This document shows, piece by piece, positions 1 through 61,503 of a stretch of 61,503 nucleotides of DNA (position 1 is its first letter; the number at the start of each line of letters is the position of its first letter). The notes under the pieces are model-generated. The model had not been told where the DNA came from. It did no database searches and saw nothing but the letters and a program-made list of their open reading frames with translations. A program made the translations under genes and the position numbers. Location of the stretch: NCBI GenBank assembly GCA_044356725.1, contig JBIKVS010000006.1, forward strand, positions 1 through 61,503, given 5' to 3'. The DNA is from Minisyncoccia bacterium (GTDB taxonomy: Bacteria > Patescibacteriota > Minisyncoccia > SW-4-49-11).

Positions 1-3000
1 AAGCCCAAAACATTAAGACAATAGAATCTCTTCCTGTAAAGAAAGCAGATACAAAGCTTAGCAAAGCAATCGTAGCAAAGATAAAGTGAGGGATGAATAA
101 ATACAAACTATTCTCTATAACTTGTTTAGCTGCTCCCTTTGGAGTTACTTTATATTTGAGATTCTTTCTTCGTAATACTCCTATCAAGGCTAAGAAGAAT
201 ATTGGCCATGTAGCAATACTGATAACTCTTCCTGCCCATAGCATTCCCCTCTCTTCATTTGGCCTTACATTGAATTTCTGTAGCCAAAATGATATTAGCT
301 CCATAATACCAATAATAGGAAGATAGAAAGTAAGGAATGGAATTAAATCTATACGAGCAATATCTAATCCAAAGAAAAAGTATAGAATTAATCCTATAAT
401 TCCTAATACGGAGACAATCCCTGTAAAATAGTGTTGCTGTAATATGAAATAATATGCTTTTTGTCTCAAGGTCATAGACTGGAATAATTTAAAGCTATGA
501 TTAAATAGAATATCAATACATCCATATGCCCAACGCATTTGTTGGTTAAAATAGGCTTTCCATGTACTAGGTCCTTCCCCAATGGCTAATACTTCTGGTA
601 CATATACACTTTCCCATCCTTGAGCATGTAATTCCATACCCGTTATCAAATCTTCGGTAATATGCGCGGTATAATAGTTAATAGATTCTAGAGCTTTGAC
701 TCTCACAACATGATTTGCCCCAATTAGGGTATTCATTTTCATCCCATCTAATCCTCGCAATATATGTCCATAAAAATTATATTGTTTTTCTGCCGCTCCC
801 TTTGTAATATATGATGTGTCTGTATTCCCATAAATTTGTGGAGTTACCACAAATCCAACTTTAGGATTATTGAAGTATCCTAAGGTTTGGGTTAAAAAGT
901 TAGCATTTGGTATAAAGTCAGTATCTATCTGAGCAATAATATCATAGTTATGTCCATGACTATCATGCCAAGCATTATGATTTCCTCCTTTTGTCTTGGC
1001 CTTAAATTTACCTGATTCTTGGTTATAATGCTCTAAGCCATTTCGAGTAAAGTACTTTACTCCATATTGTTTACATATAGCTTGTGCTTCTTTGCTATTC
1101 CCTTCATCCAATAGCCATGTATCATGAGGATAATCTGCTGATACCATTGCAGGTAAACATTGATGTAATAAATCTATAGACTCTGAAGCAGGAACAAAGG
1201 TAGTCAAAAAGGCTACTTTAAGTCCCTTTTTAGGCTTTGGAGTTTTTCTTGTTTTGATATGAGATGCAACAAGCCAATTGAATCCAGTCATGACAATAGG
1301 ATGCCATACAATATAACTCACACCTAAAAAGAGAAGAATATCAAAGATCTGCCATATTCCCTGAAAATTATTCGGAATACGAGATAATTGAAACCACCAT
1401 ATCGCAAAGATACCAACAAAAGCAATTGCTATAGTAGATAGTATTTGATGTAATAAATTATTACTTAGAGGTGTTTTATCTAATACTTTTGCTCTTACTT
1501 TTAAGAAAGAATAAAGTGTAATTACAGCTAATATAACATTCCATACAATCCAAAATTTAACTCCCCCACCATCTGTACTCAAAACTATATCTGTTCCTTG
1601 ATTGTATATCAATATTAATAATGCTCCAAGATATACTGATACATAAACTGCGAGGATTAAAATACCTTGAGTAAATGCATTTGATATTGTTGTATGTTTA
1701 GCATTAGTTGGTATCCACGCTATACTTTTACCCATTATAACAGAAACTACTGAATGAGTACTTGCTACAATTTGAATCATTGATGCAAAAAATACTTCTT
1801 TTTTAAATGGAGTTAAATGATATAGTGGATATAATATAAATGAATAAAAAACCCATCCAAAGAATAAGAGAAATGCACCATTAAAGTTTGCTTGTTGATT
1901 ATATAAAAATAATAAATAAATTGCTTGGAAAGATAATATTAACTCTAGTGGTCTTAATACAAATGATAAAAATCCACTTATATTACATAATTTAATTTTC
2001 CAAGATAATTTTGAATTTCTAAATTCAGAAGATAGTACCAACTCAGAGCGACCTCTCACCCAACGATGCTGTTGATGAAAGTATGCATAAATATTATCAG
2101 GACACATACCAATAGCAAGAATGACAGGAATATATCTAGTTTTCCATCCATTGTTCAGTAATGCAAATCCAGTCCTTGAGTCTTCACTAGCAGTAACTTG
2201 TTTAGGTCCTCCGATACTTAATAATGCTTCTCTTCTATAGATAGCATTAGATCCACAACAAATTGCTGCATCAAATCTATCTCGGGCAACTTGTGTTATA
2301 CGATAAAATATTTCTTCTCTATAGGCTCCAGCATATGCTAATGGTGAGTTTTTATAAGAAGATTTTGATGTGTCAAAGTATTGTGGACTTTGTACTATTC
2401 CTATACTTCTATCCATCATATAAGGTAATAACTCTAATAGAAAATCTTTATGAGGAGCAAAATCTGCATCAAAAATTGTTATAAAGTCACCATCTGTTCT
2501 TTCAAATGCATATTTTAGATTACCTGCTTTTTTTGTCTCTCCTTTATTTGGTCTTTCAATATAAATGAATTCAAATTTTTCTGCTAACTTTTTATGATCA
2601 GAACATAGCTCTTTAGAATCATCTAAAACATAGACTTTTTTATTATTATACTTAATTTTAGATACATATTTCCATGTATTTTCTAGAACATCAATATCTT
2701 CTCCACATATAGGTAGATATATGTCCACAGAAGGATTATATTTACTATTCTTTGCTTTTCGAATTAATTTACTATGCTTATTTAAATCAAATTTTTTATA
2801 ACATAAATTAATTCCAAATGCGACAATATGGTAAAATGTAAATAATAAGATTAAAGGTAAAATAATATACGTATATATTATACTATCTTGGAATAACTGA
2901 AAAAAACCATATATGGCTATAAACCAAGTTATTAAACCAAATGAATAGAGTAATCGATTTTTCCAAACAGATGTTTTATTGACATATAAATATTTATCAA

Positions 3001-3037
3001 TATCAAGTGGATTAGGTAACATAAACAAATTAAACAT
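1..3037 (-). CDS. Fused double GT2: two cellulose-synthase-like processive glycosyltransferase modules in one polypeptide; 3' end lies beyond the window
   Basis: Absent from the ORF track because it runs off the left edge. Hand translation from ATG at 3037 (MFNLFMLPNPLDIDKYLYVN...) is stop-free to position 1 (>1000 codons); first in-frame upstream stop at 3092-3094. Module 1 motifs: VLDDS, FDADF, SEDSRTG, QQHRW (2060-2074). Module 2 motifs: LLDEGN, IDTDF, TEDLITG, QQMRW (530-544). Each module is followed by hydrophobic TM stretches. Confidence 0.8.
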   Translation of the reverse strand, partial: MFNLFMLPNPLDIDKYLYVNKTSVWKNRLLYSFGLITWFIAIYGFFQLFQDSIIYTYIILPLILLFTFYHIVAFGINLCYKKFDLNKHSKLIRKAKNSKYNPSVDIYLPICGEDIDVLENTWKYVSKIKYNNKKVYVLDDSKELCSDHKKLAEKFEFIYIERPNKGETKKAGNLKYAFERTDGDFITIFDADFAPHKDFLLELLPYMMDRSIGIVQSPQYFDTSKSSYKNSPLAYAGAYREEIFYRITQVARDRFDAAICCGSNAIYRREALLSIGGPKQVTASEDSRTGFALLNNGWKTRYIPVILAIGMCPDNIYAYFHQQHRWVRGRSELVLSSEFRNSKLSWKIKLCNISGFLSFVLRPLELILSFQAIYLLFLYNQQANFNGAFLLFFGWVFYSFILYPLYHLTPFKKEVFFASMIQIVASTHSVVSVIMGKSIAWIPTNAKHTTISNAFTQGILILAVYVSVYLGALLILIYNQGTDIVLSTDGGGVKFWIVWNVILAVITLYSFLKVRAKVLDKTPLSNNLLHQILSTIAIAFVGIFAIWWFQLSRIPNNFQGIWQIFDILLFLGVSYIVWHPIVMTGFNWLVASHIKTRKTPKPKKGLKVAFLTTFVPASESIDLLHQCLPAMVSADYPHDTWLLDEGNSKEAQAICKQYGVKYFTRNGLEHYNQESGKFKAKTKGGNHNAWHDSHGHNYDIIAQIDTDFIPNANFLTQTLGYFNNPKVGFVVTPQIYGNTDTSYITKGAAEKQYNFYGHILRGLDGMKMNTLIGANHVVRVKALESINYYTAHITEDLITGMELHAQGWESVYVPEVLAIGEGPSTWKAYFNQQMRWAYGCIDILFNHSFKLFQSMTLRQKAYYFILQQHYFTGIVSVLGIIGLILYFFFGLDIARIDLIPFLTFYLPIIGIMELISFWLQKFNVRPNEERGMLWAGRVISIATWPIFFLALIGVLRRKNLKYKVTPKGAAKQVIENSLYLFIPHFIFATIALLSFVSAFFTGRDSIVLMFWA

Positions 3038-3111
3038 TATTAATACTCTAAAATACTGAACATAAGTATTTTGTTGTATATTATATTTAGTTTAATTTAT
3101 ATATTACCTAG

Positions 3112-3171
3112 GCTATATACCATGATAACATTTATATCATAGCTATATACCATCATAACATTTATATCATA
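3112..3171. repeat. Two tandem 30-bp direct repeats (one mismatch), each with an ATGATA-N7-TATCAT dyad; candidate operator upstream of the double-GT2 gene
   Basis: gctatataccatgataacatttatatcata (3112-3141) and gctatataccatcataacatttatatcata (3142-3171), read directly. Located 75-135 nt upstream of the ATG at 3037. Confidence 0.85.
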
Positions 3172-3198
3172 AATTTTGTCAGAAGTCAATAGATAAAG

Positions 3199-3226
3199 TA
3201 AAAAAGCCAGCATCGAAATACTGGCT
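3199..3226 (-). terminator. Rho-independent terminator after the 3248-3757 orphan gene
   Basis: Minus strand reads gccag-tatttcgatg-ctggc followed by tttttt (plus-strand A-run 3200-3205). Confidence 0.6.
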
Positions 3227-3247
3227 TGAGCATGAAGAAATGGAAAG

Positions 3248-3757
3248 CTATTTTCGAAAAAGTTGGAAGTAGCCCTCCTCTACAGGTTTCAAAGTATTAT
3301 CCCTTTCATCTGGGACCAAGTTGATATGAAATATTGTTTTAGGGTAAAAGCTGTGTGCCACAACCACAAGGTTATGGGGATATAGCATCTTGAGCCTTCG
3401 CACGAAGTCTTCCTGCTGGAGAACATCCTTCTTCTGAACCATCGTCGCAATGGTGATCTTGTGATCTGTCATTGTGACAGCAGATACCCCATTCCCTCGG
3501 TGAGGGATGAATGATAACTGGTCTGCCCCATCATATGGAAAGTAGATACCCATATCCTTTAGCTCTGTCTCTGTAGCTCTCTTGTATACGGTTGGGCCAA
3601 CCTCAATCAGGTTAGCTTTGTCCTGAGGAAAGCACCGTACCAGAACATTGCTGTTCTGACTAACAATGATATCCTCCATTGACTCCAAAGGAATTTTATG
3701 TTCGTTGCTAACGAACAAAGAGATTACAGTGGCCTTGGCGGGAATGATGGCGGTCAT
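3248..3757 (-). CDS. Hypothetical protein, 169 aa, compositional outlier
   Basis: ORF track; no family recognised. Two 60-nt stretches I hand-counted gave about 40% and 48% G+C, clearly above the flanks. Has its own promoter and terminator. Confidence 0.6.
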   Translation of the reverse strand: MTAIIPAKATVISLFVSNEHKIPLESMEDIIVSQNSNVLVRCFPQDKANLIEVGPTVYKRATETELKDMGIYFPYDGADQLSFIPHRGNGVSAVTMTDHKITIATMVQKKDVLQQEDFVRRLKMLYPHNLVVVAHSFYPKTIFHINLVPDERDNTLKPVEEGYFQLFRK

Positions 3758-3781
3758 GATTTGGTTGAAACGAACTCTCTA

Positions 3782-3810
3782 AGTATAATATAAAATCTAT
3801 ACTTTGTCAA
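3782..3810 (-). promoter_or_regulatory. Sigma70-type promoter for the orphan gene (TTGACA-17 nt-TATACT)
   Basis: Minus strand: ttgaca (3810-3805), 17-nt spacer, tatact (3787-3782), 25 nt before the ATG at 3757. Confidence 0.5.
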
Positions 3811-3824
3811 TTAAATTAATCCTA

Positions 3825-4511
3825 TTATTTTAGGATTTTCTCAAACTTTAATTTCAATATTCCAAATAAAAGCTCAAAGTTAGTCCATAAAGTCACATTA
3901 CTTTTACCGTTTTTTCTGGCATCGAATTGGATTGGAATTTGACTAATTTGATAGCCTTGATTTTTTGCTTTATATAAAAACTCATAGTCAAAGCCCCAAG
4001 GTGTGGGATTTAAGTCTACATTTTTTAGAATTTTTTTCTTAAACACTTTCATTCCTGATTGTATATCATAAGGTAGACCTAGTAGGATTTTACCGAAGAC
4101 TTTAGCGTATATGCGGCTTAATAGTTTTCTATACCATTTAATATTCTGCACTACCCTATTGGCTACCACAATATCAAATTTTTTCATTTTGACTAACATA
4201 TCATATAAGATTTCTGGTGGATACTGTAAATCTGCATCAATCATAGCTACAGAACTATACTTTGCTTTGCTAAAACCTTCTAATAATGATTGTGCTTTCC
4301 CTTTTGCTCCTTTTTTTAGAGTAACCTTAAGGGGATACCTTCCATTAACTTGTCTTATTATATCCAATGTCCTATCTTCTGAAAAATCATCTATTATAAT
4401 AATCTCATATTTGACTTTATTTTTAGTCATATTGGAATGAATTCGTTTAATTAACTCTTTAATATTGTGTTGCTCATTATAGGTTGGGATGATAATAGAT
4501 AAATGCTTCAT
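3825..4511 (-). CDS. GT2 glycosyltransferase, polyprenol-phosphate sugar synthase (Dpm1-like)
   Basis: The ORF track entry starts at 4580 and overlaps the upstream gene. The likely start is MKHLSIIIPTYNE at 4511, 1 nt after the upstream stop. Motifs: IIIPTYNE, IIIDDFSEDRT, DADLQYPPE. Confidence 0.8.
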   Translation of the reverse strand: MKHLSIIIPTYNEQHNIKELIKRIHSNMTKNKVKYEIIIIDDFSEDRTLDIIRQVNGRYPLKVTLKKGAKGKAQSLLEGFSKAKYSSVAMIDADLQYPPEILYDMLVKMKKFDIVVANRVVQNIKWYRKLLSRIYAKVFGKILLGLPYDIQSGMKVFKKKILKNVDLNPTPWGFDYEFLYKAKNQGYQISQIPIQFDARKNGKSNVTLWTNFELLFGILKLKFEKILK

Positions 4512-4512
4512 A

Positions 4513-5997
4513 TTAGAATGTGAGTTTATACTGATATAGAATAAGGTCGGGAGAGAATTCTCTCTCTTCAACCTTTTCAAAATTATTATCTAAATATGTT
4601 TTGAATTCTTTTTCATAACCCTGATCATAGGATAAAATTACATACATATACTTATGCCCGTCTTTAATTTTATTGACCTGCTCCTCTATTTTGGAACTAT
4701 CAAATGGAGGTATAGACGATACTTTACTTCTATCCCACATTGGGAATGTCTCAACACTGGTAATACCTTGATAATAATATTCAAAAGGATATATGGTAAA
4801 TGGAGCTGATAGTACAATTACATCTCTAGCACTAGCTTTAGCTGTAAGATAGATTGCAATATCTTCAAAATTTTCTTTGACTGGAGTATAGGGACTAAAA
4901 ATCTGCAGTAATAATGATATCCCTATTATCACTATTACTCCTAAATATAATATTCTCATTTGTCTGCTAAAATAGGTGCTAATTAAATAAATAATATATA
5001 AGTATAAGAATAAAGAACTTACAATAAGATATCTAGATAAAAATATAGGCCTTAAATAACTAAGTATAAAAGCTAAACCAATTGGTATTAGGATTTGGAA
5101 TATAACAAAAGTTGTAAATACTAAATATTTTAATTTTCTTTGTAAAGAGGTGAATATTATTATTACTATAATTGGCCAACTAGATAGAATAATACTATTA
5201 ATAAGATCGGTTTGAAATCCAAATATGTATTGAGAAAATATATTGAAAAAGTCAATAGAGGTTGGCGATTGTAATACTGGCTTCGTATTAGCAGCTGAAC
5301 CAAGACTTATTACATAATAGATCCAAGGAGTTATAGATAATAGAATAATAATTGCACTAATAATAAATTTTGGAAATAAATTTTTATGAAATTGCTTATA
5401 GCTAATTAAGTAGAATAAAGCATTAGCTATTAAAAATAACCAATAAAAATAATGTGTATATATACCTGAGATTGCTGTGACTATAAATCCAATCCAACTC
5501 TTCTTAGCATCCTTTTGTAGTATATCGATGAAGAAGATGCTATTTAATACGGCTAAAAGTAGCAATAAACTATACATCCTGGCTTCATTAGCATACCAGT
5601 TAATAAATGGAGATAGTATAAAGATAATTGTAGTCATTAAAGCTATTCTTTTTGTATAAAGTTTACTAGCTAAGATATACACAAATGGAATTGAGATTAT
5701 AGATATTAGTAAGGATAAATATCTAGCCGATATAATACTATTATTAAATATACCTTGCCAAAAATGTAATATAATGTGATATAAAGGTACATGTACATCC
5801 CTGCCTACAATATCTAGTATTTCAGGAATACTATGACTAACTTGCCAAATACTTTGAGCTTCATCTAATCGTATACTATTTAAGTGTATTAATGGGATAG
5901 ATATAGCAATACTAATAAGAGTAAAGAATAGTATTGTAATCCAATCTAAATTCCATAAATTATAGCGAGAGTTTTGAATAGGGATAAACTTCATCAT
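4513..5997 (-). CDS. GT39/ArnT-like (GT-C fold) polytopic membrane glycosyltransferase
   Basis: 494 aa with many TM segments. N-terminal LDEAQSIW...DVHVPLYHIILHFW loop is typical of PMT/ArnT-type enzymes. Start overlaps the upstream stop by 4 nt (ATGA). Confidence 0.65.
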   Translation of the reverse strand: MMKFIPIQNSRYNLWNLDWITILFFTLISIAISIPLIHLNSIRLDEAQSIWQVSHSIPEILDIVGRDVHVPLYHIILHFWQGIFNNSIISARYLSLLISIISIPFVYILASKLYTKRIALMTTIIFILSPFINWYANEARMYSLLLLLAVLNSIFFIDILQKDAKKSWIGFIVTAISGIYTHYFYWLFLIANALFYLISYKQFHKNLFPKFIISAIIILLSITPWIYYVISLGSAANTKPVLQSPTSIDFFNIFSQYIFGFQTDLINSIILSSWPIIVIIIFTSLQRKLKYLVFTTFVIFQILIPIGLAFILSYLRPIFLSRYLIVSSLFLYLYIIYLISTYFSRQMRILYLGVIVIIGISLLLQIFSPYTPVKENFEDIAIYLTAKASARDVIVLSAPFTIYPFEYYYQGITSVETFPMWDRSKVSSIPPFDSSKIEEQVNKIKDGHKYMYVILSYDQGYEKEFKTYLDNNFEKVEEREFSPDLILYQYKLTF

Positions 5998-7556
5998 TTA
6001 TCTATAGTTAAATTTGAATTAATAGGCACTGTTTCAAGATATTCTATATTTGAACTTACTTTACTTTGCTGAAAGTTAGGTAAGGATGCCCTGAGAAAAG
6101 GAAATATGATTATAATATTAAGTATTATCCAAGTAATATTGGCAAAAAGCGATGCGTTTATGCCATTACTGTATAGATAGTATGAAGTTCCAATGACACT
6201 AATTGCTATATATGCAAGATGCATCCAATTAAGATGGATAAAGTTGCCTGAGACTTGTGTTTTAGATGTTATACTAAAACCATTTTTCTGCCCACTCAAT
6301 ACAGCGAATAGAGCCTGAATATGAATCATAAATGAGCTCATCGAGAAGGCCAGACCTTTGAAAGAATAGGTAAAATTACTACTTCTCTGCAAAATATACA
6401 TTACTAGATAAATATATGGGATAAAGACCAATGCAATAATCATACTAGAGTTTACTAATGGCACACTGCCAGTAAACAAGAATATAATTGGTAAAATCAT
6501 ATTGAGGAGAAATACTATACCTGAGAGATAATAGCTAGCTGAGGCTAAATATTGTAATTTTTGGGATAAAGATAAACCCCTATTGAATAAAGGGTTATAT
6601 TTGAATATTATTTCTAGACTACCTCTGGCCCATCTAAATTGTTGTTTATAATATGACATAAAGTCCTCAGGGGCTAAACCTTCTGCTAATACTTCTGGGA
6701 CATATACTGATTTCCAACCTTTAGAATGGACAAATAAAGATGTTAAAAAATCCTCTGCGATATTGGTCTCACACATACCACCAGCTTCCATAATAGCCTC
6801 TCTTTTCAATACCATATTAGTACCACACATAAAGACAGAGTTGGTTTTATTCTTACCCTTACAAATAGCTCCGAAAAACAATTCCTGTTGTCTCCAAGCT
6901 CCTTCTGTGACTAGATTCTGACTATGATTTTTATAGTATTGTGGTGTCTGTACAAATCCAACTCTTTCGTCTATAAAATAGCCCATCGTTTTTTGTAAAA
7001 AGTCTTCAGATGGAACATGATCAGCATCAAATACTACAAAGTAATCACTATCAGTATGTAATAAGGCATTATTTATGTTACCAGCTTTAGCTCCATGTGG
7101 TTTTTTTCTTGTAATACAATGTATGCCTAAATCTTTAGCTAATTGTTCAACATCTTTCCAATTATCTTTCTTCGCTACAAACCCATCATTCAATAGATAA
7201 ACTTCAAATTTAGGATAAGTCATATTCTTAGCAGCAACTGCAGTTTGTTTAATAATTTCAATTGGCTCCCCTGCTACTGTAATGAATATATCTACTTTTG
7301 GAGAGAAGTTCTTATCATATATATTAGTAGCTTTAGTATCCCAAACTGTTATAATATAGCTGATAATCTGCCATAAATGAAATATTTCTCCTACAATCAG
7401 GATACCATACAGCCAATAATTACTAGGGGTGATGAAAAATGTTATAAATATAAAGTAAATGATAGAGACTAAAGCTACTCCAATCAGTAGAGTTTTGGAT
7501 GCTTGAGTGTTATTTAGAAAAATTGTTCTAGGATTATATTGTGATGTATTCTTCAT
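5994..7556 (-). CDS. Cellulose-synthase-like processive GT2 (BcsA-like)
   Basis: Motifs: LLNDG, VFDADHVP, GTNMVLKREA, AEDFLTS (TED), QQFRWARGS (QxxRW). TM segments flank the domain. Confidence 0.8.
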   Translation of the reverse strand: MKNTSQYNPRTIFLNNTQASKTLLIGVALVSIIYFIFITFFITPSNYWLYGILIVGEIFHLWQIISYIITVWDTKATNIYDKNFSPKVDIFITVAGEPIEIIKQTAVAAKNMTYPKFEVYLLNDGFVAKKDNWKDVEQLAKDLGIHCITRKKPHGAKAGNINNALLHTDSDYFVVFDADHVPSEDFLQKTMGYFIDERVGFVQTPQYYKNHSQNLVTEGAWRQQELFFGAICKGKNKTNSVFMCGTNMVLKREAIMEAGGMCETNIAEDFLTSLFVHSKGWKSVYVPEVLAEGLAPEDFMSYYKQQFRWARGSLEIIFKYNPLFNRGLSLSQKLQYLASASYYLSGIVFLLNMILPIIFLFTGSVPLVNSSMIIALVFIPYIYLVMYILQRSSNFTYSFKGLAFSMSSFMIHIQALFAVLSGQKNGFSITSKTQVSGNFIHLNWMHLAYIAISVIGTSYYLYSNGINASLFANITWIILNIIIIFPFLRASLPNFQQSKVSSNIEYLETVPINSNLTIDK

Positions 7557-7566
7557 AGAATTGTCG

Positions 7567-8823
7567 TTATTTATAAGCTTCTACAATATCTCTCTCTGAG
7601 AGAGTAGCAAAGTAATTAGGTAGTAAATTATTATAGATAGCCAGGCCAAACCAAGCCCAGTTAGTGTCATAATAACCTAATTGCTCTCTCCATTGCTGCG
7701 TATCGCGGTTGTATAGAGGTAGTAATTTTTGTTCATAAATCTGTTTGGCAACGGTTGGATTGACAAGGGCAAAGTATCCTATATTGGTTCCAATAACTGC
7801 TGGAGAAGAGCCCTTATCTAATATTTCTCCACTATGAGAATAAGTATTATAGATATTCTCGTCAGTATTCCAGATAGATAACAAGAAATCATTGTCTTGG
7901 AAATATTGTTTAGCCCTATTATCTCCATACCATAGATAATCTAAATATAGTCTCCACATCACTCTATGAGCATCAAAACTATAATTAGTAGTAATATTAG
8001 TACTTGCAGGAGCTCGTAGTTCTCCTGTTTTTCTATCTATAATTACCCAGTCTGGGGGCAAGCCTACAGATTTATCTTTATCTAGGGGGGAAGCTGAGGA
8101 TTGATTGATTATTTCATACGAAGTATCTATAACCCCCTGCCAATCATTATTTGGATTAATAACAGCAAACATCTTATATGCATAAGGTGCATAGTAAGAT
8201 GGATTTAATAGAACAGTATCTTGATTAAATTGCTCTATATCATTAGAGGTAATATATGGCTTACCATTTATTATCACCACACTTTCATCCCAGATAGCAT
8301 TAATAATACTATCTGCTTCCAATAAATATCTAGAATCATTCCAACGAGCATAAGCGAATAGGAGAGCCATTGCAATATCTGTATCTCCATCTATAGCGGC
8401 ATTCTGTCCTCCAATATTATTTAGTACCCCATAACTACCATCTTCTCTTTCACCAAATAACCAAGCAAATAGTTTATTATCCTTCCAAAGATTATCTTTT
8501 GTCCATTGCCAACTTTTATCAAAAGTCTCTTTATCATCTTGCCAAACAGCTCTTAACATAGTATAGCTCTGCCCCTCAGAGGTAGTAATATTATCTCGCT
8601 GTTTATCTAATGTTCTGAAAGTTCCCTCTTCAATATACTCATCTTTATAACCTTCCCATAAAGACTTTAGCATTGCCTGATTTGAAAATATATAATTATT
8701 CTTAATTGAAATCTCTTTTACCCATGAGGTATCAATTAGAGTGAAAAATGTAATACCTATCAATATAATAAATACACCTATCCAGATTGTCCTATTGAGT
8801 ATGCTTAATATATTATTTAACAT
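7567..8823 (-). CDS. Glycoside hydrolase family 8 endoglucanase (BcsZ-like) with N-terminal TM anchor
   Basis: TSEGQSYTMLRAVW and AIDGDTDIAMALLFAYARW match the GH8 catalytic-region signatures. Confidence 0.75.
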   Translation of the reverse strand: MLNNILSILNRTIWIGVFIILIGITFFTLIDTSWVKEISIKNNYIFSNQAMLKSLWEGYKDEYIEEGTFRTLDKQRDNITTSEGQSYTMLRAVWQDDKETFDKSWQWTKDNLWKDNKLFAWLFGEREDGSYGVLNNIGGQNAAIDGDTDIAMALLFAYARWNDSRYLLEADSIINAIWDESVVIINGKPYITSNDIEQFNQDTVLLNPSYYAPYAYKMFAVINPNNDWQGVIDTSYEIINQSSASPLDKDKSVGLPPDWVIIDRKTGELRAPASTNITTNYSFDAHRVMWRLYLDYLWYGDNRAKQYFQDNDFLLSIWNTDENIYNTYSHSGEILDKGSSPAVIGTNIGYFALVNPTVAKQIYEQKLLPLYNRDTQQWREQLGYYDTNWAWFGLAIYNNLLPNYFATLSERDIVEAYK

Positions 8824-8881
8824 TGATTATATCTATAATAATTGTTATTAAATAACCTGCATAATTAAAAGTATCACAATA

Positions 8882-8914
8882 AACAACTTTTGTCAATAGT
8901 TGACAAAAGTTGTT
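8882..8914. promoter_or_regulatory. Perfect 15-3-15 palindrome (aacaacttttgtcaa tag ttgacaaaagttgtt): operator and/or terminator between the AlbA_2 gene and the GH8 operon
   Basis: Arms checked base by base. Contains TTGACA on both strands. Lies 59-91 nt upstream of the GH8 start and 44 nt after the AlbA_2 stop. Confidence 0.7.
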
Positions 8915-8957
8915 GTTAATTTATTTGTTGATGTCTATTTTATAGCTTAAAATAGAG

Positions 8958-9494
8958 CTATTGTTCTAAAATATCTTCTATAGAGCTTAATAAAGCCTCC
9001 TTCTTCTTTTTGACTGCTAGTTCTAATAATTCATGCATACTACTAGAATCTTGGATTAACCTAGAGCTAGCATGCTTCCTGTGATATACTCCACCTGCTC
9101 TTAATACATCTGGATAATCTCTTTTACAAATAGTCGGTACTGTAAAGAATTCATCTACTTCAAAGATTAGAAGTTTTTTATTTTCATATTCTACTTTCTT
9201 AATATTATAATGTGGTAATGGATCAAGATATAGACCTAGATGATTATCTATCCAAGTTCTATCTATACTTTCTAAATCCTCACTACTAAGTCCAACTATT
9301 ACCTTAGAATCTGACACTCCAAATATCAGCATACCTCCATTAGGCATATTAGATATAGCCGCTATATGTTTAGCTAATTTAGTCTTATTATAATCGTTGA
9401 ATTTATGCCAATTAAAATTCTCTTTAAAGTCAATATGATTGTCCTCATAACTTTCTTTGATAACTTTATCTAATAGCTCTGGAGTGTATTTCAT
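8958..9494 (-). CDS. AlbA_2 (Schlafen-like) DNA/RNA-binding domain protein, stand-alone
   Basis: IDFKENF...LAKHIAAISNMPNGGMLIFGVSDSKVIVGL matches the AlbA_2 core pattern. 178 aa, no other domain. Confidence 0.6.
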   Translation of the reverse strand: MKYTPELLDKVIKESYEDNHIDFKENFNWHKFNDYNKTKLAKHIAAISNMPNGGMLIFGVSDSKVIVGLSSEDLESIDRTWIDNHLGLYLDPLPHYNIKKVEYENKKLLIFEVDEFFTVPTICKRDYPDVLRAGGVYHRKHASSRLIQDSSSMHELLELAVKKKKEALLSSIEDILEQ

Positions 9495-9503
9495 ATAGAT
9501 ATT

Positions 9504-10889
9504 TTAATAGTAAGGCATAGGTCTTGGCATTGGGATAATCTCTGTGATACCTGTTTGGAATAAAATCAAGTATAGAGATAATATAAGTATAAACCAAATA
9601 AATTGTAAGATTACAATGGATAATGCATCGCCCCAACCTTTTCTCACCCCAATCATCATAGCAGGAGCGAGTATAATAAATGTATATAATAAGTTTGTTA
9701 TAACTGATATAAGTGAGCTAAATGTATTATCATAAATCAAAGACTGCCAGCTATTATATTGATTTAATACTATCAATATAATATTAACAATAATTAGCAA
9801 GATAACCGCACCCAAACTCACTAATATATTAGTCAAATTGAATAAATGAATAGAATTTTTATTGGCAATATTAATAGGTTTATCTTGGGTTTTATCACTC
9901 TCTTTGGAGATATTCTTATGGTTAGAGTTGATATATTTTGAGATAAGATAGATTATGGATATTATGATAACTATGACGATAATCGTAATTATAATTTCAC
10001 TCAAATATAATCTAAACCAATTTTTAGCATATTCGCCTCTTACATTAAAACTTTCATTAGGAGCTAGACTTTTAGATTCTTTTATAATGCTACCAGAGTT
10101 CCCAATATTGCTAACTAAACTATCCAACTCTCTACTAGATACAGCTGATGAATCTCCTAACTTAGCCATAGGGACGAAACCAGTCTCATTATAATTGACA
10201 AATGATTGTTGCCCCTTTAATAATAAATCGCTATCGACATCCACTGCAACTCTAATATTTTGAATTCTAGAATTAACTTTTATAGTCTCAAAGTTGAACT
10301 TATATAATCCAAAACTTTCATTTACATAACCTTTAGTAGCATAAGATAGAATAATAGCCGTAGACTTATTAGTCTCTACTAGATTTGGAAGTTTTAAATT
10401 ATAAATATTGTCTGATTTGGTATATTTGATTCTAGTGTATTCAGCTGTCTGACCCGAACCATAGTAATAATAATCCTGTCCATAATCTGGGTCTCTATAT
10501 TCTACACAAGGATTATTAGGATCAGTATAATTGTATCTAATACATTCTGGAGGTAATTTCATCTGATACATTATCATCTCAGATACATCAACCTTTGGTA
10601 TTTTAAAACTAAATTCAGTTAGAGCTTGCTCTTCCTGATTGGGGATAACTAATTTAGCATAAGTAATAGCCTCTCCATTAGCACGAAAAACCACACTATA
10701 TGAATGTTTCTGACCAAATAAAAGTGAGTTAGAAGTATCCGGGTTAATTGGTGGCATAATTCTACCAATATCTGGAGCCACTGAGCTACTACTAGCAGCT
10801 TCCTGAGCCAATAATACTCCACCAAAGTTAGCTAAAAATAGACCCAATACAAGTACTAGAGCTATAGATTTTTTGATTATTTTATACAT
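9504..10889 (-). CDS. Secreted/membrane protein of unknown function
   Basis: Signal peptide (IALVLVLGLFLANFGGVLLA), a roughly 280-aa extracytoplasmic region, then about 4 TM helices. Sits 9 nt upstream of the AlbA_2 gene. Confidence 0.6.
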   Translation of the reverse strand: MYKIIKKSIALVLVLGLFLANFGGVLLAQEAASSSSVAPDIGRIMPPINPDTSNSLLFGQKHSYSVVFRANGEAITYAKLVIPNQEEQALTEFSFKIPKVDVSEMIMYQMKLPPECIRYNYTDPNNPCVEYRDPDYGQDYYYYGSGQTAEYTRIKYTKSDNIYNLKLPNLVETNKSTAIILSYATKGYVNESFGLYKFNFETIKVNSRIQNIRVAVDVDSDLLLKGQQSFVNYNETGFVPMAKLGDSSAVSSRELDSLVSNIGNSGSIIKESKSLAPNESFNVRGEYAKNWFRLYLSEIIITIIVIVIIISIIYLISKYINSNHKNISKESDKTQDKPINIANKNSIHLFNLTNILVSLGAVILLIIVNIILIVLNQYNSWQSLIYDNTFSSLISVITNLLYTFIILAPAMMIGVRKGWGDALSIVILQFIWFILILSLYLILFQTGITEIIPMPRPMPYY

Positions 10890-11009
10890 ATTTTTATTTA
10901 GTAAATTAATACTAAATATATTATAGCATAGATTTAAAAAATTATCTCAAATTTAGGAAAAGCAAATATTCTCAGAAAAAAAACTTTTACAACTAATATA
11001 GTAGTGATT

Positions 11010-11354
11010 TTATTCGTTGTGATTTTGATTGACTTTAAAAGCAATAATTCTCTCAATCAAATCATAAGGAATGGGTTTATCGAGAGGAAATTGTACGGAA
11101 CCCTTACCCTGTTTGTATTGAGATAATTCTTGCGTAAATTGTTTATGAGCTTTAGGAGTGGCATATAGTCCAATATGATGTTCAAAGGCGGCAAAATATA
11201 CCAGAGGCTTATTATTGACTTTAAAAGCTGGCATTGCATAAGAAATACTCTCCTCAGCCTCTGGAGCTAAAGTCTTGACCAAATTATACAGTTTATTCAA
11301 AATAATTTGAGTTGATTCAGGGAATTGTGATATATATTCAGGTATAGAATTCAT
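11010..11354 (-). CDS. DUF1801 (YdhG-like) domain protein
   Basis: ISYAMPAFKVNNKPLVYFAAFEHHIGLYATP...GKGSVQFPLDKPIP is typical of the YdhG/DUF1801 family. Confidence 0.65.
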   Translation of the reverse strand: MNSIPEYISQFPESTQIILNKLYNLVKTLAPEAEESISYAMPAFKVNNKPLVYFAAFEHHIGLYATPKAHKQFTQELSQYKQGKGSVQFPLDKPIPYDLIERIIAFKVNQNHNE

Positions 11355-11441
11355 ATATTGTTAATTTACATTATATATAGTATAGCATATTGACTATATT
11401 ACTAATATGTGATTATATAATTCTGTCTTGCATTTTCAAAA

Positions 11442-12035
11442 ATGAACAGCTATTCCATTCAATTCATTGCCCAACCCCAAAGAGGGAAAGGGAGAACTTG
11501 GGAATTGTCTCAATGTTCTGATATGACCAAGGTACTGGAACGCCTAAGAAGAATACGCCAATTAGTGACTCTAATAGCAGGCCCTAATTCTGATATTCTG
11601 TCAGAACTTACTGATTGGGAGAATATTACCCAAAGCTGTAATCCAATTTGGAAAAGAACTATCACTATATCTGATTCAAGAGCATATACATTCCTCATTA
11701 ATTTGTCTAATAAGCAGGCCCTTATCACTGCAAAAAGCCAAGGGAGGCCACTTCGTAAAATCGGATTACCGAAGGCAATCGATATGGAGTCTTATCAGAA
11801 AGTAATTAGTTTTATGTATATATTCATTCGATTACTTGAGGGTATGAATAGCCCTAATGAAGAGTGGGTCAAGGATATGTCAGTTGTTCAAACTAAACCC
11901 CGTCAGGGCTGGAGTGATAATAAAGAGATAAAGCATTTATTAAATATTTTTCCCCTATTACAAGCACCTCCTCCCCCCGAGATTACCATTGCAGTCCCAG
12001 CATCTTCTTATGAGATAATTATCACAAAACAATAG
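11442..12035 (+). CDS. Hypothetical protein, 197 aa, G+C-enriched orphan
   Basis: ORF track; no family recognised. The first 60 nt hand-counted at about 45% G+C. Strong terminator follows. Confidence 0.55.
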   Translation: MNSYSIQFIAQPQRGKGRTWELSQCSDMTKVLERLRRIRQLVTLIAGPNSDILSELTDWENITQSCNPIWKRTITISDSRAYTFLINLSNKQALITAKSQGRPLRKIGLPKAIDMESYQKVISFMYIFIRLLEGMNSPNEEWVKDMSVVQTKPRQGWSDNKEIKHLLNIFPLLQAPPPPEITIAVPASSYEIIITKQ

Positions 12036-12046
12036 CCCTATCTCCT

Positions 12047-12076
12047 CACCCCGTAATTTGCGGGGTGTTTTTATTT
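12047..12076 (+). terminator. Rho-independent terminator
   Basis: caccccg-taatttg-cggggtg followed by tttttattt. Confidence 0.75.
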
Positions 12077-12131
12077 ATATAGATTTAAAGAGAGTCTCAT
12101 TTTTTTGATATTATTAGCACAAAATTTTCTC

Positions 12132-13316
12132 TCATCTCATTTCTGCAAGTTTATTTGAAAATAATATTCCAATTCGATTTGTTTTTTCATTTAGTCCTGG
12201 CATACGAGTTAGTAATAAACGTTTAATTAAATCTTGATTATCTTTAGTTAGATATCCTAAAATAAAATTTATAAATTCCTGAACTGTTGTAAAGTCTGCC
12301 AAAGCTTTCTCTCTTTCAACATTTGTCAAATAATTTTTCATTGTCTTTGCAATTATTCCTTCATCTTCCTCAAATAAAGGAATAAAACTTTTGTCAAAGT
12401 AAATATCTTCAAACATTAGTTTTCTTGGGTCAATGTTTCCGTGTAGAAAATCGTTACGATTATTCATTAAAGTTTGAAATCGCTTGAACTCATCTTTTTC
12501 ACTATCAATTGGCTTAAGGAAACCATCACAATTCAAATGTAGTGTTTTAACTCGAGTGTCAATTTGTTGTCGAATTAAATTCTCGTATAGGCGCTTATCT
12601 TGTTTAAATTCATTCTTTGATAGTAAAAGGATTAATAGGTTTACAAATGACTCAGCTAACACTGGTGTCAACATTCTAATGGTAGTTCCTAATGTAACAG
12701 CTCTTTCTGTATTAATTATCCATTGATTAAAGTTTTTGTCATACTCTGCTCGTATTTCATCAGAAGGATTTAGCTCAAGCTTTTTAATTTCTTTGATATC
12801 TAAACTTCTCAACTCCTTAATTAGCTCTTTAAGAGTATCTTGAAGTCTTGTTACTGGATTGATAAACAAAGTCCATTTTTCAAAATCTTTTTGAACTACT
12901 TTCATCTGTTCCTTATAAATCTGATAATTACTTTGAATATTATTAATTAATAAGTCCCAATTTTCTTTTTCAAAATTTACTTCATTTGGAATTCTGATAT
13001 GAATTTCAATCCCACGACTTTGACCTAAAAAATGAATTTCACTTCCATGTATGAGAAAAGTATAATGCCAATGAATTAAATTATCGGTTGTCTCCCTGTT
13101 TTTTAAGTACATAATAAGTCCGTTTGGATCACCAAATCTAGCTTTTAGTAACTTATAAAGTGTAAGTGGAGAAAGTTTTTTTGAGTCATTTTGCCAAGTA
13201 TAGAGAGGATGTGTTGTATTGTCAACATCCATCTTTTTAAGATTTGATTGAATCCAGTCAAATCCTACTGGTGTCCAATTATCAAGATTAAATATTTCAT
13301 TAATAGTAGTGCTCAT
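12132..13316 (-). CDS. Hypothetical protein with C-terminal HEPN-like Rx4H motif (candidate RNase toxin / abortive-infection protein)
   Basis: 394 aa, alpha-helical-looking C-terminal half with LMNNRNDFLHGNIDP (R-N-x3-H). The N-terminal roughly 150 aa is unrecognised. Confidence 0.45.
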   Translation of the reverse strand: MSTTINEIFNLDNWTPVGFDWIQSNLKKMDVDNTTHPLYTWQNDSKKLSPLTLYKLLKARFGDPNGLIMYLKNRETTDNLIHWHYTFLIHGSEIHFLGQSRGIEIHIRIPNEVNFEKENWDLLINNIQSNYQIYKEQMKVVQKDFEKWTLFINPVTRLQDTLKELIKELRSLDIKEIKKLELNPSDEIRAEYDKNFNQWIINTERAVTLGTTIRMLTPVLAESFVNLLILLLSKNEFKQDKRLYENLIRQQIDTRVKTLHLNCDGFLKPIDSEKDEFKRFQTLMNNRNDFLHGNIDPRKLMFEDIYFDKSFIPLFEEDEGIIAKTMKNYLTNVEREKALADFTTVQEFINFILGYLTKDNQDLIKRLLLTRMPGLNEKTNRIGILFSNKLAEMR

Positions 13317-13482
13317 AAAGTTTTTGCTAACACTTATATATACGAAGATTGGTTAGTATGTAAATATAGTAAAAATCTATACTACTTGTACTTTTTACTC
13401 CATCTTACCATCAAGTCATCTCTTTACACTCATTATATAACAAATCCCCCCAGATTGTAATCTAGAGGGATTTATCATAGTG

Positions 13483-13572
13483 TGCGCAGAAGAGGACTTG
13501 AACCTCCACGGTACTTTGTATTTTCCCACAAGCACCTCAAGCTTGCGTGTCTACCGATTCCACCACCTGCGC
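13483..13572 (-). tRNA. tRNA-Leu (anticodon GAG), long variable arm, no encoded CCA
   Basis: Hand-folded: acceptor GCGCAGG/TCTGCGC, anticodon stem CAAGC/GCTTG with loop TTGAGGT, T-arm GGAGG-TTCAAGT-CCTCT, roughly 21-nt variable region. Confidence 0.85.
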
Positions 13573-13616
13573 TTTTATTAGAGTTTCGGTTTTACTCTAA
13601 TATTTTTAATTGATAA

Positions 13617-14027
13617 TTATTCAGCTGATTGAACTTCTGTTGCTGGAGTAGCTTCAACAGCTTGATTTCTAGTTGATTCTGTAGTGATAACTTTTTTAGC
13701 CTTTTCTTTTAGGCGATATTTTTTACCGATTGCATTTCTTAGGTAGAATAGTTTTGCTCTTCTAACTTTGTTATGTTTTAGAATTTCAACTTTTGCAATA
13801 TTAGGAGAATATACAGGAAAGATTCTCTCGACACCTACTCCGAGTGATACTTTTCTAACTGTAAAAGTAGCTGAAATATCAGTTTTAAGATGCTTAGCAA
13901 TTACAGTTCCTTCGAAGACCTGAATTCTTTCTTTACTTCCTTCAATAACTTTTTGATGCACTCGAACTGTATCTCCAATATTAACTGGTTCGAATGGTAA
14001 CTCTGTAGGTGTAGCTAGTGTACTCAT
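13617..14027 (-). CDS. rplS: Ribosomal protein L19
   Basis: [28 protein letters not shown]...RRAKLFYLR is a typical L19 sequence. Confidence 0.9.
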
Positions 14028-14067
14028 ATCATTATCTTATATATTCTTCCCTATAACTTATTTGGGG

Positions 14068-14141
14068 TGGGCGATGTAGGATTCGAACCTACGACCCCCT
14101 CGGTGTAAACGAGATGCTCTGACCAGCTGAGCCAATCGCCC
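14068..14141 (-). tRNA. tRNA-Val (anticodon TAC), no encoded CCA
   Basis: Hand-folded cloverleaf: GGGCGAT/ATCGCCC acceptor, GCTC/GAGC D-stem, loop TTTACAC, GTAGG-TTCGAAT-CCTAC T-arm. Confidence 0.9.
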
Positions 14142-14187
14142 TTGATTTATAATAAATGAACTCTCTCTTGTGATAAGCTCATCTTAG

Positions 14188-14261
14188 TAGCGATAGGGGG
14201 GATCGAACCTCCGACCTCGGGCTTATGAGTCCCGCGCTCTAACCAGCTGAGCTATATCGCC
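14188..14261 (-). tRNA. tRNA with CAT anticodon: elongator Met or lysidine-dependent Ile2
   Basis: Acceptor GGCGATA/TATCGCT (G1-U72), D-stem GCTC/GAGC, anticodon loop CTCATAA, T-arm GGAGG-TTCGATC-CCCCT. Lacks initiator signatures. Confidence 0.8.
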
Positions 14262-14284
14262 AATATGAGAAAGATACATTTTTG

Positions 14285-14356
<72 letters not shown>

Positions 14357-14427
14357 ATTTATACAGTGCTTATCTATTATGACACATATTTGAAAATAAT
14401 GCAAGTGTTTGTATAGGACTAAAAATT

Positions 14428-14486
14428 ATAAATTGTGAGTTATGAATGGTGAATTGTAGGGGCGACCTTACACCTTAAAGTCGATT
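14428..14486. repeat. Degenerate copy of the heptamer + GTAGGGGCGACC element (locus R1 of the G+C-rich repeat family)
   Basis: tgtgagt|tatgaat|ggtgaat|tgtaggggcgacctta...gtcg. Compare with 28500-28589 and 59832-59880. Confidence 0.7.
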
Positions 14487-14518
14487 AAAAATTATTATAT
14501 ATGCTTTTACAATAAATA

Positions 14519-15322
14519 TCATTTAAATTTAATGCCAACCTCTGCTTCTAGCCAAAAGCCAAAGGTATTTATAAAGTTTATAATAACTTCTACATCATCT
14601 ACAGGATTAATTGCTAATTCTAAAGCCATCCTCATTTCATATTCTTTTTCAGGATAATATTTGCTGAAAATCTTATACGATGGATATAAATCTCTAGTAA
14701 ATACCTTTTCCTGATCTATAACTAACACAAATCCAGCTCTTAATATTCTTTTCATAACCCAACGACACCATTCCTGAATATCTTCTTTATCTTGATTATT
14801 TACAATACCTTTGATAGTATTTTCAAATACTATTTTCAAATTTTTTGGAATAAGAATATTTGCAGTTTTTATATCTGCCTTAAAATTCTCAATTTCATCT
14901 GATATATCGTCCCCATAAATACAAACACTTTGAGTTTTAATTAAAAATTTATAATTAGCTAGATTATCGCTATTCAATAATTCATCATATTTTAGAAAGG
15001 AAAATTCTACTCCCGTAGAAAATGTAAATTTTGTATCTAATGTTTTTCTTATCGGTTTTATCCAAGATTTATCTATGTCTTGAGTTATGATAGCTAAAGT
15101 ATCAATATCTGAGATACCTTCTATTGCCTCTCCCTTAGCCACACTTCCTCTGACATAAATACTCTTTAATGAATCTTTGGTATTATCTAAATATGCTTGT
15201 TTTATCTCCTCCACCGCCTCTCTCCAAGGGGATTTTATTTTATCAAGAGATGATTCATTGATAATAAAGCCATTCTCATCTGTTGTAAGTACACTGCCTA
15301 TCTCTAAAATTGGATTAGTCAT
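14519..15322 (-). CDS. Nucleotidyltransferase-fold protein, AadA/ANT(3'')-like architecture
   Basis: IYVRGSVAKGEAIEGISDIDTLAI fits the GSx10-12(D/E)xD NTase motif. Length of 267 aa and a helical C-terminal half resemble aminoglycoside adenylyltransferases. Confidence 0.5.
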   Translation of the reverse strand: MTNPILEIGSVLTTDENGFIINESSLDKIKSPWREAVEEIKQAYLDNTKDSLKSIYVRGSVAKGEAIEGISDIDTLAIITQDIDKSWIKPIRKTLDTKFTFSTGVEFSFLKYDELLNSDNLANYKFLIKTQSVCIYGDDISDEIENFKADIKTANILIPKNLKIVFENTIKGIVNNQDKEDIQEWCRWVMKRILRAGFVLVIDQEKVFTRDLYPSYKIFSKYYPEKEYEMRMALELAINPVDDVEVIINFINTFGFWLEAEVGIKFK

Positions 15323-15384
15323 ATTTTATGAATACCTATATATGCTATAATTATAACATAGTTCTATAAATAATTGATCAAACT

Positions 15385-15819
15385 ATGTCGGAAAAATTTT
15401 TGCCTTATTGTGCGGTGTGGGTGATTTTATACAATGACAAGCAAGAAATATGTCTCCTAAGAAGATTTAATACTGGTTATATGGATGGAACTTATACTGT
15501 TCCAGCTGGGCATCTTGAGGAAGGTGAAAGTTTAAAACAAGGAGCTCATCGTGAAGCTTTGGAAGAAATTGGGATTAATATTACTAAAAGTAAATTAATA
15601 CATACTGCTTATCGTGAAAGAAGGAATGACAGAATTTATATTGATGTATTCTTTGAAGTTCTAGAATACATTGGAGAAGTTTCTAATGCAGAGCCTGATA
15701 AATGTGATGAGATTATTTGGGTGAGTAAAGAAAACTTACCATCTGCAATGGCACCTAGCCTGAGATATGCTCTGGAATCTATATTCCGAGGGGAGATTTA
15801 TTCTGAATATGTAGAGTAG
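15385..15819 (+). CDS. NUDIX hydrolase
   Basis: Nudix box GHLEEGESLKQGAHREALEEIGI. Confidence 0.85.
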   Translation: MSEKFLPYCAVWVILYNDKQEICLLRRFNTGYMDGTYTVPAGHLEEGESLKQGAHREALEEIGINITKSKLIHTAYRERRNDRIYIDVFFEVLEYIGEVSNAEPDKCDEIIWVSKENLPSAMAPSLRYALESIFRGEIYSEYVE

Positions 15820-15825
15820 GGTGAA

Positions 15826-16118
15826 AAGCTAAGTCCTCCCTCACCCATCGCAAATGGGATTTGCTCCTGTGAAACCTCACGGTTTCCCAACCTTCCTCCA
15901 CGGGAAAACTACCTTTTTCCCGACCCCTTTCCCAAAGGCTAAGGCCTTTTTACGGGTACTCCCTCCACTTGCCTCCCGTAGGAATGGAAGAGGGACAAAA
16001 AAAACAACCAACTTGTCCTCCCTTGGGGGAGGTGGCACGAAGTGACGGAGGAGGACAGTCTATATCATTTACAAAGCCTTGTTTTTATGATATAAATTGA
16101 TAGTTATCTACCATCGAG
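15826..16118. repeat. G+C-rich mosaic repeat locus R2 (modules A, C, D)
   Basis: Module A 15851-15953 matches 44564-44672. Module C 15951-15997 matches 44387-44436 (inverted) and 60016-60059. Module D 16013-16080 is identical to 16556-16623. Confidence 0.85.
16068..16096 (+). promoter_or_regulatory. Promoter carried inside repeat module D (TTTACA-17 nt-TATAAA)
   Basis: tttaca 16068-16073, 17-nt spacer, tataaa 16091-16096. GAGGTG RBS at 16116-16121, then ATG at 16128. Confidence 0.5.
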
Positions 16119-16127
16119 GTGGTTTCA

Positions 16128-16364
16128 ATGTCTAAGATTATAGTCTTTGAGATCCTGTGTATTTCACCTTACAAGATTTATGTCTTTATCAAGAGTCTTA
16201 CAGATACTGTTGATGAACCTTTAAAAATTGATATTGATCCAAGTGATGGAGAATTAAGATTTTTCACAGCCCTTCAAACAATTATTGACGATACAGATAT
16301 TCCTCTAGATATACGACAACAGGCGGAAGCAATGTATGACTCTGAATTTCTCAGGCATTGCTAA
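16128..16364 (+). CDS. Small hypothetical protein (78 aa, acidic C-terminal half), cassette 1
   Basis: The ORF track entry starts at GTG 16119; ATG 16128 has better spacing to GAGGTG. Flanked by the module D promoter and a terminator module. Confidence 0.45.
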   Translation: MSKIIVFEILCISPYKIYVFIKSLTDTVDEPLKIDIDPSDGELRFFTALQTIIDDTDIPLDIRQQAEAMYDSEFLRHC

Positions 16365-16396
16365 CACCCCAATCACTCCCATCAAAAACACCCCTC

Positions 16397-16421
16397 CCAG
16401 CCCCCAAAGGCTGGTTTTTTC
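16397..16421 (+). terminator. Rho-independent terminator (module E) after small ORF 1
   Basis: ccagcc (16397-16402), loop cccaaa, ggctgg (16409-16414), then tttttt. Confidence 0.7.
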
Positions 16422-16610
16422 TTGCTTTTTTTCGTAGGGCTTTTGTCCCTCCTATTATTTCTTTTAAAGAGATATTAGGAGGGGGTAACCTTTCAGTCGC
16501 CCGAAATCCACCTCCGGCACTTCGTGCCACCCTCGCCGGCGAGGGATAGTTATTTTTGTCCTCCCTTGGGGGAGGTGGCACGAAGTGACGGAGGAGGACA
16601 GTCTATATCA

Positions 16611-16639
16611 TTTACAAAGCCTTATTTCTGTGTTATATA
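16611..16639 (+). promoter_or_regulatory. Second copy of the module D promoter (TTTACA-17 nt-TATATA)
   Basis: tttaca 16611-16616, 17-nt spacer, tatata 16634-16639. GAGGTG at 16659-16664, start GTG at 16670. Confidence 0.5.
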
Positions 16640-16669
16640 TTAAGGGTTGTCTACCTTTGAGGTGATATA

Positions 16670-16975
16670 GTGAAAATACCACCATTTGTAAAAATAGATG
16701 ATCATTTATATATAAATACTTGTGTAGTTGATTGTATTAACCTCGGATTACAAATCTTAGGGGGGGGATACATATCTAAAGATATAGGGATACTATATAG
16801 AAATCAAGTAATAATAGATGTTTTTGATAGACGTTATATATACTTTCTATTATCCCCTGAATCAGAGATCAGTAAAATAATTTTAAATTTATCATTAAGT
16901 TTAAATAAAAAATTTTTACGAGAGTTGTTTTCTACATTTTATCGTACATATATATTTACAAAAAATGATTGTTAA
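16670..16975 (+). CDS. Small hypothetical protein (101 aa, GTG start) containing a G8 tract, cassette 2
   Basis: ORF track. Same upstream promoter/RBS module and same downstream terminator module as ORF 1, but an unrelated sequence. Confidence 0.45.
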   Translation: MKIPPFVKIDDHLYINTCVVDCINLGLQILGGGYISKDIGILYRNQVIIDVFDRRYIYFLLSPESEISKIILNLSLSLNKKFLRELFSTFYRTYIFTKNDC

Positions 16976-16977
16976 AA

Positions 16978-17201
16978 ATACCCTCCCAGCCCACAAGGGC
17001 TGGGATTTTTGCTTTTTTCGTAGGGGCGACTGAAAGGTCTTCTCTACAAAGTGGAGGGATAAACCCTCCGCTACGAAATTAATAATTCGTAATTTATTTT
17101 TCCACCCCGTCCAGCAAAGCTGTCCACCCCTCAAGAGGGGAATTTTAATACAAAGTACAGGCGACTGGCAGGAGGCCCCTACAATTCATAATTTATAATT
17201 T
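16978..17201. repeat. G+C-rich mosaic repeat locus R4 (modules E, B variant, G, F)
   Basis: cgtaggggcgactgaaaggtc; ctacaaagtggagggataaaccctccgctacg (compare 60090-60121); aagtacaggcgactggcaggaggcccctacaattcataatt (compare 60065-60094 and 28608-28645). Confidence 0.8.
16984..17019 (+). terminator. Rho-independent terminator (module E) after small ORF 2
   Basis: tcccagccc-acaa-gggctggga (9-bp stem) followed by tttttgctttttt. Confidence 0.75.
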
Positions 17202-17212
17202 AAGATTAGACT

Positions 17213-17815
17213 TTATCGCCTATTCTTAAAGGCAGCAATGAGGGTGTCTTGGTCTACATATTCGAGTAAAGTCCCATTAGCTAGTCCCCTACCGAGGCTA
17301 CTGATATTACCGCTAAAATCTTTCAACTGTTGTCTTATGTATTGGGCTGTTCTATCTCCTTGTGCGGTGGGGCTGGTGGCTATTATTATGTCTTGAATAT
17401 GTTCGGTTTTAATTCTATGTAATAATTCACTAATATGCAAATCTTCTGGTTGTGAGGCTTTGAGCGGGTCTATGACTCCCCCGAGTACATGGTATCTTCC
17501 ACTATAGACTTCAGTTCGCTCAATTTGTAGTATATCCTCAGCATATTCTACAATACAGATTGTACCTGTGTCTCTGATTTCATTATTACAAATATTACAA
17601 GTTTCTCCCTCCGAGGTATTATAACAAATGCTACATTGCCTAACTAATGTCTTGATTTTGTGGATTTCCTTAGCTAATTTGGTAAGATAGGTTTGGTCTT
17701 GATTAATTAACCAATAGGCATATCTAGTAGCAGTTTTGCGACCTACTCCTGGTAGTTGCCGAATATCTTCAATTAGCTCATTGACTGAAGCTGGTGGAGT
17801 GATTTTACGCTGCAT
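17213..17815 (-). CDS. recR: Recombination protein RecR
   Basis: HhH (LPGVGRKTATR), C4 zinc finger (CSICYNTSEGETCNICNN) and Toprim region. Confidence 0.9.
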   Translation of the reverse strand: MQRKITPPASVNELIEDIRQLPGVGRKTATRYAYWLINQDQTYLTKLAKEIHKIKTLVRQCSICYNTSEGETCNICNNEIRDTGTICIVEYAEDILQIERTEVYSGRYHVLGGVIDPLKASQPEDLHISELLHRIKTEHIQDIIIATSPTAQGDRTAQYIRQQLKDFSGNISSLGRGLANGTLLEYVDQDTLIAAFKNRR

Positions 17816-17817
17816 AA

Positions 17818-19209
17818 CTATTCATTATTCTGTTGATGTCTATAATCTAAATTAACGAAAGTTGCATATTCTTTTTTGAATCCTAATCTAACTTTACCAA
17901 TTGGTCCATTTCTTTGTTTGGCGATGTGAATTTCAGCTATACCTTTGTTTTCTGTATCTGGATTTTCTCGCTCTTCACGGTAAATAAATAAAACAACATC
18001 AGCATCTTGCTCAATCGAACCAGATTCTCTCAAGTCAGACAGTCTAGGAATTTGTGGGGAACGGCTTTCTACCGAACGAGATAGCTGGGATAAGGCTATG
18101 ACTGGAACATTGAATTCTCTAGCTAATCCCTTGAGAGACCTTGATATTTCCGATACTTGTTGTACCACATTATCCGTACGAAGACTTGATTCCATAAGTT
18201 GTAAATAGTCTATTACAATTAAGCCCAGTTCATCCACTTCAGACATAATTCTTCTCAAAATTGCTCGCATTTTCATCACGCTACTTCCTGGACTATCTTC
18301 AATAAAAAGTTGAGATTTAGATAGAGAATCAAGAGCAGGTGCTAATTGTTCAAAGTCTTGTGGATGTAATTTACCAGTTTTCATTTTGAATAAATCTACC
18401 TTTGCCTCAGAACTTATTAATCTATCTACCACTTCTTCCTTGGACATTTCTAGGCTAAAGAAGACCGCTCCCTTGCCGGAGGTAATGGCTACATTTTTGA
18501 TAATTTCCAAAGCCAGAGAGGTTTTCCCCACTGAGGGACGAGCTGCTAATATAATAAGATTAGATGGCTGTAAGCCTCCAAGAGAATTATCTAGAGAATC
18601 AAATCCAGTTTTGACTCCTTTCATTCCAATACCATTATTATGGACATCGTCAATTCTATCAAATGCATCATGAAGAGCATCACTCATCCTGACATATTCT
18701 TGTTTTACTACCTTTTGAGCTACACTAAACACTGCTTGTTCAGCTTGGTCTAAAACTTGGTCAATTTCTTGAGTTTCATCAAAACCTAATTCTACTATTG
18801 AGGAGCCAACAGCAATTAATTTTCTTAGAGTTGATTTATGTTTAACAGTGTAGGCATAATGTTCAATATGGGCTGAGGATGGCACTAAGTCCACCAAATT
18901 AGCTAAATATTCCTCTCCTCCGATTTCCTCTAACTTTTCAATTAATTCTAATTTATGACTAATGGTAAGTAAATCTATCGGTTCTTTTTTATTAAATAAC
19001 TCTAATATCATCTGATAAATTAACCCATTTTTCTCATAATAAAAATCTTCTGGTGTGAGAATATCTACGATTTTTATCAAAACATTGGAGTCAATTAGAA
19101 TAGCTCCCAGAACCGACTCCTCCATATCCACTGCTTGAGGTGGAATTTTATTATGTAATACTGGTGACTTTTCTTTATATTCTTTAGTTGTTTTCTTTTC
19201 TCTTGCCAT
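17818..19209 (-). CDS. dnaB: Replicative DNA helicase DnaB
   Basis: Walker A ARPSVGKTS, IVIDYLQLM, LSQLSR, SGSIEQDADVV. Confidence 0.92.
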   Translation of the reverse strand: MAREKKTTKEYKEKSPVLHNKIPPQAVDMEESVLGAILIDSNVLIKIVDILTPEDFYYEKNGLIYQMILELFNKKEPIDLLTISHKLELIEKLEEIGGEEYLANLVDLVPSSAHIEHYAYTVKHKSTLRKLIAVGSSIVELGFDETQEIDQVLDQAEQAVFSVAQKVVKQEYVRMSDALHDAFDRIDDVHNNGIGMKGVKTGFDSLDNSLGGLQPSNLIILAARPSVGKTSLALEIIKNVAITSGKGAVFFSLEMSKEEVVDRLISSEAKVDLFKMKTGKLHPQDFEQLAPALDSLSKSQLFIEDSPGSSVMKMRAILRRIMSEVDELGLIVIDYLQLMESSLRTDNVVQQVSEISRSLKGLAREFNVPVIALSQLSRSVESRSPQIPRLSDLRESGSIEQDADVVLFIYREERENPDTENKGIAEIHIAKQRNGPIGKVRLGFKKEYATFVNLDYRHQQNNE

Positions 19210-19214
19210 ATTTT

Positions 19215-20909
19215 TTACATTTCATCTAAAGTTTGAATATTCAATAAGTCTAAACCTATTTTAATTATAGCATTAACTCTTTCTAATAAATATAATTTAT
19301 TATTTTTATTTTCTAGATTAGTCTCTTTTAGAATTGAAGTTGTATGATAATAGGAGTTTATCATCTCAGCCAATTCATACAAGTAGTGAGCTATGTAGGC
19401 AGGGTCATATTCCCTAACAGCTTGGTCTCTAATTTCTGAGAACTTAGCTAATTTTAATATTATATTTTTTTCTACTGAATTAAAATCTTGGTTTTCAAAA
19501 TACTTTGGAGTAATACCTGATTTATTTAGAATCGACTGAATACGAGCATAAGTATAAAGGATATATGGTCCAGTTTTACCTGTAAGACTAATAGATGAAT
19601 TAATATCAAAAACAATATCTTTTTTGGTAGAAATAGCTAGTATATAGTACATATAGCTTGCTTTGGCTATAATTTGTACTCTTTTCTCTATTTCCTCATG
19701 CTCTAATTGAGTGTCTTTGAAGTAAATCTCTCTAACTTTATCTTCAATTTCTTGGATTAAAGGGTCAGCATTGACTATAGTACCCTTTCTAGAGCTCATT
19801 TTACCTTCTGGGAGACGAAATAGTCCATAGCCAATGTGATAGAGACCATCTTGCTTTATACCTAATTGCTGTGAGATAGCAAAAATTTGCTGAAATTGTA
19901 AATTTTGCTCATAAGCTGTAATATAAATCAGTTTGTCAGCATTATGACATTTGGATTTCTCAGATAATCTGTATTTTAATAAATATAAATCTTGAGTTAT
20001 ATACAGAGCCGTACCTTGAGACCTTAGAAGAATTTTGTTAGGTAAATTATATTTTTCTAGATCAGCATAAATATAATTATCTTCTGGATGTTGTTTGAAT
20101 ATCCCTCTTTCTAGACCATCTAATACAATTTCTTTCCCTTTTTTATAAATATCTGATTCATAAATATGCTCATCAAAGGATGTACCTAATTTTTGATAGG
20201 TTTGTTGTTGCCCTTCTATCACCCAATTCCTAAGTTTTAGCCAAATATCATACCAGTACTTATCGCCATTTTCCCATTTTGATAATATATCTTGAGCTTG
20301 ATCTATTAACTTTGGATTATCTTGTGATTTATGTTCGAATTCAATGTATAAATTACCAGCATAATGATCTGATTTTATATCTGGAGTTTCATCTTTATGA
20401 AACATTTCATAGATTAACATCATCTTAGCAACTGCAATACCTCTATCATTAATCACCTCAGTTTTAATCACCTGATGTCCTTGAGATTTTAAAATTTTAT
20501 ATAAAGCTTCTCCAATGGCAATATTACGAATATGACCTAAATGTAGAGGTTTATTAGTATTGGGAGAGGCAAATTCTAGGGCTATTTTTTTTCTTTGTAC
20601 TTCAGATAATTTGGCTGGAGTATCTAGTAAGGCGTGGCCCACTAAATAGGAGGTTTTGAGTCTCAAATTCATATAAGCCCCTACTATGTTGATTTCTTCT
20701 ATATATTCTATATTCTCTAATTCTAACTTTAGCTGATTTGCAATTTCTTGAGGTGATTTTTTAAAGATTTTTGCAAAGACAAAACAAGGTATAGCTAAAT
20801 CTCCAAATTGTGAATTAGGATATTCAAATTCAATTACAAATTGATTATCTATATCCAGTATTCTGCGAATTTGTATTACTAAATCATCTTTTATCTTATA
20901 CAATCCCAT
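19215..20909 (-). CDS. argS: Arginyl-tRNA synthetase
   Basis: HIGH-type motif SPNTNKPLHLGHIRN, a KMSSRKG-like loop (GKMSSRKG) and a C-terminal anticodon-binding helical domain. Confidence 0.88.
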   Translation of the reverse strand: MGLYKIKDDLVIQIRRILDIDNQFVIEFEYPNSQFGDLAIPCFVFAKIFKKSPQEIANQLKLELENIEYIEEINIVGAYMNLRLKTSYLVGHALLDTPAKLSEVQRKKIALEFASPNTNKPLHLGHIRNIAIGEALYKILKSQGHQVIKTEVINDRGIAVAKMMLIYEMFHKDETPDIKSDHYAGNLYIEFEHKSQDNPKLIDQAQDILSKWENGDKYWYDIWLKLRNWVIEGQQQTYQKLGTSFDEHIYESDIYKKGKEIVLDGLERGIFKQHPEDNYIYADLEKYNLPNKILLRSQGTALYITQDLYLLKYRLSEKSKCHNADKLIYITAYEQNLQFQQIFAISQQLGIKQDGLYHIGYGLFRLPEGKMSSRKGTIVNADPLIQEIEDKVREIYFKDTQLEHEEIEKRVQIIAKASYMYYILAISTKKDIVFDINSSISLTGKTGPYILYTYARIQSILNKSGITPKYFENQDFNSVEKNIILKLAKFSEIRDQAVREYDPAYIAHYLYELAEMINSYYHTTSILKETNLENKNNKLYLLERVNAIIKIGLDLLNIQTLDEM

Positions 20910-20912
20910 ACT

Positions 20913-22001
20913 CTAAAATAGATTTATAATATCTTTAATTGTAACTAATACAAATAATAACATTAGCATACTATATCCTATTATATGAAATTTATTTTCT
21001 AGTGCTTGACTTACTGGAGAACCCTTAATCCACTCTATGATTACAAAAAAGATTCTTCCACCATCAAGAGCTGGTATAGGCAAAATATTGAAAAAAGCTA
21101 AGCTAGTACTCAATAATCCAATAAAAGTAAGTATATATGTAAATCCTAGTACTCTAATATCTCCAACTACTTGCACTAAGCCCACAGGTCCAGTCACATC
21201 TGCTTCAGCTGGTAGTGGAGCTTGAGTAAATAAACTCATTATCATTTGTCCCAATATATAAAGTGTTGTACTGATAATACTATATATACTAATAAATGAT
21301 AATTTCAAAGACTCAAAGAATGAAAGCTTTTGGATTCCCGTAAATTGAGTTGAAATTCCAACAGCACCTTGTCCTTCAGGTGGATTCTCTCGAGGTTCTA
21401 GAGTTTTAGTCAAAGTCTGATCTCCCCTTTTAATAACTATATCTATAGACTGCCCAATGTTATCTTTAATGATATTTGTCACTTCATCTTGATTTGCAAT
21501 TTCTATTCCAGCAATATTTTGTATTTCATCCCCAAATTTTAAGTCTGATTTTTCAGCAGGAGAATCTTTAGCAACTGTAGCTATTCTAACTGCAATATTA
21601 CTATATTTATCAGAATTTATCTCAGAATCATTAATAACTACTTGCGAACCCAACATACCAACTATAGTAAAAGCTAAAATGGCAATAATTATATTCATAG
21701 TTACTCCAGCTGAGAGAATAGCTATTCTTTGCCATGGCTTTTTAGAAGCAAAAGATCTAGGATTATCTTTATTATCTCCCTCTTCACCAAGTAATTTGAC
21801 ATAACCCCCAAGTGGTAATAAATTTATATTATACTCAGTCTCACTGTTTTTAGGTTTATAGCCCCATATTTTAGGAGGAAGCCCAAAACCAAATTCTTCT
21901 ACCTTTACTCCATTCCATCGAGCTACTATAAAATGTCCAAATTCATGTCCAATGACAACAATTACTAATATTCCTAGAAAAAGTAAAATTGTAGTTAACA
22001 T
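20913..22001 (-). CDS. rseP: Site-2 protease, M50 family (RseP-like) with PDZ domain
   Basis: HEFGHF zinc motif in TM1, central PDZ-like segment, LNILPIPALDGG motif. Confidence 0.85.
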   Translation of the reverse strand: MLTTILLFLGILVIVVIGHEFGHFIVARWNGVKVEEFGFGLPPKIWGYKPKNSETEYNINLLPLGGYVKLLGEEGDNKDNPRSFASKKPWQRIAILSAGVTMNIIIAILAFTIVGMLGSQVVINDSEINSDKYSNIAVRIATVAKDSPAEKSDLKFGDEIQNIAGIEIANQDEVTNIIKDNIGQSIDIVIKRGDQTLTKTLEPRENPPEGQGAVGISTQFTGIQKLSFFESLKLSFISIYSIISTTLYILGQMIMSLFTQAPLPAEADVTGPVGLVQVVGDIRVLGFTYILTFIGLLSTSLAFFNILPIPALDGGRIFFVIIEWIKGSPVSQALENKFHIIGYSMLMLLFVLVTIKDIINLF

Positions 22002-22002
22002 A

Positions 22003-22557
22003 CTATACGGTTAAAATTTGCTGTTCTTTTTTCTTAGAAATCAACTCTAATTCATTTTGATAATCTTTGGTAAACAAATCAATTTGCTCAAAATCTTTAT
22101 ATTGCTCATCTTCTGAAATTTCTTTATTCTTAAGCTGATTTTTTACATTACTTCTAGCCTCGTCTCTTAGCTGTCTTAATGCTGTTTTGAATTCTTCAGC
22201 TTTATGGTTAAGCTCTTTCACCAAAGCTAATCTTCTCTCTTCGGTTGGGACTGGGATAACTAATCTGACTCCCGCACTCTCAGAGATGGGGTTAAGTCCC
22301 AAATGAGTGGCTTGTTGAATAGCTTTTTCAATACTCGCAATACTAGATTTATCCCAAGGAGTGATGAGCATTACTCTTGGTTCTGGTATGCTAATTGAAG
22401 CAATTTGTTTGAGAGGAGTAGGAGTTCCATAATACTCTACTAGCAAGTCATCTACCAATTCAATACTAGCTTCTCCTGTTCTTAAACCTTGAATATCTTT
22501 TTTGAAAGCCTCTACTGTTTTATTAAACTTATCCTTAATATCTACTGTATTTAACAT
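22003..22557 (-). CDS. frr: Ribosome recycling factor
   Basis: Typical Frr length and sequence (LRTGEASIELVDDLLVEYYGTPTPLKQIASISIPE...). Confidence 0.9.
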   Translation of the reverse strand: MLNTVDIKDKFNKTVEAFKKDIQGLRTGEASIELVDDLLVEYYGTPTPLKQIASISIPEPRVMLITPWDKSSIASIEKAIQQATHLGLNPISESAGVRLVIPVPTEERRLALVKELNHKAEEFKTALRQLRDEARSNVKNQLKNKEISEDEQYKDFEQIDLFTKDYQNELELISKKKEQQILTV

Positions 22558-22567
22558 ATAATATAAA

Positions 22568-23653
22568 TTAATTACTACTAATATATATTATATCACTTTT
22601 TTCTCTATCTATTAAGAGGTCTGTAATATTTTTTACTATTGTGGATAGGTCACTAGTATTCCAAGTTTCTCCCTTATTGGATGAGGCGTAAAGAACTGTA
22701 CCTACATTATAATAAATCACATTAGGGTCAGACTCACCCACTCTAATATTAGTTACTGATAGGGATAAATTTGGAGTTAATATACTAATATTTATCCAAG
22801 TTTTGCCACCATCTTCTGTTCTTAATAATTCACCAGTACTTCCAATATATATTTCATTAAAGTTATTAGAGTTGACTGCAAAAGATGTAATTTGAGATCC
22901 AGTGACAGGTCTAGATTTTAATCTTGGGACAGATTCTTCAAAACTAAATCCCCCATCTATACTATTAAATATACTTGTAATACCAAAGACTAATATATTT
23001 TCCGTGTTATCAGGATTGAGTTCTAATCCAATTACTGTACTTCTAAGATTAGTAGCTAAAACCCAATCTAAACCTTTATTATATGACTTCAATAGAACTC
23101 CACTAGATAATAATGCATAGACTATATTATCATTCTTAGGGTCTACTTTTATTGATACAAAAGATGGCCCACTTTTAGGTTCTGTATAGACTTCTTTAGC
23201 TTCATTGGCCTTTTCTAGATTCATAGTACGATACAAACGAGCTCTTTTTGATTCTATAGCACCTATATATATCTCATTAGTATTCTTAGGATTAATTCCA
23301 ACCGCAGTCGGTATAATTGGTGAATTTAATACAAGATTCCATTCATTTCCCCAATTAGAAGTTTTAAATATACTCCCTCTCCCTGTAACCGCTATAATAT
23401 CTTTATCTGCTCCTTTAGATAAGGATATAACATTTTTACTCAAATTAGTACTAGAGTTAGAGGCTACTTTTGACTTTGGCTCAAAAGTACGACCAGCATC
23501 TGTAGATTTCCAAATAGCACCTTTGACATCATCTGTTTTCTCACTATTATTATCTCCTGAGGGAAGCGAAATTGGAGAATAACTATTAAAAATAATAGCT
23601 GTAATAATCAAAATTCCTATCAATATAGTTAATGGCAATAAAAATATTTTCAT
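22568..23653 (-). CDS. BNR/Asp-box repeat beta-propeller protein with N-terminal anchor
   Basis: Repeated SxDxGxTW-like boxes: STDAGRTF, TSNWGNEW, YNKGLDW, SIDGGFSF, TEDGGKTW, SSNKGETW. Confidence 0.7.
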   Translation of the reverse strand: MKIFLLPLTILIGILIITAIIFNSYSPISLPSGDNNSEKTDDVKGAIWKSTDAGRTFEPKSKVASNSSTNLSKNVISLSKGADKDIIAVTGRGSIFKTSNWGNEWNLVLNSPIIPTAVGINPKNTNEIYIGAIESKRARLYRTMNLEKANEAKEVYTEPKSGPSFVSIKVDPKNDNIVYALLSSGVLLKSYNKGLDWVLATNLRSTVIGLELNPDNTENILVFGITSIFNSIDGGFSFEESVPRLKSRPVTGSQITSFAVNSNNFNEIYIGSTGELLRTEDGGKTWINISILTPNLSLSVTNIRVGESDPNVIYYNVGTVLYASSNKGETWNTSDLSTIVKNITDLLIDREKSDIIYISSN

Positions 23654-24504
23654 ATATGTATTTTATTATTTAGTATAAATTCTTCCATAGCTAATATGTT
23701 CTTACGGTTACTAAATAAAATAGTTGATTTTATATTATTAAGACTGTCAAGAGCTTTATAATTCCACCCAAGATTAGTATTATTGACTATATTATTTAGT
23801 TGTTGATTTAAACTTTTAGATAATCTAATATTAGTATAACTTGTCTTATCATTATGTGCAAGTGTAATCATAAAATGTATACTCTCTAACACAAATAACA
23901 ATAAATCTATTGGATAAATTAATAATTTTTGAGTATAATTAAAGACTTCAATTTCATCAGCTTTTAATAAATTGAGATATAATTCCCAAATTTGCTCAAT
24001 GGTATTCAGTAAATCTGGATTTTCTTTCATATCCAATTGTAAATCATAATGCCCCAAGGTAATATCAGTCAATTCCATAATATCTAAATAAACTGTTAGA
24101 CATCTTGAATATATAGTCGGTAGAAGTTTATGATATGTGCCCAAAAGAAATATAATACTATACTTAGATGGCTCTTCAATGATTTTAAGTAAAGCGTTTT
24201 GAGATTCTTTGGTCAAAAAATCAGCATCCTCAATAACAAAAAATGTATAAGGACTATATAATGGGGTTTGGTTGATATTGTGTTTAATAATATCAATTTC
24301 AGAGAGTCCAATACTAGATTTATCTATATCTTTTTTTATCCAGATGACATCGTTATTAATAGAATTATCTTTAGTAAAAGATTTAATGATTTCCTTAGAT
24401 AAAGCAACTTGTCCAACTCTATATGAACCTTCTATTAGAAATGTTTGGCTTTGTTTAGATTTAATTTGATTTATAATAATATCCTTTGCTTGACTACTTG
24501 TCAT
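23650..24504 (-). CDS. DNA polymerase III delta'-like clamp-loader subunit (degenerate P-loop)
   Basis: Motif order (FLIEGSYRVGQ, FVIEDADFLTKESQNALLKIIEEP, SRC) matches HolB-type proteins. Confidence 0.6.
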   Translation of the reverse strand: MTSSQAKDIIINQIKSKQSQTFLIEGSYRVGQVALSKEIIKSFTKDNSINNDVIWIKKDIDKSSIGLSEIDIIKHNINQTPLYSPYTFFVIEDADFLTKESQNALLKIIEEPSKYSIIFLLGTYHKLLPTIYSRCLTVYLDIMELTDITLGHYDLQLDMKENPDLLNTIEQIWELYLNLLKADEIEVFNYTQKLLIYPIDLLLFVLESIHFMITLAHNDKTSYTNIRLSKSLNQQLNNIVNNTNLGWNYKALDSLNNIKSTILFSNRKNILAMEEFILNNKIHI

Positions 24505-25612
24505 TATTGTTTTTATCTATAATTTTATTAATATAAGTTTCTATTTCTTTGATAAATCTTTTAGTACTAAATTGCTCGGCGTGTTTTCTGATATAATTAG
24601 TGTCATATTTATTTTCGGTAATTCTCCTTACTCCATCAGCTAATAATTCTATAATTGGAGCATCAAAAAACTCTCCTGTCTTACCCTCAACAATAGTCTC
24701 TAAGGCTCCTCCATCACGCAAGGCTAAAACCGGCTTTCCAGCAGCCATCGCCTCTACAGGAGCAATACCAAAGTCATCACTTCCAGCAAAAATGAAGGCC
24801 TTACAATTCTGATAATATTCTACAGTTATATCATCCTTTAGAAATCCCTTTATCTCTACATTAGGACCTGCTAATTTCTCTAATCTTTTTCTTTCAGGAC
24901 CATCCCCAATAATAACCAGTGGTAATCCTAGTTTATTGAAGGCCTCAATTGCAATATCAATATTCTTATATTGAGTTAATTGTGAAACTATAAGGAAATA
25001 ATCTCTATGATCTTTAGTTGCCTTTAATCTATCTACATCTACTGGAGGGTAAATCACTACAGATTCTTTGCGATAATACTTTTTTATCCTAGATTGAGTT
25101 AACTTTGAATTGGCTATAAAATAATCCACTCTATCAGCTGCCTGTCTATCCCATTGTCTTAGATAATGGGTCAATAATAAAATCATAAAATTACCGAATT
25201 TTCCTTTCCTCTGTTGTTTACGATATGAATAAAAAGCATTCCATAAAAAAGTAGCTGGAGCATGACAATAAGATATATGAATAGCTTTAGGTTTTGTGAT
25301 AACTCCTTTAGCAAAAGAATTGGAGCTAGAAATAATTAAATCATAAGGAGTAAAGTTTAATGATTCAATAGCTGATGGGAATAATGGAGCTAAAAATTTC
25401 ACTCTTGATTTAAGCCAACTAGGAAAAGTATTTACAAAACTAGCCTTTACCTTGTCGCTTGGAAAAATATCAGATACTTTAGATTCATTATATAATAAAG
25501 TAAAAATATCTGCTTTTGGATATATATCAGATAAATGCTTCAAGACTCTCTCTGCCCCTCCTAAACGAGTCAAATATTCGTGAACTAAGGCTACTTTGAT
25601 AGATTTTTTCAT
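24494..25612 (-). CDS. GT4 family glycosyltransferase
   Basis: C-terminal EDFGIAPVEAMAAGKPV...GETG (E-x7-E region) is typical of GT4/GT-B enzymes. Confidence 0.8.
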   Translation of the reverse strand: MKKSIKVALVHEYLTRLGGAERVLKHLSDIYPKADIFTLLYNESKVSDIFPSDKVKASFVNTFPSWLKSRVKFLAPLFPSAIESLNFTPYDLIISSSNSFAKGVITKPKAIHISYCHAPATFLWNAFYSYRKQQRKGKFGNFMILLLTHYLRQWDRQAADRVDYFIANSKLTQSRIKKYYRKESVVIYPPVDVDRLKATKDHRDYFLIVSQLTQYKNIDIAIEAFNKLGLPLVIIGDGPERKRLEKLAGPNVEIKGFLKDDITVEYYQNCKAFIFAGSDDFGIAPVEAMAAGKPVLALRDGGALETIVEGKTGEFFDAPIIELLADGVRRITENKYDTNYIRKHAEQFSTKRFIKEIETYINKIIDKNNNDK

Positions 25613-25614
25613 AC

Positions 25615-27090
25615 TTATTTCTCCCTTTTCATCAATGGAAAGGCTGTAGTTTCTCGAATTGGCTTTTGCATCAGTACGCTAAATAATCTCTCAGAATAAG
25701 CAAATCCACAAGTTGGTGGGATACCATATTCTAACGCTTCTACAAAATCTCTGTCTATCATCATAGCTTCATCATCACCCTGTTCTCTCAGAGATTGTTG
25801 TTCCTCAAATCTTGCTAACTGATCTACTGGGTCATTTAGCTCCGCAAAGCCATTAGTAAGCTCCGAACCATAAGCTATAAGCTGAGATCTTAGACTATAA
25901 TCTGGATTATCAGGGTTTCTCTTAGCTAAAGGTGAAATAGCCACTGGATGATCAATCAACCAAACTGGCTCTATACATTTTGGTCTGGCAGTCTTTTTAT
26001 AAATCAAATCCAGCATACGACCATAACCATCACTTTTATTATATTTCAAGTTAAGACTATCTGCTAATGCCTTTAATTTCTCAACTGTATCATATTCTTG
26101 CAGATATATCCCAGCAAACTTTTCTATGAATTCATAATAAGATAGTCTAGGCCAAGTTTGACTCCAATCTATTATTTTATCTTGATATTTTAATTCTAAG
26201 GTATTAAAAGTTTTCTGAATTACATATTTTATCAAATCCTCGGAGAAGCTTAACATTTGTTCAAATTCTGAATATGCCCAATAAAATTCAAATTGAATAT
26301 ATTCTTGCAAATGCTCATCATCAATACCCTCATTACGATAATTTTTATCAATATCAAAAACCTTCTCAAATCCTCCAGCAATATATCGCTTCAAAAATAA
26401 TTCAGAACTAATTCTAAGATAAAAATCTTCATCTAGAGCATTATGATGAGTAGAAAATGGCTTAGCCTCAGCTCCTCCAGTGGTATGCTCGAGGGTTGGA
26501 GCTTGTAGTTCCAGAAAGTCATACTTGAGCATATATTCTCGAGTAGCTTGCCAGAATTTACTTTTCATCCGAAATATTTCTCTCACTTCTGGATGTAATT
26601 TCATATCTACATATCTCTTGCGATATTTTAGCTCAATATCATCTAATTTCTCTGGCAATGACCTCAATGACTTAGTCAAAACAGTATATGAAGTCGCAAA
26701 GACACTAGGCTCTCCTCTTTGAGATAAATCCAAAGTACCAGTGACTTGTATATAGTCTCCCCTGTCTACTAACTCCTTAAAATCTTGAAAATTAAGTTGT
26801 GCCTGTTCTAATAAATCAGACTTGAAAATAAATTGAAATCCAGTGGGAAAAGAATCATCCTCTACTGTAGTAAATCCAATTTTTCCAGATAATCTAAGAG
26901 ATTTGATATATCCAGCAACAGTCAAAGTCTGACCTTTTATAGAATCAAATTGCTGAGATAAATCTTGTAAATTCATATCTCTTTTGACTTGTTCAGTATA
27001 AGGATTATTTCCCTTAGATTGTAATACTTTCGCCTTTTCTATACGATGATTACGCTCAACTTCAATAGCATTAAGTGTAGAATTTGTCAT
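25615..27090 (-). CDS. lysS: Lysyl-tRNA synthetase, class II
   Basis: OB-fold N-terminus and class II motifs (FLELQAPTLE, YRNEGID, GIPPTCGFAYSERL). Confidence 0.9.
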   Translation of the reverse strand: MTNSTLNAIEVERNHRIEKAKVLQSKGNNPYTEQVKRDMNLQDLSQQFDSIKGQTLTVAGYIKSLRLSGKIGFTTVEDDSFPTGFQFIFKSDLLEQAQLNFQDFKELVDRGDYIQVTGTLDLSQRGEPSVFATSYTVLTKSLRSLPEKLDDIELKYRKRYVDMKLHPEVREIFRMKSKFWQATREYMLKYDFLELQAPTLEHTTGGAEAKPFSTHHNALDEDFYLRISSELFLKRYIAGGFEKVFDIDKNYRNEGIDDEHLQEYIQFEFYWAYSEFEQMLSFSEDLIKYVIQKTFNTLELKYQDKIIDWSQTWPRLSYYEFIEKFAGIYLQEYDTVEKLKALADSLNLKYNKSDGYGRMLDLIYKKTARPKCIEPVWLIDHPVAISPLAKRNPDNPDYSLRSQLIAYGSELTNGFAELNDPVDQLARFEEQQSLREQGDDEAMMIDRDFVEALEYGIPPTCGFAYSERLFSVLMQKPIRETTAFPLMKREK

Positions 27091-27091
27091 A

Positions 27092-27853
27092 TTATATTTG
27101 AGTTAATATTTCAGCTCCTTTATCTGTGACTAAAATTGTATGTTCAAAATGAGCTGACAGAGAACCATCATCAGTATATACAGTCCAATCATCATCAGCA
27201 TCTGTGAACACATCCTCACTACCAAGAGTAATCATTGGCTCCACAGCAATGGTTAGGCCAGAAACTAATTTTGTACCCGCTCCTGAATTTCCATAATTAG
27301 GAATATTTGGCTCTTCATGTAATGTATGCCCCACACCGTGACCAGCATAATCTCTAATTATACCATAGCCAAATTGGTCAATATATGATTCAACAGCATA
27401 ACCAATATCCCCAGTAGTAGCTCCTGCTTTGATTACTTTAATAGCTTTATTGAGAGACTTCTGAGTTCTTTCTAATAATAATCTAGCCTCCTCTGAGATA
27501 GTACCAATACCAAAAGAAAGTGCACTATCAACAATCATATTCTTATGCAATACTCCACAGTCCAGAGACACAATATCCCCTTCTTTAATGATAGTATTAG
27601 GATTAGGAACTCCATGAATAACAGCATCATTAACCGAGGTACAGATAACTGCTGGAAATCCATAATACCCTAAGAATACTGGTTTGACTTTTTTCTTTTC
27701 AAAAAACTCTCTAGTATAAATATCTATTTCTTGAGTACTAATACCAGCTTTTACTTTATCCTCTTTTAACCAAAGCAAAGTCTCGGCTAGAATTTTACCA
27801 CCCTCTCGCATAGCTTGAATCTCATCTTTAGTCTTAACCTTGAATTGAGCCAT
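27092..27853 (-). CDS. map: Methionine aminopeptidase type I
   Basis: VIHGVPN, DIVSLDCG, GHGVGHTLHEEP, TIAVEPM, FEHT metal-ligand pattern. Confidence 0.92.
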   Translation of the reverse strand: MAQFKVKTKDEIQAMREGGKILAETLLWLKEDKVKAGISTQEIDIYTREFFEKKKVKPVFLGYYGFPAVICTSVNDAVIHGVPNPNTIIKEGDIVSLDCGVLHKNMIVDSALSFGIGTISEEARLLLERTQKSLNKAIKVIKAGATTGDIGYAVESYIDQFGYGIIRDYAGHGVGHTLHEEPNIPNYGNSGAGTKLVSGLTIAVEPMITLGSEDVFTDADDDWTVYTDDGSLSAHFEHTILVTDKGAEILTQI

Positions 27854-27856
27854 AAA

Positions 27857-28429
27857 TTATTGTAAAGCTTTTAATATATCTGCGGATACTTTTTCCATTG
27901 ATTGATTACCATTGATAGTTATTAACTTACCCTTTTCTCTAAAATATTCAATTGATGGAATTACAGATTGATTATAGGTATCAATACGATTCTTGATATG
28001 CTCTGGTTTATCATCTTCTCTCTCTAATAGCTGTAGTCTCTCAGACAGTCGATTTATCACTACTTCATCAGGTACATCAATATATATAACCTTATATTCT
28101 CGCTCAAACCAAGATAAAACTTTATGTACAATAATAGACTCTTCTTTGGATCTAGCAGCTCCATCTAAAATGATTCCAGTTTTATCATTATGATTATTAA
28201 CCAAATAATTAATCAAAACATAACTAGGCATCCAATAAGGCAAAAATTCACCTTTATTGATTGAAGCAGCAACCTTATCTGCTAGAAAACCCTTATCAGC
28301 AGCTATATTACGAAAAAAATCCCCATACGGAATAGCCTCCATACGAAATTTTTGCTTCAAAATCCCACTCTGAGTTCCTTTACCAGAACCTGGTTTACCA
28401 ATTAAAATTAAAGCATCAACTTTTATCAT
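27857..28429 (-). CDS. adk: Adenylate kinase (short-lid type)
   Basis: P-loop GKPGSGKGTQ, ILDGAARS. Confidence 0.8.
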   Translation of the reverse strand: MIKVDALILIGKPGSGKGTQSGILKQKFRMEAIPYGDFFRNIAADKGFLADKVAASINKGEFLPYWMPSYVLINYLVNNHNDKTGIILDGAARSKEESIIVHKVLSWFEREYKVIYIDVPDEVVINRLSERLQLLEREDDKPEHIKNRIDTYNQSVIPSIEYFREKGKLITINGNQSMEKVSADILKALQ

Positions 28430-28497
28430 AAGAAATATTAAATTATTTACTGTATTCTAACATAAAAGCAAAATAATTTCCAGTATATGTGTGAGAA

Positions 28498-28646
28498 AAT
28501 GATGAGTTATAAGTGGTGAATTATGAATTTGGAATGTTAAATGATGAATTGGGAATTGAGAGTTTCGTAGGGGCGACCTTTCAGTAGCCTGAAACAGTTC
28601 ATATAAATACGGGCGACTGAAAGGTCGCCCCTACAATTCATAATTA
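28498..28646. repeat. G+C-rich repeat locus R7: about ten 7-nt tandem units, then a 19-bp perfect inverted repeat, flanked by AATTATGAATT/AATTCATAATT
   Basis: Heptamers 28500-28569 (tgatgag|ttataag|tggtgaa|ttatgaa|tttggaa|...). gtaggggcgacctttcagt (28567-28585) is the exact reverse complement of actgaaaggtcgcccctac (28616-28634). Confidence 0.9.
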
Positions 28647-28673
28647 AATTATTTTATGTTATACTAGCAATAT

Positions 28674-29090
28674 ATGAAATATTTAAGATTTATACCGTCT
28701 ATTATTATAATTGGGTTTATCTGGTATTTATCTGATAAGCCTGGTCTCAAGTCTGATTATACTCCGATTATAGATTTCTTTTTGAGAAAAGGAGCTCATA
28801 TTGTGGAGTATTTTGTATTATATTTAGCTTTATTCTGGGGGTTTTTGAATACTAAATTTAGTCAAATTACTAATTCTGAATTTAACTACATTAATACTAA
28901 AACTTTTTGTATTGGATTTATAGCTACTTTATTAGATGAATGGCATCAAACTTGGGTTTTTGGAAGAGAGGGTAAGCCTCTAGATATAGCTTTTGACTTG
29001 ATAGGTTTTATTTTAGCTTATATCATTCTGTGGACATTCTGGAATTATTCTACAAACCAATCTAATAAAAACCCTACTGAAAATAAATAA
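28674..29090 (+). CDS. VanZ-like family membrane protein
   Basis: LRKGAHIVEYFVLYLALFW...DEWHQ pattern, 4 TM segments. Confidence 0.7.
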   Translation: MKYLRFIPSIIIIGFIWYLSDKPGLKSDYTPIIDFFLRKGAHIVEYFVLYLALFWGFLNTKFSQITNSEFNYINTKTFCIGFIATLLDEWHQTWVFGREGKPLDIAFDLIGFILAYIILWTFWNYSTNQSNKNPTENK

Positions 29091-29119
29091 ACTCCCTTTT
29101 AATTGGGAGTTTATTTATG
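29089..29119. terminator. Bidirectional terminator between the convergent VanZ-like gene and dnaK
   Basis: aaactccc-ttttaatt-gggagttt with T-rich tails on both strands. Confidence 0.65.
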
Positions 29120-29137
29120 ACTGAGATATCTAGAAAA

Positions 29138-31066
29138 TTATTTTTTCTCTTCAAACTCAGCATCTTTTGGAGCTTCAGCATTGGATCCAGCTTCTTCTTT
29201 TGGCTCTTCTGCTTGTCCATGATCATGTCCAGAGTGAGGGTCAGTATTTGTCTGAGCTTGTTGTTCAGCCTGATATAGTTCTGCTCCTACTTTTTGGGAA
29301 ATGGTAGATAACTCATCTAAAGCCTTTTGGATATCTTCTTTAGAATCTTTATCTTTTACTTCTTTTAGGGCATTTACTTTTTCAGTAAGAGTTGTATTAT
29401 CTTCTTCCTTAATCTTATCTTTACTGTCTTTCTGCATTTTCTCTACAGAATAGATTAAAGTATCTGCTTGATTTCTAATCTCTACTAATTCTTTAGCTTT
29501 CTTGTCTTCTTCGGCATGTAATTCCGCATCTTTAGTCATTTTCTCAATATCAGCATCGGACAATCCTGAGGAGGCTTCAATTCTAATAGATTGCTCTTTA
29601 TTAGTTGCCTTATCTTTAGCAGTAACTTTCAATATACCATTAGCATCTATATCAAAGGTAACTTCAATTTGAGGAATTCCTCTTGGTGCTGGTGGAATAC
29701 CATCTAAAATAAATCTCCCTAGAGCTTTGTTGTCTTTAGCAAATTCTCGCTCTCCTTGTACGATATTAATATCTACTGATGGCTGATTGTCACTAGCAGT
29801 AGAGAAAACTTGAGATTTGGAAACCGGTACAGTAGTGTTTCTCTCTATAATTTTGGTAGATACACCTCCCATAGTCTCAATTCCTAGTGATAATGGAGTT
29901 ACATCTAATAATAAGACATCTTTGACATCTCCTTGCAGAATACCTCCTTGAATTCCAGCTCCAATTGCTACTACTTCATCTGGATTAATACCTTGATTTG
30001 CTTCTTTTCCAAATAATTCTTTCACAAATGCTTGTATAGCTGGCATTCTGGTTTGTCCTCCAACTAGAATAACTTCTTCTATGTCTTCTTTCTTGAATCC
30101 AGCATCAGCTAGAGCTTTCTCACAAGGAGCTTTAGTTCGCTCAATTAAATCCTTAACTAATTCTTCTAATTTGGCTCTGGTCATCTGTAAATTCAAATGT
30201 TTTGGTCCAGTCTCATCATTAGCTATAAATGGGATACTGATTTCAGTTTGAAGAGAGCTCGATAATTCAATTTTAGCTTTTTCTGCTACTTCTTTTAGTC
30301 TCTGAATAGCTAGACTATCTCCTGATAAATCAATTCCTTGATCCTTTTTGAATTCACTCAAAAGATAATCCATCACTACTTGGTCTAAGTCATCTCCTCC
30401 TAAATGAGTATCTCCATTGGTAGATTTTACCTCAATAGTATCTTCTGAAACTTCAAGTACAGAAACATCAAAGGTTCCTCCTCCAAAGTCATATACTACA
30501 ATTTGCTGATCCTTTTTCTTGTCAAAACCATAAGCTAAAGCTGCAGCGGTTGGTTCATTGATAATTCTTTTAACATCTAGACCTGCGATTTTACCAGCAT
30601 CTTTGGTAGCCTTTCTCTGAGCATCGTCAAAATAAGCAGGCACTGTAATTACAGCTTCTGTTACAGGGGCTCCTAATTTAGCTTCTGCATCAGCTTTTAG
30701 CTTTTGTAAAACTATAGCCGCGATTTCAGCTGGTTGCTTCCACTCTTCTCCTAATTTAATCTCAACACCTCCATTGGAAGCCTCTCTAATCTCATAAGGT
30801 AGCAGAGCTTTGTCTTTTTGTACTTCTGGGTCAGAAAATTTACGCCCAATTAATCTCTTGGCTGAGAAAATAGTATTCTTAGGGTTTACAACCCCTTGTC
30901 TTTTAGCCACAATTCCTACTAGTCTTTCTCCACTTTTGGAAACTGCAACTATAGAAGGAGTTGTACGACTCCCTTCAGAATTTTCTAAGATTTTATGTGA
31001 ACCACCTTCAATTACAGCTACTGCTGAATTAGTGGTTCCAAGGTCTATACCAATAATTTTACTCAT
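29138..31066 (-). CDS. dnaK: Chaperone DnaK (Hsp70)
   Basis: [19 protein letters not shown] and [11 protein letters not shown] signatures. Confidence 0.95.
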
Positions 31067-31105
31067 ACTTCATATATTAATTTTTACATAAATATTATAC
31101 ACCTA

Positions 31106-31132
31106 TTAGCAGTCTATTGTCAAGAGTGCTAA
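31106..31132. promoter_or_regulatory. CIRCE element (HrcA operator) upstream of dnaK
   Basis: TTAGCAGTC-N9-GAGTGCTAA versus consensus TTAGCACTC-N9-GAGTGCTAA (1 mismatch), 40-66 nt upstream of the dnaK ATG. Confidence 0.85.
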
Positions 31133-31149
31133 TAGACAGTCCCAACTGT

Positions 31150-31917
31150 TTATAATTTGAAAGCCTGAGTTGCATTAGTATCTAAAATTTGTTCTAATTC
31201 TTGAGTATCTACACCTCGCAACTCAGCTATTTTAGATATATTATATTCTAAAAATAAAGGACTATTTTGCTTACCTCTATGAGGTACTGGAGACAGATAA
31301 GGAGCATCTGTTTCTACCAATAATCTATTCTCGGGAACAACTTTGACCGCTTCTTGGATGGGAAGTGAATTCTTAAAAGTTATAATTCCAGAAAAAGAAA
31401 AGTATATTATATGTGAAAGAGTATTGAATTTATCGACCCAGCCTTTATCCCCAGTAAAACAATGTAGTATTATCTGCAAATCTTTATATTCTGACAGAAC
31501 TCGATAAGTGTCTTCAAATGAATCTCTAGTATGAATAATCACTGGTTTATCATATTTGATAGCCATATCCAAATGTAATCTGAATAACTTTTCTTGTTTG
31601 TTCTTTACATCACTTGATCTATGATAATAAAAGTCAAAGCCACACTCACCAATTGCTACTATAGGTTCTATTGATAATATTTTATCCATTTCTAACCTAG
31701 CTACATCTAGATTAATCTCTTCATATTCGTGGGGATGTATACCAACTGAGGCATATAAAAATTCATATTTTCTAGCAAGATTAATAGCCTTTATACTATC
31801 TTCAATATTTGTTCCAACCAATATAGCTTTTATATTATGTTGTTTTATTTGTAATAATAGCTCCTCTCTATTATCATCAAATTCTTGAGAATGTAGGTGA
31901 CAATGAGTATCTATCAT
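31150..31917 (-). CDS. TatD-family metal-dependent hydrolase
   Basis: MIDTHCHL start, EIGLD-like GECGFD, IIHTRDS, HCFTG, ETDAPYL. Confidence 0.88.
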   Translation of the reverse strand: MIDTHCHLHSQEFDDNREELLLQIKQHNIKAILVGTNIEDSIKAINLARKYEFLYASVGIHPHEYEEINLDVARLEMDKILSIEPIVAIGECGFDFYYHRSSDVKNKQEKLFRLHLDMAIKYDKPVIIHTRDSFEDTYRVLSEYKDLQIILHCFTGDKGWVDKFNTLSHIIYFSFSGIITFKNSLPIQEAVKVVPENRLLVETDAPYLSPVPHRGKQNSPLFLEYNISKIAELRGVDTQELEQILDTNATQAFKL

Positions 31918-34697
31918 TACTTGATAATTTTATTGCTAGTTGTAACATTACCAGATGTATCTGTAGCTTTTAAGTAAAAGCTAAAGCTTCCAATACCAGA
32001 TGGTGGTTTATAATTATGAGTAAAGGTTTTGGGAGCTGTGGTTGGTTTTTTTAGAATAATTAATTGTCCTTGAGTATCGTCATAAAATTCTACCTGAGCA
32101 ACTCCTTGTGTGTCTGTAACATTGGCTGAAAGTATAAATCCAGAGCTAGCATCACCTGATACATTAAAACTCTCTATGATTGGGCTCACTGCATCTAATT
32201 TAATATTAATATTTATACTAGTCTCTGATTTATTAAGATAAATATCAAAAGCTCTGACTGTTAATTTTTTATCCCCTCCTGAAGGTGCGACAATACTCTG
32301 ATTAATATTACCTGATTCAGTAGAAAGTACAGCAACATCATCTAGATATATATCTACTTGCTTTAATCCCTGTGGAGCAGTAACTCTAATATCTAAAGGC
32401 ACACTATTACCATTAATAGAAGATCCTTGTGTAGGACTATTGATGACAATATTTGGTTTATTATCATCTGTATAAACATTATCTCTATCATCTTGAATAT
32501 TGGTTATATAACCCTTTGAGCGAGCCCAAGCTAATACTGGCTTTTCCCAATTTTCAAATTGAGGATCTTCTTTTGGATTTTTTGGCCAATCTCCCAAAAC
32601 ATCGTCTAATTTGACATAGTATAGTTCACTGTGTACGGTTTTAACCTCTCTCTCTTCAACAAGTTCTGGGGGAGTTAAATCAGTTGCAATTTTACCAGTG
32701 GCTTTATTGATTTTGAACTTTTGATTATATTCAAATCCTCCAGTATTTACCATTGGTTTATTACCTCTTTTTATCTCAGGTTTAGTAAATTGTCCTGGTT
32801 TTCTACCACTAGCAATTGCTTCTTTCATAAATCTATTCCAAATTGGGGAAGCTACTACTGAACCATCAGCTCCATTTCTCATTGGCTTATTGTCATTACG
32901 ACCAACCCACACACCTGCTACTAAATCTGTGGTATACCCCACAGTCAAAGCATCTCTAAACTCCTGACTTGTTCCTGTTTTAGCAGCTGCTTCCACTCCT
33001 GGAATACTAAGATTATTAGTAAATCCAAAAACTGGAGACCTAGCATTATTATCGGCTAGAATATCAGTTATTTGTCTTGCTACATTCTCATCTAATACTT
33101 GTTTTTCATCCTTTTCCCAAGAGTATAATACTTCTCCTGAAGTTTTAGTTACCTTCATTAAAGGAGTTATCTGATTAAATTTACCATCATTTGCAAAAGC
33201 TGAGAATGATCCAAAATGCTCTAATAGTTTTAGTTCTGCTCCACCCAAAGCCATAGCTAGGCCAGACTTTTTAGTTTTTGAATAATCAGTAATACCTAAT
33301 TTACCTCCTAGTTCCAGAGTATCTTTAATCCCGCCCAAATATAGAGCTTTCACAGCTGGTACATTCAAAGAAGTAGCTAAAGCTCGCCTTACACTAACAG
33401 GTCCATTAAACTGTAGATTAAAGTTATTAGGCTCATAAGGAGGAAGTCCTGGAGTAGTCTCAAAATTAGTAGGCAAATCAAATAGATAGGAATCAGGATT
33501 ATAACCTTTAGTAAAAGCTTGTGCATAAACTAATGGCTTAATTGAGGAGCCTGGGGATTGTTGAGTAGTTAGAACATTTACATTTCCATCATCATCGGTA
33601 TTAAAATAATCTTTAGATCCTACTAGAGCTAATATGTCTCCATTTTTAGGATCAATAGCTCCTAATGCTCCATTTCTGGTATCATATCTAGACCTAGTTT
33701 TCTCAATTTCTTCTTTAACTACTTTTTCTGCGATTTGTTGTAAATTCCAATCCAATGTAGTCTGTACCTTCAGCCCTCCCTGCTCTAGAACTTCTTCACC
33801 AAACTTTTCGGCTAATTTTTCTCTAACATAAAATACAAAGTGTGGAGCTTTGATATTTTGTGCAAATGGTTTAATAGTTAATTTTTGTTCTTTTTGCTGA
33901 TTATAAACATCCTCATTAATATAACCTTGTTCTTTCATTTTCAACAGTACAAATTGCTGTCTTGCCTCTAATTTTTCAAAGTTAGACCCATAAGGTGAGT
34001 AAAAAGTTGGTCTTTGTATAATTGCAGCTAACATAGCGGCTTGATAAGGCTCTAGGTCCATAGGTTTTTTACCAAAAAAACTCTGAGAAGCAGCTTCTAC
34101 TCCATAAATATTCCCTCCAAAGGGGATTTCATTGAGATAAAAAGCTAAAATTTCATCTTTGGAATACTTTTGCTCAATTTGAATTGCTAAAATAGCTTCT
34201 CTAAGCTTACGCATCAGTGACCTATCACTAGTCAATAGAGCATTTTTTACAAATTGCTGAGTTATAGTAGACCCTCCACCACCTATACCTTTACCTGTAA
34301 TATTTTGAAAGGCTGCTCTTGTAATAGCTGTAGGTCTTACCCCCCAATGTTTATAAAACTCTTGATCTTCAATTGCTATAAAGGCTTGTTTTAATATATC
34401 TGGTATTTGGTCTTCTGGAATAATTGTACGGTTTTCATTTCCAGAAATTTCATATAATAATTCTTGTCCAGTCCTATCATATATTTGAGTGGACTGAATA
34501 ATTCTTCTATCATCTAAATTAACAACACTTGGTAAATCTTTAGCCACATAAGCATATAATCCTATAAAAGAGATTAAAGAGAATACAAAAGCACCTAATA
34601 AAGCTCTATATGTTATCTTTACCCATTTTTTAGTCCAAAATGATGGTTTTTTATAAACCACTTTTTTAAAATCTTTACTATGTTTCTTTTTAGTCAT
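31917..34697 (-). CDS. Class A penicillin-binding protein (GT51 transglycosylase + transpeptidase) with two C-terminal Ig-like repeats
   Basis: EDQEFYKHWG, GGSTITQQ, RKxxE (GT51); SPGSSIKP (SxxK), KTGTS. A roughly 200-aa beta-rich C-terminal extension follows. Confidence 0.9.
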   Translation of the reverse strand: MTKKKHSKDFKKVVYKKPSFWTKKWVKITYRALLGAFVFSLISFIGLYAYVAKDLPSVVNLDDRRIIQSTQIYDRTGQELLYEISGNENRTIIPEDQIPDILKQAFIAIEDQEFYKHWGVRPTAITRAAFQNITGKGIGGGGSTITQQFVKNALLTSDRSLMRKLREAILAIQIEQKYSKDEILAFYLNEIPFGGNIYGVEAASQSFFGKKPMDLEPYQAAMLAAIIQRPTFYSPYGSNFEKLEARQQFVLLKMKEQGYINEDVYNQQKEQKLTIKPFAQNIKAPHFVFYVREKLAEKFGEEVLEQGGLKVQTTLDWNLQQIAEKVVKEEIEKTRSRYDTRNGALGAIDPKNGDILALVGSKDYFNTDDDGNVNVLTTQQSPGSSIKPLVYAQAFTKGYNPDSYLFDLPTNFETTPGLPPYEPNNFNLQFNGPVSVRRALATSLNVPAVKALYLGGIKDTLELGGKLGITDYSKTKKSGLAMALGGAELKLLEHFGSFSAFANDGKFNQITPLMKVTKTSGEVLYSWEKDEKQVLDENVARQITDILADNNARSPVFGFTNNLSIPGVEAAAKTGTSQEFRDALTVGYTTDLVAGVWVGRNDNKPMRNGADGSVVASPIWNRFMKEAIASGRKPGQFTKPEIKRGNKPMVNTGGFEYNQKFKINKATGKIATDLTPPELVEEREVKTVHSELYYVKLDDVLGDWPKNPKEDPQFENWEKPVLAWARSKGYITNIQDDRDNVYTDDNKPNIVINSPTQGSSINGNSVPLDIRVTAPQGLKQVDIYLDDVAVLSTESGNINQSIVAPSGGDKKLTVRAFDIYLNKSETSININIKLDAVSPIIESFNVSGDASSGFILSANVTDTQGVAQVEFYDDTQGQLIILKKPTTAPKTFTHNYKPPSGIGSFSFYLKATDTSGNVTTSNKIIK

Positions 34698-34726
34698 AGA
34701 ATTAAATTCTCAAAAATTATAAAGAA

Positions 34727-35068
34727 TTATGACACAACTTCTTCTGCTTCAGGCAATATATCTAATCTTCTCTCATCAATTAACTCACCTGTATGAATAT
34801 CTCTGCCATAAGTACCAGCTTTTATTCTATCCAAGGCTCTATCTATAGCTTCTAAAGTCTCTTCCAGAGTTCCTTCAACTAATATATCCCGTTCATAATT
34901 AGCTTGTTCTTGTATATTATCTTCTTCATCATCGCTAATGTTTTCATATTTAGCTTCATAACTAGAACTAAGCTTATCTTTTACAGCTACTGAATTAAGT
35001 TCAGATAATATTCTATCCTTCTTTTCTAATAATTTGTGGCGATAATATTCTAATTTTTGTGAATCCAT
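34727..35068 (-). CDS. DksA/TraR-family protein lacking the zinc-finger cysteines
   Basis: Coiled-coil N-terminus and RIKAGTYGRDIHTGELIDERRLDILPEAE. This aligns with the GTYGxCxxCGxxIxxxRLxxxPxA motif, but all Cys are replaced. Confidence 0.6.
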   Translation of the reverse strand: MDSQKLEYYRHKLLEKKDRILSELNSVAVKDKLSSSYEAKYENISDDEEDNIQEQANYERDILVEGTLEETLEAIDRALDRIKAGTYGRDIHTGELIDERRLDILPEAEEVVS

Positions 35069-35102
35069 ATGTTTAATAAGTTATTTCTTATATTATACCA
35101 TA

Positions 35103-35906
35103 TTATAACATAGAAGTAAATATAAGACTAAGTGACAATAAAAACACAAGAGTTATTCTAGATATGATTTTTTTCAAATTCAATACTCTAAAGTAATTAT
35201 CTTTGAAGATTGAAACTGAAAATAAAAGATATGTTGTTAGTAAAACTGATTGAGTTAAGTGGGTAAATGGTAAAATTCTCAGTCCAATGAATATTTGAGT
35301 TATAATCATAGCTCCAATAGTTGCAAGTATAATATAATATCTGGCTTCAGTATTATATATCCATAAAATATAAGTAATAATATTGAATGTTGCAATAAAA
35401 GAAAAAAGACTTAGAATAATAGGATGTATATCCGTAATAAATATCGATCCAAATAAATATGAATACGTAGCAAAAGACATAAAAACAATACCAGACAATA
35501 CAATCTGTCTCATAATTTCAGATTTTTTATATTCCTCATTGGATATTATGTCTTGAACTAGAAATAAACTAATCCCCAATACAGCCACAATGATGCCTAA
35601 AGGAATTGTATCACCTTTGATAACTCTCATAAATAAAATTGAGGCTATGATAAAGTGTAATGGTATCTGATAAAATCTTATTCTATTCCTATAAAGAATA
35701 AACAGATATATACATAAAATAACAAATCCAAGTATACCAAATACACTCAATAAAGGATATTGTGTTTGTAGCAAATAAAGATAAGTTGGGAAAAATATAA
35801 TCAATATTATAATATTCCAGATATTTTTATCATAAATAAAACTTAATAATTTATTATTTGAATTATAATATTCCTGAGTAACTCTTAATAATTGATTTTT
35901 TGGCAT
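35103..35906 (-). CDS. Polytopic membrane protein, unknown function
   Basis: 267 aa, about 8 hydrophobic segments, no recognised motif. Confidence 0.5.
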   Translation of the reverse strand: MPKNQLLRVTQEYYNSNNKLLSFIYDKNIWNIIILIIFFPTYLYLLQTQYPLLSVFGILGFVILCIYLFILYRNRIRFYQIPLHFIIASILFMRVIKGDTIPLGIIVAVLGISLFLVQDIISNEEYKKSEIMRQIVLSGIVFMSFATYSYLFGSIFITDIHPIILSLFSFIATFNIITYILWIYNTEARYYIILATIGAMIITQIFIGLRILPFTHLTQSVLLTTYLLFSVSIFKDNYFRVLNLKKIISRITLVFLLSLSLIFTSML

Positions 35907-35909
35907 ATA

Positions 35910-37724
35910 TTACTTATCAAAATTAATGGATTTGCCTTTATGCATATCATTTTTTTTATTTTCTTTTTCTACCATTAAATTCGATTTAACTTCTAATAAA
36001 AGCTCGTCAACTAACGAAGATATACTAAGATTTTCTTCTTGATTAGATTGATTCAAGTCTTTAAGTAATTTTTCTTTAACTAGATACTCCGATTCGCCAT
36101 AAGATGAATTAGACCTACTAAATACTTCTTTTAGTTTTTTAGCCATAATTGGATTAGAGTACTCTGTCTCACTGTTAGAATCTAATTGTTGTGTTGGTTC
36201 TAATGCAACTTCTTCTGTTTGTTCGTTTACTTGTGATTGATTATTAATAGGCTGAGAGGACAAAGATACTTTAGCATTATCTCTAGATACAGTCTGGTCT
36301 TCTTCAGGTTTTTGATAAGCTAGAGTATCAGGCTTGGTTGATATACTATGCGATTTTGATGTATCATTAGATTTAGAATAAAATTTAGATTTACTATTAT
36401 TGTCTGATGATGCCTTTACTGGTTTAGCTTGAGAGTCTTTTTCATCCTTATTTTTAATATGGTCGCCTATCAATGTAGATTTCTTATTACCATAAGTTTG
36501 TCTTGAGAACTCAATGATTTTATCACGATTAGAAATTAATTCAGGCTCTGGATCAGGCAAAGTATCAGCACTAAATGGCTGACTTGTTACTCCATCTATC
36601 ATAAGTTTTAGATAAATTTTCCATTTTGGTAAATTTACTAAATCTTCAATAGTAAGCACAGGGGTGAATTCTCTTTCCATAAACTCAGCATCAGCCGCTC
36701 CAATCCTAAAGACAATGGTTGTGCCAACATTCCCAAATACAGCCCCACGGACAACCTCAGATAACTGCTCTATATATTGATGAGCTAGAATTAAACTCAA
36801 TTTATATTTACGAGCCTCAGACAAAATCTCAGCAAAGGAATCGGTAGAGAAGTTCTGAAACTCATCAATATAAGCATAGAAGTCCTTCCTTTCATTTTCT
36901 GGAATATCTACCCTACTCATAGCTGCCAACTGCATCTTGGTAATCATCATAGCTCCCAATAATTGAGCTCCTCCTTCACCTACGGCTCCTTTAGACAAAT
37001 TCATAATCAGAATTTTTTTCTGATCCATAATTTCTCTTAGGTTAAATGAAGATTTAGGCTGTCCAATAATATTACGAATCAATGGAGATGAAGTGAATTG
37101 CCCCACTTTATTCTGGATAGGAGAAATAGCTTCAACGAGTAATTTATCAGTATACCCATCATATTCATTTAGCCAGAATTGTTTTAGTACTGGATCTTGC
37201 ATTTTGTATACAATATTTGCTCTAAAGTTTTTATCCACTAGAATTCTCATTATATCCAATAATGTGCTACTTTCATTCTCAAGCAAAGTTAAAATGGCAT
37301 TCCGTAATATATATTCTAATCTTGGCCCCCAAGAATCAGCCCAGATTTTTTTGAACACACCCACCAACCCATCAGATACAATATGTCTCTGATTTTCTGG
37401 AACATCTCCAAGTACATTAAAGGCAATTGGATACTCTAAATCTTGTGGATTAAAATATACTACATCTTTAATTCTATCCTCTGGGATATAATCTAATAAA
37501 GCATCAGCTACATCCCCATGAGGATCAACAAAAGCTAAACCTGATCCATTTCTAATATCCGACACTGCCATATTGAGAAGCAGAGATGTTTTCCCCATTC
37601 CTGTCTTTCCAATAATATGCATATGCCTTCCCCTATCATCTCTTTTAATACCAAAAAGCTTACCCTGACCATGGAAATTAGTTTTGGCTATTATCGTTAT
37701 GTCTTGATTATTATTAGAATTCAT
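35910..37724 (-). CDS. TraD/VirD4-type (type IV coupling-protein-like) P-loop ATPase with long disordered C-terminal tail
   Basis: Walker A GKTGMGKTS, Walker B FYAYIDEFQNF, LILAHQY. The last roughly 200 aa are S/N/Q/E/K-rich low complexity. Confidence 0.7.
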   Translation of the reverse strand: MNSNNNQDITIIAKTNFHGQGKLFGIKRDDRGRHMHIIGKTGMGKTSLLLNMAVSDIRNGSGLAFVDPHGDVADALLDYIPEDRIKDVVYFNPQDLEYPIAFNVLGDVPENQRHIVSDGLVGVFKKIWADSWGPRLEYILRNAILTLLENESSTLLDIMRILVDKNFRANIVYKMQDPVLKQFWLNEYDGYTDKLLVEAISPIQNKVGQFTSSPLIRNIIGQPKSSFNLREIMDQKKILIMNLSKGAVGEGGAQLLGAMMITKMQLAAMSRVDIPENERKDFYAYIDEFQNFSTDSFAEILSEARKYKLSLILAHQYIEQLSEVVRGAVFGNVGTTIVFRIGAADAEFMEREFTPVLTIEDLVNLPKWKIYLKLMIDGVTSQPFSADTLPDPEPELISNRDKIIEFSRQTYGNKKSTLIGDHIKNKDEKDSQAKPVKASSDNNSKSKFYSKSNDTSKSHSISTKPDTLAYQKPEEDQTVSRDNAKVSLSSQPINNQSQVNEQTEEVALEPTQQLDSNSETEYSNPIMAKKLKEVFSRSNSSYGESEYLVKEKLLKDLNQSNQEENLSISSLVDELLLEVKSNLMVEKENKKNDMHKGKSINFDK

Positions 37725-37736
37725 AAACTATTTTTA

Positions 37737-39017
37737 TTAGTTATCAATAATCGGAAGTCCCATAGGAGGATTGGCTTTTTTGGCTTGGACTCTCTTTAGA
37801 GTGGAGGTAGTAACTGAACCGCCTGGAAAATGAAATATGGTTGTCAATTCCTCTGTATTAAATATAAATTTAGTACTTGCAATTTTTCTTTTGATATAAT
37901 TATCTAATAATAAAATTTTTCTCAATCGCTCTAAACCTCTTTGAGGGCGATTAAAAAAATCTGATACTGATGGGATAGTATCATCATTTGGCTTGAATGA
38001 ATTCAAAGTAGAATCATTAAACTGTTGTAATGCCCCTAAGACTGATTTAACTGGAGCTGGATCAAATATTGATTTTGGAGCGACATATATTATTCTCAAT
38101 GCTGTCAAAAATCCTGGTTTAGTCATACTATATTCAATTGTCTCAATCATATTTTTATTCCCAGGAGTTAAATTTTGATCTATTCCAAACTTCTGTTCTT
38201 TTGGAGCCGGTGGCTTGGGTGCTGGGACTAATCCAAAAGAAATAAACTCTATTATTGGAGCTACATATTTATCCAAAAATGTTCTTTTATCTTCATTATC
38301 TCTGTCCAAAAGTTTATCTAGCTCTTTTTTACTAACTTTTGTCCAAGAATCATCAAGAGGTACTATTGGCAATTGCATCCATATTTGCTCATCAGGTTCA
38401 ATATTAGCCATTACCTCTAGAACCTGAGCTAAAGGATCATTAATTTGAGCATCAACATTAGGGTCTAAGAATTGTTGATAAGTTCTAATTGGATAAGCAT
38501 CATTTTTAGCCATACCTAATTCAACTCCAAATAGGTCATATTCTATCTCCAATTTATCATTATTATAGCCTTGCGTATAATCAGATACTTCTATAATTTC
38601 AACTTCAGGAAATGCTGCATATATTCCACTCTCTACCATTTTTCTATATTTAGTATGAGTTCTAATTAAAAAATGTAAATTACCTCCAATAGAAACTATC
38701 TCTAATGAGAACATATTTGGTAAAGCTCCTTCCACATTAGTCTCCCACCAAGAATAAGATGATTGACCGCCATTAAGAGTGGTCAAAAACTGTTCCATAG
38801 ATTTAGGCGTTTTCTCTTCACCTTTTTCTAATACAATTTCTAATAATACAAATTCTAAATTCTTAGATATCCAATTACCTCTGATATAATCATAATATAA
38901 TACTTTTAAAATTGTCCACAAAATTACAGGCAACCACAACCACCATGCCAAAGCTATAGCTTGAAACAGGAAGAATGGATTTTCTATTGATATGTATTGC
39001 CAAATATCACCAAACAT
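37737..39017 (-). CDS. Membrane protein partnered with the coupling-protein-like ATPase
   Basis: Two N-terminal TM helices, 426 aa, 12 nt upstream of the ATPase gene. No recognised motif. Confidence 0.5.
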   Translation of the reverse strand: MFGDIWQYISIENPFFLFQAIALAWWLWLPVILWTILKVLYYDYIRGNWISKNLEFVLLEIVLEKGEEKTPKSMEQFLTTLNGGQSSYSWWETNVEGALPNMFSLEIVSIGGNLHFLIRTHTKYRKMVESGIYAAFPEVEIIEVSDYTQGYNNDKLEIEYDLFGVELGMAKNDAYPIRTYQQFLDPNVDAQINDPLAQVLEVMANIEPDEQIWMQLPIVPLDDSWTKVSKKELDKLLDRDNEDKRTFLDKYVAPIIEFISFGLVPAPKPPAPKEQKFGIDQNLTPGNKNMIETIEYSMTKPGFLTALRIIYVAPKSIFDPAPVKSVLGALQQFNDSTLNSFKPNDDTIPSVSDFFNRPQRGLERLRKILLLDNYIKRKIASTKFIFNTEELTTIFHFPGGSVTTSTLKRVQAKKANPPMGLPIIDN

Positions 39018-39137
39018 AAATTTGTATATCTTATATTAATAAGTATATCAATTATTATATAGTTCGTCTACTAATTTTATATACCTAATATACATTGGTA
39101 AAGTTTAGTGAAAAAATTTCTACTTTATAATATATTG

Positions 39138-41171
39138 TTACTTTGTAGATTTAGCTAGTCGCTTAAGTAAGGCGTCTATACTTGGCTCTTGACCTCGAAA
39201 TCTTTTATACAAAATCATTGGATGCTCGGATCCTCCTTTAGATAATATATGCTCTCGGAATTTAGACCCAATTTCAGCATCTAGTATTTTCCCTTGCGAC
39301 AGGAAGTATTCAAAGGCATCAGCATCTAATAGTTCAGAATATTTATAGCTATAATATCCCGCTGAATAACCTCCATCAAAGATATGACTAAAGGCCGGGC
39401 TAATCAAAACTCCTTCTTCAGCTGGAAATAAAGCTGTACTTTGATTTACTTCCTCTTCTAGATTAGAGACGTCCACTGGACTAAACTCTCTAGTATTATA
39501 ATGCCAGGCTAAATCTAATCTACCCAATCTCACTTGTCTTACTGTAGCTGCAGCTTCATGGAAACTAGCAATGGATTGAATAATTTGTATATCTGAATCA
39601 GATAATGACTCCCCTGTTTGCCAATGTTTAGCTATAGATTTAAGTATATCTGTTTCATAAACCCAATTCTCCATCAATTGAGATGGTAATTCCACAAAAT
39701 CCCAATATACATTAGTTCCTGTCAAAGAGTTGTATGTTCCTTTACCTAATAGACCATGTAGCCCATGCCCAAATTCATGGAATAAAGTTAAAACTTCTTG
39801 TAAGGTCAAAAGAGAAGGAGTATCCCCCTGTGGACGACTAAAATTCATCACCAGTGAGATATGTGGGGTATAAACCTGATTGTCCTTAATATAAGCTAAT
39901 CTAAACTCAGTCATCCAGGCCCCAGATTTTTTACCTGACCGTGGATGGAAATCTAAATACAAAATTCCACTATGATCTCCATTAGCCTCTTGTACCTCAT
40001 ACACTTCTACTTCTGGATTATAAACTGGGATATCTGTTCGCTTAATAAATTTTATTCCATATAGTTGAGTAGCAATATTAAAGGCTCCTGCTAGGACTTG
40101 ATTCAATGGGAAATATTGTCTAATTTTCTCTTCATCAAAATTATATTTAGATTGCTTGATTTTATCAGTATAATAAGCATAATCATAAGCTCTAAACTCA
40201 TCTATTTCAGACTTTGCAAATTGAGAGACATCAGCTATTTCATCTTTAGCTTGTATGATTGCTTTATCTAATAGCTGATTGAGTAAATTTTCTACTTGAG
40301 CTGGAGTTTGTAACATTCGCTTTTCTAGGACATAATCAGCATGAGTCTCATAACCTAATAGCTGGGCTCTCTCCTGCCTCAAAGTAGCTATTTGTTTTAT
40401 TATTTCTCTATTATCATATTGATTATTCTGAGCTCCTCTGGTACTATAGGCCATAAACAATTCCTTTCTTAAAGCTCTATTTTGAGCATACTGCATAAAA
40501 GGAATATAGGATGGATAAGATAAATCTACAATCCATTGATTAGGATTATCTGGACTTTGGTATTGAGCTATGATTGAATCAGGTAACCCAGCTAAATCAG
40601 CCTTATCTGTAATTACTAATTTATAATTATTATTCTCAGCTAAAACATTTTGGCTAAATTTCTGAGATAAATTAGATATTTGTAAATTTATATCCCTTAG
40701 CTTTTGTTTAGATTCTTCATCTAAGAGTGCCCCATTCCTTGTAAAGAACTTATAAGTTTCTTCTAATAATGTCTTCTGTTCAGGAGTAGACAAATTTAAT
40801 TTATCTTTATTCTCATATACCTTTTTGACTTGAGAGAATAGTTTTTCATTAAGCGAAATATCATTCCAGAAATTTGTAGTAATTTCACTTAATTTCAGAA
40901 TCACTTCTTGTAATTCTGGATTAGTATCTGCTAAATCTAAATTCTCAGCCATACGATTAATATACTGCACTTCATAGGTAGCATATTCTAAAGCTTCTAT
41001 TGTATTAACAAAATCTGGTTCAAGAATCTGTTCAATAGTTTGAATTTTTTTCTTAGCAACTTGTATATGATATTCTATTGCCTCAATATAATGTGAGTTT
41101 TTAATCTCGCCAAAAGGAATGAAACCTTCAGGAGTATTAAATGAAAGGTCTATAAGAGTATTAGCATTCAT
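39138..41171 (-). CDS. M3-family zinc oligopeptidase (Dcp / oligopeptidase A-like)
   Basis: TLFHEFGHGLHG (HExxH) and a downstream E ligand region (VELPSQLMENW). Confidence 0.88.
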   Translation of the reverse strand: MNANTLIDLSFNTPEGFIPFGEIKNSHYIEAIEYHIQVAKKKIQTIEQILEPDFVNTIEALEYATYEVQYINRMAENLDLADTNPELQEVILKLSEITTNFWNDISLNEKLFSQVKKVYENKDKLNLSTPEQKTLLEETYKFFTRNGALLDEESKQKLRDINLQISNLSQKFSQNVLAENNNYKLVITDKADLAGLPDSIIAQYQSPDNPNQWIVDLSYPSYIPFMQYAQNRALRKELFMAYSTRGAQNNQYDNREIIKQIATLRQERAQLLGYETHADYVLEKRMLQTPAQVENLLNQLLDKAIIQAKDEIADVSQFAKSEIDEFRAYDYAYYTDKIKQSKYNFDEEKIRQYFPLNQVLAGAFNIATQLYGIKFIKRTDIPVYNPEVEVYEVQEANGDHSGILYLDFHPRSGKKSGAWMTEFRLAYIKDNQVYTPHISLVMNFSRPQGDTPSLLTLQEVLTLFHEFGHGLHGLLGKGTYNSLTGTNVYWDFVELPSQLMENWVYETDILKSIAKHWQTGESLSDSDIQIIQSIASFHEAAATVRQVRLGRLDLAWHYNTREFSPVDVSNLEEEVNQSTALFPAEEGVLISPAFSHIFDGGYSAGYYSYKYSELLDADAFEYFLSQGKILDAEIGSKFREHILSKGGSEHPMILYKRFRGQEPSIDALLKRLAKSTK

Positions 41172-41186
41172 AATATTTTGGAAATT

Positions 41187-41759
41187 TTATATTCTAATAG
41201 ACACTATTTCCCAATTAATAGCATTGAGATAAGTTTGTACATAGTCAGCTTTAGTAGCTGGCGCATAGTCTACCATAAAGGCGTGCTCCCACAAGTCAAT
41301 TACAAATACAATTGGAAGCCCTGCCAAATGCCCAAGTTCATGATCGGCAACCCAAGCATTAATTAAACTATTATTCTCGGCATCATAATAAGTAATAACC
41401 CAACCAATACCTCGCATACTGGCTAACCTTTTTAAGTCTGCAATATAGGAGTCAAAAGAACCAAATTGTGTTTGGATTAATTGCCCTAGTTTAGAGTTCA
41501 TATCCAAAGACTTTGACCCATCAGATAATTGTGAGAAATAATACTCATGCAATCTCATCCCATCGAATTCAAAACCTAATCTTCTCTGTAATTCTGAGAC
41601 TAATACTGCATCTTCTCCCGACTTAAGAGTATTAATTTTATCTAATAGAAGATTAGTGTTTTTGACATATCCAGCATATAGACCTAAGTGTAGAGTAATT
41701 TGTGTTTCAGATAAACCAGTATTATTAGGAATATTGAATGATTTTTCTATATAAGACAT
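41187..41759 (-). CDS. Fe/Mn superoxide dismutase family protein (divergent N-terminal helix)
   Basis: C-terminal DLWEHAF motif and upstream His candidates (LHLG, LHEYYF). The usual HHxKHH region is replaced by LHLGLYAGYV. Confidence 0.65.
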   Translation of the reverse strand: MSYIEKSFNIPNNTGLSETQITLHLGLYAGYVKNTNLLLDKINTLKSGEDAVLVSELQRRLGFEFDGMRLHEYYFSQLSDGSKSLDMNSKLGQLIQTQFGSFDSYIADLKRLASMRGIGWVITYYDAENNSLINAWVADHELGHLAGLPIVFVIDLWEHAFMVDYAPATKADYVQTYLNAINWEIVSIRI

Positions 41760-41791
41760 ATTATTAAAAGTTAGTTTATAAATTTATTATA

Positions 41792-42391
41792 CTATACTTT
41801 ACCTAAAATATCTAATAACTTTACCATCACCTGCTTAGTAGCTCTAATATCCCCAAGAGCCGTGTGAGCTTCATAATCTTTAATATCTAGAACATCCGTT
41901 AAGCCACCTGGATTAGAAAGTGAGGTAGACTTAAACATAGGTTCTTGCCCTTTGCGAGTTTGTAATAAATTAATAGTATTAGCTAACACTTTAGTATCAA
42001 TCACATTATGCCCAATTAACTCCTTCCAAAATAGTTTATCTTTATCCACAGTACCAAAAATATAATTAAGATAGGCAAAATCCATAGTAATAAAATGTGC
42101 AAATAAAATAGGTTTGTCTTCAAAATGTTTTTTTACAAATTTAGTTATCTGATTTACTAAATTTTTATAAGAAACTCCCTCCGCCTCAACTTTTTCTAAA
42201 TCTAATTTATTAATAGCCATTGATTCTTTGGTAATTTCAAATCCTGCTGGAACTTGTACCAAAGTCTGATAATGAGATATTTCTTTTAAGTTCTCATCCA
42301 GGACAATCATTGCTAGCTCTATCAATGCATTTTTATGCGGATGTTGCCCAGTAAACTCTGCGTCTATACCTAAATATACTCCTTTTTTCAT
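41792..42391 (-). CDS. DEDDh 3'-5' exonuclease (DnaQ-like fold)
   Basis: Exo I (GIDAEFTG), Exo II (MDFAYL) and Exo III (HTALGDIRAT). Confidence 0.75.
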   Translation of the reverse strand: MKKGVYLGIDAEFTGQHPHKNALIELAMIVLDENLKEISHYQTLVQVPAGFEITKESMAINKLDLEKVEAEGVSYKNLVNQITKFVKKHFEDKPILFAHFITMDFAYLNYIFGTVDKDKLFWKELIGHNVIDTKVLANTINLLQTRKGQEPMFKSTSLSNPGGLTDVLDIKDYEAHTALGDIRATKQVMVKLLDILGKV

Positions 42392-43098
42392 AATGTATTT
42401 ATAAAATTAATAAGAATTTGTGAAGCTAAGATTTCTTTTTCTTCAGTAGTGTCTAATTTATGCTTTGCATATTCTGGATATAACTGCATTCTTTCAGAAT
42501 GTTCTTTAACATTTAATTCCGGATGTAATTGAAATCCGTAAATATTAGATTTATACTTAAAACCTTGTATTGGACATCTCTCAGAATATGCTAAAATTTC
42601 AGCTCCTTGAGGTAGGGTTAAAACTGAAGATTTATGACTTACAATACCATAAAACTCATCAGGCAAAGATGTTAAAAGTGGGTCTTCTTTCCCAGTCTCA
42701 GTTAGCATAATTTTTGCAATCCCAGACTCGGCCATATTAGAATCAGTTACGATACTTCCCCCCAATAAGTCAGCTAAAACTTGGTGCCCAAAACAAATGC
42801 CCAAAGTTGGAACGGATTGTGATTGTATATGTTGAATTACAGGGTTAATTTTATCTAACATATAATTCAAATTATCAACTTTATGAGATTCATAATCCTC
42901 ATAACCTCCCTCGCCTAAACCCCCCAATATAACAGCTTTTGCTACCTTTAATTTATCCAAAATCATTTCAGTTGTGATAAAGGGAGACATCACATTCATA
43001 AAAAGAAAGTCATTATAACTTTTATCTACGCTATCATAGATACATTTTATCTCATGCCAACCAGATTGATCCGTTCTAAATTGTAAGACTAGAATCAT
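42388..43098 (-). CDS. Class I glutamine amidotransferase-like protein
   Basis: LGICFGHQVL nucleophile elbow, FQLHPE. The ORF track start at 43146 adds a hydrophobic AT-rich extension; MILVLQF at 43098 is the more likely start. Confidence 0.7.
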   Translation of the reverse strand: MILVLQFRTDQSGWHEIKCIYDSVDKSYNDFLFMNVMSPFITTEMILDKLKVAKAVILGGLGEGGYEDYESHKVDNLNYMLDKINPVIQHIQSQSVPTLGICFGHQVLADLLGGSIVTDSNMAESGIAKIMLTETGKEDPLLTSLPDEFYGIVSHKSSVLTLPQGAEILAYSERCPIQGFKYKSNIYGFQLHPELNVKEHSERMQLYPEYAKHKLDTTEEKEILASQILINFINTL

Positions 43099-43196
43099 TA
43101 TATATAGTTTAATTATAAAAATTATAGCATAAATGATATAAAACAAAAACCCTCAAAATAAATGAGAGTCTTTGTCAAATAAAGCTAGATTGTAAT

Positions 43197-43595
43197 TTAT
43201 TTAACTACAACTGTTGCTCCAGCTTCTTGTAACTTGGTCTTAAGTTCATCAGCATCTGCTTTTGAAACTCCTTCTTTTACAGCTTTAGGAGCTGCATCTA
43301 CGATGTCTTTAGCTTCTTTCAATCCAAGTCCAGTAGCTTCTTTAACTACTTTAATAACTTGAATTTTTGAGCTTCCAGCATCTTCGATGATAACATCAAA
43401 AGCTGATTTTTCTTCAGCTGCTGGAGCATCTCCGGCTACTGGAGCGGCTACACCTACTGCTACTGGAGCAGCTGCTGATACTCCTAGAACTTCTTCTAAC
43501 ACTTTTACAAGTTCAGATAGTTCAATAACGCTAAAATTCTTGATTTCATCAACAATCTTTTCAAATTTTTCTGGTACTACGAATCCTTCTGACAT
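43197..43595 (-). CDS. rplL: Ribosomal protein L7/L12
   Basis: Ala/Val-rich hinge, [24 protein letters not shown]. Confidence 0.93.
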
Positions 43596-43615
43596 AATTA
43601 TTATACTTAAATTAA

Positions 43616-44140
43616 TTATTTGGTGTCTCTATAAGCTGATAAAACAGTTACGAGACCACGAGCTACTCCTGAGGTTACTTGCAAGAATTGAGTCATAGGA
43701 GCTGCAATAGTTCCTACTACTTGAGCTTGAAGTTGTTCCTTAGAAGGTAATTTAGCAAGAGTTGTTACTTGTTCTGGTACAAGATATTTACCATCTAATA
43801 ATCCTCCTACTAAAGTAAAAGTATTCTTAGGTGCTGATTTAGAGAAATCATTAATTACTTTTGCTCCAAAAACTGGATCATTAGCAAAGACAACTCCCAG
43901 ATTTCCTGGTAATTGATCAGATAAAGAAAGACTAACACCTGTATTTTGTAAAGCTTTATTGAATAAAGTTTTCTTTACAACTTTATAGGTAGCTCCTTCT
44001 TCTCTTAACTTAGTTCTAAGTCCCTGTAAAGCAGAAACACTAGATCCTTGAAAATCAGTAAAGACCATACCTTGTGCAGAAGCAATAGTATCTTGCAATT
44101 CTTGCAACATTTCTTTTTTGCGTGATTTTGTTAACGCCAT
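43616..44140 (-). CDS. rplJ: Ribosomal protein L10
   Basis: Likely start is [10 protein letters not shown] at 44140; the ORF track extends to 44200 through the leader. Typical L10 sequence. Confidence 0.88.
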
Positions 44141-44316
44141 AATAGTATTATCTATATAATTTAACAAAAAAGCTCGACCTTTAGCCGAGACATCGTACAA
44201 ATAAAGTGAAATAATTTCACTGATTTGCCTACATAAGACTTCTGTGTAAACACTGCTTATGGTCTCTGGCTTGTAGCTTTGTATATAATAATAGCATAAG
44301 ATATATGTTTAGTCAA
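44141..44316 (-). promoter_or_regulatory. rplJ promoter (TTGACT-17 nt-TATTAT at 44316-44288) and structured 5' leader (candidate L10-leader-type autoregulatory element)
   Basis: Roughly 140-nt leader with hairpins (agtgaaat-aa-tttcact; ctcggc-taaag-gtcgag followed by cttttttg) before the ATG. Family identity not verified. Confidence 0.4.
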
Positions 44317-44350
44317 TATTTTGTACTAGATGAGATGATCGTAGACAAAT

Positions 44351-44697
44351 TATTAATTGTGAATGGTGAATTGGGAGTTGTGCTTCTGTCTCCATTCCAT
44401 CCCTACGGGAGGCAGGCGGAGGGAGTACCCGTAGGGGGAGGGTGGATAATGCTTAAAATACTGAAATAAACTCTTGTTTGTATTAATATTACAATCTATC
44501 CACCACCGGCACTCCGTGCCACCTCCTCCAAAGGAGGACAAAATACTCCACCCCCGACCGTCACAAATGGGATTTGCTCCTGTAAAATCTCACAGGTTTG
44601 GCCAACCTTCTGCCACGGGAAAACTACCGTTTTCCCGACCCCTTTCCCAAAGGCTAAAGCCCTTTTTTCAGGTACTTCCTCATAAGGGTGACAAAAA
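44351..44697. repeat. G+C-rich mosaic repeat locus R5 (heptamers, module C inverted, module D inverted with AT-rich spacer, module A)
   Basis: ttaattg|tgaatgg|tgaattg heptamers. 44387-44436 is the reverse complement of 15951-15997. 44441-44540 is the reverse complement of 59886-59996. 44564-44672 matches 15851-15953. Confidence 0.85.
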
Positions 44698-44740
44698 AAC
44701 AATATCCATAAGATTTATAGTTAAAATTCATACATCAATA

Positions 44741-44769
44741 AAACAAAAAGCACCTATTATATAGATGCC
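44741..44769 (-). terminator. Terminator after the Hsp20 gene
   Basis: Minus strand: ggcatctat-ata-ataggtgc (one mismatch) followed by tttttgttttatt. Confidence 0.55.
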
Positions 44770-44785
44770 TTTTGTGAAAATTTGA

Positions 44786-45310
44786 TTATTTGATAGGAAT
44801 CTTCTTAATCTTGACTTTTTCTGATTTTGGTAAGGTGATTGTTAACACTCCATCTTTCAGTTCAGCGGCTGATTTCTCAGCATCTACGTCAATTGGTAAG
44901 ATGACTGAACGAGAGAATGGACCCCAATAACATTCTTGATAAAAGTAATTTTCTTGTTTCACTTTTACTGAATTTTTCCTTGTCCCAGAAATAGTGACCA
45001 TATCATTAGTGATAGATACATCTAAATCTTTGGCGGTAACTCCAGCAATTGTAGATACAATTACGATATCATTATCTGTTTGATAAACATCAATAGTTAA
45101 TGCTCCTTCTATCAATTCATCATCTGCTTGGAATGTAGCTTGAGTAGAAATTTTAGTATCAGTAACATATTCATCTATTGATGCAGAATCTGAGTCCATA
45201 TCTGATACTCCTGAGAATCTGCTTCTTAAGTCATCTTGGATGTCTTCTTCTATTACTGGTTGTTCTTCAAAATCTACAGCTCCTGTTAATTTTCTTAAAA
45301 TACTAGACAT
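44786..45310 (-). CDS. Small heat-shock protein (Hsp20/alpha-crystallin)
   Basis: Alpha-crystallin domain (DVYQTDNDIVIVSTIAGV...SAELKDGVLTITLPK). Confidence 0.85.
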   Translation of the reverse strand: MSSILRKLTGAVDFEEQPVIEEDIQDDLRSRFSGVSDMDSDSASIDEYVTDTKISTQATFQADDELIEGALTIDVYQTDNDIVIVSTIAGVTAKDLDVSITNDMVTISGTRKNSVKVKQENYFYQECYWGPFSRSVILPIDVDAEKSAAELKDGVLTITLPKSEKVKIKKIPIK

Positions 45311-45394
45311 AATTTTTAAATGAATTGTTATATAAACTATTGCATTAACAATATAATAACAAATATCGAAAAAAAAAGCAAGAGTTTATGATAC

Positions 45395-46534
45395 TTATGA
45401 TTGCAAAACTTCTAAAATTTTATTATTCAACTCTTGTCCAGCTGTATTAATATCTTTATCAGAGGCATAATTATAAACTAATACCCCTTCATTATAATCG
45501 CCTTCCAAAGTTGTTTGTAAATTACTCATATCTAAATTAGGCATATTCAGATATCCTTGCTTGCTACTTTTAGCATTATCTACTACTATATGCAGACCTA
45601 TTATATCTTTAGGTAAATATTTAAATAACTCTCTATATATAATGATTATATCTTGTTCCGTTGTATTAGTTTTACTAAAATCATGAGTAAACAATTTTGA
45701 ATAAGCATATCTAGCATTTTGACCCGATCGTTCAAAGTTAATAAATTCAAGATGAGCTAATATTCTACCTATTAAAAGTCTATGGTTGTCTGTGATAATT
45801 GATTCTAGTGACTGTATTATAACTTCATAATCATTTGGCAATTCTCTTAATTTAATAATTGTTTTCTCTAAAGATAGATTTTTAGTATTGGATAAAATTA
45901 AAGATAGTAGTAATCCATTAATAATATTTTTATCAGTCAAACTATGCCTTGAATATACTTTTAGATATTCAAAAACAATCTCAGCACTAGATAAATATTT
46001 ATTTTCAACAATTGTTCTCTCTGAATATGGGTGAGGTATATCTACTGCTGAAACTGCGATAGATGGAGTTTCTAAAAATATATGTGGATATTGTAAAAAA
46101 GCACTACCTAATTGAGTCCAGTTCTTGGTGTCTAAAGTAAGAATTAAATCATAAGGATATTGACCTGGTTGAATAGAAACTAAATCTGAGTTAAATTTAT
46201 CTGAAGGAGAATGTAAATAAATTCTAAGCTGAGAATCGGTAGTATCATATTTTATAGATTCTATAGGATATTGAGAAGTATCTATACTAATAACAGACTC
46301 TATTGTAGATTGAATTACTGAACTAATAGCTGATAAGTCTAAGGATGGTAGTGAATTTTGCAAATGGATATACGATGACAAAATAGTTACATTTTTACCT
46401 TCTGATTTTAAAAAGGCAGCAATAGCTAAAGCTGACCCTAATATTTCTGCTCCGTGTATTTCTGGAATTGGAATCAGAATGGAATTAGAATCTTTTAGGG
46501 TATTATGTATTAACTCTAAATTCTTATCAGTCAT
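45395..46534 (-). CDS. DHH/NrnA-like protein with degenerate catalytic motifs
   Basis: Overall layout resembles DHH-DHHA1 proteins (IPEIHGAEILGSALAIAAFLK), but the DxD and DHH motifs are not intact. Confidence 0.35.
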   Translation of the reverse strand: MTDKNLELIHNTLKDSNSILIPIPEIHGAEILGSALAIAAFLKSEGKNVTILSSYIHLQNSLPSLDLSAISSVIQSTIESVISIDTSQYPIESIKYDTTDSQLRIYLHSPSDKFNSDLVSIQPGQYPYDLILTLDTKNWTQLGSAFLQYPHIFLETPSIAVSAVDIPHPYSERTIVENKYLSSAEIVFEYLKVYSRHSLTDKNIINGLLLSLILSNTKNLSLEKTIIKLRELPNDYEVIIQSLESIITDNHRLLIGRILAHLEFINFERSGQNARYAYSKLFTHDFSKTNTTEQDIIIIYRELFKYLPKDIIGLHIVVDNAKSSKQGYLNMPNLDMSNLQTTLEGDYNEGVLVYNYASDKDINTAGQELNNKILEVLQS

Positions 46535-46549
46535 ATGGAATGGATATGA

Positions 46550-47467
46550 TTAAGATTGTTTATACCACATTTTATAGAATACTACTAGCAGTGGTGAGGC
46601 GATGAAAATAGATGAATAAGTACCAAATAATATACCTAAGAATAATGCTAAAGCAAAATATTGTACAGATGCTCCTCCATATAAGAATATACCACCTAGT
46701 ACTACTAATAATGTTAAAGAGGTGTTGATGGAACGAGCTAAACTCTGGTCAATACTTTTGCCTACAGTTTCCTCAAAGTTATCTCCACCATATTTTCTCA
46801 CATTTTCTCTTACTCTATCGAATATCACAATAGTATCATTGACTGATGATCCTAAAATGGATAATAGTGCGATTATAAATAGAATATCTATTTGTAGGAT
46901 ACCTCTAGATGATAAATAGGCAAAGATAGCTGTTGGGATTATAATATCATGAACTAATGCCACAATAGCAGTAAATCCATAAAATCGTGATGGTACTGGA
47001 TAGGATACTCCTCTGAAGACATAAGTCATAAATAATATAATAGTAATCAAAACCACTATAATCGCTATTAATGCTCTGTTTTTTAATTCTTCTCCTACAG
47101 TTGAGCTAATTAAAACATTAGATTTCTCTTTAACAATATCTGCTTTTGAGATATCTTCGGTATCATATTTTAGTGCTATAGCTTCCTTTAATTTAGTATA
47201 ATCCTCTTCATTTATGGCTTCTAACTCTATTTTGAAAGTATTGTCATTCTTAGTTACTGAGCGTGGTTTTTGACCATTATCTATTAACGCCTGTTTTAAA
47301 TCCTCACTGGATAAATCTGGCTGACTGGTAATTTCCCAATCTAGAGTTCTTCCTCCTACAAAATCTGGCCCTAATTTTAAACCAAATACTGCTATGCTAG
47401 CAATAGAGGCTATAATCATAGCTAGTCCTAGTATTAACCATATTTTAGTATATTTGATAATCCACAT
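46550..47467 (-). CDS. secF: Protein translocase subunit SecF
   Basis: Six TM segments, typical SecF motifs (GLKLGPDFVGG, NDTIVIFDRVREN). Confidence 0.9.
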   Translation of the reverse strand: MWIIKYTKIWLILGLAMIIASIASIAVFGLKLGPDFVGGRTLDWEITSQPDLSSEDLKQALIDNGQKPRSVTKNDNTFKIELEAINEEDYTKLKEAIALKYDTEDISKADIVKEKSNVLISSTVGEELKNRALIAIIVVLITIILFMTYVFRGVSYPVPSRFYGFTAIVALVHDIIIPTAIFAYLSSRGILQIDILFIIALLSILGSSVNDTIVIFDRVRENVRKYGGDNFEETVGKSIDQSLARSINTSLTLLVVLGGIFLYGGASVQYFALALFLGILFGTYSSIFIASPLLVVFYKMWYKQS

Positions 47468-47469
47468 AA

Positions 47470-49008
47470 TTATTTCTGTAATGTTATAAATTTACCAAAT
47501 TTAGTATTTAACAACCATTTTTGATACCCAAGTAAAGTTATAAATATTCTACTAACTGTAATGGCTGTAAATAAGCTCACTACTATACCTATACCCAAAG
47601 TCAGTCCAAATCCTCTTACCACTCCAGAGGCTAGATAAAATAATATTAAAGCTGATATTAAAGTAGTGACCTGAGAGTCTCGAATCGATTCCCAAGCTCT
47701 TCTGAAGCCCTCTTTGGTACTTGCTTCAAAATCTCTACCACTTTTTAGCTCTTCTTTCATTCTCTCGAATATTAGGACATTCCCATCCACCGCCAAACCT
47801 ATACTAACTATGAATCCAGTAATACCAGCAATAGTCAGAGTAAATCCAAATAGATTAAATATAGCCAGTACTAGAATTGAATATATAGATAAAGCTAATA
47901 CTGCCACCAAACCTAAAGCTCTATAAAAAATTATCATAAATATAGCAACTAACAGTAATCCTACTGCTCCTGCTCTGATGCTTTGATATAGAGATTCTAT
48001 ACCTAAGCTAGCCTCTACAGTTTGTTGAGATGCAATAGTAATTGGAACTGGCAAAGCTCCGGCATTTAGTCCATCTACTAGTTCCTTAGCTGATGCAGCA
48101 GTAAAGTCACCCGAAATAGTAGCTTGGCCATTTGGAATTTCTTGATTAATACGAGGAGCACTTATTACATCTCCGTCTAATAATATATATAATATCTCTC
48201 CTATATTATTTTTGGTAAAGTCAGCAAAGTTTTGTTTACCTTCATCATCAAAACTTACTGCTACTTGTGGTTGTTGAGTTTGAGGATCAAAAATCACCTG
48301 AGCTGTTTTTATATTTTTACCAGTTAAAACAGCTGGTTCTCTAAAGTATGGGTTCTGAAAGTTATCAAAGTTACCAGCTTGGAATTGTTCTAGTAATTGC
48401 TGAGTTTCTTCCGCTGGACGAGCTTGATAAAAAGTTAAATTTGGAGTTTGCCCAATTTGCTTCACAGCTTCTTCAGGATTTTCAATCCCTGCAAGCTCTA
48501 CCACCAATCTAACTGTATCTCCATCTTCTAAATAAATTCTAGGTTCACTAACTCCAAAGCTATCTACTCTTTTGGTTACAACCTTTTGTAGACTATCTAA
48601 AGCCTGGCTCCTATCAGCTTCATCTACTGCATTCAAATCAACATCATATACCACTCTAACCCCACCTTGCAAATCAAGCCCCAAGATAAATGTATTATCT
48701 GGTAATTTAGGTATTTCTCTCTGGTCTAACCATTGGTCAAATCCTCTTTGTTTAAAAGGTAATTGTTCCCATTTAGATAACTGGTCAATTCTCGTATTAA
48801 TATAATCTACAGCAAAATTAGCTGGTTTTGCATAAATATAAACCAAAGCAATTACAGACAAAGTAACAATACCTATAGATTGCCGTACTATGTTTCCCTT
48901 TTTCGTCTTACCCTTAATACAATACCAAATAAATTTAAATATTATTTTAAATGGTAGCCATATTATATTCAGTACATTCTTAGGTAGTCGCCTCAGCCAA
49001 TTCAGCAT
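47470..49008 (-). CDS. secD: Protein translocase subunit SecD
   Basis: LGLDLQGG, periplasmic domain, AVDGNVLIFERMKEE. Confidence 0.9.
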   Translation of the reverse strand: MLNWLRRLPKNVLNIIWLPFKIIFKFIWYCIKGKTKKGNIVRQSIGIVTLSVIALVYIYAKPANFAVDYINTRIDQLSKWEQLPFKQRGFDQWLDQREIPKLPDNTFILGLDLQGGVRVVYDVDLNAVDEADRSQALDSLQKVVTKRVDSFGVSEPRIYLEDGDTVRLVVELAGIENPEEAVKQIGQTPNLTFYQARPAEETQQLLEQFQAGNFDNFQNPYFREPAVLTGKNIKTAQVIFDPQTQQPQVAVSFDDEGKQNFADFTKNNIGEILYILLDGDVISAPRINQEIPNGQATISGDFTAASAKELVDGLNAGALPVPITIASQQTVEASLGIESLYQSIRAGAVGLLLVAIFMIIFYRALGLVAVLALSIYSILVLAIFNLFGFTLTIAGITGFIVSIGLAVDGNVLIFERMKEELKSGRDFEASTKEGFRRAWESIRDSQVTTLISALILFYLASGVVRGFGLTLGIGIVVSLFTAITVSRIFITLLGYQKWLLNTKFGKFITLQK

Positions 49009-49027
49009 AATTTTATAGTTGGTTCAA

Positions 49028-49306
49028 TTACATCCCCATTCCCATCTCAGCAGCTACTTCTTTTTGCAAGTCCTTTTTAGCTACCTCAATAGTCTCAATA
49101 ATAGTTTTTTCTAATTTAGACTTATCCTGCATTAACTCATCACTAATCTTTAATTCCTTGATAGCTTGAGTTCCATCCATAGTTATGGATACACCTTTAT
49201 GCTCTTTAGTAATTCTTTTTTTAGCTAACTTCTTCTGTAATTTTTGCATCTCAGAAAATTGAGAAAACATTTCTTTTGCTTGATTAAATCCATCGAACAT
49301 TCCCAT
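49028..49306 (-). CDS. YbaB/EbfC-family nucleoid-associated protein
   Basis: 92 aa, QFSEMQKLQKKL...ITMDGTQAIKELKISDELM pattern. Confidence 0.7.
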   Translation of the reverse strand: MGMFDGFNQAKEMFSQFSEMQKLQKKLAKKRITKEHKGVSITMDGTQAIKELKISDELMQDKSKLEKTIIETIEVAKKDLQKEVAAEMGMGM

Positions 49307-49436
49307 ATTAATATCTATTAACTATTACTATAATATATATTATACCATAAAATTTTATTTTTGAGAATAGTACATATTTATAAATCTAGTAAGGTCGGCT
49401 GGTTAACAAAATATATTCCCTTGTAAAAAATATATT

Positions 49437-50567
49437 TTACTGTTCCAAAAGTAATTGTTTATAAATATTATAAGTTTTCTTAACCATACTATCCCAAGTA
49501 AATTCTTTAGCTCTCTCGAGACCTTTATCTCTATACTCCTTGGCAATGAGAGGATTATGTACCAGAGTGATTATTGCTTTTGTAATTTCTTCAACATTAT
49601 ATGGATCTACTAATATACCTGCTTCCCCTACAACTTCAGGCAGACAAGATGTATTAGAACTAATAACTGGAGTATTTAAACTCATAGCCTCAATTAAAGG
49701 TATCCCAAAGCCTTCATATAGGCTTAAATATATAAAGGCTTTCGCTTGTTTCAATAATAATATTTTTTCTTCATCTGTGATGAATCCTACAAATATCACT
49801 CTCTCTTGTAGCCCAAAATCTGTAATGACTGTATCAATTTGAGCATCATAGTTATACCCTTTCCCCCCTGCAATGATGAACTTTAACTTGCTATCTGGAT
49901 TGGATTCGATATATTTAGCAAAAGATTGAATGGCTGTAGGTATATTTTTACGAGGTTGTAGACTGCCAAGATATAGTATATATTCTTCTTTTAATGCCAT
50001 TCTGACTTTTTGAGAGGTACTGATTACGGTTGGGATATTGTCTATGTATCCTCCATTATAAATACTATGTATTTTTGCTAAATCTGTGCCAAAGATATTC
50101 TGAATTGCATATTTGGAATGTTTAGATACAGTTATAATAGCATCTGATTTTTTGATTGACTGTGGGATTAATGTATTAAGTAAAAATTTATCTAAAAACT
50201 TAATATGCTGAGGGACAAATTTCCAAGATATATCATGGATGGTATTTAGCATTTTGGTATATTTCGGTAATCCAAATAGAGGAGCAATGTATTGAATATG
50301 TAATAAGTCTATATGATATTGATGACAAGCTTTTGGTAGCAAGTATTCTGTCCATAATAATTTTGACTTTGGTAATAGAGGTATAACTCGCCAATTTTGA
50401 GGTAGATCTTTTAGAACAGGTGATTGATACCAGTCTTCAGTGTCAGTGAATAAATAAAAATTATGTCCTATTTCTAATCTGATTAGCCCTTTGATTAGCT
50501 CTGTAGTATACACTTCATCCCCAGTTCTTTTCTTACCTATTGCCCTAATATCTATAGCTATATTCAT
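49437..50567 (-). CDS. GT4 family glycosyltransferase
   Basis: SLYEGFGIPLIEAMSLNTPVISSNTSCLPEVVG (E-x7-E region). Confidence 0.8.
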   Translation of the reverse strand: MNIAIDIRAIGKKRTGDEVYTTELIKGLIRLEIGHNFYLFTDTEDWYQSPVLKDLPQNWRVIPLLPKSKLLWTEYLLPKACHQYHIDLLHIQYIAPLFGLPKYTKMLNTIHDISWKFVPQHIKFLDKFLLNTLIPQSIKKSDAIITVSKHSKYAIQNIFGTDLAKIHSIYNGGYIDNIPTVISTSQKVRMALKEEYILYLGSLQPRKNIPTAIQSFAKYIESNPDSKLKFIIAGGKGYNYDAQIDTVITDFGLQERVIFVGFITDEEKILLLKQAKAFIYLSLYEGFGIPLIEAMSLNTPVISSNTSCLPEVVGEAGILVDPYNVEEITKAIITLVHNPLIAKEYRDKGLERAKEFTWDSMVKKTYNIYKQLLLEQ

Positions 50568-50570
50568 ATC

Positions 50571-52430
50571 TTATTCTTTAAAGCCTCTATTCTGATAATA
50601 CCACTCATATACTTTTTTGGTAATAGGGATGGTAGTCTGAAAACTCTCATCACCCTCTTCTACTAGTACGATAACTGATAATTGGGGATTTTCGGTCGGT
50701 CCATAGGAGACAAACCAAGAATTGTTTTTCACCCTACCAGTTTGAGCAGTCCCGGTTTTACCTGCGGTTGTAAATGGCAAATCTTTTAATGGATATCCTG
50801 TTCCATCGGTTATAGTTTGTCGCATAGCTTCCTTTACTATATCATAATTTTCATCAGATACTGGGATTTCTTGTAATAAATTATTTTCTTTAGTTACTAA
50901 TTCTACATTATCATCTTTTCTAATACCCTGATATAAATATGGTTTATATAACTTACCTTTGGTTGCAATAGCATTTACACTATTTAGAATTTGCAGTGGA
51001 GTAGCCAACATCCCACCCTGTCCTATCGAGGCATTGTAAGTATCTCCCAGTAGCCAAGATTCGTTCTTTATTTCTTGTTTCCAAGCTGGGTCAGCTACAT
51101 TTCCCTTCGACTCACCTGTCAAATCAATCTGAGTTGGAGAACCAAAACCATAATATCTATAATATTGAGCTAATTTTTCAATTCCTAGACCTTTTTGTTT
51201 AGGAGTACCACCTACAAAAGTATAATAAAATACATTCACAGAGTCTGAAATAGATTTATAAGTATTAGAAATCCCGTGAATTTTCCAGTCTGGATATATA
51301 AAAGGTTGATCTGGATTATAAGGATTATCCACAACCAACCTACCTAAAGGATCATTAATTGTTGTATTAGCATTAATAATACCCTCTTGTAATAATCCAG
51401 TTGCTATTAATGGTTTTACGGTTGAGGCAGGAGCATATTCTCCTGAGATACATCTATTTAGAAGAGGGTTATCTTTGTTTTCTATTAAACTATCATAATC
51501 TTTTTGACTAATACCTTTATTGAATAAATTATTATCAAAACTAGGTAAACTAACCATAGCCAAAACCTCTCCATTCTGAGGATTCATAACAATGCCAGCT
51601 GCTTTAGTCAAGTCTTTAGCACTCAAAACTTCTTGTATACTATCTTGTAATACTTTTTGTAATTCCGCGTCAATACTCAATTGTATAGATTCACCATTTT
51701 GAACTGATTTTATAGGGATATCGGTATTACGAGGATTGATTACTCCATACTCTCCCTTTAGTTTAGACTCATAAACTTTTTCAATTCCTTTTTTACCTAT
51801 AATATCATCTCTTAGATATCTTGGATTATTGGTAATATCTGTCTCAGATAATTTACCCGTATAACCTATTAAATGTGAAAAATATTGTGAGTCAGGATAT
51901 TGCCTAATACTAGACCTCTTAAGTTCAAATCCTGGATATTTATCTTGACTAACTTCAAATGTTATAGCTTGTTCCTGTTTCATATTATCCAGCAGAACAA
52001 CTTCTGATTCATTACTATTTATGGCTTCTATAATTATATTTTCATTGAGATTAAAAAAGTTTTTTATGTCCTGTATAACCTGATTTTTTAACTCTTCTTC
52101 TTTAGGTAGTAATGCTGGTTTAAGTACCAATGAGAACACTACCTCATTATAAGCTAATATAATTCCATTTCTATCATAAATATTACCTCTTAGTGGCTTA
52201 ATATAATTTTTACTTATAATTCTAGACTGCACTAAATCTTGTTCTTTGGTATTTCCAAATTGTAATTGAAACACACGAAACCAGAATAATCCTAGGGCTA
52301 ATACAACTATAAGACCTAGAAATATCAAATGCTTATAATTATCCAAATTATTAATGTATAGAGCTGAATTTCCATCTCTATCTAAGAATAAATCTTCTGG
52401 TGTAATATCATTATCAAATAAATTGTTCAT
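50571..52430 (-). CDS. mrdA: Penicillin-binding protein 2 (elongasome transpeptidase)
   Basis: ASTVKP (SxxK), SDS-type box, KTGTAQ. Positioned after mreBCD. Confidence 0.88.
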   Translation of the reverse strand: MNNLFDNDITPEDLFLDRDGNSALYINNLDNYKHLIFLGLIVVLALGLFWFRVFQLQFGNTKEQDLVQSRIISKNYIKPLRGNIYDRNGIILAYNEVVFSLVLKPALLPKEEELKNQVIQDIKNFFNLNENIIIEAINSNESEVVLLDNMKQEQAITFEVSQDKYPGFELKRSSIRQYPDSQYFSHLIGYTGKLSETDITNNPRYLRDDIIGKKGIEKVYESKLKGEYGVINPRNTDIPIKSVQNGESIQLSIDAELQKVLQDSIQEVLSAKDLTKAAGIVMNPQNGEVLAMVSLPSFDNNLFNKGISQKDYDSLIENKDNPLLNRCISGEYAPASTVKPLIATGLLQEGIINANTTINDPLGRLVVDNPYNPDQPFIYPDWKIHGISNTYKSISDSVNVFYYTFVGGTPKQKGLGIEKLAQYYRYYGFGSPTQIDLTGESKGNVADPAWKQEIKNESWLLGDTYNASIGQGGMLATPLQILNSVNAIATKGKLYKPYLYQGIRKDDNVELVTKENNLLQEIPVSDENYDIVKEAMRQTITDGTGYPLKDLPFTTAGKTGTAQTGRVKNNSWFVSYGPTENPQLSVIVLVEEGDESFQTTIPITKKVYEWYYQNRGFKE

Positions 52431-52842
52431 ATATTTTAAGTTTTTCTGCTATATACAATACTACAACTATAGAAACCCCATTAACTATTGTATATATGCC
52501 AATATTAATATAATCTACATTAAATCCATTGAATATTAAATTTACTATTATTAGAGAAACCGTAGCCATAATACTCTGAACTGGCCAACCTTTATCAAGA
52601 AAGATACTACTAATATACACTCCTACACTCCATACAAAGTAATATAGACTAAATTGCCACCAAGGTGTCAAACTAGATAGCTGTAATATTAATATAATTA
52701 TAATCAGCCATATAAAGACAGTCCAGTATTGACGGGTCAAAATATAAACAATCAGAATTCCTAAGAAGAATAATGGCATAAATATACTAGGAATTACAAT
52801 ATGTAAAAGCAAACTTAGCAATAGTATTAAACCTAATAGCAT
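52414..52842 (-). CDS. mreD: Rod shape-determining protein MreD
   Basis: Small polytopic membrane protein between mreC and PBP2; overlaps PBP2 by 17 nt. Confidence 0.7.
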   Translation of the reverse strand: MLLGLILLLSLLLHIVIPSIFMPLFFLGILIVYILTRQYWTVFIWLIIIILILQLSSLTPWWQFSLYYFVWSVGVYISSIFLDKGWPVQSIMATVSLIIVNLIFNGFNVDYINIGIYTIVNGVSIVVVLYIAEKLKIYEQFI

Positions 52843-52845
52843 ATT

Positions 52846-53574
52846 TTAAGTTTTTAAAATAAAGACCTCAGTTAATTGATAAAAATTTATAGGATAATCC
52901 ACTATAATTCGATGAAATAAATCTCCCTCTGATACTGATTTTACTTTTCCGATTTTCAAACCAGAAGGGATAGTCTCTGTGGATGTGGTAATAACATTAT
53001 TTTCTTGATTAACTGCTTCTAATTTAGAAATTGAATCTACTTCAAGAATAGTACCAAAATTAGACTTTAATACTCCTTGAGACGAATCTGCATTTTGTAT
53101 AGAAACTGCTAATTTTATATCAGCATCATTCAGAAACTGTATCTTACTTGCAGACTCAGACACTTCTTTTACAATACCAACCAAATGTCCTAAGTAAATC
53201 ACTGGTTGCTCCACTCTTACCCCTTCATTCGAACCCGCCGCCACTAAAGCCGAGCTACGAGTAAAATTATTATCAAAAGTAATTATTTTAGCTTGAATTG
53301 GAGTGATACCTGTTTCATTTTTGGTCTCAATTGCACTTTTTAATAATTCATTTTCTGACTTTAAATACAAAAGACTTGCTACCTCCGCTTCCAAAGCAAT
53401 AACTTTAGCTTGCAACTGTTCTTGGGATAACTGATTATTAGCTTCTAAAATATTTCCTAGTGTAATTAGTGGTAATTTATTCAATGATTTCGTCATAAGG
53501 CCAGACAAAACTAAAGCAATTATAATAACTAATACCACACCAGCCACAATAATAGATTTATTTTGCTTTATCAT
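52846..53574 (-). CDS. mreC: Rod shape-determining protein MreC
   Basis: N-terminal TM, coiled-coil, beta-rich C-terminus. Overlaps mreB by 4 nt. Confidence 0.8.
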   Translation of the reverse strand: MIKQNKSIIVAGVVLVIIIALVLSGLMTKSLNKLPLITLGNILEANNQLSQEQLQAKVIALEAEVASLLYLKSENELLKSAIETKNETGITPIQAKIITFDNNFTRSSALVAAGSNEGVRVEQPVIYLGHLVGIVKEVSESASKIQFLNDADIKLAVSIQNADSSQGVLKSNFGTILEVDSISKLEAVNQENNVITTSTETIPSGLKIGKVKSVSEGDLFHRIIVDYPINFYQLTEVFILKT

Positions 53575-54674
53575 ATATGTATATTAGGTTTTTTACCTAT
53601 ATCTAATGGGATTAACAAATCTTTAAGAGAATCTAAATCTTCCAAGACCATACCGGTTCCTCTTACCACTACAGTCAGAGGATCCGAAGCAATCAGAGTA
53701 GGAACTCTAGTGGTATTAGTGATAAGAATATCTAAACCTTTTAATAAAGCTCCTCCTCCAGCCAGAATTATACCTCTTTCCATAATATCTCCAATTAGCT
53801 CTGGAGGGGTCTCTTCGATGGAAGTTTTGACCGCACTAGCAATTTGCATAATAGAATTAGCCATTGCTTTTCTAATGTCTGTATCGTTCACCATTACTTC
53901 TTTTGGCAATCCAGAAATAATATCTCTACCTTTCACTCCCATCTCAATAGGCTCACTCAAAGCATAAGCTGAGCCAATATTAATTTTAATATTCTCCGCT
54001 GTTCTCTCACCAATAGCAAGTTTATAATGTGTACGTATATATCTTATAATATCCGTGTTTAATTTATCACCAGCCACTCTAAGACTTTTAGAAATAACTA
54101 CTCCGCCCAAAGACATTACTGCAATTTCGGTAGTTCCCCCACCAATATCTACAATAATACTACCAGTAGCTTCTTGAATAGGTAATCTAGCCCCAATAGC
54201 TGCCGCAATAGGCTCTTCAATTAAATATACCTCTCTCACACCGGCATTACGAGTTGCATCATATACAGCTCTCTTTTCAACCTCTGTCACTCCAGAAGGA
54301 ATACCAACCACTACCCTAGTCTTCCAATGATGAAAGAATCCTCGCTGAGTCACTTTATTTACAAAATATTTTAGCATTTGCTCTGTAACTTCAAAGTCTG
54401 AGACAACTCCATTTACCAAAGGTCTTGTAGCTACAATATGTGCAGGAGTTCTACCAACCATAGTCTTAGCATCCTGACCAATAGCAAGAACCTGACCACT
54501 TTTTTTATTAACAGCCACTACAGACGGCTCATTAATTACAATACCTCTGTTTTTTACATAAACTAAAGTATTAGCTGTTCCAAGATCAATCCCAATATCC
54601 TGCCCAAATGAACCTAATAAATTAGATAATAGTTTTCTCTTAGATTTTACTTGACTCCTGCTTTTCATATACAT
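53571..54674 (-). CDS. mreB: Rod shape-determining protein MreB
   Basis: IGIDLGTANT, DIGGGTTEIAV, GIILAGGGALLKGLD. Confidence 0.93.
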   Translation of the reverse strand: MYMKSRSQVKSKRKLLSNLLGSFGQDIGIDLGTANTLVYVKNRGIVINEPSVVAVNKKSGQVLAIGQDAKTMVGRTPAHIVATRPLVNGVVSDFEVTEQMLKYFVNKVTQRGFFHHWKTRVVVGIPSGVTEVEKRAVYDATRNAGVREVYLIEEPIAAAIGARLPIQEATGSIIVDIGGGTTEIAVMSLGGVVISKSLRVAGDKLNTDIIRYIRTHYKLAIGERTAENIKINIGSAYALSEPIEMGVKGRDIISGLPKEVMVNDTDIRKAMANSIMQIASAVKTSIEETPPELIGDIMERGIILAGGGALLKGLDILITNTTRVPTLIASDPLTVVVRGTGMVLEDLDSLKDLLIPLDIGKKPNIHI

Positions 54675-54723
54675 TCTATTTTATATGAAATTCAGAGTTA
54701 TGTAAACATGTTTTAAAAATAAA

Positions 54724-55149
54724 CTAAAATTTTCCTGTACTACCAAAGCCTCCAGAGCCTCTCATTCCATCACTGACTTCATCTACAAATTCAATCTCAC
54801 AATGCTCTACTTTTTGGATCAAAAGTTGTATGAATTTAGAACCCTTTTCTAAAATAACTTCTCTCTCAGATAAGTTTATTAGAATTATTTTCATTTCTCC
54901 AGTATACCCACTATCAATCACACCTCCCAAACTTTTAAGTCCTTTTTTACTAGCGATACTACTTTTATCCCAAAATAAAGCTGCATATCCTACTGGCAAA
55001 TCGATAGCCAAACCTGTGGGAATAATGACTTTTTCTTGGGGTTGTATAGTAATTTCCTTTAGAGTATATAAGTCCATCCCAGCATCAGTTGGGTGGCCAT
55101 AAGTTGGTAATTTTGCCTCTGGGTGAAGTTTTTTGAATCCTATTTTCAT
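54724..55149 (-). CDS. dut: dUTP pyrophosphatase
   Basis: GVIDSGYTGE, RGSGGFGSTG C-terminal motif. Confidence 0.9.
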   Translation of the reverse strand: MKIGFKKLHPEAKLPTYGHPTDAGMDLYTLKEITIQPQEKVIIPTGLAIDLPVGYAALFWDKSSIASKKGLKSLGGVIDSGYTGEMKIILINLSEREVILEKGSKFIQLLIQKVEHCEIEFVDEVSDGMRGSGGFGSTGKF

Positions 55150-55201
55150 ATAATTTATTATATCATACTATGTTATAATAAATATACTTAAATTTAAATT
55201 T

Positions 55202-55642
55202 ATGCCAAATATATTTTTAGCTAAAACCGAACCCTCAACATTTTCTATAGATGATTTTGAAAAAGAACAAATCACTCTTTGGGATGGGGTACATAATTAT
55301 CAAGCAATCAATATAATCAAAACTTGGCAAGTTGGAGATTATGTCTTAATTTATCATTCTGTTAAAGAGAAGTGTTTAGTAGGAGTGTCTCAAGTAATAG
55401 AAGAGCCTTATCATAATTTAGCTGACCCTAGATTTAGTTGGGCAGCTAAACTTAAATTAATATATAAATTTAGTCAGGATGAAAAGATAAACTTAGCTAC
55501 AATCAAGCAAAGTAATTTATTCGATAACTTTCTTTTAGTAACCAACAGCCGTCTTTCAGTAATGCCTTGCCCAGATAATTTTGTAAATTGGATACAAGAG
55601 CAGATTCCTAAATTAAAAGATATATTCATTAGTCAAAGCTAG
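55202..55642 (+). CDS. EVE (PUA-like) domain protein
   Basis: FLAKTEPSTFSIDDF...WDGVHNYQA...GDYVLIYHS matches the EVE/DUF55 pattern. Confidence 0.7.
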   Translation: MPNIFLAKTEPSTFSIDDFEKEQITLWDGVHNYQAINIIKTWQVGDYVLIYHSVKEKCLVGVSQVIEEPYHNLADPRFSWAAKLKLIYKFSQDEKINLATIKQSNLFDNFLLVTNSRLSVMPCPDNFVNWIQEQIPKLKDIFISQS

Positions 55643-55656
55643 ATAAATACTAAAGT

Positions 55657-56400
55657 ATGACTAATTCAGACCTAAATATTATATATGAATTAAGTATATA
55701 TTCAGAAGATTTTAATAAAAAGTTAACATCACTTTTATCTAATAATTCAATCCATAAAATCTCAATAACTAATAAAAAATATAATACTACTATTGAATAT
55801 ATTATACAAAAAATCCAAAATATAAATTCTAAATTAGAAATTATCCCCTATTATTCACTCAAATATCATCAGCAATCTTCATTGCAAGATACGGCTCTTA
55901 CCTTTATTCAACAATTAAAACTATATCAAGATTTAGGTGTTAAAGAAGTTTTATTAATAAGTGGTATTCCTAAACCTAAATATGATACTAGACAAGTCTT
56001 AGAAATTTTAAGTAAAAATTATCAATCAGAGCAATTACCCCAATTAGCCGTGGCTTATAATCCATTTCTAACTGGACTAGATTTAGAGATAGAAAATAAT
56101 GTTATTGAAAATAAAATTAAGTCTGGAATCATATCTAGTATTTATCTACAAATAGGAATAGACTTAAACATAATCAGAGAATCTGTTCAATATTTAAGAC
56201 AATTACAACCTAATCTAAATATTTATCTTAGCTTAATGAACCCCACACCTACTCGTCTTGCCCAATTTCAATATAGACCTTGGAAAGGAGTATATCTACC
56301 ACAAAAATATCTACAGTCTGCAAGTAGTGCTATCAAAATTAATGAATCCATTTATAATTTAGCTCAAGAACTTAATGTGAGTATTATACAAGGAGATTAA
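55657..56400 (+). CDS. Hypothetical protein, 247 aa
   Basis: ORF track. Only vague resemblance to TIM-barrel MTHFR-like proteins (VLLISGIPKP, LAVAYNPF); not assignable. Confidence 0.45.
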   Translation: MTNSDLNIIYELSIYSEDFNKKLTSLLSNNSIHKISITNKKYNTTIEYIIQKIQNINSKLEIIPYYSLKYHQQSSLQDTALTFIQQLKLYQDLGVKEVLLISGIPKPKYDTRQVLEILSKNYQSEQLPQLAVAYNPFLTGLDLEIENNVIENKIKSGIISSIYLQIGIDLNIIRESVQYLRQLQPNLNIYLSLMNPTPTRLAQFQYRPWKGVYLPQKYLQSASSAIKINESIYNLAQELNVSIIQGD

Positions 56401-56413
56401 CCCATCTAAGCTT

Positions 56414-57034
56414 ATGCTACAAGATTTATTATCTGAGAAAAGTTGGGAAAAAGCTCTATATCAGGAGTTGCAAAAAGAATATATATACAATTTATATCAA
56501 TTTTTAATATCAGAATATACTAAGTCTACTATTTATCCAAGTTGGGATAATATATTCCTGGCTCTAAATCTATGTCCTTTGCATAAAGTTAAGGTTGTAA
56601 TTATAGGACAGGACCCTTATCATAATCCCAATCAAGCCACTGGACTAGCCTTCAGTGTGCCTTCCAAGTCTAAAATTCCCCCATCACTTAATAATATATT
56701 CAAAGAAATTAAGAGTGACTTAGGAATAAACCCTAATCAAAATGGTGATTTAGCTCGTTGGGCTAGACAAGGAGTATTATTATTAAATACAACCTTGACT
56801 GTCAGGGAGAATCAACCAGCATCACATCAAAACCAAGGCTGGGAAGTGTTAACTGACAGCATAATAAAATTAATCTCAGAGGAAAAATCTCATATAGTAT
56901 TTATTCTATGGGGAAAACAAGCTCAAACCAAAAAAAGTTTAATAGACTCCAAGAAACATCTCATCTTAGAATCTAATCACCCCTCACCATTATCTGCTTA
57001 TAGAGGTTTTTTTGGCAGTAGGCATTTTAGTTAG
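56414..57034 (+). CDS. ung: Uracil-DNA glycosylase, family 1
   Basis: VVIIGQDPYH water-activating loop, HPSPLSA leucine loop. Confidence 0.92.
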   Translation: MLQDLLSEKSWEKALYQELQKEYIYNLYQFLISEYTKSTIYPSWDNIFLALNLCPLHKVKVVIIGQDPYHNPNQATGLAFSVPSKSKIPPSLNNIFKEIKSDLGINPNQNGDLARWARQGVLLLNTTLTVRENQPASHQNQGWEVLTDSIIKLISEEKSHIVFILWGKQAQTKKSLIDSKKHLILESNHPSPLSAYRGFFGSRHFS

Positions 57035-57099
57035 GCAAATTTGTATTTGGCAAAAAATAACATACAAGCTATTGATTGGAAGTAAACATTTGTCATTAG

Positions 57100-57128
57100 T
57101 TGACAAATTTTATGTGTTGTGTTATAAA
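57100..57128 (+). promoter_or_regulatory. Near-consensus promoter with extended -10 (TTGACA-17 nt incl. TGT-TATAAA) overlapped by a TTTGTCA-TTAGT-TGACAAA dyad
   Basis: ttgaca 57100-57105, tgt 57120-57122, tataaa 57123-57128. Dyad at 57088-57108. Confidence 0.55.
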
Positions 57129-57134
57129 TAGTTT

Positions 57135-57283
57135 TAGATGAATACTGGTGTTCGTCTGTGTCCCCACGGGATACATTCCTAGTTTCGCTACAGCTTGTAG
57201 TAGATACAAGCAAGCTGGGAAATTATCCCACTTTCACCAGCATAAACTCCTCTGCGGCGTGTGCAGTAGGAGTTTTTCTTATT
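57135..57283 (+). ncRNA. Candidate small RNA (about 140 nt) of unknown family, between its own promoter and a strong terminator
   Basis: No plausible CDS on the + strand. Closing helix ctggtg...caccag, internal hairpins gcttgta-gtaga-tacaagc and tggga-aatta-tccca. Terminator aaactcct-ctgc...gcag-t-aggagttt plus T-run at 57244-57283. Confidence 0.45.
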
Positions 57284-57918
57284 TATTCTAGTGATAAATT
57301 TTTAATTTCTTGAAGAATAATCTCTATTCCCTCTTCTACAGTTAAGTTATCTGTATTAATCTCAATAGCATCTTCTGCCTTACGCAATGGAGAATGTTCT
57401 CGTTCAATATCATGTCGATCCCTTTGAGCAATTGATTCTAAAACATGCTCATAATCCGCTTCTAATCCATCTTTTTGCATCTGAGCATAGCGTCTTTTGG
57501 CTCGAACCTCTAATGAAGCTGTAAAATAAAATTTATAATCAGCTTCAGGAAAGACCACTGTCCCTATGTCCCTACCCTCTACGACTATATTTTTATCTTT
57601 AGCATAATTTCTTTGGATTTCAACTATTTCCTCACGGATAGAAGGTATACTAGCAACTTCAGCCACATTATCAGAAACAGTTTGCTCACGCAGTACATTA
57701 TAATCAATATTATTATAATCTAATTCTTGAGCTAATTTAAATAAAACATCCGAATCATTCAGATCCAGATGTTGTTGTAGTGCATTAAATGTAATCCAGC
57801 GATATAAAGTTCCTGAGTTGAGATGATAATATCCTAGTCTTTGTGCTAATAACTCAGCTGTTGTACTTTTACCTGTTCCACCTGGACCATCTATTGTAAT
57901 AACCATATAATTTTTCAC
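57283..57918 (-). CDS. cmk: Cytidylate kinase
   Basis: ITIDGPGGTGKST P-loop, YRWIT, EGRDIGTVVFP. Confidence 0.9.
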   Translation of the reverse strand: MKNYMVITIDGPGGTGKSTTAELLAQRLGYYHLNSGTLYRWITFNALQQHLDLNDSDVLFKLAQELDYNNIDYNVLREQTVSDNVAEVASIPSIREEIVEIQRNYAKDKNIVVEGRDIGTVVFPEADYKFYFTASLEVRAKRRYAQMQKDGLEADYEHVLESIAQRDRHDIEREHSPLRKAEDAIEINTDNLTVEEGIEIILQEIKNLSLE

Positions 57919-57987
57919 TTAATTTATACTAAACCTAAAAATTATAATATCATAAATTCTATAATTTGTAAAAATATAAAGTTAAAT

Positions 57988-59781
57988 CTAATGTTTCAAA
58001 ACCTCTAAATAAACCTCCTTAGGAATATGAATACGAGCAGTATCACGCATTCTCTTTTTACCTTCTTTCTGTTTTTTTAACAATTTATCCTTACGAGTTC
58101 TATCTCCACCATATAATTTCGCTGTCACATCTTTTCTAAAAGCAGAAAGTGTTTCTCTCGCCACAATTGTACCACCTATAGTTGCCTGTAGAGCCACTGC
58201 ATACTGTTGTCTTGGCAGAGATTGCTTCAATTTATGCACAATTCGCTTACCTTCATCATGAGCTTCATCTTTATATACAATATGGGACAAAGCCTCCTGA
58301 GTCTCGCCTGCCACCATTATATCTAATTTGACTAGATTAGCCTCTTGAGGAGGTAGTGGATAATAGTTAACCGAGGCATATCCTGAAGTAATACTTTTAA
58401 GTACATCATAAAAATCCACAATAACCTTAGCTAGTGGTATATGATACTCGACAATAGCTCTATCCTCTCCAATATATTTAGTATTAATAAATTGTCCTCG
58501 TCTTTTTTGTAATAAATCCATTACTGAGCCAATATAATCTTTAGGTGTCATTATCTCTAACCTCACATAAGGCTCTAGGATTCTAGCTAACTTGGTATTG
58601 TCAGGAAAATCAGTTGCGGAATAAATAGTATAAGTGTCCCCATTAGTCTGCTCCACTATATAGGCAACAGACGGAGTGCTGATAATCAAATCCAGATCAT
58701 ATTCTCGCCTTAATCTCTCGGTAATAATATCTAAATGCAACATTCCTAAAAATCCACATCTGAACCCCTTACCTAGAGCTTCTTTAGACTCAGGTTCAAA
58801 CACAAGGGAGGAATCAGATAGCTTGAGCTTATTCAGAGCATCTCTAAGTATAGGATATTCCTCGGTACTCGCAACAAAAATACTAGCGTAAACAACCGGT
58901 ACTGGCTCCATATACTCAGCTAATGGAGCTAAATCTTGACTAGCTGGAAATTTTATAATAGTATCTCCCACACGGACATTTTCTACATTTTTTAGCCCAG
59001 TGGCAATATATCCTATCATACCAGCAGAGAGAGTATCTAATTTGGTCATCTGAGGAGTGAACACACCTAATTCTAAAACTTGAGCTTCTTGTTTTTTGGC
59101 AAGCATCTTGATACTATCCGCTGTTGAAATATTCCCATCTACAACTCTAATATGAGCAATAACACCTTTATAAGAATCAAAGGCGGAATCAAAGATTAAA
59201 GCCCTAAAATTATCTCCCTCGATTGAGTTAGTAGTTGGAGCTGGGACTTCCGCAATCACTCTCTCTAATAAAGCTGGAACTCCCTGTCCAGTTTTACCAG
59301 AAATCTCCAGAATTTCAGACTCTTCCACTCCTAGCAGTTCACAAATCTCTTGCTTGACTTCAGTCACTCTAGCATGAGGTAAATCTACTTTATTGACAGC
59401 AGGTATAATGACCAAATCCTGTTCAATAGCTAGATAAACATTAGCAATAGTCTGAGCCTGTATACCTTGAGTAGCATCTACTAGAAGAATAGCCCCCTCT
59501 ACAGCCGCAAGACTTCTCGAGACCTCATAGCTAAAGTCCACATGCCCAGGAGTATCGATTAAATTCAAAATATATTCTTGGTTTTGATAATTATATTTCA
59601 CCCTAACTGGTTGCATCTTAATAGTAATCCCTCGCTCTCGCTCTAATTCCATAGAGTCAAGCAATTGCTCTTTCATCTTCCGCTTCTCTACAGTTTGAGT
59701 CAATTCCAAAATACGGTCAGACAAAGTAGACTTACCATGATCAATGTGAGCAATAATACTAAAGTTTCGAATATTTTGCAT
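57988..59781 (-). CDS. lepA: Elongation factor 4 (LepA)
   Basis: IRNFSIIAHIDHGKST, DTPGHVDF, NKVD, and the LepA-specific C-terminal domain. Confidence 0.95.
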   Translation of the reverse strand: MQNIRNFSIIAHIDHGKSTLSDRILELTQTVEKRKMKEQLLDSMELERERGITIKMQPVRVKYNYQNQEYILNLIDTPGHVDFSYEVSRSLAAVEGAILLVDATQGIQAQTIANVYLAIEQDLVIIPAVNKVDLPHARVTEVKQEICELLGVEESEILEISGKTGQGVPALLERVIAEVPAPTTNSIEGDNFRALIFDSAFDSYKGVIAHIRVVDGNISTADSIKMLAKKQEAQVLELGVFTPQMTKLDTLSAGMIGYIATGLKNVENVRVGDTIIKFPASQDLAPLAEYMEPVPVVYASIFVASTEEYPILRDALNKLKLSDSSLVFEPESKEALGKGFRCGFLGMLHLDIITERLRREYDLDLIISTPSVAYIVEQTNGDTYTIYSATDFPDNTKLARILEPYVRLEIMTPKDYIGSVMDLLQKRRGQFINTKYIGEDRAIVEYHIPLAKVIVDFYDVLKSITSGYASVNYYPLPPQEANLVKLDIMVAGETQEALSHIVYKDEAHDEGKRIVHKLKQSLPRQQYAVALQATIGGTIVARETLSAFRKDVTAKLYGGDRTRKDKLLKKQKEGKKRMRDTARIHIPKEVYLEVLKH

Positions 59782-59831
59782 ATAAGCTATATTATAGACG
59801 AAATTAGGATATTTTACAAATTAATTATAAA

Positions 59832-60121
59832 TGATGTATTATGAGTTGTGAATTTAGTAGGGTCGACCTTTCAGTCGCCTGTTTTTGTCCTCCTTTCTAC
59901 CTACGGCAGATAAATGGAGGAGGTGGCACGCAGTGCCGGTGGTGGATATTAAGTTTAATATTATTACAAGTAAGAGTTTATTTTAGTATTTTAAAGTCTG
60001 TCCTCCCTCCCCCTTCGGGTACTCCCTCCAACTACCTACGGCAGTTAAAAAGGGAGACAATATAAGTACAGGCGACTTGCAGGTTGTCCCTACAAACTGG
60101 AGGGATAAACTCCTCCGCTAC
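59832..60121. repeat. G+C-rich mosaic repeat locus R6 (heptamers, B arm, module D with 19-nt insertion, AT-rich spacer, modules C, F, G)
   Basis: gtagggtcgacctttcagtcgcc 59858-59880. Module D 59886-59945 with inserted ctacctacggcagataaat (59897-59915). 60016-60059 matches module C. 60065-60121 matches 17153-17183 and 17043-17075. Confidence 0.85.
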
Positions 60122-60220
60122 CAATATAATGTCGGCAGGGCGCTGACTCTACGAATGACAAATGACTGAAATAACTGGCTCCCGGACTTGTCTACCGTAG
60201 GTAGAGGAGCCAGGTGCCCC

Positions 60221-61503
60221 TCAGCGAAGGACACAACGGAAACCAACAGTAGTAAACGAATTGGAAGGAGTATTAGATAGACGCAGAGCAAAGACCCCTG
60301 CAATAGATGTATCACTCCAATGACCACCACGGAGGAAGGCGAAAGGGCCTCCTGTTAAACCTCCTGCATAGTATTGCCCTGTATTTTGGGTGCTATTCCA
60401 ACTAGTATTACTTGGGCGGGTTAGGTCATAACTTAGGGTTCCAAAGTTGCTTATTGCTGTCCATTGTTGCCATAAGCTTCCTGAGCTACTATTTGGTTTG
60501 TTTTGTCCTTGTATGGTATCACTTGTCCATTCCCAGACATTTCCACCTAAGTCCCAGATTGTCTCTCCATTACTTAAGGTATGGGTTCTTCTCTCTATGC
60601 TTGGGGATACATTGCCCGTCCCAAAGTATGGATCATTATCTGTACTTGCTGCTAGGGCAATACTAGGATTATTATCGCTATGTCCTCTCCATAAGCCTCC
60701 ACTTCCTACTGTTCCTCCTGTCCAGTTTGTTCCTTGTCCTTCTATATTTCTTGCTATGGTCATCCATTCATTGTTATTGATTAGTCCATACCCTGCTCCG
60801 TTTAGACTACAGGCTGTGATTGCATTTGTTTGGCTTATATTTACTGTAGGAAATCCTGTTGCTGCGGTTGTGGCTGCTACTGTTGCTGAGCCTGTCTTTG
60901 CTTCATATTTCATTACACAGAAATCGTTGGTGCCATACATACTGTTTCTAGGTACTGCTATATAGCCGGTGGGACAGCTTATTGTTGTGCTTGGTCTGTC
61001 TATATAGGTCTGTGTCCCTGCATTATTCTTATATACTAATCTATTTAAGACTAATTGTTGTGTCCCTGTTGGCACTAATGTCCCTGCTGTTATCTGGGCT
61101 TGTATTCTTTCTTCTACTCCTGGATTTACTACTATTATTTGTCCTAGCTCTGCATTGCTTGCTGTGACTCTTATTCTATTGTTCTCTTCATTTATACTTA
61201 CTCTATATTCTCCTCCTGATGGTGCTACTGGTATCCCTGCTATATAATCCGGTACTAGTACTCTTAGATCTGCTTTATTGCTACAAGTTGTTGCTCCTCC
61301 TACCTGTTCTGTTCCTGTTTGACATATGTCTTTTAATGTTGTTGTTATCCCTGCGGGATAGCTTCCTGTGTCTATTAGGTATTGTTCTATTGCTTTGTAG
61401 ATTGTATTTATATCTGCTCTTCTTTGTGCATTCCTGGCTTGTGCTATCTGTCTATTTGGGTTTACTGCTACTAGTACTATTGCCGCTAATATCCCTATCG
61501 CTG
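60221..61503 (-). CDS. Prepilin-type N-terminal helix fused to an FGE-sulfatase/SUMF1 (C-type lectin fold) domain; 5' end beyond window
   Basis: The ORF track lists only 60221-61075. The frame stays open to 61503 and reads ...IGILAAIVLVAVNPNRQIAQARNAQRRADINTIYKAIEQYLIDTGSYP (type IV pilin / T2SS pseudopilin helix). FGE-domain motifs: DFCVMKYEAK, NEWMTIARN, WEWTSD, RGGHW, VGFRC. Confidence 0.8.
   Translation of the reverse strand, partial: AIGILAAIVLVAVNPNRQIAQARNAQRRADINTIYKAIEQYLIDTGSYPAGITTTLKDICQTGTEQVGGATTCSNKADLRVLVPDYIAGIPVAPSGGEYRVSINEENNRIRVTASNAELGQIIVVNPGVEERIQAQITAGTLVPTGTQQLVLNRLVYKNNAGTQTYIDRPSTTISCPTGYIAVPRNSMYGTNDFCVMKYEAKTGSATVAATTAATGFPTVNISQTNAITACSLNGAGYGLINNNEWMTIARNIEGQGTNWTGGTVGSGGLWRGHSDNNPSIALAASTDNDPYFGTGNVSPSIERRTHTLSNGETIWDLGGNVWEWTSDTIQGQNKPNSSSGSLWQQWTAISNFGTLSYDLTRPSNTSWNSTQNTGQYYAGGLTGGPFAFLRGGHWSDTSIAGVFALRLSNTPSNSFTTVGFRCVLR
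60224..60349 (-). other. Putative DGR variable region (VR) within the FGE/C-type-lectin domain
   Basis: All scaffold codons are adenine-free. Interspersed NNT codons. Peptide LRGGHWSDTSIAGVFALRLSNTPSNSFTTVGFRCVLR. See findings. Confidence 0.6.

Follow-up and report, generated by a model that had tools for sequence, protein, structure and literature searches.

We analyzed a 61,503-nucleotide stretch of DNA (the window) and focused on a gene at its left edge, which comes from a lake-water, Saccharibacteria-type, ultra-small CPR bacterium. On the minus strand, an open frame of 1012 codons runs from an ATG at position 3037 (alternative ATG, 3022) to base 2 and is still open at the edge; the gene is absent from default ORF lists only because its frame runs off the window. 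The original prediction of a single polypeptide of more than 1012 codons was borne out, as we found the intact gene on a metagenome contig (L001), where the product is 1203 amino acids long (P0002), or 1208 from the earlier Met (P0382). From N to C terminus, it consists of module A (residues 1-515), a turn, module B (516-1045), a transmembrane (TM) anchor, an acidic linker and an external domain. Hydropathy and AF2 together predict 13 TM helices.

These analyses confirmed that the gene encodes one integral membrane protein with two complete, non-identical BcsA-like processive GT2 modules in series. Each module consists of two TM helices, a cytoplasmic GT-A domain with D, DxD, (S/T)ED and QxxRW motifs, three interface helices, a gating loop and four further TM helices; as had been proposed, a catalytic set, a QxxRW motif and TM helices are thus present separately in each. 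Pfam detects two separate GT2 domains in the product, at residues 116-329 and 700-898. The roughly six TM helices that had been predicted between them correspond to four from module A, accompanied by one interface helix, followed by two from module B (hydropathy, AF2). All catalytic motifs previously read from the sequence of the two modules were verified at their coordinates (Table 1).

The surrounding genes include GH8 and GH16 genes and a third, separate synthase gene at 5994-7556; the GH8 gene adjoins this third synthase, not the fusion gene. BcsB was absent from the seven neighboring genes scanned, with a downstream view of about 140 bp (on L001), and BcsC was not seen nearby. The locus is syntenic with that of a relative (L002), indicating vertical descent of the locus.

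Table 1. Features of the tandem synthase gene and its 5′ region. Positions refer to the window unless a contig or residues are given.
Feature	Position	Strand	Basis or remark
Terminator of upstream 169-aa gene	3227-3204	-	
5′ region of gene	3038..3227	-	
Promoter-like site TTGACT-17-TATAAA	~3188-3160	-	read by eye, below rule of scan
Two 30-bp tandem repeats	~3112-3171	-	
Module A, P0002 residues 1-515, BcsA-like synthase	1478..3022	-	AF2, Foldseek, phmmer; alternative ATG 3037
Module A TM1-TM2, residues 19-73	2804..2968	-	hydropathy; AF2 helices 19-44, 48-73
Module A cytoplasmic GT-A domain, with DDS, DAD, KAGN, CCGS, SED	2093..2785	-	Pfam PF13641, PF00535, PF13506
Module A DDS	2615-2623	-	
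Module A DAD	2462-2470	-	
Module A SED	2180-2188	-	
Module A QQHRW (QxxRW acceptor-binding motif, interface helix 2)	2060..2074	-	aligned with BcsA QRIRW
Module A TM3, TM4, interface helix 3, TM5, TM6, residues 341-514	1481..2002	-	AF2
Module A WIPTNAK, putative gating-loop variant that follows interface helix 3 and precedes TM5	1697..1717	-	AF2 secondary structure
Fusion junction, four-residue cytoplasmic turn DKTP, residues 515-518, between A-TM6 and B-TM1	1469..1480	-	sequence
Module B, residues 516-1007 inside window (module ends ~1045, past edge)	2..1477	-	AF2, Foldseek, phmmer
Module B TM1-TM2, residues 519-586	1265..1468	-	AF2 helices 4-28, 40-71 of B+C model; hydropathy
Module B cytoplasmic GT-A domain, with DEG, KGGN, DTD, TED	578..1216	-	Pfam PF13632, PF13641, PF03552
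Module B DEG	1100-1108	-	
Module B DTD	917-925	-	
Module B TED	650-658	-	
Module B QQMRW	530..544	-	aligned with BcsA QRGRW
Module B TM3, TM4, interface helix 3, TM5, start of TM6	2..469	-	AF2
Module B gating loop KYKVTPKG, canonical FxVTxK type	134..157	-	aligned with RFAVTAKD of R. sphaeroides BcsA
Gene part past window edge: TM6 end, anchor TM, acidic linker, C domain	L001 2460-4523		AF2, P0002 sequence
Anchor TM, 13th TM helix	residues 1047-1068		
Acidic disordered linker	residues ~1072-1114		
External C domain, ~90 aa	residues ~1115-1203		

As the window breaks within the gene, and all other contigs that carry it are short (4.4-4.7 kb), we examined whether the fusion could be an assembly or sequencing artefact that joins what are truly two adjacent genes. 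The junction, which had been placed near 1250-1320, in fact lies at 1469-1480, within the Lys/Arg-rich tail KVRAKVLDKTP. Contigs from four sequencing runs (X1-X4 in Logan; four samples from four studies) tile positions 1-3300 with zero differences, and single contigs from X1, X2 and X3 span the junction. A run from a further study (X5) yielded a 4731-bp contig of ~95% identity, locally lower, that covers 1-2443 and crosses the junction, where it differs by substitutions only. Its 49 listed substitutions result in 18 residue changes, mostly conservative, and no stop; it also contains two compensating 1-nt indels, 8 nt apart. Thus, at the level of assembled contigs rather than raw reads, the frame is unbroken at the junction in X1, X2, X3 and X5. 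The junction sequence is also identical in two JGI assemblies, and module B has no in-frame ATG, GTG or TTG ahead of its TM helices from which it could start separately. With the same junction in independently assembled contigs and an intact one in the diverged variant, we regard an artefact as extremely improbable. Short fragments from another run (X14; 95-99% identity, over 1626-2800) were not taken as evidence of expression. A possible source of the inter-module linker in the 5′ UTR of a B gene, suggested by a tblastx match upstream of the P0004 start, was discarded, since the match is AT-rich and of low complexity and contains in-frame stops.

We modeled the protein module by module, with A alone and B together with the C-terminal part. 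Structure prediction had been proposed as a way to see one or two translocation channels; what the per-module models provide is a confident BcsA-like fold for A and for B. Module A was modeled with a pLDDT of 93.8 and a pTM of 0.92, and its C-terminal helices span residues 341-363, 380-401, 409-429, 448-475 and 486-514. Its best PDB fold matches were BcsA structures (9b8v_E, E 7.5e-24; 4p00_A, E 1.6e-22), and phmmer matched it to BcsA at 2.6e-32. Across 112 homologues (alignment A1), E280, D281, Q317, Q318 and W321 are invariant, and conservation reaches at least 90% at D134, D135, D185 and D187. The same level of conservation (≥90%) applies to W436, T439 and K442 in WIPTNAK, which is one residue longer than the FxVTxK type and whose position suggests that it is the equivalent of that gating loop.

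The B+C model reached a pLDDT of 87.5, with most of the B part above 90. The best PDB fold match of module B was again BcsA (4p00_A, E 9.5e-24), with a phmmer match at 1e-29. In an alignment of 74 homologues (B+C numbering), D124, E125, D185, D187, E275 and D276 of the GT-A domain are invariant, as are Q312, Q313, R315 and W316 of the QxxRW motif and T445, K447 and G448 of the gating loop. Whichever alignment design we used, whether with scaffold rows, long overlapping scaffolds, near-full-length rows (up to 30) or B-A′ proteins, MAFFT placed the homologues of A and those of B on top of each other, over a single module. For the external C domain, we obtained no Pfam match at E ≤ 10 and no PDB profile match better than E 0.02. 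A LysM-like beta-alpha-alpha-beta pattern that we noticed in this domain was unsupported, with only unrelated weak PDB profile matches and none in Pfam.

At two motifs, module B deviates from the BcsA consensus, with DEG for DDG and LIGAN for FFCGS. One explanation is that one module is non-catalytic, being either a pseudo-enzyme or no more than a channel and scaffold, or that the fusion is a recent neutral accident, as the A-then-B fusion is seen in one species-level population only. However, the departing residues are invariant across the B family, stand-alone B proteins included, and are therefore a family trait rather than a sign of decay. The catalytic Asp residues, whose loss from one module had been a concern, are intact on alignment in both, as are the catalytic Glu residues, QxxRW and the residues of the gating loop (putative in module A). 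Also, the 5%-diverged X5 strain retains an intact reading frame, and most of its changes are synonymous or conservative. Together, these observations make an inert module or an accidental fusion improbable. Given DEG and LIGAN in module B and the longer gating loop in module A, activity of either module is assumed.

Cellulose, chitin, hyaluronan and related polymers are products of channel-forming GT2 synthases, which have been studied as single catalytic units or homo-oligomers. Both modules match BcsA best in fold, with HAS, CesA and CslF6 next. More than 520 columns align to BcsA in Foldseek, including the TM region (E 1e-22 to 1e-24), and HMMER alignments likewise extend through the GT domain and the TM region. 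As in BcsA, the modules have a GT-A domain with D, DxD, TED and QxxRW, interface helices and a predicted channel formed from the TM helices that flank the GT domain. Module B also has a canonical FxVTxK gating loop (YKVTPK aligned to FAVTAK), whereas module A has the longer WIPTNAK at the putative equivalent position. In contrast to BcsA, the fusion has two such units per chain, with six TM helices each rather than eight, and identity to the modules is only ~20%. Scores fall far below the NCBIfam cut-offs for BcsA proper, the c-di-GMP-activated cellulose synthase (TIGR03030, 317.1 versus 699.1 bits; NF008558, 216.9 versus 992). Module A is followed directly by module B, which in turn is followed by the TM anchor and external domain. 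As Pfam finds no PilZ domain in P0001 or in the last 157 residues, control by c-di-GMP is not expected.

In its architecture, each module also resembles the minimal synthases with six TM helices, namely the Chlorella virus and Xenopus hyaluronan synthases (7SP6, 8SMM) and NodC, which have two TM helices, a GT domain, interface helices and four TM helices within ~500-560 residues and are without accessory domains. These are single modules, however, and the matches are weaker than to BcsA (12-15% identity; Foldseek E 1e-10 to 1e-13).

To determine whether the modules are duplicates, as the original prediction had asked, we compared their sequences and phylogeny. The modules are of different origin rather than recent duplicates, as they share 29% identity and fall in separate clades. 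In maximum likelihood trees, the window's module A lies inside a stand-alone/A-X clade (SH-aLRT 98-99), although an AU test does not reject its grouping with the A′ clade (p = 0.39). It is 58-60% identical to stand-alone CPR synthases, versus 38-44% for A′ modules. Module B is sister to the B modules of two tandem proteins (P0003 and P0004; SH-like support 100), with 74-78% identity to these and 57-61% to other B modules of the tandem family. Thus, the B-C part is the vertical orthologue of B-C in syntenic relatives, and the A module, a member of the CPR stand-alone subfamily, sits ahead of B. Each module type also occurs free-standing, as proteins of ~510-560 amino acids, in other CPR bacteria.

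The tandem proteins of Saccharibacteria (P0003-P0032) likewise combine a B-type and an A-type module in one chain. In P0003 and P0004, the resemblance extends to the C-terminal anchor and the external domain, and both proteins are encoded in a syntenic locus. However, the module order is B then A′, the A′ modules belong to another subfamily than the A module here, and in P0003 the inter-module linker is ~45 residues long, versus ~4 in our protein. The earlier claim that tandem fusion is uncommon holds across bacteria, where only four of the best 150 representatives at 50% identity are tandem proteins; it fails within Saccharibacteria, in which B-A′ proteins form at least 30 clusters at 90% identity. 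What is special to this gene is the reversed order and the non-orthologous A module. Among 1.84 billion representatives, no other protein combined this A-then-B order with an A module of the CPR stand-alone type. One B-A′ copy is present in the closed genome of 'T. rhizospherense' (CP025011), whose paper mentions no more than a 'capacity for biosynthesis of cellulose' (PMC6031116). In the literature we searched, we found no description of tandem channel-forming synthases, including the saccharibacterial B-A′ family. We had also considered the essential EPS genes SEML1_0081-0083 of Southlakia as members of this family, but these are of the Wzx/Wzy type (PMC10633639).

The two module types are also frequently neighbors when encoded separately. 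Of 80 GTDB loci with a B-type gene, nine are fused to an A-type gene, 20 are adjacent to one and 12 have one within 6 kb, such that the types lie no more than 6 kb apart in 41 of the 80 genomes scanned, Actinomycetota included. In many Patescibacteria and Actinomycetota, A and B genes are neighbors that are often 4 nt apart or overlap, and stand-alone A and B genes adjoin in loci L004 and L005. In relatives, the same two types are encoded next to each other or as fusions with the modules reversed, which makes it probable that they function as a pair. However, 39 of the 80 B loci have no A gene within 6 kb, and B-C proteins also occur with no A partner nearby (P0035-37), indicating that pairing is frequent but not obligatory. 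An A′-to-B read-through ORF in an actinomycetotal locus (L042) was not counted as a second A-B fusion: the N-terminal 180 residues of A′ lie in a different frame, and the MAG seems to have been built from long reads, making an indel artefact probable.

From these data, we think it rather likely that the gene encodes a covalent pair of synthases with two channels, extruding two glycan chains. TM parity, the positive-inside rule and homology to BcsA suggest that the N terminus and the two GT domains face the cytoplasm, with the C domain on the outer side; hydropathy, the AF2 helices and the K/R-rich cytoplasmic loops support this topology. Each module would polymerize a UDP-sugar and pass the resulting chain through a channel of its own. 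The fusion would keep two different synthases side by side at a 1:1 ratio, with the two chains leaving next to each other at the cell surface. The external domain, which is tethered to the synthases, may serve to guide the product or to anchor it. The two chains probably differ, because the modules are only 29% identical and both types are conserved separately. From the GH8 and GH16 neighbors, we would guess that the products are of the beta-glucan type.

The original prediction had raised two options, co-extrusion of two polymers or a single alternating heteropolymer. In the latter case, the two GT2 domains of the polypeptide would take turns in extending one chain with different sugars, and the chain would exit by a single channel. 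Consistent with this, the stand-alone A protein most similar to our module (P0123) is encoded next to a UDP-glucose 6-dehydrogenase gene, whose product would supply UDP-GlcA as a second sugar. Class II hyaluronan synthase (PmHAS) and K4 chondroitin polymerase (K4CP; 2Z86), which also have two GT2 GT-A domains in one polypeptide, are precedents for a division of labor with one domain per sugar. However, these known two-domain polymerases are soluble or peripheral and form no translocation channel, and K4CP matches the GT core only (TM-score ~0.33). In our protein, each domain is part of its own predicted six-TM channel module with its own QxxRW and gating loop, and each type exists as a self-sufficient protein alone. 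In BcsA and HAS, the acceptor end remains within the enzyme's own channel; with such a mechanism, there is no obvious path for hand-over between the two sites. The anatomy therefore favors two channels and two chains over one alternating chain, and a heteropolymer seems a remote prospect.

A third explanation is that both modules make the same homopolymer, such as a beta-glucan, and that the fusion merely doubles output or builds a two-chain fibril of that polymer, much like a minimal terminal complex. Both modules match BcsA best in sequence and fold, and there is a GH8 gene in the cluster. Moreover, plant CesA isoforms differ in sequence, yet all make cellulose. In their hetero-oligomers (three isoforms per complex), non-identical channel-forming GT2 synthases are held together with their chains side by side, as we propose here. 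However, the CesA isoforms are closely related paralogues with a common product and associate non-covalently through plant-specific regions, whereas our modules are covalently joined, with 29% identity, and represent two distinct types kept across two phyla. Motifs near the substrate also differ between A and B (DDS versus DEG, CCGS versus IGAN, and KAGN versus KGGN with a 20-residue insert), and the GH8 gene is next to the third synthase rather than the fusion. We consider a shared homopolymer unlikely.

Returning to two different chains, the covalent pair, the conserved A/B neighborhood in CPR bacteria and Actinomycetota, and repeated fusion in both orders argue that two synthases can act as one secretion machine. 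A bolder and more tentative extension, possible in our view, is that A-type and B-type synthases are an obligate hetero-pair, a minimal two-channel 'terminal complex' for a composite two-glycan surface fiber, that has been fused at least twice independently in opposite orders. B-A′ would have been welded together in many Saccharibacteria, and A-B here through a different A lineage and a four-residue tether. If so, bacteria would for the first time provide an example of two distinct channel-forming polysaccharide synthases that operate as a single machine, and the protein would be a natural covalent heterodimer suited to structural study. With two separately mutable active sites in one construct, the protein offers a testable system for how composite or multi-chain glycans are built.

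The findings also point to a conserved surface-glycan system in CPR/Saccharibacteria. These bacteria live attached to host cells, and the hosts of cultivated Saccharibacteria are Actinomycetota. The B/A′ pairs that we detected in Actinomycetota may be a hint that genes have passed between the lineages of epibionts and hosts.

The tandem synthase gene occupies a minus-strand open frame that runs from an ATG at 3037 (a second ATG is at 3022) to base 2, comprises 1012 codons and is still open at the window edge. Default ORF lists omit it solely because it is cut by that edge. In a search of 5.8 billion proteins, we identified a full-length product, P0002 (1203 aa), that is 100% identical to the window product, and a 4663-bp metagenome contig (L001) carries its complete gene. 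The same protein, called from an earlier Met (P0382, 1208 aa), is recorded in a second JGI sample, NCBI and Logan. Thus the original prediction of a single gene of more than 1012 codons holds, and all motifs it had listed for both modules are present at the coordinates we checked.

A frameshift or assembly error between the modules was an obvious concern, and we examined frame integrity using assembled contigs. Logan contigs from four lake-water runs (four samples, four studies, independent assemblies) tiled window 1-3300 with zero differences, and single contigs spanned the module junction in three runs (X1, X2, and X3). A fifth run from another study, X5, contained a 4731-bp contig that is ~95% identical to window 1-2443 and differs from it over the junction (1250-1850) by substitutions only. 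Elsewhere, this contig carries two 1-nt indels that lie 8 nt apart and restore the frame. The 49 substitutions in our partial list hit 44 codons and change 18 residues (mostly I/V, F/L, D/E), with no stops, a pattern that suggests the fused frame is under purifying selection. With the frame intact in the independent X1, X2, and X3 contigs and in the X5 variant, we consider an artefact extremely improbable. As no in-frame ATG, GTG, or TTG precedes the first transmembrane (TM) helices of module B, this module could be produced only as part of the fusion.

The whole-gene contigs, L001 (4663 bp), that of P0382 (4604 bp), and that of X1 (4469 bp), all stop ~110-140 bp past the stop codon, and the break in the window's own assembly falls inside the gene. 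The X5 contig extends ~1.7 kb further downstream. The shared ends suggest a repeat or strain-variable boundary just downstream of the gene. Two further small runs of unspecified library type, X14 (catalogued under RNA) and X15, yielded short contigs (95-99% identical) within window 1626-3127, too sparse for interpretation. They cover module A only, with nothing over module B; X15 contigs also include the 90 nt that precede the start codon.

Features of the tandem synthase and genes upstream of it
Feature	Window position	Strand	P0002 residues	Remark
Module A			1-515	
Module A TM1, TM2			19-44, 48-73	
Module A GT-A domain			80-310	
Module A DDS	2615-2623	-		sequence
Module A DAD	2462-2470	-		sequence
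Module A SED	2180-2188	-		sequence
Module A QQHRW	2060-2074	-		sequence
Module A interface helix			311-330	contains QQHRW
Module A TM3, TM4			341-363, 380-401	
Module A interface helix 3			409-429	
Module A loop			436-442	WIPTNAK
Module A TM5, TM6			448-475, 486-514	
Junction turn DKTP			515-518	four residues; within Lys/Arg-rich tail KVRAKVLDKTP, directly into module B
Module B			516 to ~1045	
Module B TM1, TM2			519-543, 555-586	
Module B GT-A domain			603-815	followed by QQMRW helix
Module B DEG	1100-1108	-		sequence
Module B DTD	917-925	-		sequence
Module B TED	650-658	-		sequence
Module B QQMRW	530-544	-		sequence
Module B, after QQMRW helix				two TM, interface helix, gating loop, two TM
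Module B gating loop			956-963	KYKVTPKG, canonical
Anchor TM			1047-1068	beyond module B
Acidic Pro/Ser/Thr-rich segment				between anchor TM and C domain; disordered in AF2
C domain			~1115-1203	small alpha/beta
Dpm1-like GT2	3825-4580	-		upstream
PMT_2-type GT-C	4513-5997	-		upstream
Third, single BcsA-like synthase	5994-7556	-		upstream; 27-32% identity to A or B
GH8 glucanase	7567-8823	-		upstream

Pfam assigns two separate GT2 domains to the protein (residues 116-329 and 700-898). When compared with all PDB chains using phmmer, both module A (E 2.6e-32) and module B with the C-terminal domain C (E 1e-29) best matched BcsA, in alignments that extend through the GT domain and reach the TM region. 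We built one AF2 model per module, from alignments of 112 (A) and 74 (B) natural homologues. Both were confident (module A, mean pLDDT 93.8, pTM 0.92; module B with C, mean pLDDT 87.5, with the B part mostly >90), and in Foldseek searches of the PDB both again best matched BcsA (E 7.5e-24 and 9.5e-24, respectively), ahead of hyaluronan synthases, plant CesA, and CslF6. For both modules, the homologue alignments show no or almost no variation at the catalytic and gating positions. Judged by sequence and predicted structure, both modules are complete BcsA-like synthases, as had been proposed. By sequence, neither is BcsA proper: NCBIfam BcsA scores were far under the family cut-offs, the tandem protein has no PilZ domain, and no BcsB was found among the neighbouring genes scanned. 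Module B departs from the BcsA consensus at DEG, LIGAN, and KGGN; since these are invariant in the homologue alignment and common to stand-alone B proteins, they are family traits rather than signs of decay.

From TM parity and K/R-rich loops, the N terminus and both GT domains would be cytoplasmic and the C domain outside. We found no Pfam family or PDB sequence relative for this domain. It has homologues in P0003 and P0004, two Saccharibacterial tandem synthases (51-52% identity), and in P0035-37, B-C proteins that lack a nearby A (29-34%).

Modules A and B share 29% identity and so are not recent duplicates, one of the two origins that the original prediction had left open. Module B shares 74-78% identity with its counterparts in P0003 and P0004 and 57-61% with those in ~30 further Saccharibacteria-type proteins. 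These tandem relatives uniformly have the opposite order, B followed by A', a different A subfamily. As the P0004 contig (L002) is syntenic with window 1-14000, the B-C part was inherited vertically. Module A shares 58-60% identity with stand-alone synthases (~510-555 aa) from other CPR lineages, among them records named Zambryskibacteria, Gottesmanbacteria, and Paceibacterota, and is equally close to the A part of A-X fusions; its identity to A' modules is only 38-44%. In maximum-likelihood trees, module A fell among the stand-alone and A-X proteins (SH-aLRT 98-99), with a separate clade for A' (98); a grouping of module A with A' was not rejected by the AU test (p = 0.39). The path from module A to the A' of P0003 is ~10 times that between their B modules, which argues that module A was replaced rather than co-inherited. 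On these comparisons, the A-B fusion is an event separate from the common B-A' fusion. Across bacteria, tandem fusion is uncommon, as predicted: when 1.84 billion representatives were scanned exhaustively with HMMER, the best 150 included only four tandem entries, P0002 and three clusters in which B comes first.

Stand-alone A and B genes also occur together. They are divergent neighbours in one genome (L004) and overlap, B then A, in another (L005); a GH16 gene adjoins the pair in both. Using a B profile, we searched a single genome for each GTDB species, retained 80 loci and typed the modules around each B gene. An A-type partner lay within 6 kb of B at 41 of the 80 loci. Modules were fused as B then A' at eight (five Saccharimonadota, including the closed genome CP025011) and as A' then B at one dubious locus (L042). 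The genes were adjacent as A then B at 14 (nine Actinomycetota, often 4 nt apart), as B then A at five, and divergently at one; at 12, an A-type module lay elsewhere within 6 kb. The remaining 39 had no A-type module within the flank. Recurrent neighbourhood, likely translational coupling of the adjacent genes, and fusions in either order are typical of proteins that work jointly, so the A and B types appear to act together. B-C proteins without any nearby A partner exist, and pairing is therefore frequent but not obligatory. That one module is inert, or the fusion accidental, seems quite unlikely.

The A'-B fusion in L042, an Actinomycetota MAG, is probably a long-read indel error: a stop-free frame at 5878-8853 joins the last 340 A' residues through a spacer to the B gene, and the first 180 residues of A' lie out of frame with it. 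Actinomycetota B-type synthases (L033, L035, L039, L042-L049, L055, L057, L059-L067, L072, L076, and L077) are 44-52% identical to module B, include those of the cultured Galbitalea soli and of Nanopelagicales and Streptosporangiaceae, and usually have an A'-type gene directly upstream. Saccharibacterial A' modules are nearer to these A'-type genes than to CPR stand-alone A. These resemblances make it possible that Saccharibacteria and the actinobacterial host lineages have exchanged genes.

The motifs and models show two complete predicted catalytic and channel modules in one chain, four residues apart, plus an external tethered domain. By analogy with BcsA and HAS, each module would bind a UDP-sugar, use its (S/T)ED base to extend a chain of its own, and carry that chain across through its own channel. 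The two chains would then exit the membrane side by side in a fixed 1:1 stoichiometry, and the C domain may guide or anchor product. We consider this arrangement, with a chain and a channel for each module, the probable one. A single alternating chain, handed over between the two sites, had also been envisaged; as both modules have a complete channel and acceptor site of their own, we give this little credence. It is unlikely that both modules make the same polymer: A and B types stay distinct across phyla, so their products probably differ. As to the sugars and linkages, the only hints come from nearby genes: GH8, GH16, and, beside P0123, a UDP-glucose dehydrogenase. Class II HAS and K4CP also have two GT2 domains but are soluble and channel-less, and plant CesA complexes join non-identical synthases, but non-covalently. 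Full-text literature searches turned up no account of channel-forming synthases in tandem. For the closed Saccharibacteria genome with a B-A' gene, the published paper goes no further than a "capacity for biosynthesis of cellulose" (PMC6031116).

A 169-aa orphan gene and its terminator precede the tandem gene, which has a promoter-like site of its own. Between this site and the start codon, at 3112-3171, are two 30-bp repeats arranged head to tail (atgatataaatgttatgatggtatatagct / ...tcatgg...cc). The window PMT_2 gene is related to the C-terminal half (~530 aa, multi-TM) of two A-X fusions, P0039 and P0106 (phmmer 1e-22 to 1e-25 in a six-sequence set), which ties A-type synthases functionally to that GT-C. 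The X domain of the fusions P0044 and P0047 and of ~1100-aa B-X proteins matched no family. P0123, the closest stand-alone A homologue (L006 and L007), has a UDP-glucose/GDP-mannose 6-dehydrogenase gene immediately 3′, a hint of possible uronic acid donor use by some A-type synthases.

On L002, only fragments remain of GH8, the third synthase, PMT_2, and GT2, and the tandem synthase is intact. The GH8 remnant is 133 aa and that of the third synthase 97 aa but 98% identical; an 884-aa pilin-like DUF5122 gene is inserted there, with a copy of the GT2 3′ end on either side of it. The window block RecR-DnaB-ArgRS-M50 protease-RRF-BNR (17213-23653) also directly flanks the P0035-37 genes in three other Saccharibacteria-like genomes (L008, L009, and L010), so the B-C synthase neighbourhood is old and conserved. 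Here, ~14 kb are inserted into it: tRNAs, orphan genes, AlbA_2, and the glycan cluster. Further along are genes for a TrwB-like type IV coupling protein (35910-37724) and a class A PBP with a C-terminal Big_7 (31917-34697), surrounded by housekeeping genes (DnaK, TatD, a LysRS/AsnRS-type aaRS, and M24 and M3 peptidases).

Follow-up and report, generated by a model that had tools for sequence, protein, structure and literature searches.

The repeats analysed here most closely resemble the GTAG-tagged repetitive extragenic palindromes (REPs) and REPINs that accompany RAYT transposases in Proteobacteria, as in the REP/TnpA-REP system of E. coli (PMC3733652, PMC3116915, PMC3479197), and GTAG-type REPs and RAYTs have also been reported in Nostoc and Cyanothece (PMC3733652, PMC3116915). 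Several features are common to our repeats and to the systems of E. coli and Pseudomonas fluorescens (GI-GIII): a G+C palindrome of 23-28 nt with an unpaired 5' GTAG, extragenic placement at tens of copies per Mb, degenerate singlets beside well-conserved head-to-head doublets in which the two inverted copies fold into a single hairpin, and REPtrons in which the same palindrome flanks a single-copy HUH/Tyr transposase. The BIMEs of E. coli are likewise mosaics: REPs that alternate in orientation occur together with a small repertoire of other conserved short motifs, and the order of these parts changes from one intergenic site to the next. In the Nostocales, Elhai et al. reportedly described in 2008 heptamer repeats (STRR) associated with small dispersed, nested palindromic repeats; tandem heptamers adjoining small mobile palindromes and elements nested in one another are shared with our loci, whereas the phylum and the sequences of heptamer and palindrome differ. 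Pneumococcal BOX elements (boxA/B/C) are also modular intergenic repeats with strong secondary-structure potential, but their parts always follow the order A-B(n)-C, and they have neither a GTAG tag nor an associated RAYT, while the modules here vary in order and orientation.

The window (the whole stretch of 61,503 nt that was analysed) comes from a Paceibacteria (CPR) lineage with a small, AT-rich genome (~32% G+C), and its ordinary spacers have a G+C content of 8-37%, mostly below 30%. All seven G+C-rich intergenic loci of the original prediction are present, and the window has no dispersed-repeat locus besides them. A BLAST comparison of the window with 51 loci of other genomes gave matches at six of the seven and at lepA, the latter being a conserved stretch of coding sequence; because the shortest locus (14428-14486), which fell under the threshold of this screen, nevertheless matches other genomes, the list of seven is complete. 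We consider these mosaics likely to be REP/REPIN/BIME-type clusters of repetitive extragenic palindromes. Since their module B is a GTAG-tagged REP and a RAYT gene is flanked by B in relatives, the family belongs to a well-known class, and the unknown kind of element implied by the original prediction is therefore not supported; the novelty lies in an example from a CPR lineage. The modules recur in ~13 further Paceibacteria/Parcubacteria genomes. A search of Rfam with the modules returned no family at threshold, and literature searches found no paper on CPR bacteria that describes REP-type repeats or RAYT-REP systems; the sequence family is thus undescribed as far as we have checked.

Module B (GTAGGGGCGACCTTTCAGTCGCC) is extragenic, occurs in many copies and qualifies as a GTAG-tagged REP: the 5' GTAG tag is unpaired, the G+C stem is 7 bp long (GGGCGAC/GTCGCCC), the loop has 6 nt, and the foot is YGTA. 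Its flanks are conserved as well, with TTTY ahead of GTAG and YGTA behind the stem. The sharing of modules among loci proved to be far above chance: the window holds four matches to B with at most three mismatches (0.00 expected), five to the core of module D (0.00 expected) and three to the core of module C (0.10 expected). With up to five mismatches there are eight copies of B in the window and 86 in ~390 kb of window and other MAGs, their apparent sequence conservation being inflated because copies were ascertained with an exact-match pattern. A scan of a genome collection placed B in 47 stretches, nearly all from Paceibacteria/Parcubacteria MAGs, with as many as 13 exact copies in one MAG; B was absent from the viral contigs scanned. 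No copy in the window or the other MAGs lies within a credible gene (in-frame variants in RAYT being counted apart), and eight lie inside putative ORFs of 70-154 aa, including two window cases in or overlapping loci 3 and 7. Doublets less than 400 nt apart are strongly biased in orientation, 15 being head-to-head (GTAG outside), one tandem and none tail-to-tail (GTAG inside). Four of them have spacers of 22-23 nt with related sequences, a form seen at locus 5 and in L005, L021 and L050. The seven loci (1755 nt) contain CGTAGG/CCTACG nine times (0.56 expected), GTAG/CTAC 27 times (11.4 expected) and, as had been noticed originally, an excess of GGAGG/CCTCC (34 against 6.1 expected), counts reached in 0 of 1000 resamplings each.

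Locus 5 (28498-28646) consists of about nine heptamers (28498-28566), a minimal 68-nt REPIN made of B, a 22-nt spacer and inverted B (28567-28634), and a short inverted heptamer (28635-28646); as single-stranded DNA, this doublet folds into one long hairpin (-27.9 kcal/mol, z = -8.55). Locus 7 (59832-60211) contains heptamers (59832-59856), B on the forward strand (59857-59882), a forward composite X (59885-60060) with a small hairpin nested in its first D loop, and B on the reverse strand (60066-60093). This B(+)-X-B(-) arrangement is a long REPIN-like form, whose single-stranded fold closes via the two B arms (z = -3.27). Beyond it lie a GTAG hairpin of type 2 (60098-60121) and one of type 3 (GTAGAGTCAGCGCCCTGCCGACAT, 60129-60152), both on the reverse strand, and a further hairpin (60177-60211), so that the locus begins at 59832 as first proposed but extends past 60121 to ~60211; it is 99% conserved in strains L001 and L002. 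Composite X, of ~160-175 nt, is made of module D, an AT-rich spacer and module C, and at locus 6 (44351-44666) it lies inverted (C, AT-rich spacer, D; 44384-44542) between heptamers (~44351-44383) and the second copy of module A (44547-44666, forward).

The other four loci lie close together. Locus 1 opens with a forward heptamer run (14428-14455) and continues from 14456 with a forward B that is degenerate at its 3' end, the whole spanning 14428-14484 upstream of the tRNA-Met gene; in L035, heptamers and an intact B occupy the orthologous site. The first copy of module A (15834-15951, ~118 nt, three short hairpins) is followed by module C (TACGGGTACTCCCTCC...CCTCCCGTAGG...GGGACAAAA, 15951-16000), which matches the inverted copy at 44384-44433 at 86%, and by a short self-closing form of module D (GTCCTCCC-TTGG-GGGAGG-TGGCAC-GAA-GTGAC-GGAGGAGGAC, 16013-16058), all three on the forward strand; an identical copy of this D lies at 16556-16601. 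The core of locus 3 (16434-16548) has a CGTAGGG stub and then a hairpin (CCCTCCTA...TAGGAGGG), with a degenerate forward B at 16479-16501 and, at 16505-16548, a reverse-strand D-like unit that includes the CCCTCGCCGGCGAGGG hairpin. In the region of locus 4, the segment 17020-17074 contains a degenerate reverse-strand B (17025-17047) that has a GTAG-type end at either side and, next to it, a reverse-strand GTAG hairpin of type 2 (GTAGCGGAGGGTTTATCCCTCCA, 17052-17074); hairpins of this type adjoin B in many other genomes. Next come module G (CCACCCCGTCCAGCAAAGCTGTCCACCCCTCAAGAGGGGAATTTTAA, 17099-17146, forward, two hairpins) and a reverse-strand B (17157-17182) with an inverted heptamer run (17183-17201); the segment 17157-17201 and locus 1 form an outer inverted pair around a 2.7-kb accessory-gene block. 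Module E, found on the forward strand after the 81-aa ORF (16385-16420) with a twin after the 101-aa ORF (16984-17009), was originally counted in the family and has been removed from it, as these are ordinary intrinsic terminators with zero copies (depth 0) in other genomes.

Among the non-B modules, the two copies of A share a repeat (15878/44593) of 74 nt at 88% identity, with a further alignment at 81%, and partial copies occur in 12 loci of other genomes. An inverted repeat of 89 nt (44403-44491 and 59956-60044) is 81% identical. In the set of loci, only one repeat k-mer is more frequent than the core of module G (CCCCTCTTGAGGGG), which occurs 26 times, and the recR-proximal module of L035 is the orthologue of the copy at 17099-17146. 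Like the non-REP motifs in E. coli BIMEs, D, C, A, G and the two further GTAG hairpins are placed next to B arms or between them; D, C, A and G lack a GTAG tag and have adjacency as their only tie to RAYT, and the route by which they would have spread is one that we infer. A repeat of 109 nt (16013/16556, 90% identical) was also found; its 3' 60 nt were considered as a dispersed module and rejected as a local duplication.

No RAYT, integrase or other transposase was found in the window. In related genomes, an ORF of 167-171 aa is flanked at both ends by B or a B-like copy (L042, L052, L053, L054, L055 and L081). The flanking copies are in direct orientation at the five loci where RAYT is intact, and at L042 an in-frame TAA stop interrupts the ORF, with a degenerate, inverted copy as its downstream flank; in the MAG richest in B copies, RAYT is interrupted by a stop codon. 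The protein matches Pfam Y1_Tnp at 30.8 bits (cutoff 23), and its best NCBIfam match is REP_Tyr_transpos at 67-78 bits, just below the 80-bit equivalog cutoff, with the IS200 model at 24-31 bits. Its HUH motif (PNHIH) and YIDxNP tyrosine motif are invariant, its AlphaFold model (pLDDT 83) has as top PDB match 4ER8 (E. coli TnpA-REP with a REP hairpin), and IMG names members of its cluster 'REP element-mobilizing transposase RayT'. The gene lies between ligA and murG in three genomes, and an in-frame inverted B-like (REP) variant lies inside it. Among 80 loci of distant metagenome RAYT homologues, 39 contain GTAGGG[GC]CG-headed hairpins (~5 expected by our own estimate), whose stems differ compensatorily (GGCGAAC/GTTCGCC, GGCGGAT/ATCCGCC, GGCGGTC/GGCCGCC).

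In this Paceibacteria lineage, B lies on both sides of a single-copy RAYT-type HUH/Tyr (Y1) transposase, the layout of a REPtron, and B itself is mostly arranged as head-to-head inverted doublets (REPINs) whose single strand folds as one long hairpin. By analogy with E. coli TnpA-REP and IS200/IS605, we propose that the enzyme recognises the GTAG tag and hairpin on single-stranded DNA, then cuts and rejoins it, slowly placing REPIN copies in further intergenic spacers. With X, A, G and the two GTAG hairpins beside or between the B arms, and small hairpins nested in loops, the outcome is BIME-like mosaics whose content quickly turns over between species. Such a scheme implies that RAYT mobilises B, that the family is mobile and that the window's own genome presumably has, or had, a RAYT of the B-flanking type. 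Compared with proteobacterial REPs, the palindrome shows no sequence relationship to any described REP family, the RAYT has only ~18-25% identity to E. coli RayT, a REP variant lies in frame inside the RAYT gene, and transposition is presumed. Compared with E. coli BIMEs, there is no sequence relationship, the inter-REP modules are long and hairpin-rich (X ~160-175 nt, A ~118 nt) with nested hairpins, and evidence for binding of gyrase, IHF or Pol I is absent. The inverted B doublets and the B-flanked RAYT genes of relatives bear out both the likeness to enterobacterial REP/BIME and the option of miniature mobile elements that had been raised at the outset.

It is possible, if unlikely, that the mosaics primarily serve the host in cis, as bidirectional terminators, insulators or stabilisers of mRNA 3' ends, and were selected because stable intergenic G+C hairpins are required in an AT-rich CPR genome; their repetition would then be a sign of function and not of mobility. 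The hairpins are indeed very stable, the loci are intergenic (between co-directional genes at 5/7 and convergent genes at 1/7), B is somewhat commoner in convergent spacers (13/52) than in general (51/315), and the terminator-like sites include module E and some of the G and D-like hairpins; E. coli REPs, too, have side effects of the terminator or stabiliser type (PMC3733652). However, the modules take either orientation relative to genes (at 15834 module A runs with the flanking genes, at 44547 it is antisense), locus 5 lies in a divergent promoter region, terminator-like sites number 0-2 per locus once module E is excluded, and the majority of the window's intergenic spacers lack these repeats. 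Furthermore, between species with only 76-82% identity in their genes, conservation extends to the sequence itself and not to structure alone, and B also flanks a transposase gene. A terminator or insulator role may exist solely as a side effect of REP-type repeats, with any influence of stable hairpins at gene ends on transcription in a 32% G+C genome being a secondary consequence. An origin of composite X and module A as conventional MITEs of a DDE-type insertion sequence, independent of RAYT and merely sharing permissive spacers, seems improbable. X has inverted-repeat ends (TTGTCCTCC ... GGGAGACAA) around a variable AT-rich centre, recurs in either orientation at 10 or more loci from other genomes, and can be adjoined directly by heptamers without B, but no target-site duplication is visible at nine inspected copies, the window has no DDE transposase, and inverted B arms often bracket X (59857-60093; L024, L030, L033).

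We give very little credence to the idea that the modules encode small structured RNAs, as had also been raised originally, or act as riboregulators, for example Shine-Dalgarno or anti-Shine-Dalgarno mimics titrating ribosomes or 16S 3' ends. The strong GGAGG/CCTCC enrichment, folds more stable than shuffled sequence, and a Whalefall-1 match on module D (18 bits, below the gathering score of 37) would fit it; against it stand the empty Rfam search, the inconsistent strand relative to neighbouring genes, the absence from the dispersed modules of any promoter or terminator of their own, and a degeneration of copies like that of decaying repeats. Module A, moreover, yielded no supported consensus RNA structure, with no compensatory pair and no covariation. 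Scarcely credible is a reading of the 14.4-17.2 kb block as an integron-like or site-specific gene-cassette array with the repeat loci as recombination sites, even though a repeat locus of 225-295 nt follows each of three co-directional small genes (NUDIX, the 81-aa ORF and the 101-aa ORF) and the block is missing from the orthologous spacer of L035. The window has no integrase or recombinase, the same modules occur at four loci without cassette genes, the repeat loci vary in content and length, unlike attC sites, and each small ORF has its own promoter-like, RBS-like segment and terminator.

REP-type turnover can be followed at the spacer between tRNA-Met and recR. In L035 it holds 410 nt of repeats, and in L012 different modules and another small ORF. 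In the window its length is 2.8 kb, and it contains four genes as well as four repeat loci, all enclosed by a pair of B copies in inverted orientation. No pair of filled and empty sites with exact boundaries was found in these comparisons, and because near-identical strains carry identical repeat loci, recent movement is not demonstrated.

Runs of the heptamer NNTGAAT adjoin the outer GTAG ends, a feature without counterpart in classical REP/BIME elements. Originally described at the start of most loci, they are absent from loci 2 and 3 and present at 14428, 28498, 44351 and 59832, with inverted runs at 17183 and 28635.

The window has a G+C content of about 32% throughout, with ordinary intergenic spacers ranging from 8 to 37% and mostly below 30%, and within it lie seven G+C-rich loci (14428-14486, 15826-16118, 16372-16665, 16978-17201, 28498-28646, 44351-44697 and 59832-60211) assembled from common pieces, which we call modules A to G. 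The original prediction had described such a family of shared modules, and the copies are indeed present at these sites in numbers far above expectation. Module B has four matches with at most three mismatches where 0.00 are expected (three exact copies, and eight with at most five mismatches, in the 61.5 kb), the D core has five matches (0.00 expected) and the C core three (0.10 expected). Longer similarities connect the loci as well: a 109-nt repeat pairs 16013 with 16556 (90% identity), a 74-nt repeat pairs 15878 with 44593 (88%), and an 89-nt inverted repeat relates 44403-44491 to 59956-60044 (81%). Short strings are also enriched across the seven loci, with GGAGG/CCTCC found 34 times against 6 expected, GTAG/CTAC 27 times against 11 (2.4-fold) and CGTAGG/CCTACG 9 times against 0.6 (16-fold).

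The repeats are not unique to this window, since all dispersed modules recur in other genomes. A BLAST comparison of the whole window with the loci of other genomes marked six of the seven repeat loci and no other non-coding stretch; the seventh, 14428-14486, is too short for this screen, and its matches in other genomes were found by another comparison. Some of the earlier assignments needed revision. The last locus is real but had been ended too soon at 60121 and extends to about 60211, and module E, previously counted as a family member, comprises two ordinary terminators that have no copies in other genomes. The 109-nt segment (16013-16121 and 16556-16664, 90% identical), which consists of D followed by promoter-like and RBS-like sequence, is common to the upstream regions of two small ORFs, and its distal 60 nt are a local duplication of the promoter/RBS-like segment before them.

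Members of the GTAG-tagged REP superfamily are palindromes of 20-40 bp that fold into a stem of 5-13 bp and a short loop; one end carries a conserved, unpaired GTAG or something close to it, and the elements occur in many extragenic copies per genome (Di Nocera et al. 2013). Module B has this anatomy. Its consensus, TTTY-GTAG-GGGCGAC-CTTTCA-GTCGCCY-GTA, contains a palindrome within these dimensions (7-bp stem GGGCGAC/GTCGCCC, loop CTTTCA), and the GTAG head is found, with the variants ATAG, GAGG and GTGG, on nearly all of the 86 copies with at most five mismatches in about 390 kb of the window and other MAGs. B is both repeated and extragenic, with no copy in a credible gene save for in-frame B-like variants in genes for the REP-associated tyrosine transposase (RAYT). 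The spacers that bear it are tandem, convergent or divergent in 30, 13 and 9 cases, compared with 210, 51 and 54 among all spacers.

REPINs consist of two inverted REPs separated by a spacer; such doublets are over-represented and, as single-stranded DNA, are expected to fold into a hairpin (Bertels & Rainey 2011, PMC3116915). Among B pairs no more than 400 nt apart, 15 are head-to-head with GTAG outside, one is tandem and none is tail-to-tail. Four doublets have related spacers of 22-23 nt, and the spacers of the others, 91-371 nt long, are occupied by other modules. For the 68-nt doublet at 28567-28634, the fold is one hairpin (-27.9 kcal/mol, z = -8.55). No target-site duplication was seen at B doublets. 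Runs of the heptamer NNTGAAT lie, inverted, at the outer ends of the B arms, and 22% of B copies have a heptamer motif no farther than 21 nt away, compared with 7% in the background. We considered these runs as outward-facing promoters and dropped the idea, as heptamer-flanked B across all loci faces gene starts and gene ends in 6 and 7 cases, respectively. Promoter-like TTCACA-17-TATAAT matches in the window face lepA, the tRNA operon and rplJ.

The transposase associated with these repeats is found in relatives of the window's organism. With E. coli RayT (the sequence of PDB 4ER8) as query, phmmer gave a weak match in L042, a stretch of the MAG CALMJI01, to an ORF lying next to a B copy. Read through one in-frame TAA, this ORF scores 30.8 bits with Pfam Y1_Tnp (cutoff 23) and E = 1.6e-19 with NCBIfam REP_Tyr_transpos. 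Intact homologues of 167-171 aa exist, for which REP_Tyr_transpos is the best family at 67-78 bits, just below the 80-bit cutoff, and the IS200 model reaches only 24-31 bits. HUH and YIDxNP motifs are invariant among the homologues, and an AlphaFold model (pLDDT 83) is closest to 4ER8, then to the IS608 and ISDra2 TnpA structures. IMG already auto-annotates members of this cluster as RayT.

A RAYT flanked by its cognate REP is the defining REPtron arrangement (PMC3733652, PMC3116915), and the B-flanked RAYT of Paceibacteria relatives is this arrangement. A B copy lies on either side of the gene, in direct orientation, in L052, L053, L054, L055 and L081; in L042 there are B or B-like copies on both sides, the downstream one degenerate. 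The gene is situated between ligA and murG in L042, L052 and L053 and in another neighbourhood in L054 and L081. It occurs in related Paceibacteria contigs and is absent from the window, where no transposase, integrase, recombinase or RAYT is encoded among the ORFs scanned and a search for the ligA-murG region found none. The B-flanked gene in L081 shares its metagenome sample with L001, a strain 97% identical to the window, and is not assignable to that organism. CALMJI01 is the MAG richest in B copies, and its RAYT gene (L042 3428-3871, minus strand) is the one interrupted by a TAA; one and the same truncated product is found in several assemblies (proteins P0005 and P0017, the latter on 8 contigs). 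An interrupted RAYT in the MAG richest in B is reminiscent of REPIN populations that persist longer than their RAYT.

The RAYT gene itself contains an inverted B variant, GGCGACATAAGGTCGCCCCTAC, which is in frame and encodes GDIRSPL (L052 2314-2335; also L053, L054, L055 and L081). A RAYT-profile scan of metagenomes returned only distant homologues, more than 484 with 29-41% identity, and no further members of the CPR clade. Many of these (L087, L099, L101, L113 and others) have two in-frame REP copies placed head-to-head, which encode, for example, VGANCVRP and GRTQFAPT and bracket the part of the ORF with the HUH motif. The positions of in-frame REPs differ between clades, which suggests repeated independent insertions; habitual in this RAYT subfamily, they could be a self-regulatory or self-mobilising device. 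Hairpins headed by GTAGGG[GC]CG are present in 39 of the best 80 loci of the more than 484 homologues, where by our own estimate about 5 would be expected by chance, and their stems differ in compensatory ways. Thus, the head GTAGGGGCG is a signature of the RAYT subfamily, and B is the Paceibacteria version of the hairpin that carries it.

Other modules accompany B. Two further GTAG-tagged hairpins adjoin it in several genomes; in the window, GTAGCGGAGGGTTTATCCCTCCA is found at 17052-17074 and 60098-60121 and GTAGAGTCRGCG...GCCGACA at 60129-60152, all on the minus strand. Modules D and C, joined by an AT-rich spacer, make up one composite, X, which begins with TTGTCCTCC-loop-GGAGGAGG and TGGCAC-GNA-GTGCC, continues through GGAGGTGGAT, a variable AT-rich stretch, ATCCACCCTCC and CCC-TWCG-GGG, and ends with ACTCCCTCC-loop-GGGAGACAA. 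Both end loops contain nested small hairpins, such as CTACCTACGGCAG. X lies at 59885-60060 on the plus strand, within the order B(+)-X-B(-) at 59857-60093, and a second window copy lies at 44384-44542 on the minus strand; it also occurs in at least 10 loci in other genomes. Though X has inverted ends, no target-site duplication was found at nine inspected copies, and for module A we found neither an RNA consensus structure nor covariation. We think it rather unlikely that X, A and G, with their GGAGG/CCTCC stems, represent an undescribed class of miniature elements nested inside REPIN spacers, or a structured nucleic-acid element with its own function.

The exact D core, GGAGGTGGCACGNAGTGCCGG, is also present in six IMG/VR contigs (L075-L080) of 50-62% G+C, with the same flanks (CCTCCC-loop-GGGAGG ... 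GGAGGG) and the TGGCAC-GNA-GTGCC architecture of the window; hence D-type hairpin pairs also exist outside CPR. Tandem D-like units are seen in L075 and L080 at least, with a spacing of about 90 nt in the former. On the replicon NZ_AP023416.1 of Vescimonas fastidiosa (Oscillospiraceae), 23 unannotated places match a 261-nt segment of the L075 array.

The genomic setting is that of a CPR bacterium. Window genes are CPR-type housekeeping genes (recR, dnaB, argS, adk, map, dnaK, PBPs, secDF, mreBC, rplJ/L, lepA) with four tRNA genes, and proteins identical to the window's occur on contigs of Lake Mendota and other freshwater metagenomes and in the NCBI MAG GCA_032117105.1. A cyanobacterial origin, suggested by the heptamers, was rejected in view of this gene content and the Paceibacteria MAG relatives. 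A scan with one genome per species detected module B in 47 stretches; about 13 Paceibacteria/Parcubacteria/Minisyncoccia MAGs account for nearly all of these, and the MAG with the highest count has 13 exact copies. IMG/VR contains no B, and no phage carriage was found.

Two loci, L012 (81.5% identity) and L035 (76-88%), are syntenic with the window, and these three related species have different spacers between tRNA-Met and recR. The L035 spacer is 410 nt long and consists entirely of repeats; that of L012 contains other modules and a different small ORF. The window's spacer spans 2.8 kb and holds four repeat loci, two small ORFs and genes for a nucleotidyltransferase and a NUDIX protein, bracketed by heptamer and B at 14428-14484 and by inverted B and heptamer at 17157-17201. 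The accessory block at 14519-16975, absent from the orthologous L035 spacer, encodes a nucleotidyltransferase-domain protein, a NUDIX hydrolase and ORFs of 81 and 101 aa, neither of which matches a Pfam domain. Because it is orthologous in the window and L035, the tRNA-proximal heptamer and B must be old; the recR-proximal B is found only in the window among the three species. No clean empty site was found. In close strains (L001-L004, L058-L074), the lepA, recR, adk and rplJ neighbourhoods are all identical, with no locus polymorphism, so this comparison is uninformative on filled versus empty sites. Short metagenome contigs often terminate at repeats. Several from the window's organism (L060, L062-L064) end where the fourth locus starts to adjoin recR, no more than about 90 nt from its stop codon, and the repeats thus evidently break short-read assemblies.

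A purely regulatory role for the repeats is weakened by the orientation independence of the modules, by their conservation at the sequence level across species and by the link between the repeat unit and a transposase. Derivation from DDE transposons as conventional MITEs lacks support, in that neither the nine X copies nor the B doublets are accompanied by target-site duplication and a DDE transposase is absent from the window. The integron-like alternative, an attC/cassette array, lacks both an integrase and uniform sites: the window ORFs scanned include no integrase or recombinase, and the repeat loci are heterogeneous, unlike uniform attC.

Small structured RNAs had also been put forward as an option, which we do not uphold; a reading of the modules as sRNAs lacks support, with no Rfam match, no covariation in module A and no fixed strand. 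At the gathering threshold, Rfam returned only tRNAs from the window and 10 loci; the original prediction had likewise recognised no known family in the repeats. Permissive scans of the repeat block and eight loci gave chance-level hits to some miRNA models and to Whalefall-1, the best below threshold at 18 bits against a gathering score of 37.

We instead place the system in the GTAG-REP/REPIN/RAYT class, which it fits on every testable feature. REP anatomy, doublet bias, extragenic dispersal across the clade, a REP-flanked RAYT and module turnover are all observed. In their mosaic build, the window repeats are like BIMEs. The CPR system differs from the class in host phylum and in its sequences, and it adds heptamers and an in-frame REP inside RAYT. 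The suggestion of a mobile element akin to REPs or BIMEs stands, given the fit to the REP class and the B-flanked RAYT of relatives, but no new type of element is revealed.

Small and streamlined, CPR/Patescibacteria genomes are not commonly regarded as hosts of persistent repeat families, and to our knowledge work on REPIN-RAYT systems has dealt almost exclusively with Proteobacteria. Our literature search found no paper describing REPs, REPINs or RAYT in CPR; the sole match was an unrelated mention of RAYT in an archaeon. The presence of REP/RAYT and BIME-like mosaics in freshwater Paceibacteria widens the phylogenetic range of such elements. In these organisms, the repeats explain assembly breaks at certain spacers and mark spacers of accessory-gene exchange, and the 167-aa enzyme with its 23-nt hairpin offers a compact natural model for recognition of REP by a Y1 transposase.

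Precedent for RAYT action comes from the structure of E. coli TnpA-REP and from the way IS200/IS605 elements transpose (PMC3479197). By analogy with both, RAYT would bind the GTAG tag and hairpin on single-stranded DNA and may copy REPINs at a low rate. The nested modules could be passengers or could spread via the RAYT route, and where hairpins lie at gene ends, they may influence transcript ends as a side effect.

Several features outside the repeats are worth recording. A uracil-DNA glycosylase gene at 56414-57034 is shared by the window, L002 and L004 and is absent from L001 and L003, strains otherwise 97-99% identical. Downstream of it, 57093-57275 (plus strand) is a candidate small structured RNA gene, with a near-consensus promoter (TTGACA-17-TATAAA), an intrinsic terminator and a fold that is rich in G+C, about 110 nt long and closed by ACUGGUG/CACCAGC (fold z-score -5.3); it has no Rfam match, even at E <= 1. 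An ORF at 60221-61503 (minus strand) runs off the window end. Its 449-aa counterpart in L001 combines an N-terminal methylation motif like that of type IV pilins, matched weakly by Pfam, with a faintly matched FGE-sulfatase domain, the latter being clear on an L002 fragment; the fusion of a pilin-like N-terminus with FGE-sulfatase is typical of CPR bacteria. Finally, a 604-aa protein with weak TrwB/TraG-type coupling-protein domains is encoded among housekeeping genes at 35910-37724 (minus strand).

Follow-up and report, generated by a model that had tools for sequence, protein, structure and literature searches.

The spacer between a NUDIX hydrolase gene and recR in this Patescibacteria (CPR, Paceibacteria-like) genome is probably a recombination-prone accessory locus, in which two small genes with homologous shells sit within a REP/BIME-like mosaic of repeats. 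The locus was analysed as part of a window of 61,503 nucleotides (61.5 kb), "the window" denoting that whole stretch of DNA, and its features are collected in Table 1. In the explanation that we favour, the two small-protein genes would be monocistronic, each with a predicted sigma-70-like promoter, a Shine-Dalgarno sequence (GAGGTG) and an intrinsic terminator. The shared shells would consist of a promoter-leader of ~60 nt and of ~40 nt of terminator plus GTAG-headed REP, placed around unrelated coding sequences. Alleles would have been replaced and reshuffled between related lineages, presumably through homologous recombination with imported DNA, for which the shared shells and the flanking repeats would provide crossover handles, and selfish GC-rich hairpin repeats (modules A, B, C, D and F) would have accumulated around and between the units to produce the mosaic.

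Table 1. Features of the NUDIX-recR spacer and its borders, in window coordinates; both promoter-leaders were read from the sequence and both terminators were called by a terminator scan.
Feature	Position	Strand	Description
NUDIX hydrolase gene	15385-15819	+	Conserved left border; Pfam NUDIX E=4.7e-19; syntenic in L082, L061, L088, L095
Module D	15834-15951	+	Dispersed hairpin-rich repeat, ~120 nt; terminator-like hairpin at end
Module C	15951-16000	+	Right-arm type GC-rich hairpin repeat; 86% complementary to 44384-44433
68-mer copy 1	16013-16080	+	Module B (16015-16056) plus locus-specific 24-nt tail with TTTACA (16068-16073)
Promoter-leader unit 1, flavour alpha	16068-16127	+	TTTACA (16068-16073), 17 nt, TGaTATAAA (ending 16096), TCTACC box, GAGGTGG (16116-16122); ATG at 16128
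ORF1	16128-16364	+	78-aa acidic protein, small orphan family; homologues P0002-P0016
Intrinsic terminator unit 1	16397-16420	+	CCAGCC-CCCAAA-GGCTGG (hairpin 16397-16414) + T6
REP-like module A	16433-16503	+	CGTAGGG...TAACCTTTCAGTCGCCCG; split by nested hairpin insertion 16440-16485
Module B, inverted (B')	16504-16549	-	25 nt, 92% complementary to 16031-16055 and 16574-16598; core pattern matched
68-mer copy 2	16556-16623	+	Module B (16558-16599) plus tail with TTTACA (16611-16616)
Promoter-leader unit 2, flavour beta	16611-16669	+	TTTACA (16611-16616), 17 nt, TGtTATATA (ending 16639), TCTACC box, GAGGTG (16659-16664); GTG at 16670
ORF2	16670-16975	+	101-aa orphan protein, GTG start
Intrinsic terminator unit 2	16984-17010	+	9-bp stem + T-run (16984-17005 + T5)
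REP-like module A	17019-17039	+	GTAG head + palindrome GGCGAC/GTC
Module F	17101-17146	+	Dispersed two-hairpin right-arm repeat (CCACCCCGTCCAGCAAAGCTGTCCACCCCTCAAGAGGGG); ~20-28 copies, non-syntenic loci
recR	17213-17815	-	Conserved right border; Pfam RecR_HhH, Toprim_4; convergent with small ORFs

Two small genes and their shells

The two ORFs form the non-repetitive part of the locus, and recR adjoins an ORF1-family gene in every lineage with a sufficiently long contig. The sizes given in the preliminary description (78 and 101 aa) and the unrelatedness of the two ORFs were confirmed, their coding regions sharing no similarity in any frame. The candidate reading of ORF2 as a diverged or frame-shifted paralogue of ORF1 was rejected (hhalign probability 0.2%; six-frame hmmsearch at most ~1 bit; nucleotide score below the shuffle mean). 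ORF1 is 78 aa long from its ATG and 81 aa from an upstream GTG; its frame is preserved in ~15 divergent homologues with in-frame indels, among which conserved hydrophobic positions recur. The coding nature of the small ORFs, on which the preliminary description depended, is upheld for ORF1 in the 70-aa sister branch of the ORF1 family (omega 0.17), but not in the 78-80-aa branch, where an omega of ~0.7-2 taken alone would look non-coding, so the case for ORF1 is carried by frame preservation together with the sister branch. Judged from these homologues, ORF1 is a real gene; it belongs to a small, fast-evolving orphan family. Its AF2 model shows three helices (pLDDT 68), and a Foldseek search with it gave no match better than E=2.5 (top 2qzg, TM 0.48). 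Assignment to UPF0147 (PF03685) was rejected at 14.4 bits (E=0.042), under the Pfam threshold of 23.6 bits, and the large cadherin and Calx-beta proteins matched by the ORF1 profile were judged to be acidic-repeat noise and not homology. As a three-helix acidic protein, ORF1 may have a role in some conflict or interaction.

The stretch without stop codons that contains ORF2 is 104 codons long, in DNA of ~25% GC, a length reached by only 5 of 5000 shuffles. ORF2 occurs in assembly GCA_041447075.1, and its only known relatives are a truncated copy in L093 and P0004 (L061/L088). With two differences, ORF2 offers too little divergence for any selection test; its model (pLDDT 39) is unusable, and no family or structure match was found for it. 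Profile and structure searches had been suggested for both peptides, and they returned no family in Pfam, PDB sequence or PADLOC searches that would supply a defence or toxin annotation; viral contigs, phage tblastn and PHROGs likewise yielded nothing pointing to a phage or viral origin, and no copies of either ORF were found elsewhere. This lack of family, structure and defence-library matches, the omega near 1 in the 78-80-aa branch and the poor ORF2 model are what one would expect if the ORFs were not genes at all and the region were a repeat graveyard with chance open frames. Such a reading is extremely improbable, as it conflicts with the preserved frame and the sister-branch omega of ORF1, with the rarity of an open run as long as that of ORF2, with a correctly spaced Shine-Dalgarno sequence and a terminator at both ORFs, and with the non-repetitive character of the ORF sequences within the locus.

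The shells around the two genes are homologous. The 17-nt spacer, the -10 box (TATAAA or TATATA) and the GAGGTG ribosome-binding site that had been proposed are present in both units, and the two leaders align with a score of 30 (13.5±2.4 in shuffles). The predicted boxes and their spacing (TTTACA, 17 nt, TGnTATAWA) are kept in 11 cassette copies from 8 lineages. A consensus promoter scan called neither predicted promoter, since it requires a T at hexamer position 6, which TATAAA and TATATA do not have, and RNAalifold predicted no pairs that would form a conserved leader hairpin or anti-SD structure. On the 3' side, the flanks align with a score of 58 (11.9±1.9 in shuffles), and the proposal of a common terminator closing each ORF is borne out by modules that are 81% identical (16385-16420 and 16974-17009), each called as a hairpin with a T-run; the fold energy of the unit 2 terminator is -24.6 kcal/mol (z=-3.96), and the unit 1 terminator is kept behind the ORF1 alleles of L082, L087 and L091.

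These signals follow the genes. The beta leader, nearly identical from 16624 on to the ORF2 leader of L061, heads ORF2 (window, L061, L093) and also ORF1 alleles (L090, L094). In L061 the same promoter-leader occurs twice, once directly behind the NUDIX stop codon and once behind a C-type arm, and in relatives it stands behind another hairpin arm or no arm. A promoter-leader profile found only its four source sites (two each in the window and L061) in ~0.62 Mb, and in the metagenome scan only the lineage Y contig. Promoter-leader and terminator modules are not genome-wide; they surround only ORF1-family genes and ORF2, in every case beside recR, in ~8 related lineages. The regulatory shell thus travels with the ORFs and not with module B. 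Derivation of the promoter-leader from the loop of a short B-loop-C element, proposed from a by-eye likeness to 59946-60000 and 44433-44497, was rejected when nhmmer gave no match at E≤10.

The 68-nt repeat and the hairpin mosaic

The 68-bp identity between 16013-16080 and 16556-16623 was verified in a base-level comparison, and a longer repeat of 109 nt (16013-16121 and 16556-16664) is 90% identical, which makes the 41 nt past the 68-mer ~73% identical, in line with the three-quarters identity reported for ~45 bp further; similarity of the two copies reaches as far as each start codon. Both 68-mers, 543 nt apart, are present in five independent assemblies (L095, L096, L097, L098 and L101), so the pair is not an assembly artefact. 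The repeat has two parts. A two-hairpin GC-rich repeat dispersed in Patescibacteria genomes (module B) makes up the first 42-45 nt, and the last ~25 nt, TTTACA box included, are confined to the recR locus; on the copy-number map only 16013-16057 of copy 1 is multi-copy, and 16058-16499 and 16600-17099 are single-locus. The 42-nt head occurs twice at ≤3 mismatches, against none in 100 shuffles. Module B was matched at 81 loci, mainly in Patescibacteria MAGs with many copies per genome; the window has 5 copies or remnants. The preliminary description had treated the 68-mer as one portable expression module, a view that the census of copies does not sustain: the head is indeed dispersed, but no promoter follows it at other loci, and a same-strand gene lies downstream in only 18 of 57 copies.

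The right end of the 68-mer falls in the promoter spacer, just past the -35 box, and beyond it each copy continues in its own flavour, matching its orthologue in relatives. The 68-mer would accordingly be described as one repeat (B) plus ~25 nt of locus-specific sequence with the -35 box. In this lineage, recent gene conversion or a short duplication most likely made its two copies identical; the 68-mer does not seem to have arrived as a mobile promoter. Correia/NEMIS and similar MITEs donate promoters or terminators to neighbouring genes, and the likeness here is a dispersed hairpin repeat directly upstream of a -35 box, together with promoter-like loops in some full B-loop-C elements (44433-44497, 59946-60000). 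The difference is that the -35 box and the remainder of the promoter lie outside the dispersed repeat, which in addition usually lacks a same-strand gene behind it.

Module B consists of two hairpins and a fixed core, GGTGGCACGNAGTGCCGGAGGTGGA; the stems of hairpin 1 carry compensatory changes, and the 25-nt core is constant across phyla. The search for a known RNA family gave a single candidate, the whalefall-1 RNA motif (Rfam RF01762; Weinberg et al., 2010, PMC2864571). Module B aligns with this motif end to end (UUGG-loop hairpin, second hairpin, GAGGAC tail), but both copies score 18.1 bits, below the gathering score of 37, and the candidate was rejected as sub-threshold. The model gave no match at threshold in 18 other module B loci. 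To our knowledge, whalefall-1 has no known function.

The remaining modules are dispersed as well. Module D has a second copy at 44547-44666 (81-88% identical) and ~10 copies at non-syntenic loci, and module C recurs as ...CTCCCCCTACGGGTACTCCCTCC..GGGAGAC at many loci. Module A, (C)GTAGGGGCGAC..GTCGCC, is found at 17019-17039, 28567-28589, 59857-59881 and elsewhere, with ~8 copies or remnants in 61.5 kb and inverted copies at 16488-16502 and 17158-17182; its uninterrupted form, CGTAGGGGCGACTGAAAGGTC, at 17019-17039 and also in L093 and L094, was the reference for the split copy. The core strings of the repeats were absent from the literature searched, and a full-text literature search found no description of REP-, MITE- or REPIN-type repeats in CPR. 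Metagenome assemblies break at this locus because of the repeat families A, B, C, D and F, and GC-rich arrays of them can yield long spurious open frames, so knowing these repeats would help annotators of CPR genomes.

REP/BIME and REPIN sequences of Proteobacteria are imperfect palindromes of 20-40 nt that are tagged with GTAG (or CGTC) and associated with RAYT, a Y1 transposase. The repeats described here resemble them as short, GC-rich, imperfect palindromes in high copy, mainly intergenic (69 of 74 CPR copies of module B) and arranged in mosaics of mixed modules. The GTAG-tagged palindrome is limited to module A, which also forms an inverted, REPIN-like doublet at 28567-28634 (96% complementary); module B differs in having two hairpins and a fixed core without the GTAG tag, no RAYT was seen, and the host belongs to the Patescibacteria, at 33% GC. 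It could be argued from the GTAG head and the doublet that the ORFs are passengers of composite MITE/REPIN-like transposons mobilised by a RAYT/IS200-type transposase, ORF1 lying between inverted B arms (16015-16056 and 16504-16549) and ORF2 between inverted REP-A copies (16488-16502 and 17024-17038), with arms that are 92% and 100% complementary, respectively; in L087, ORF1 likewise has a C-type arm on its left and an inverted B arm on its other side. We regard this as rather improbable. The ORF1-family gene of L061 has no left arm and that of L082 no right arm, the density of arms here makes chance bracketing likely, neither ORF is copied elsewhere, and no transposase was found among the genes examined near the locus. 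In a comparison for terminal inverted repeats, the left arm and the reverse-complemented right arm of full elements (n=2) reached a local score of 20, which is not significant, as shuffles averaged ~14 and peaked at 23-25.

Exchange of the small genes between lineages

In the coding sequences of ORF1 and ORF2, identity is 98.7-99.3% with lineages that differ from the window at 39-61% of the synonymous sites of neighbouring genes. When the window is compared with lineage X, NUDIX and recR show synonymous differences of 0.47 and 0.61, respectively, and none of 48.8 sites differ in ORF1; between the window and lineage Y, it is 0.43 and 0.39 in the flanks and 1 of 63 sites in ORF2, and the ORF1-family protein of lineage Y is only 30% identical to ORF1 of the window. 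As regards the check for gain or loss of units suggested in the preliminary description, slot content varies across lineages, the slot being occupied by ORF1 alone (L082-86, L087, L090, L091), by the 70-aa ORF1 branch with ORF2 (L061/L088, L093) or by ORF1 with ORF2 (window). Slot content and 3' modules are shuffled among the ~8 related lineages compared; between the window and L061, the 3' modules are swapped, with the junction at the terminator/CGTAGGG boundary. Against the favoured explanation, the ORF1 coding sequence is more similar to that of lineage X than its own promoter is (~80-86%), and crossovers would therefore need to sit very near the start codon and the terminator. Across lineages, the cargo acts in the manner of exchangeable cassettes. 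The claim that portable signals surround variable cargo stands as regards the homologous shells and the exchangeable cargo, but fails as regards promoter-leader and terminator modules outside this locus and clade.

The units are adjacent, in direct orientation and with homologous shells, and ORF2 is an extremely AT-rich orphan present in three lineages, always downstream of an ORF1-family gene, which would also fit a local tandem duplication of the ORF1 unit with ORF2 subsequently born de novo or diverged beyond recognition, and with nothing portable involved. However, the non-coding flanks are 73-81% identical and the coding regions are without similarity in any frame, a combination that indicates replacement rather than divergence. 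Moreover, ORF2 is 99.3% identical across lineages despite a flanking-gene dS of 0.54-0.63, and this argues that ORF2 moves between genomes, whatever its origin; duplication as the whole explanation is thus unlikely.

The closest parallel to the accessory locus that we propose is offered by the minimal mobile elements of Neisseria, in which transformation and homologous recombination exchange whole-gene cassettes that lie between conserved flanking genes. Both share a fixed locus between conserved housekeeping genes, lineage-variable content and no dedicated recombinase, and here genomes that are otherwise diverged carry almost the same cargo sequence. Unlike in Neisseria, the cargo shares promoter and terminator sequences, which appear to provide extra crossover points, and it consists of tiny orphan genes.

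Integron gene cassettes are mostly promoterless and are read from a common Pc promoter. The likeness to them lies in small ORFs split by structured repeats and in variable cargo; here, however, a predicted promoter (-35 box and extended -10), a Shine-Dalgarno sequence and a terminator belong to each ORF separately, and there are at most two units. The locus is not an integron. A Pfam search for intI on ORFs of ≥100 aa at 8958-27090 returned housekeeping or defence-like genes and no integrase or transposase, and a regex search of both strands of 15820-17212 found 0 pairs of attC cores (R'' RYYYAAC, R' GTTRRRY). The absence of a recombinase in view, remarked upon in the preliminary description, therefore extends to ~10 kb, and the resemblance to a cassette array suggested there does not hold, with never more than two units and no attC-like site. 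A site-specific system of integron-like logic, in which the GC arms (B, B', C, F and REP-A) serve as folded-DNA recombination sites and a recombinase encoded elsewhere excises and inserts promoter-ORF-terminator cassettes, could draw on the structured repeats between ORFs, on a cargo that varies by lineage at one fixed locus, on nested hairpin insertions showing that modules move, and on the covarying stems and constant core of module B, the pattern expected of a protein-recognised hairpin. It is nonetheless very unlikely, given the missing recombinase and attC cores, a predicted promoter of its own in each unit and the low number of units, and since the arms beside orthologous ORFs differ or are missing in relatives and cassettes were found at no second locus. 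Equally slim is the chance that the hairpin arms (B, C, F and REP-A) are the sites of an undescribed, non-integron cassette exchange in Patescibacteria. Such an exchange would depend on an enzyme, encoded elsewhere, that recognises the invariant GGTGGCAC..GTGCCGGAGGTGGA core and moves units between genomes. Were this true, the element family would be an ancient cross-phylum mobile hairpin, even inserting in frame into protein linkers; in-frame copies of the B core occur in the linkers of PDH E1-beta and E2 in Hyphomicrobiales.

CPR genomes are tiny and densely packed, so a 1.4 kb repeat mosaic with two orphan genes stands out. The locus described here exemplifies recent gene flow between CPR lineages, with coding sequences that are near-identical beside neighbouring genes with a dS of 0.5-1.3, and it shows regulatory shells reused around unrelated small proteins.

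Two small genes in the NUDIX-recR spacer

The window (33% GC) has a housekeeping gene content, with rplS, four tRNAs, recR, dnaB, argS, frr, lepA and rplJ among others, and related contigs come from Patescibacteria MAGs labelled Paceibacteria or Parcubacteria. The 1.39-kb spacer between a NUDIX gene and recR is filled by the pattern under study, which includes two units, each a predicted promoter, a small ORF (ORF1, 78 aa; ORF2, 101 aa) and a terminator. The pattern noticed in the preliminary description is real and non-trivial: the 68 bp said to be identical match exactly, both by sequence reading and by a repeat finder, the similarity said to continue beyond them extends the repeat to 109 nt at 90% identity, and copies of the 42-nt head, with up to 3 mismatches allowed, number two in the window and none in shuffled sequence. 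The -35 box, 17-nt spacer, -10 box and RBS described for both units can all be read as predicted signals, and neither promoter is called by a consensus promoter scan, because the -10 hexamers end in A, not T. The terminators, proposed to be a common module, are 81% identical, and both are called by a hairpin and T-run scan. Both 68-mers, 543 nt apart, occur in five independent assemblies, and the duplication is therefore not an assembly artefact. Many short-read contigs of this species (L096, L099-L105) stop right after ORF1 or start just upstream of ORF2, and assemblies are thus evidently broken here by the dispersed arms and the 68/109-nt repeat.

The ORF1 family comprises about 15 orphan proteins of 70-95 aa, restricted to the window's clade, whose genes are convergent with recR wherever the contig extends that far. 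In line with the expectation of conserved coding, the frame is kept with in-frame indels. Omega is 0.17 for the 70-aa branch but rises to about 0.7-2 for that of 78-80 aa, which indicates fast and possibly diversifying evolution. The AlphaFold model of ORF1 has three helices (pLDDT 68), and a structure search against the PDB gave nothing better than E=2.5; the top match is UPF0147, as is its weak Pfam match. ORF2 is known only from lineage Y (L061, L088 alike) and the species of the window, apart from a truncated start in L093. It has no match in family or structure searches; the stop-free run in which it lies, 104 codons long at about 25% GC, was reached by 5 of 5000 shuffles.

Coordinates of the features (in the window unless a locus is named)
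Feature	Position	Strand	Remarks
Tandem 30-nt direct repeats	3112-3171		two, 97% identical; just beyond the 3' end of gene 3248-3757 (-)
Possible defence-type genes	8958-13316		beside the tRNA cluster
Schlafen/AlbA_2 protein	8958-9494		PADLOC PDC-S50, E=6.5e-12
Nucleotidyltransferase	14519-15322	-	divergent from the NUDIX gene
NUDIX gene	15385-15819	+	left border of the spacer
Multi-copy, D	15840-15940
Multi-copy, B, B', B	16013-16057; 16500-16600		B', inverted B
68-mer copies	16013-16080; 16556-16623
Unit 1 predicted signals	16068-73 (TTTACA)	+	17 nt, TGaTATAAA to 16096, GAGGTGG, ATG 16128; sequence reading
Terminators	16385-16420; 16974-17009
Hairpin splitting REP-A	16440-16485		46 nt
Module B relatives	16504-16549; 44497-44541; 59890-59946	-; -; +
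Unit 2 predicted signals	16611-16 (TTTACA)	+	17 nt, TGtTATATA to 16639, GAGGTG, GTG 16670; sequence reading
Multi-copy, F	17100-17145
recR	17213-17815	-	right border of the spacer
Module A inverted doublet	28567-28634		between a minus-strand gene and a VanZ-like gene
B-loop-C elements	44384-44543; 59886-60064	-; +	first directed towards rplJ (43616-44200, -)
Extra hairpin in first hairpin of B	59890-59925
Further hairpin repeats	60066-60260		followed by the FGE-sulfatase-like gene
FGE-sulfatase-like gene	60221-61075	-	GC above window average
In-frame B	L063 306-1688; L042 5875-7167	+; -	compare window 16015-16059
B with replaced central hairpin	L082 2873-2935

Expression shells and dispersed hairpin repeats

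The 68-bp repeat had been regarded as a portable module, a view that does not hold, as the shell around each ORF (promoter-leader and terminator) is distinct from the dispersed repeat and is not portable genome-wide. The 68-mer is composite, its head being the hairpin repeat module B, GTCCTCCCTTGGGGGAGGTGGCACGAAGTGACGGAGGAGGAC. Mapping copy number along 15820-17212, with 0.62 Mb of non-syntenic sequence as the reference, showed only the D, B and F segments in the table to be multi-copy; the promoter-leaders, both ORFs, both terminators and the 24-nt 68-mer tail that contains the -35 box were single-locus. A promoter-leader profile search recovered only its four source sites (two in the window, two in syntenic L061), and a relaxed leader pattern found, across the metagenome collection, only a contig of L061's lineage. 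In L061 one promoter-leader directly follows the NUDIX stop codon, ahead of a 70-aa ORF1 homologue, and the second lies behind a C-type arm, ahead of ORF2; module B is absent at both. Eleven cassette copies from 8 lineages all keep the -35 box, 17-nt spacing, TGnTATAWA, a TCTACC box and SD, with variable spacer sequence and upstream arm, and no conserved leader structure was found. They fall into two leader flavours, alpha (unit 1) and beta (unit 2). Besides ORF2 (window, L061, L093), the beta flavour precedes ORF1 alleles in L090 and L094. In ORF1 alleles, one gene of the 70-aa branch and ORF2 alike, the terminator, CCCAGCCCC.AAGGGCTGG plus T-run, leads into module A, a REP with a GTAG head. 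The idea of one expression shell with different, unrelated cargo is thus upheld, given the clear homology of leaders and 3' flanks and the lack of similarity between the ORFs in any frame.

Module B itself is widespread. Its core, GGTGGCACGNAGTGNCGGNGGNGGA, was found at 81 loci in 185,579 species genomes (an estimated 0.3 or so expected by chance), mostly in Patescibacteria MAGs with many copies each, and further in Smithella, other Deltaproteobacteria, Bacteroidales, Flavipsychrobacter, Hyphomicrobiales and Margulisbacteria. Usually B opens a bipartite element as its left arm, with an AT-rich loop of 20-60 nt and a right arm, e.g. CTCCCCCTACGGGTACTCCCTCC..GGGAGAC, behind it. In CPR genomes 69 of 74 copies are intergenic; relative to co-directional neighbouring genes B is antisense 22 times and sense 7 times, and listing the downstream genes gave a same-strand gene in only 18 of 57 copies, so that B, contrary to the portable-expression claim, is not a general promoter carrier. 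Its only resemblance in Rfam is to the whalefall-1 motif, end to end but below threshold (18 bits vs 37).

The 25-nt B core is conserved across phyla: copies in L031, L032, L064, L006/L069, L075 and L012/L025, from Deltaproteobacteria, Bacteroidota and Margulisbacteria, keep the layout of two arms around an AT-rich loop, and their first hairpin varies by compensatory changes. In Hyphomicrobiales MAGs the 45-nt module B sequence (hairpin and GGTGGCACGAAGTGCCGGAGGGGGA core) lies inside coding sequence, read as ...SSPLAGEVARSAGGG... in a PDH E1-beta linker and found twice in linkers of an E2 acyltransferase. These copies recall the in-frame Rickettsia palindromic elements, and the strings did not occur in the searched literature. 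Within the window, the AT-rich loops of two complete B-loop-C elements contain promoter-like TTACAA / 17-18 nt / TATTTT; the likeness of these loops to the ORF promoter-leader lacks statistical support. The module A doublet (23-nt arms, 96% complementary, 22 nt apart) has REPIN-like anatomy. Nested insertions, namely the hairpin splitting REP-A, the extra hairpin within B and the replacement of the central hairpin of B by TCCCTCCCATATTAATATGGGAGGGA in L082, suggest that hairpin modules insert into one another.

Probable exchange between lineages and origin of the 68-mer identity

Flanking genes and small ORF were compared by the proportion of synonymous sites that differ. Between the window and lineage X (L082, a Paceibacteria MAG lineage) it is 0.47 for NUDIX and 0.61 for recR, against 0 of 48.8 sites in ORF1, whose three differences are all non-synonymous. 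Against lineage Y the values are 0.43, 0.39 and 1 of 63 sites in ORF2; the ORF1-family gene of lineage Y shares only 30% protein identity with the window's ORF1. The slot holds ORF1 alone in L082-86, L087, L090 and L091, the 70-aa gene and ORF2 in L061/L088 and L093, and ORF1 with ORF2 in the window, and the window and L061 differ by a swap of the blocks behind their terminators, with the junction at the terminator/CGTAGGG boundary. No cassette gain or loss was seen within the window's species: 13 contigs, taken from several samples, share the arrangement, and those spanning loci that were compared differ by 0-4 mismatches.

The 68-mer ends within the promoter spacer, just past the -35 box. 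From there on the two copies part: copy 1 runs into the alpha leader and matches L091 and L082, and copy 2 into the beta leader, almost identical to the ORF2 leader of L061. Because a fully identical 68-nt tract lies within shells otherwise about 73% identical, it would be best explained by recent gene conversion or short duplication in this lineage.

Composite transposons would account for the inverted B arms flanking ORF1 and the inverted REP-A copies flanking ORF2. This reading loses weight, since one or both arms are missing in relatives and no second locus contains either ORF. The suggested likeness to a cassette array does not extend to integrons, as a search of 15820-17212 gave no attC cores; as had been stated, no recombinase is in view (no integrase or transposase among ORFs >=100 aa, 8958-27090), and no phage matches were found.

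Relatives have unrelated genes in place of the nucleotidyltransferase, coding in L082 for a protein of 182 aa and in L088 for one with an HD domain, and the variable region therefore spans the tRNA cluster to recR. The nucleotidyltransferase product is weakly similar to CBASS-type oligonucleotide cyclases (PADLOC E about 1e-5; Pfam SMODS 0.09), and the possible defence-type genes also include a 461-aa protein without family and a 394-aa protein with a faint HEPN match.

What fits the sequence comparison best is a recombination-prone accessory locus with two putatively autonomous orphan small genes, embedded in a REP/BIME-like hairpin repeat set of CPR genomes that is newly noted here.

Follow-up and report, generated by a model that had tools for sequence, protein, structure and literature searches.

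The 3' end of a type IV pilin-like gene in a Paceibacteria (CPR) bacterium carries what sequence comparison supports well as a genuine variable region (VR) of a diversity-generating retroelement (DGR). The VR lies at positions 60220-60345 of the window, by which we mean the whole stretch of 61,503 nucleotides that was analysed, and is the ligand-binding face of a C-type-lectin/formylglycine-generating enzyme (FGE)-fold domain at the C-terminus of the protein. The DGR origin is well supported because the variable codons of the window are the same codons that bear adenines in the template repeats (TRs) of related bacteria. We think it probable that this VR is a recently orphaned, frozen DGR target, since the adjacent avd-TR-reverse transcriptase (RT) part is gone, the downstream hairpin and spacer are decayed, and the VR itself has become fixed; current differences between strains would then stem from recombination of the C-terminal module, not from retrohoming. 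The gene and the parts of its VR are as follows.

60221-61503, minus strand: pilin-like gene with a type IV pilin-like N-terminus and a C-terminal FGE/C-type-lectin domain, partial in the window
60220-60345, minus strand: variable region, homologous to the TRs of related cassettes, running from CTTTCGCC to TGAG
60245-60322, minus strand: block with 17 codons whose TR counterparts have adenine at the first or second position, from His416 to Val441 (P0001 numbering)
60220-60244, minus strand: 3' end of the VR (GGTTTCCGTTGTGTCCTTCGC TGA G), invariant and free of A, by its position a candidate IMH-like integration end

The first 22 codons of the pilin-FGE gene lie past position 61503, so that the window begins at residue 23 of the full protein (P0001, 448 aa). 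The prepilin cleavage/methylation motif (G|FTLxE) is present in P0001 as KGFTLLEILLVIAAIGILAAIVLV, just beyond the window end, and the TIGR02532 prepilin N-terminal domain was found at 25.9 bits (cut-off 16.3). A profile search of PDB matched Geopilin and GspG at E values of 2e-10 to 1.5e-8, and also PilA and PilE. The AlphaFold2 model of P0001 (mean pLDDT 82.5) predicts a helix at residues 14-67, as expected of the hydrophobic alpha-helix of a prepilin, and in Foldseek searches the N-terminus of the model was matched by pseudopilins. The N-terminal motif and the predicted helix thus place the protein among the type IV pilin/T2SS pseudopilin-like proteins. Genes for pilus assembly (PilB/C/M/T, prepilin peptidase) were not seen among the 15 window ORFs scanned. 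A protein search returned at least 920 homologues of the pilin-FGE family.

At the other end of the protein, Pfam FGE-sulfatase was matched at 33.5 bits (cut-off 23.3), and the best Foldseek matches of the model were TaqVP of Thermus aquaticus (5VF4, E=1.4e-7), Mtd of a Bordetella phage (1YU0-4, E=1.9e-5), FGE, and TvpA of Treponema denticola (2Y3C, E=1e-3). The likeness to formylglycine-generating enzyme, as judged from Pfam and Foldseek, appears to be at the level of the fold only, and DGR targets of the FGE fold are generally non-enzymatic binders (PMC11661182). The VR sits within this fold at the 3' end of the ORF and ends at the stop codon; in TaqVP, Mtd and TvpA too the VR lies in a C-type-lectin/FGE fold, within the final ~40 residues. 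Unlike the window protein, however, none of the three has a type IV pilin N-terminal domain fused to it, and their sequence identity to it is only 13-16%.

The sequence-only reading had drawn attention to the last 42 codons of the gene (60224-60349) as adenine-poor, with A-free runs. Its coordinates and codons were correct, and composition counts and synonymous resampling bore out the pattern. On the coding (minus) strand the A content is 11.9% in these codons vs 41.4% in the other 384, and third-position A amounts to 7% vs 54% in the remainder of the gene; three VR codons do end in A (ACA, GCA, CTA). A-free runs of 28, 20 and 28 nt occupy 60322-60349, 60279-60298 and 60222-60249. When synonymous codons were resampled for the same 42 amino acids, 39.9±2.2 adenines were expected from the gene's own codon usage, compared with 15 observed. 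From the codon usage of 51 other window ORFs, 28.8±2.9 were expected, and 15 or fewer were reached in none of 20,000 simulations. Against this second background the VR has a z-score of −4.75, and the beginning of lepA is the one further part of the window with as low a value (−4.83). It is mainly by comparison with the pilin-FGE gene itself, with its unusually A-rich non-VR part, that the anomaly is extreme.

In the lineage to which the gene belongs, such VRs normally come with a complete cassette. Four related contigs (L013, L020, L021, L026) carry a homologue of the pilin followed by bAvd, TR and RT, with RT and Avd adjoining the homologue in L013, L021 and L026, and Avd and TR in L020, whose contig ends before the RT. 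Names on related MAGs and proteins identify the hosts as Paceibacteria/Patescibacteria. The cassette-linked homologues have 72-83% protein identity to the window protein, and each VR differs from its own TR almost exclusively at adenines (mismatches at adenines/elsewhere: 20/1 in L020, 16/0 in L021, and 13/0 plus one codon deletion in L013). L020 shares the pilin and repeats with the window and no other genes, and another contig (L028) shares only repeats and a stretch of ~130 nt of VR/TR.

We aligned the window VR to the TRs of L013, L020, L021, L026 and L028. Over the 102-nt core of the L013 TR there were 19 mismatches at TR adenines and 7 elsewhere; across the full repeat the relatives' TRs gave 19-20 adenine differences and between 5 (L028) and 8 (L020) non-adenine mismatches. 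Those non-adenine mismatches that we inspected fell at third codon positions, or at the first and third positions of a Leu codon (CTT vs TTG). In a family alignment of 65 sequences, the 17 TR-adenine codons had a column entropy of 3.07 bits and the 24 remaining codons one of 0.82 bits (Mann-Whitney p=6e-8). VR-TR homology stopped right after TGAG in all four cassette loci, and by analogy with phage BPP-1 (PMC3240598) the 3' end of the VR may serve as an IMH. The claim of a DGR-type VR in the C-type-lectin/FGE scaffold of a pilin-like gene thus stands, given cassette homologues with adenine-specific mismatches and variable codons that coincide with TR-adenine codons.

None of these repeats is the cognate template. 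A TR fitting the window VR would follow the pattern TTCGCCTTCCTCCGTGGTGGTAATTGG...GGTTTCCGTTGTGTCCTTCGCTGAG and differ from it at adenines only; none was found, the best candidate having five non-adenine mismatches, and the TRs of L005, L010, L013, L014, L020, L021, L026 and L028 were ruled out by 5-8 non-adenine mismatches inside the repeat. As the sequence-only reading had said, no RT or TR is in view. Neither RT nor Avd was found in the window or in near-identical contigs when the L005 and L021 proteins were used as tblastn queries, and an ungapped adenine-tolerant scan and a repeat search over the whole window returned only noise for the TR. RT, Avd and TR were likewise absent from L001-L004, and a near-identical strain showed no cassette in the 2.5 kb upstream of the window. 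Two pattern scans of viral contigs gave no matches. In GTDB the pattern scan yielded additional VRs, including two from a single Paceibacteria MAG of Lake Mendota, and no TR. A metagenome scan found one TR (L005) and four VRs; the window's own contigs are absent from that collection, which therefore leaves the source samples uncovered, so that the missing cognate TR says little there.

Synteny with relatives revealed two further places in the window at which a cassette might be expected and is absent.

15820-17212, unstranded: empty site after recR, where L021 carries a pilin-bAvd-TR-RT cassette and the window has G+C-rich repeats and two small ORFs
28430-28673, unstranded: empty site, by synteny with L026, between the adenylate-kinase gene (27857-28429) and an ORF at 28674-29090

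L021 (1-9569) is colinear with window positions 26790-17214 at 78% nucleotide identity, and its cassette follows recR. L026 is colinear in two parts (5-3620 and 7288-12974 with window 32288-28649 and 28496-22796; 74-78% nucleotide identity), between which lies its pilin-bAvd-TR-RT cassette, flanked by its VanZ and adenylate-kinase genes; the two window ORFs bordering the second site were identified by synteny and equal length with those of L026. With syntenic genes only 74-78% identical, L026 was rejected as a member of the window's species. Loss of the cassette recurs in relatives: L017 is without the avd-TR-RT that its syntenic partner L028 has, and in L009 the VR is fused to TR-downstream sequence and the RT is broken by a frameshift.

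The G+C-rich stretch and stem-loop that had been described past the stop codon are real (60175-60220), and comparison with the cassette loci resolves the region up to lepA into three parts.

60175-60213, minus strand: stem-loop 3' of the VR, with the 8-bp arms CTGGCTCC/GGAGCCAG kept and the 4-nt loop of the relatives expanded to 23 nt
60100-60174, minus strand: decayed remnant of the conserved spacer element that separates the VR hairpin from avd in loci with a cassette
59823-60110, unstranded: G+C-rich intergenic repeat units up to lepA (families D1, D5, D7, D9, D11, I1, I5, I15)

In cassette-bearing relatives the hairpin has a loop of TACG, TGAG or TAAG on a 9-bp stem. The window has 19 extra bases (60183-60195 and 60200-60205) flanking the original TACG, and its predicted DNA fold is an interrupted 14-bp stem with an 8-nt bulge, compared with a 9-bp stem and 4-nt loop in L020 and L021. 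All 4-5 VRs linked to a cassette have the hairpin intact; none of the five cassette-less VRs has. The 105 nt past the stop codon are 89-96% identical among L006, L013, L020 and L021, whose gene bodies are 65-79% identical; between the window and L020 this relation is reversed, with 66% identity in the post-stop element and 89% in the gene body. Further downstream the relatives carry avd-TR-RT where the window has G+C-rich repeats, among them a motif, CTACCTACGGYAG, whose three copies are confined to the pilin-lepA intergenic region. No Rfam family matched the pilin-lepA spacer at the gathering threshold. That the hairpin is needed is known only from BPP-1, in which a loop made 2 nt larger brought homing near background and stem extensions were better tolerated than deletions (PMC3240598). 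By analogy with this distant phage DGR, which has a different loop consensus, the change in the hairpin would probably abolish targeting in the window. Against an orphaned VR, on the other hand, the 8-bp arms and the GGGGCA motif are retained.

We also compared the gene between strains. The VR is base-for-base identical (0 differences) in the window and six other metagenome assemblies, from six samples, and so is up to 2.5 kb around it; these are consensus sequences, in which minority VR variants may be hidden, and Lake Mendota is the source of at least one of the samples (3300035666), so that a single dominant clone might explain the identity if the other samples derive from that same population of the lake. 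VR polymorphism within populations, the mark of ongoing diversification, was thus not seen at the assembled-consensus level. Two sites of change were found in the gene.

61007-61008, unstranded: insertion-sequence site (rve-type DDE transposase) in the gene of two other assemblies; the gene is intact in the window
60221-60780, minus strand: segment exchanged between strains, comprising the VR and the greater part of the FGE domain

In L022 and L023 the match to the window is limited to positions 61007 and below, and the sequence that L022 has further upstream codes for an rve/rve_3 protein; both belong to the six assemblies that share the identical VR. The exchanged segment was apparent from L002/L003, which have no differences from the window over 61403-60818, about 93 inside 60221-60780, and approximately one per 100 nt past the stop codon. 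The differences within the segment include T<->C synonymous changes in scaffold codons. Identity between the window and L020 is 92% in the segment outside the VR (60350-60780) and 84% in the N-terminal part of the gene, and contigs of many assemblies break inside the gene. The idea that the window and L002 alleles are two outputs of one TR was rejected, because scaffold codons differ by T<->C and the divergence spans the whole FGE domain.

These findings bear on the further suggestion of the sequence-only reading that the pilin is a programmable adhesin. For this copy, and at present, that part is not supported: there is no local cassette, the cis elements have decayed, the VR is the same in six other assemblies and two of these have an insertion sequence in the gene. 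Lack of VR variation and an equally A-poor pattern in DGR-free orthologues had been named beforehand as counting against the idea; with regard to activity this is in part what we found, as consensus-level VR variation was absent and the cassette-less homologues L002, L007, L008/L019, L017 and L018 show the same A-poor pattern.

Our proposed course of events is as follows. The norm of the lineage would be a single unit of pilin gene, bAvd, TR of ~125 nt and RT, the latter three immediately downstream of the pilin gene. TR RNA would be reverse-transcribed with errors at adenines, and the cDNA would replace the VR; scaffold codons, being adenine-free, would be immune to mutation, and the 17 codons derived from AAT, ACN or ATT would come to encode mixed residues through adenine mutagenesis. 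In the sampled genome the avd-TR-RT part no longer adjoins the gene, the targeting hairpin and spacer are decayed and the VR is fixed, and present strain differences would arise by recombinational exchange of the whole C-terminal module. Scaffold third positions contain almost no adenines; orphaning must therefore be recent, or the VR is still serviced.

The second of these options, an active bAvd-TR-RT elsewhere in the genome, perhaps beside a paralogous pilin gene, that diversifies the VR in trans through a still functional extended hairpin, strikes us as rather unlikely. DGRs can act on distant targets, and non-adjacent ones are documented (PMC5758913); in a Paceibacteria MAG from one of the window strain's samples, at least two pilin genes carry a VR and have no cassette beside them. 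Third-position adenine is as rare in the window VR (0.07) as in cassette-linked copies (0.05-0.12), and the preserved arms and GGGGCA motif, together with the tolerance of BPP-1 for stem extensions, fit a working hairpin. However, the VR is invariant across seven assemblies including the window, the downstream element decayed while the coding sequence was conserved, the canonical hairpin is lost at five of five cassette-less VR loci, every recovered TR has 5-8 non-adenine mismatches to the window VR, part of the population has a disrupted gene, and CPR DGRs are reported mostly to have a single target (PMC5758913). A cassette may lie elsewhere in the genome; we infer that none acts on the window VR. 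Far less credible, and very improbable in our view, is that the region is unrelated to DGRs, its A-poor codons reflecting local constraints (amino-acid content, mRNA structure, translation) and its likeness to VRs a shared FGE scaffold only. The start of lepA does reach a similar z-score against the codon usage of other window ORFs, and the RGGxW...GFR scaffold is common to all FGE-sulfatase domains. Yet the deficit was measured at synonymous sites with the amino acids fixed, ~125 nt align with real TRs with most differences at TR adenines, homologous genes stand within complete cassettes, and remnants of the cassette spacer are recognisable past the stop codon. Homology to TRs already refutes this explanation in large part.

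Recombinational cassette switching as the current mechanism of variation, in which pilin paralogues or strains exchange whole C-terminal lectin modules, VR included, by homologous recombination, is compatible with an orphaned VR, to which it is an addition; we regard it as a serious though minority possibility. It would account for the sharp edge of the divergence from L002/L003, for the synonymous T<->C scaffold changes, which retrohoming from one TR could not produce, for the mosaic relation to L020 and for the contig breaks inside the gene. Only two alleles were seen, however, no donor copy was identified and the swap could be a single old event. A two-tier system is conceivable as well, if quite improbable: a cassette-linked generator pilin would be mutagenised by retrohoming, and its lectin modules, or those of other strains, would be recombined into cassette-less pilin loci, a process that the G+C-rich intergenic hairpin repeats flanking every pilin locus might mediate. 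Such a system would be similar to pilE/pilS switching but fed by a retroelement. In the pilE/pilS system of Neisseria it is the variable C-terminus of a type IV pilin that recombination replaces. The module swap at 60221-60780 resembles this by analogy only; silent donor copies, a G4 motif and recombination machinery were not identified here.

The orphaned VR is best compared with the DGRs of CPR bacteria ('CPR' lineage, Wu et al. 2018, PMC5758913; clade 2, Roux et al. 2021, PMC8144416). These have the same Paceibacteria/Patescibacteria hosts, and the related loci described here have the same compact target-bAvd-TR-RT arrangement, C-terminal FGE/C-type-lectin VR and adenine-specific mismatches; the window, in contrast, keeps the target only. 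According to a large survey, CPR DGR targets are usually devoid of any domain, transmembrane or conserved, that can be recognised (Roux et al. 2021, PMC8144416), whereas the pilin-FGE family has a clear prepilin N-terminus. Like remote DGR targets, such as seven of a Treponema DGR (PMC5758913), the window has a VR gene with no RT or TR nearby. Remote targets, however, were assigned when they differed from a TR of the same genome at adenines only (PMC5758913); no such TR was found for the window, and its downstream recognition elements are decayed. Type V pilus tip adhesins of Bacteroides (bioRxiv 10.1101/2024.11.15.621889) are reported to follow the same concept of an adhesive pilus component diversified by a DGR, and differ in the pilus (type V vs type IV-like), the phylum and the protein architecture.

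The locus is thus probably a known kind of system, seen after loss of its engine. If so, the window completes the life cycle with a dated example of a target after loss of the retroelement, in which the cis elements decay first and the adenine-free codon signature persists. VR-like composition alone is therefore no proof of activity, and the rate at which DGR targets decay could be estimated from such orphan loci. CPR bacteria, in which DGRs are unusually common, are thought to be host-attached and dependent on type IV pili. The pilin-FGE family gives their DGR targets a concrete reading, that of a pilin with a hypermutated lectin tip.

The pilin-FGE gene lies on the minus strand; it starts beyond the window end (61503) and terminates with a TGA stop at 60221-60223. 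The final 42 codons (60224-60349) are exactly those given in the sequence-only reading, which had taken them for the variable region (VR) of a diversity-generating retroelement (DGR), with A-free runs of 28, 20 and 28 nt. Coding-strand A amounts to 11.9% in these codons versus 41.4% in the other 384 codons of the gene, and third-position A to 7% versus 54%. Resampling synonymous codons with the 42 amino acids held fixed gave 39.9±2.2 expected adenines under the codon usage of the gene itself, against 15 observed. With the usage of the 51 other window ORFs the expectation was 28.8±2.9, and 15 or fewer occurred in 0/20,000 simulations; one stretch of lepA had an equally low z-score with this reference. 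Part of the contrast between VR and gene is due to the remainder of the gene, which, next to its neighbours, is unusually rich in A and poor in T (third-position A 54% vs 37%); the adenine-poor signature itself is confirmed. Outside the VR (60350-61503, minus strand), third-position A is 47-54% and T 19-26%, compared with 37% and 41% in other window genes, a style found family-wide (window and the gathered contigs L002, L013, L020 and L021). Elsewhere, the minus-strand ORF 3248-3757 (169 aa, without Pfam match) has an atypical third-position composition (A 0.20, T 0.28, C+G 0.52) and is the second most A-depleted window ORF after lepA.

The full-length product P0001 (448 aa, taken from a 100% identical contig) starts with MNINKKRASKGFTLLEILLVIAAIGILAAIVLV. 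Its N-terminus passed the prepilin model TIGR02532 and its C-terminal half passed Pfam FGE-sulfatase. Against solved structures, the family profile matched the type IV pilins and pseudopilins Geopilin, GspG, PilA and PilE (E down to 2e-10). The best PDB matches of an AlphaFold2 model (mean pLDDT 82.5) were the DGR variable proteins TaqVP 5VF4 (E 1.4e-7), Mtd and TvpA 2Y3C, together with FGE enzymes; PulG/EpsG pseudopilins matched its N-terminal part.

We scanned metagenome contigs with a pattern made from the A-free scaffold blocks of the VR. One match lay outside any long ORF, in contig L005; its sequence is RGGNWNNTTNAGVFTLNLNNTPSNTNNNIGFRCV, with a bAvd accessory gene and a reverse transcriptase (RT) with IGNLTSQ as its neighbours. 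Contigs fetched for homologues of the window protein and relatives of the L005 RT yielded four units ordered pilin-FGE(VR), bAvd, template repeat (TR), RT.

Cassette-linked homologues, with VR mismatches to the TR of the same locus
L013: pilin-FGE(VR)-bAvd-TR-RT; 13 mismatches at TR adenines, 0 elsewhere, one codon deleted
L020: target 83% identical to the window protein; contig stops just past the TR; 20 mismatches at TR adenines, 1 elsewhere
L021: target 72% identical to the window protein; 16 mismatches at TR adenines, 0 elsewhere
L026: pilin-FGE(VR)-bAvd-TR-RT

Compared by eye, the TRs of L020 (11823-11924) and L026 (5734-5835) seem identical. Their cassettes occupy distinct places in the chromosome (after SpoU in L020, after VanZ in L026), and the contigs come from two samples of a single project; two cassettes in one genome, or recent cassette transfer, could account for this.

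The window VR could be aligned with the TRs of relatives over about 125 nt. In a 102-nt core, 19 of its differences from the L013 TR fell at adenines and 7 elsewhere, and over the full repeat non-adenine differences numbered 5 with the best TR (L028) and 8 with that of L020. All inspected non-adenine differences fell at third codon positions, or at the first and third in a Leu codon (CTT vs TTG). Mean column entropy in a family alignment of 65 sequences was 3.07 bits at the 17 codons that correspond to TR codons with A in their first or second position, versus 0.82 at the other 24 (p=6e-8). Taken with the cassettes in relatives and their adenine-focused mismatches, these data leave a DGR origin of the window VR well supported and in little doubt, as the sequence-only reading had proposed; a signature that arose with no DGR involvement is extremely improbable.

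No RT, Avd or TR was found in the 61.5-kb window or in near-identical contigs (gene order MurJ, pilin, lepA) reaching 0.7-2.5 kb upstream. L021 is colinear with window positions 26790-17214 and carries its cassette directly after recR; L026 is colinear with 32288-22796, its cassette being placed between the genes for VanZ and adenylate kinase. In the window neither site holds a cassette, and G+C-rich repeats are all that is found there. The chromosomal position of the cassette differs from one relative to the next; it is therefore a unit that moves, or is gained and lost, as a whole. Loss is recurrent in relatives. L017 (pilin then rplK) is syntenic with L028 (avd, TR, RT, then rplK) and retains no more than a 64-nt remnant of the spacer. 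In L009 (3011-4250) the VR runs straight into TR-downstream sequence, without avd or a separate TR, and the RT behind is split by a frameshift, which reflects either cassette-destroying VR/TR recombination or assembly collapse. L017 and L018 are two more VR-bearing pilin-FGE genes of the GTDB MAG JBIKWJ01 (Candidatus Paceibacteria; sample 3300035666, which also holds the window's strain); both lie at contig ends with the same scaffold codons and without adjoining cassette or canonical hairpin, and the L018 VR has one extra codon.

The repeats belong to a hairpin-forming intergenic family (e.g. GTAGGGGCGACCTTTCAGTCGCC, TGGAGGAGGTGGCACGCAGTGCCGGTGGTGGA) in this AT-rich genome.

G+C-rich repeats in the window
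14424-14472
15824-16121
16385-16664
16974-17193
28505-28651
44341-44693
59823-60110

Copies are 85-98% identical in related species, versus about 78% for syntenic genes. In the window they border the pilin locus, and in L001, L020, L021 and L026 they are situated a short way upstream of it. Rfam gave no match to them (pilin-lepA spacer, gathering threshold). Two 109-nt direct repeats (16013-16121 and 16556-16664; 90% identical) lie in the recR-downstream interval that is the cassette site in L021; the former is upstream of a short reading frame at about 16129-16364 and the latter directly precedes a small ORF (16670-16975) without Pfam match.

Among cassette loci, the 105 nt past the stop codon are 89-96% identical, compared with only 65-79% in coding regions, a contrast that marks a constrained cis element. 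Window and L020 share 89% identity in the gene body and only 66% in this element. It begins with a hairpin of 9-bp stem and 4-nt loop (TACG, TGAG or TAAG). This hairpin was intact at all cassette-linked VRs gathered (L013, L020, L021, L026, probably L006), whereas all cassette-less loci (window/L002, L007, L008/L019, L017, L018) had an altered hairpin or none. In the window the arms are kept, but the loop is longer by 19 bases. A loop enlargement of 2 nt lowered homing to near background in the BPP-1 DGR (PMC3240598), and by analogy a similar requirement may hold in CPR DGRs. The 19-nt insertion is made up by one copy of the 13-mer CTACCTACGGYAG, whose three window copies (0.02 expected by chance) all lie inside the pilin-lepA spacer.

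Copies of the 13-mer
59897-59909, plus strand
60032-60044, plus strand
60192-60204, minus strand

All three copies are found in loops of G+C-rich stems; it thus seems that the DGR hairpin was converted to the type of repeat present locally.

The VR, together with as much as 2.5 kb of surrounding sequence, was base-for-base identical in the consensus sequences of six other assemblies from six samples, and the 90%-identity protein cluster held two VR versions only. In two of the six assemblies the gene is broken at window position 61007/61008 by an insertion sequence encoding an rve/rve_3 DDE transposase (L022 1-510; L023 1-37; same strain as the window), which occurs nowhere in the window. Over the N-terminal 700 nt, the second allele (L002/L003, from two samples) shows no difference from the window; past the stop codon it differs by about 1 per 100 bases, and inside 60221-60780 there are about 93 differences. 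These include T<->C synonymous scaffold-codon changes, which cannot arise by retrohoming from a single TR, and we rejected that origin for the two alleles. The swapped C-terminal lectin module (window 60221-60780, L002 3352-3914; about 86% identical) has exact boundaries and flanks of 100% or near-100% identity. Against L020, the window is 92% identical in the C-terminal module and 84% in the N-terminal part. This module-limited divergence and mosaic identity identify recombination exchanging whole lectin modules as the source of the difference seen at the locus. The gene is also a break point of contigs in many assemblies.

We consider the window VR to be probably a frozen orphan. It may instead still be serviced as a remote DGR target, since such targets are documented (PMC5758913) and third-position A in the window scaffold (0.07) is within the range of active relatives (0.05-0.12); moreover, contigs of the window itself were absent from the metagenome collection, which makes the failure to find a cognate TR weak evidence. 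However, several independent results speak against remote service, which we hold to be rather unlikely: the lack of a nearby cassette, the empty syntenic sites, the decayed post-stop element, the altered hairpin, the invariant VR, the insertion sequence and the recurrent cassette loss in relatives. The DGR origin claimed by the sequence-only reading thus stands, whereas current activity on this copy is unlikely. If the VR is indeed a frozen orphan, the orphaning must be recent, as the scaffold is still almost without third-position adenines.

CPR bacteria commonly carry DGRs, and the targets are of the FGE/C-type-lectin kind (PMC5758913, PMC8144416). Among domains that hold a VR, a GspG-type pilin domain is recorded as a rare one (PMC11661182), and a preprint describes Bacteroides DGRs as diversifying type V pilus adhesins (bioRxiv 10.1101/2024.11.15.621889). 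According to Roux et al. (PMC8144416), CPR targets are usually without recognisable domains, in contrast to the large family described here: these CPR DGR targets are type IV pilin-like, and our protein search gave at least 920 homologues. The family is therefore no new kind of system but a useful annotation of CPR DGR targets, and the window copy is notable as a well-documented orphan.
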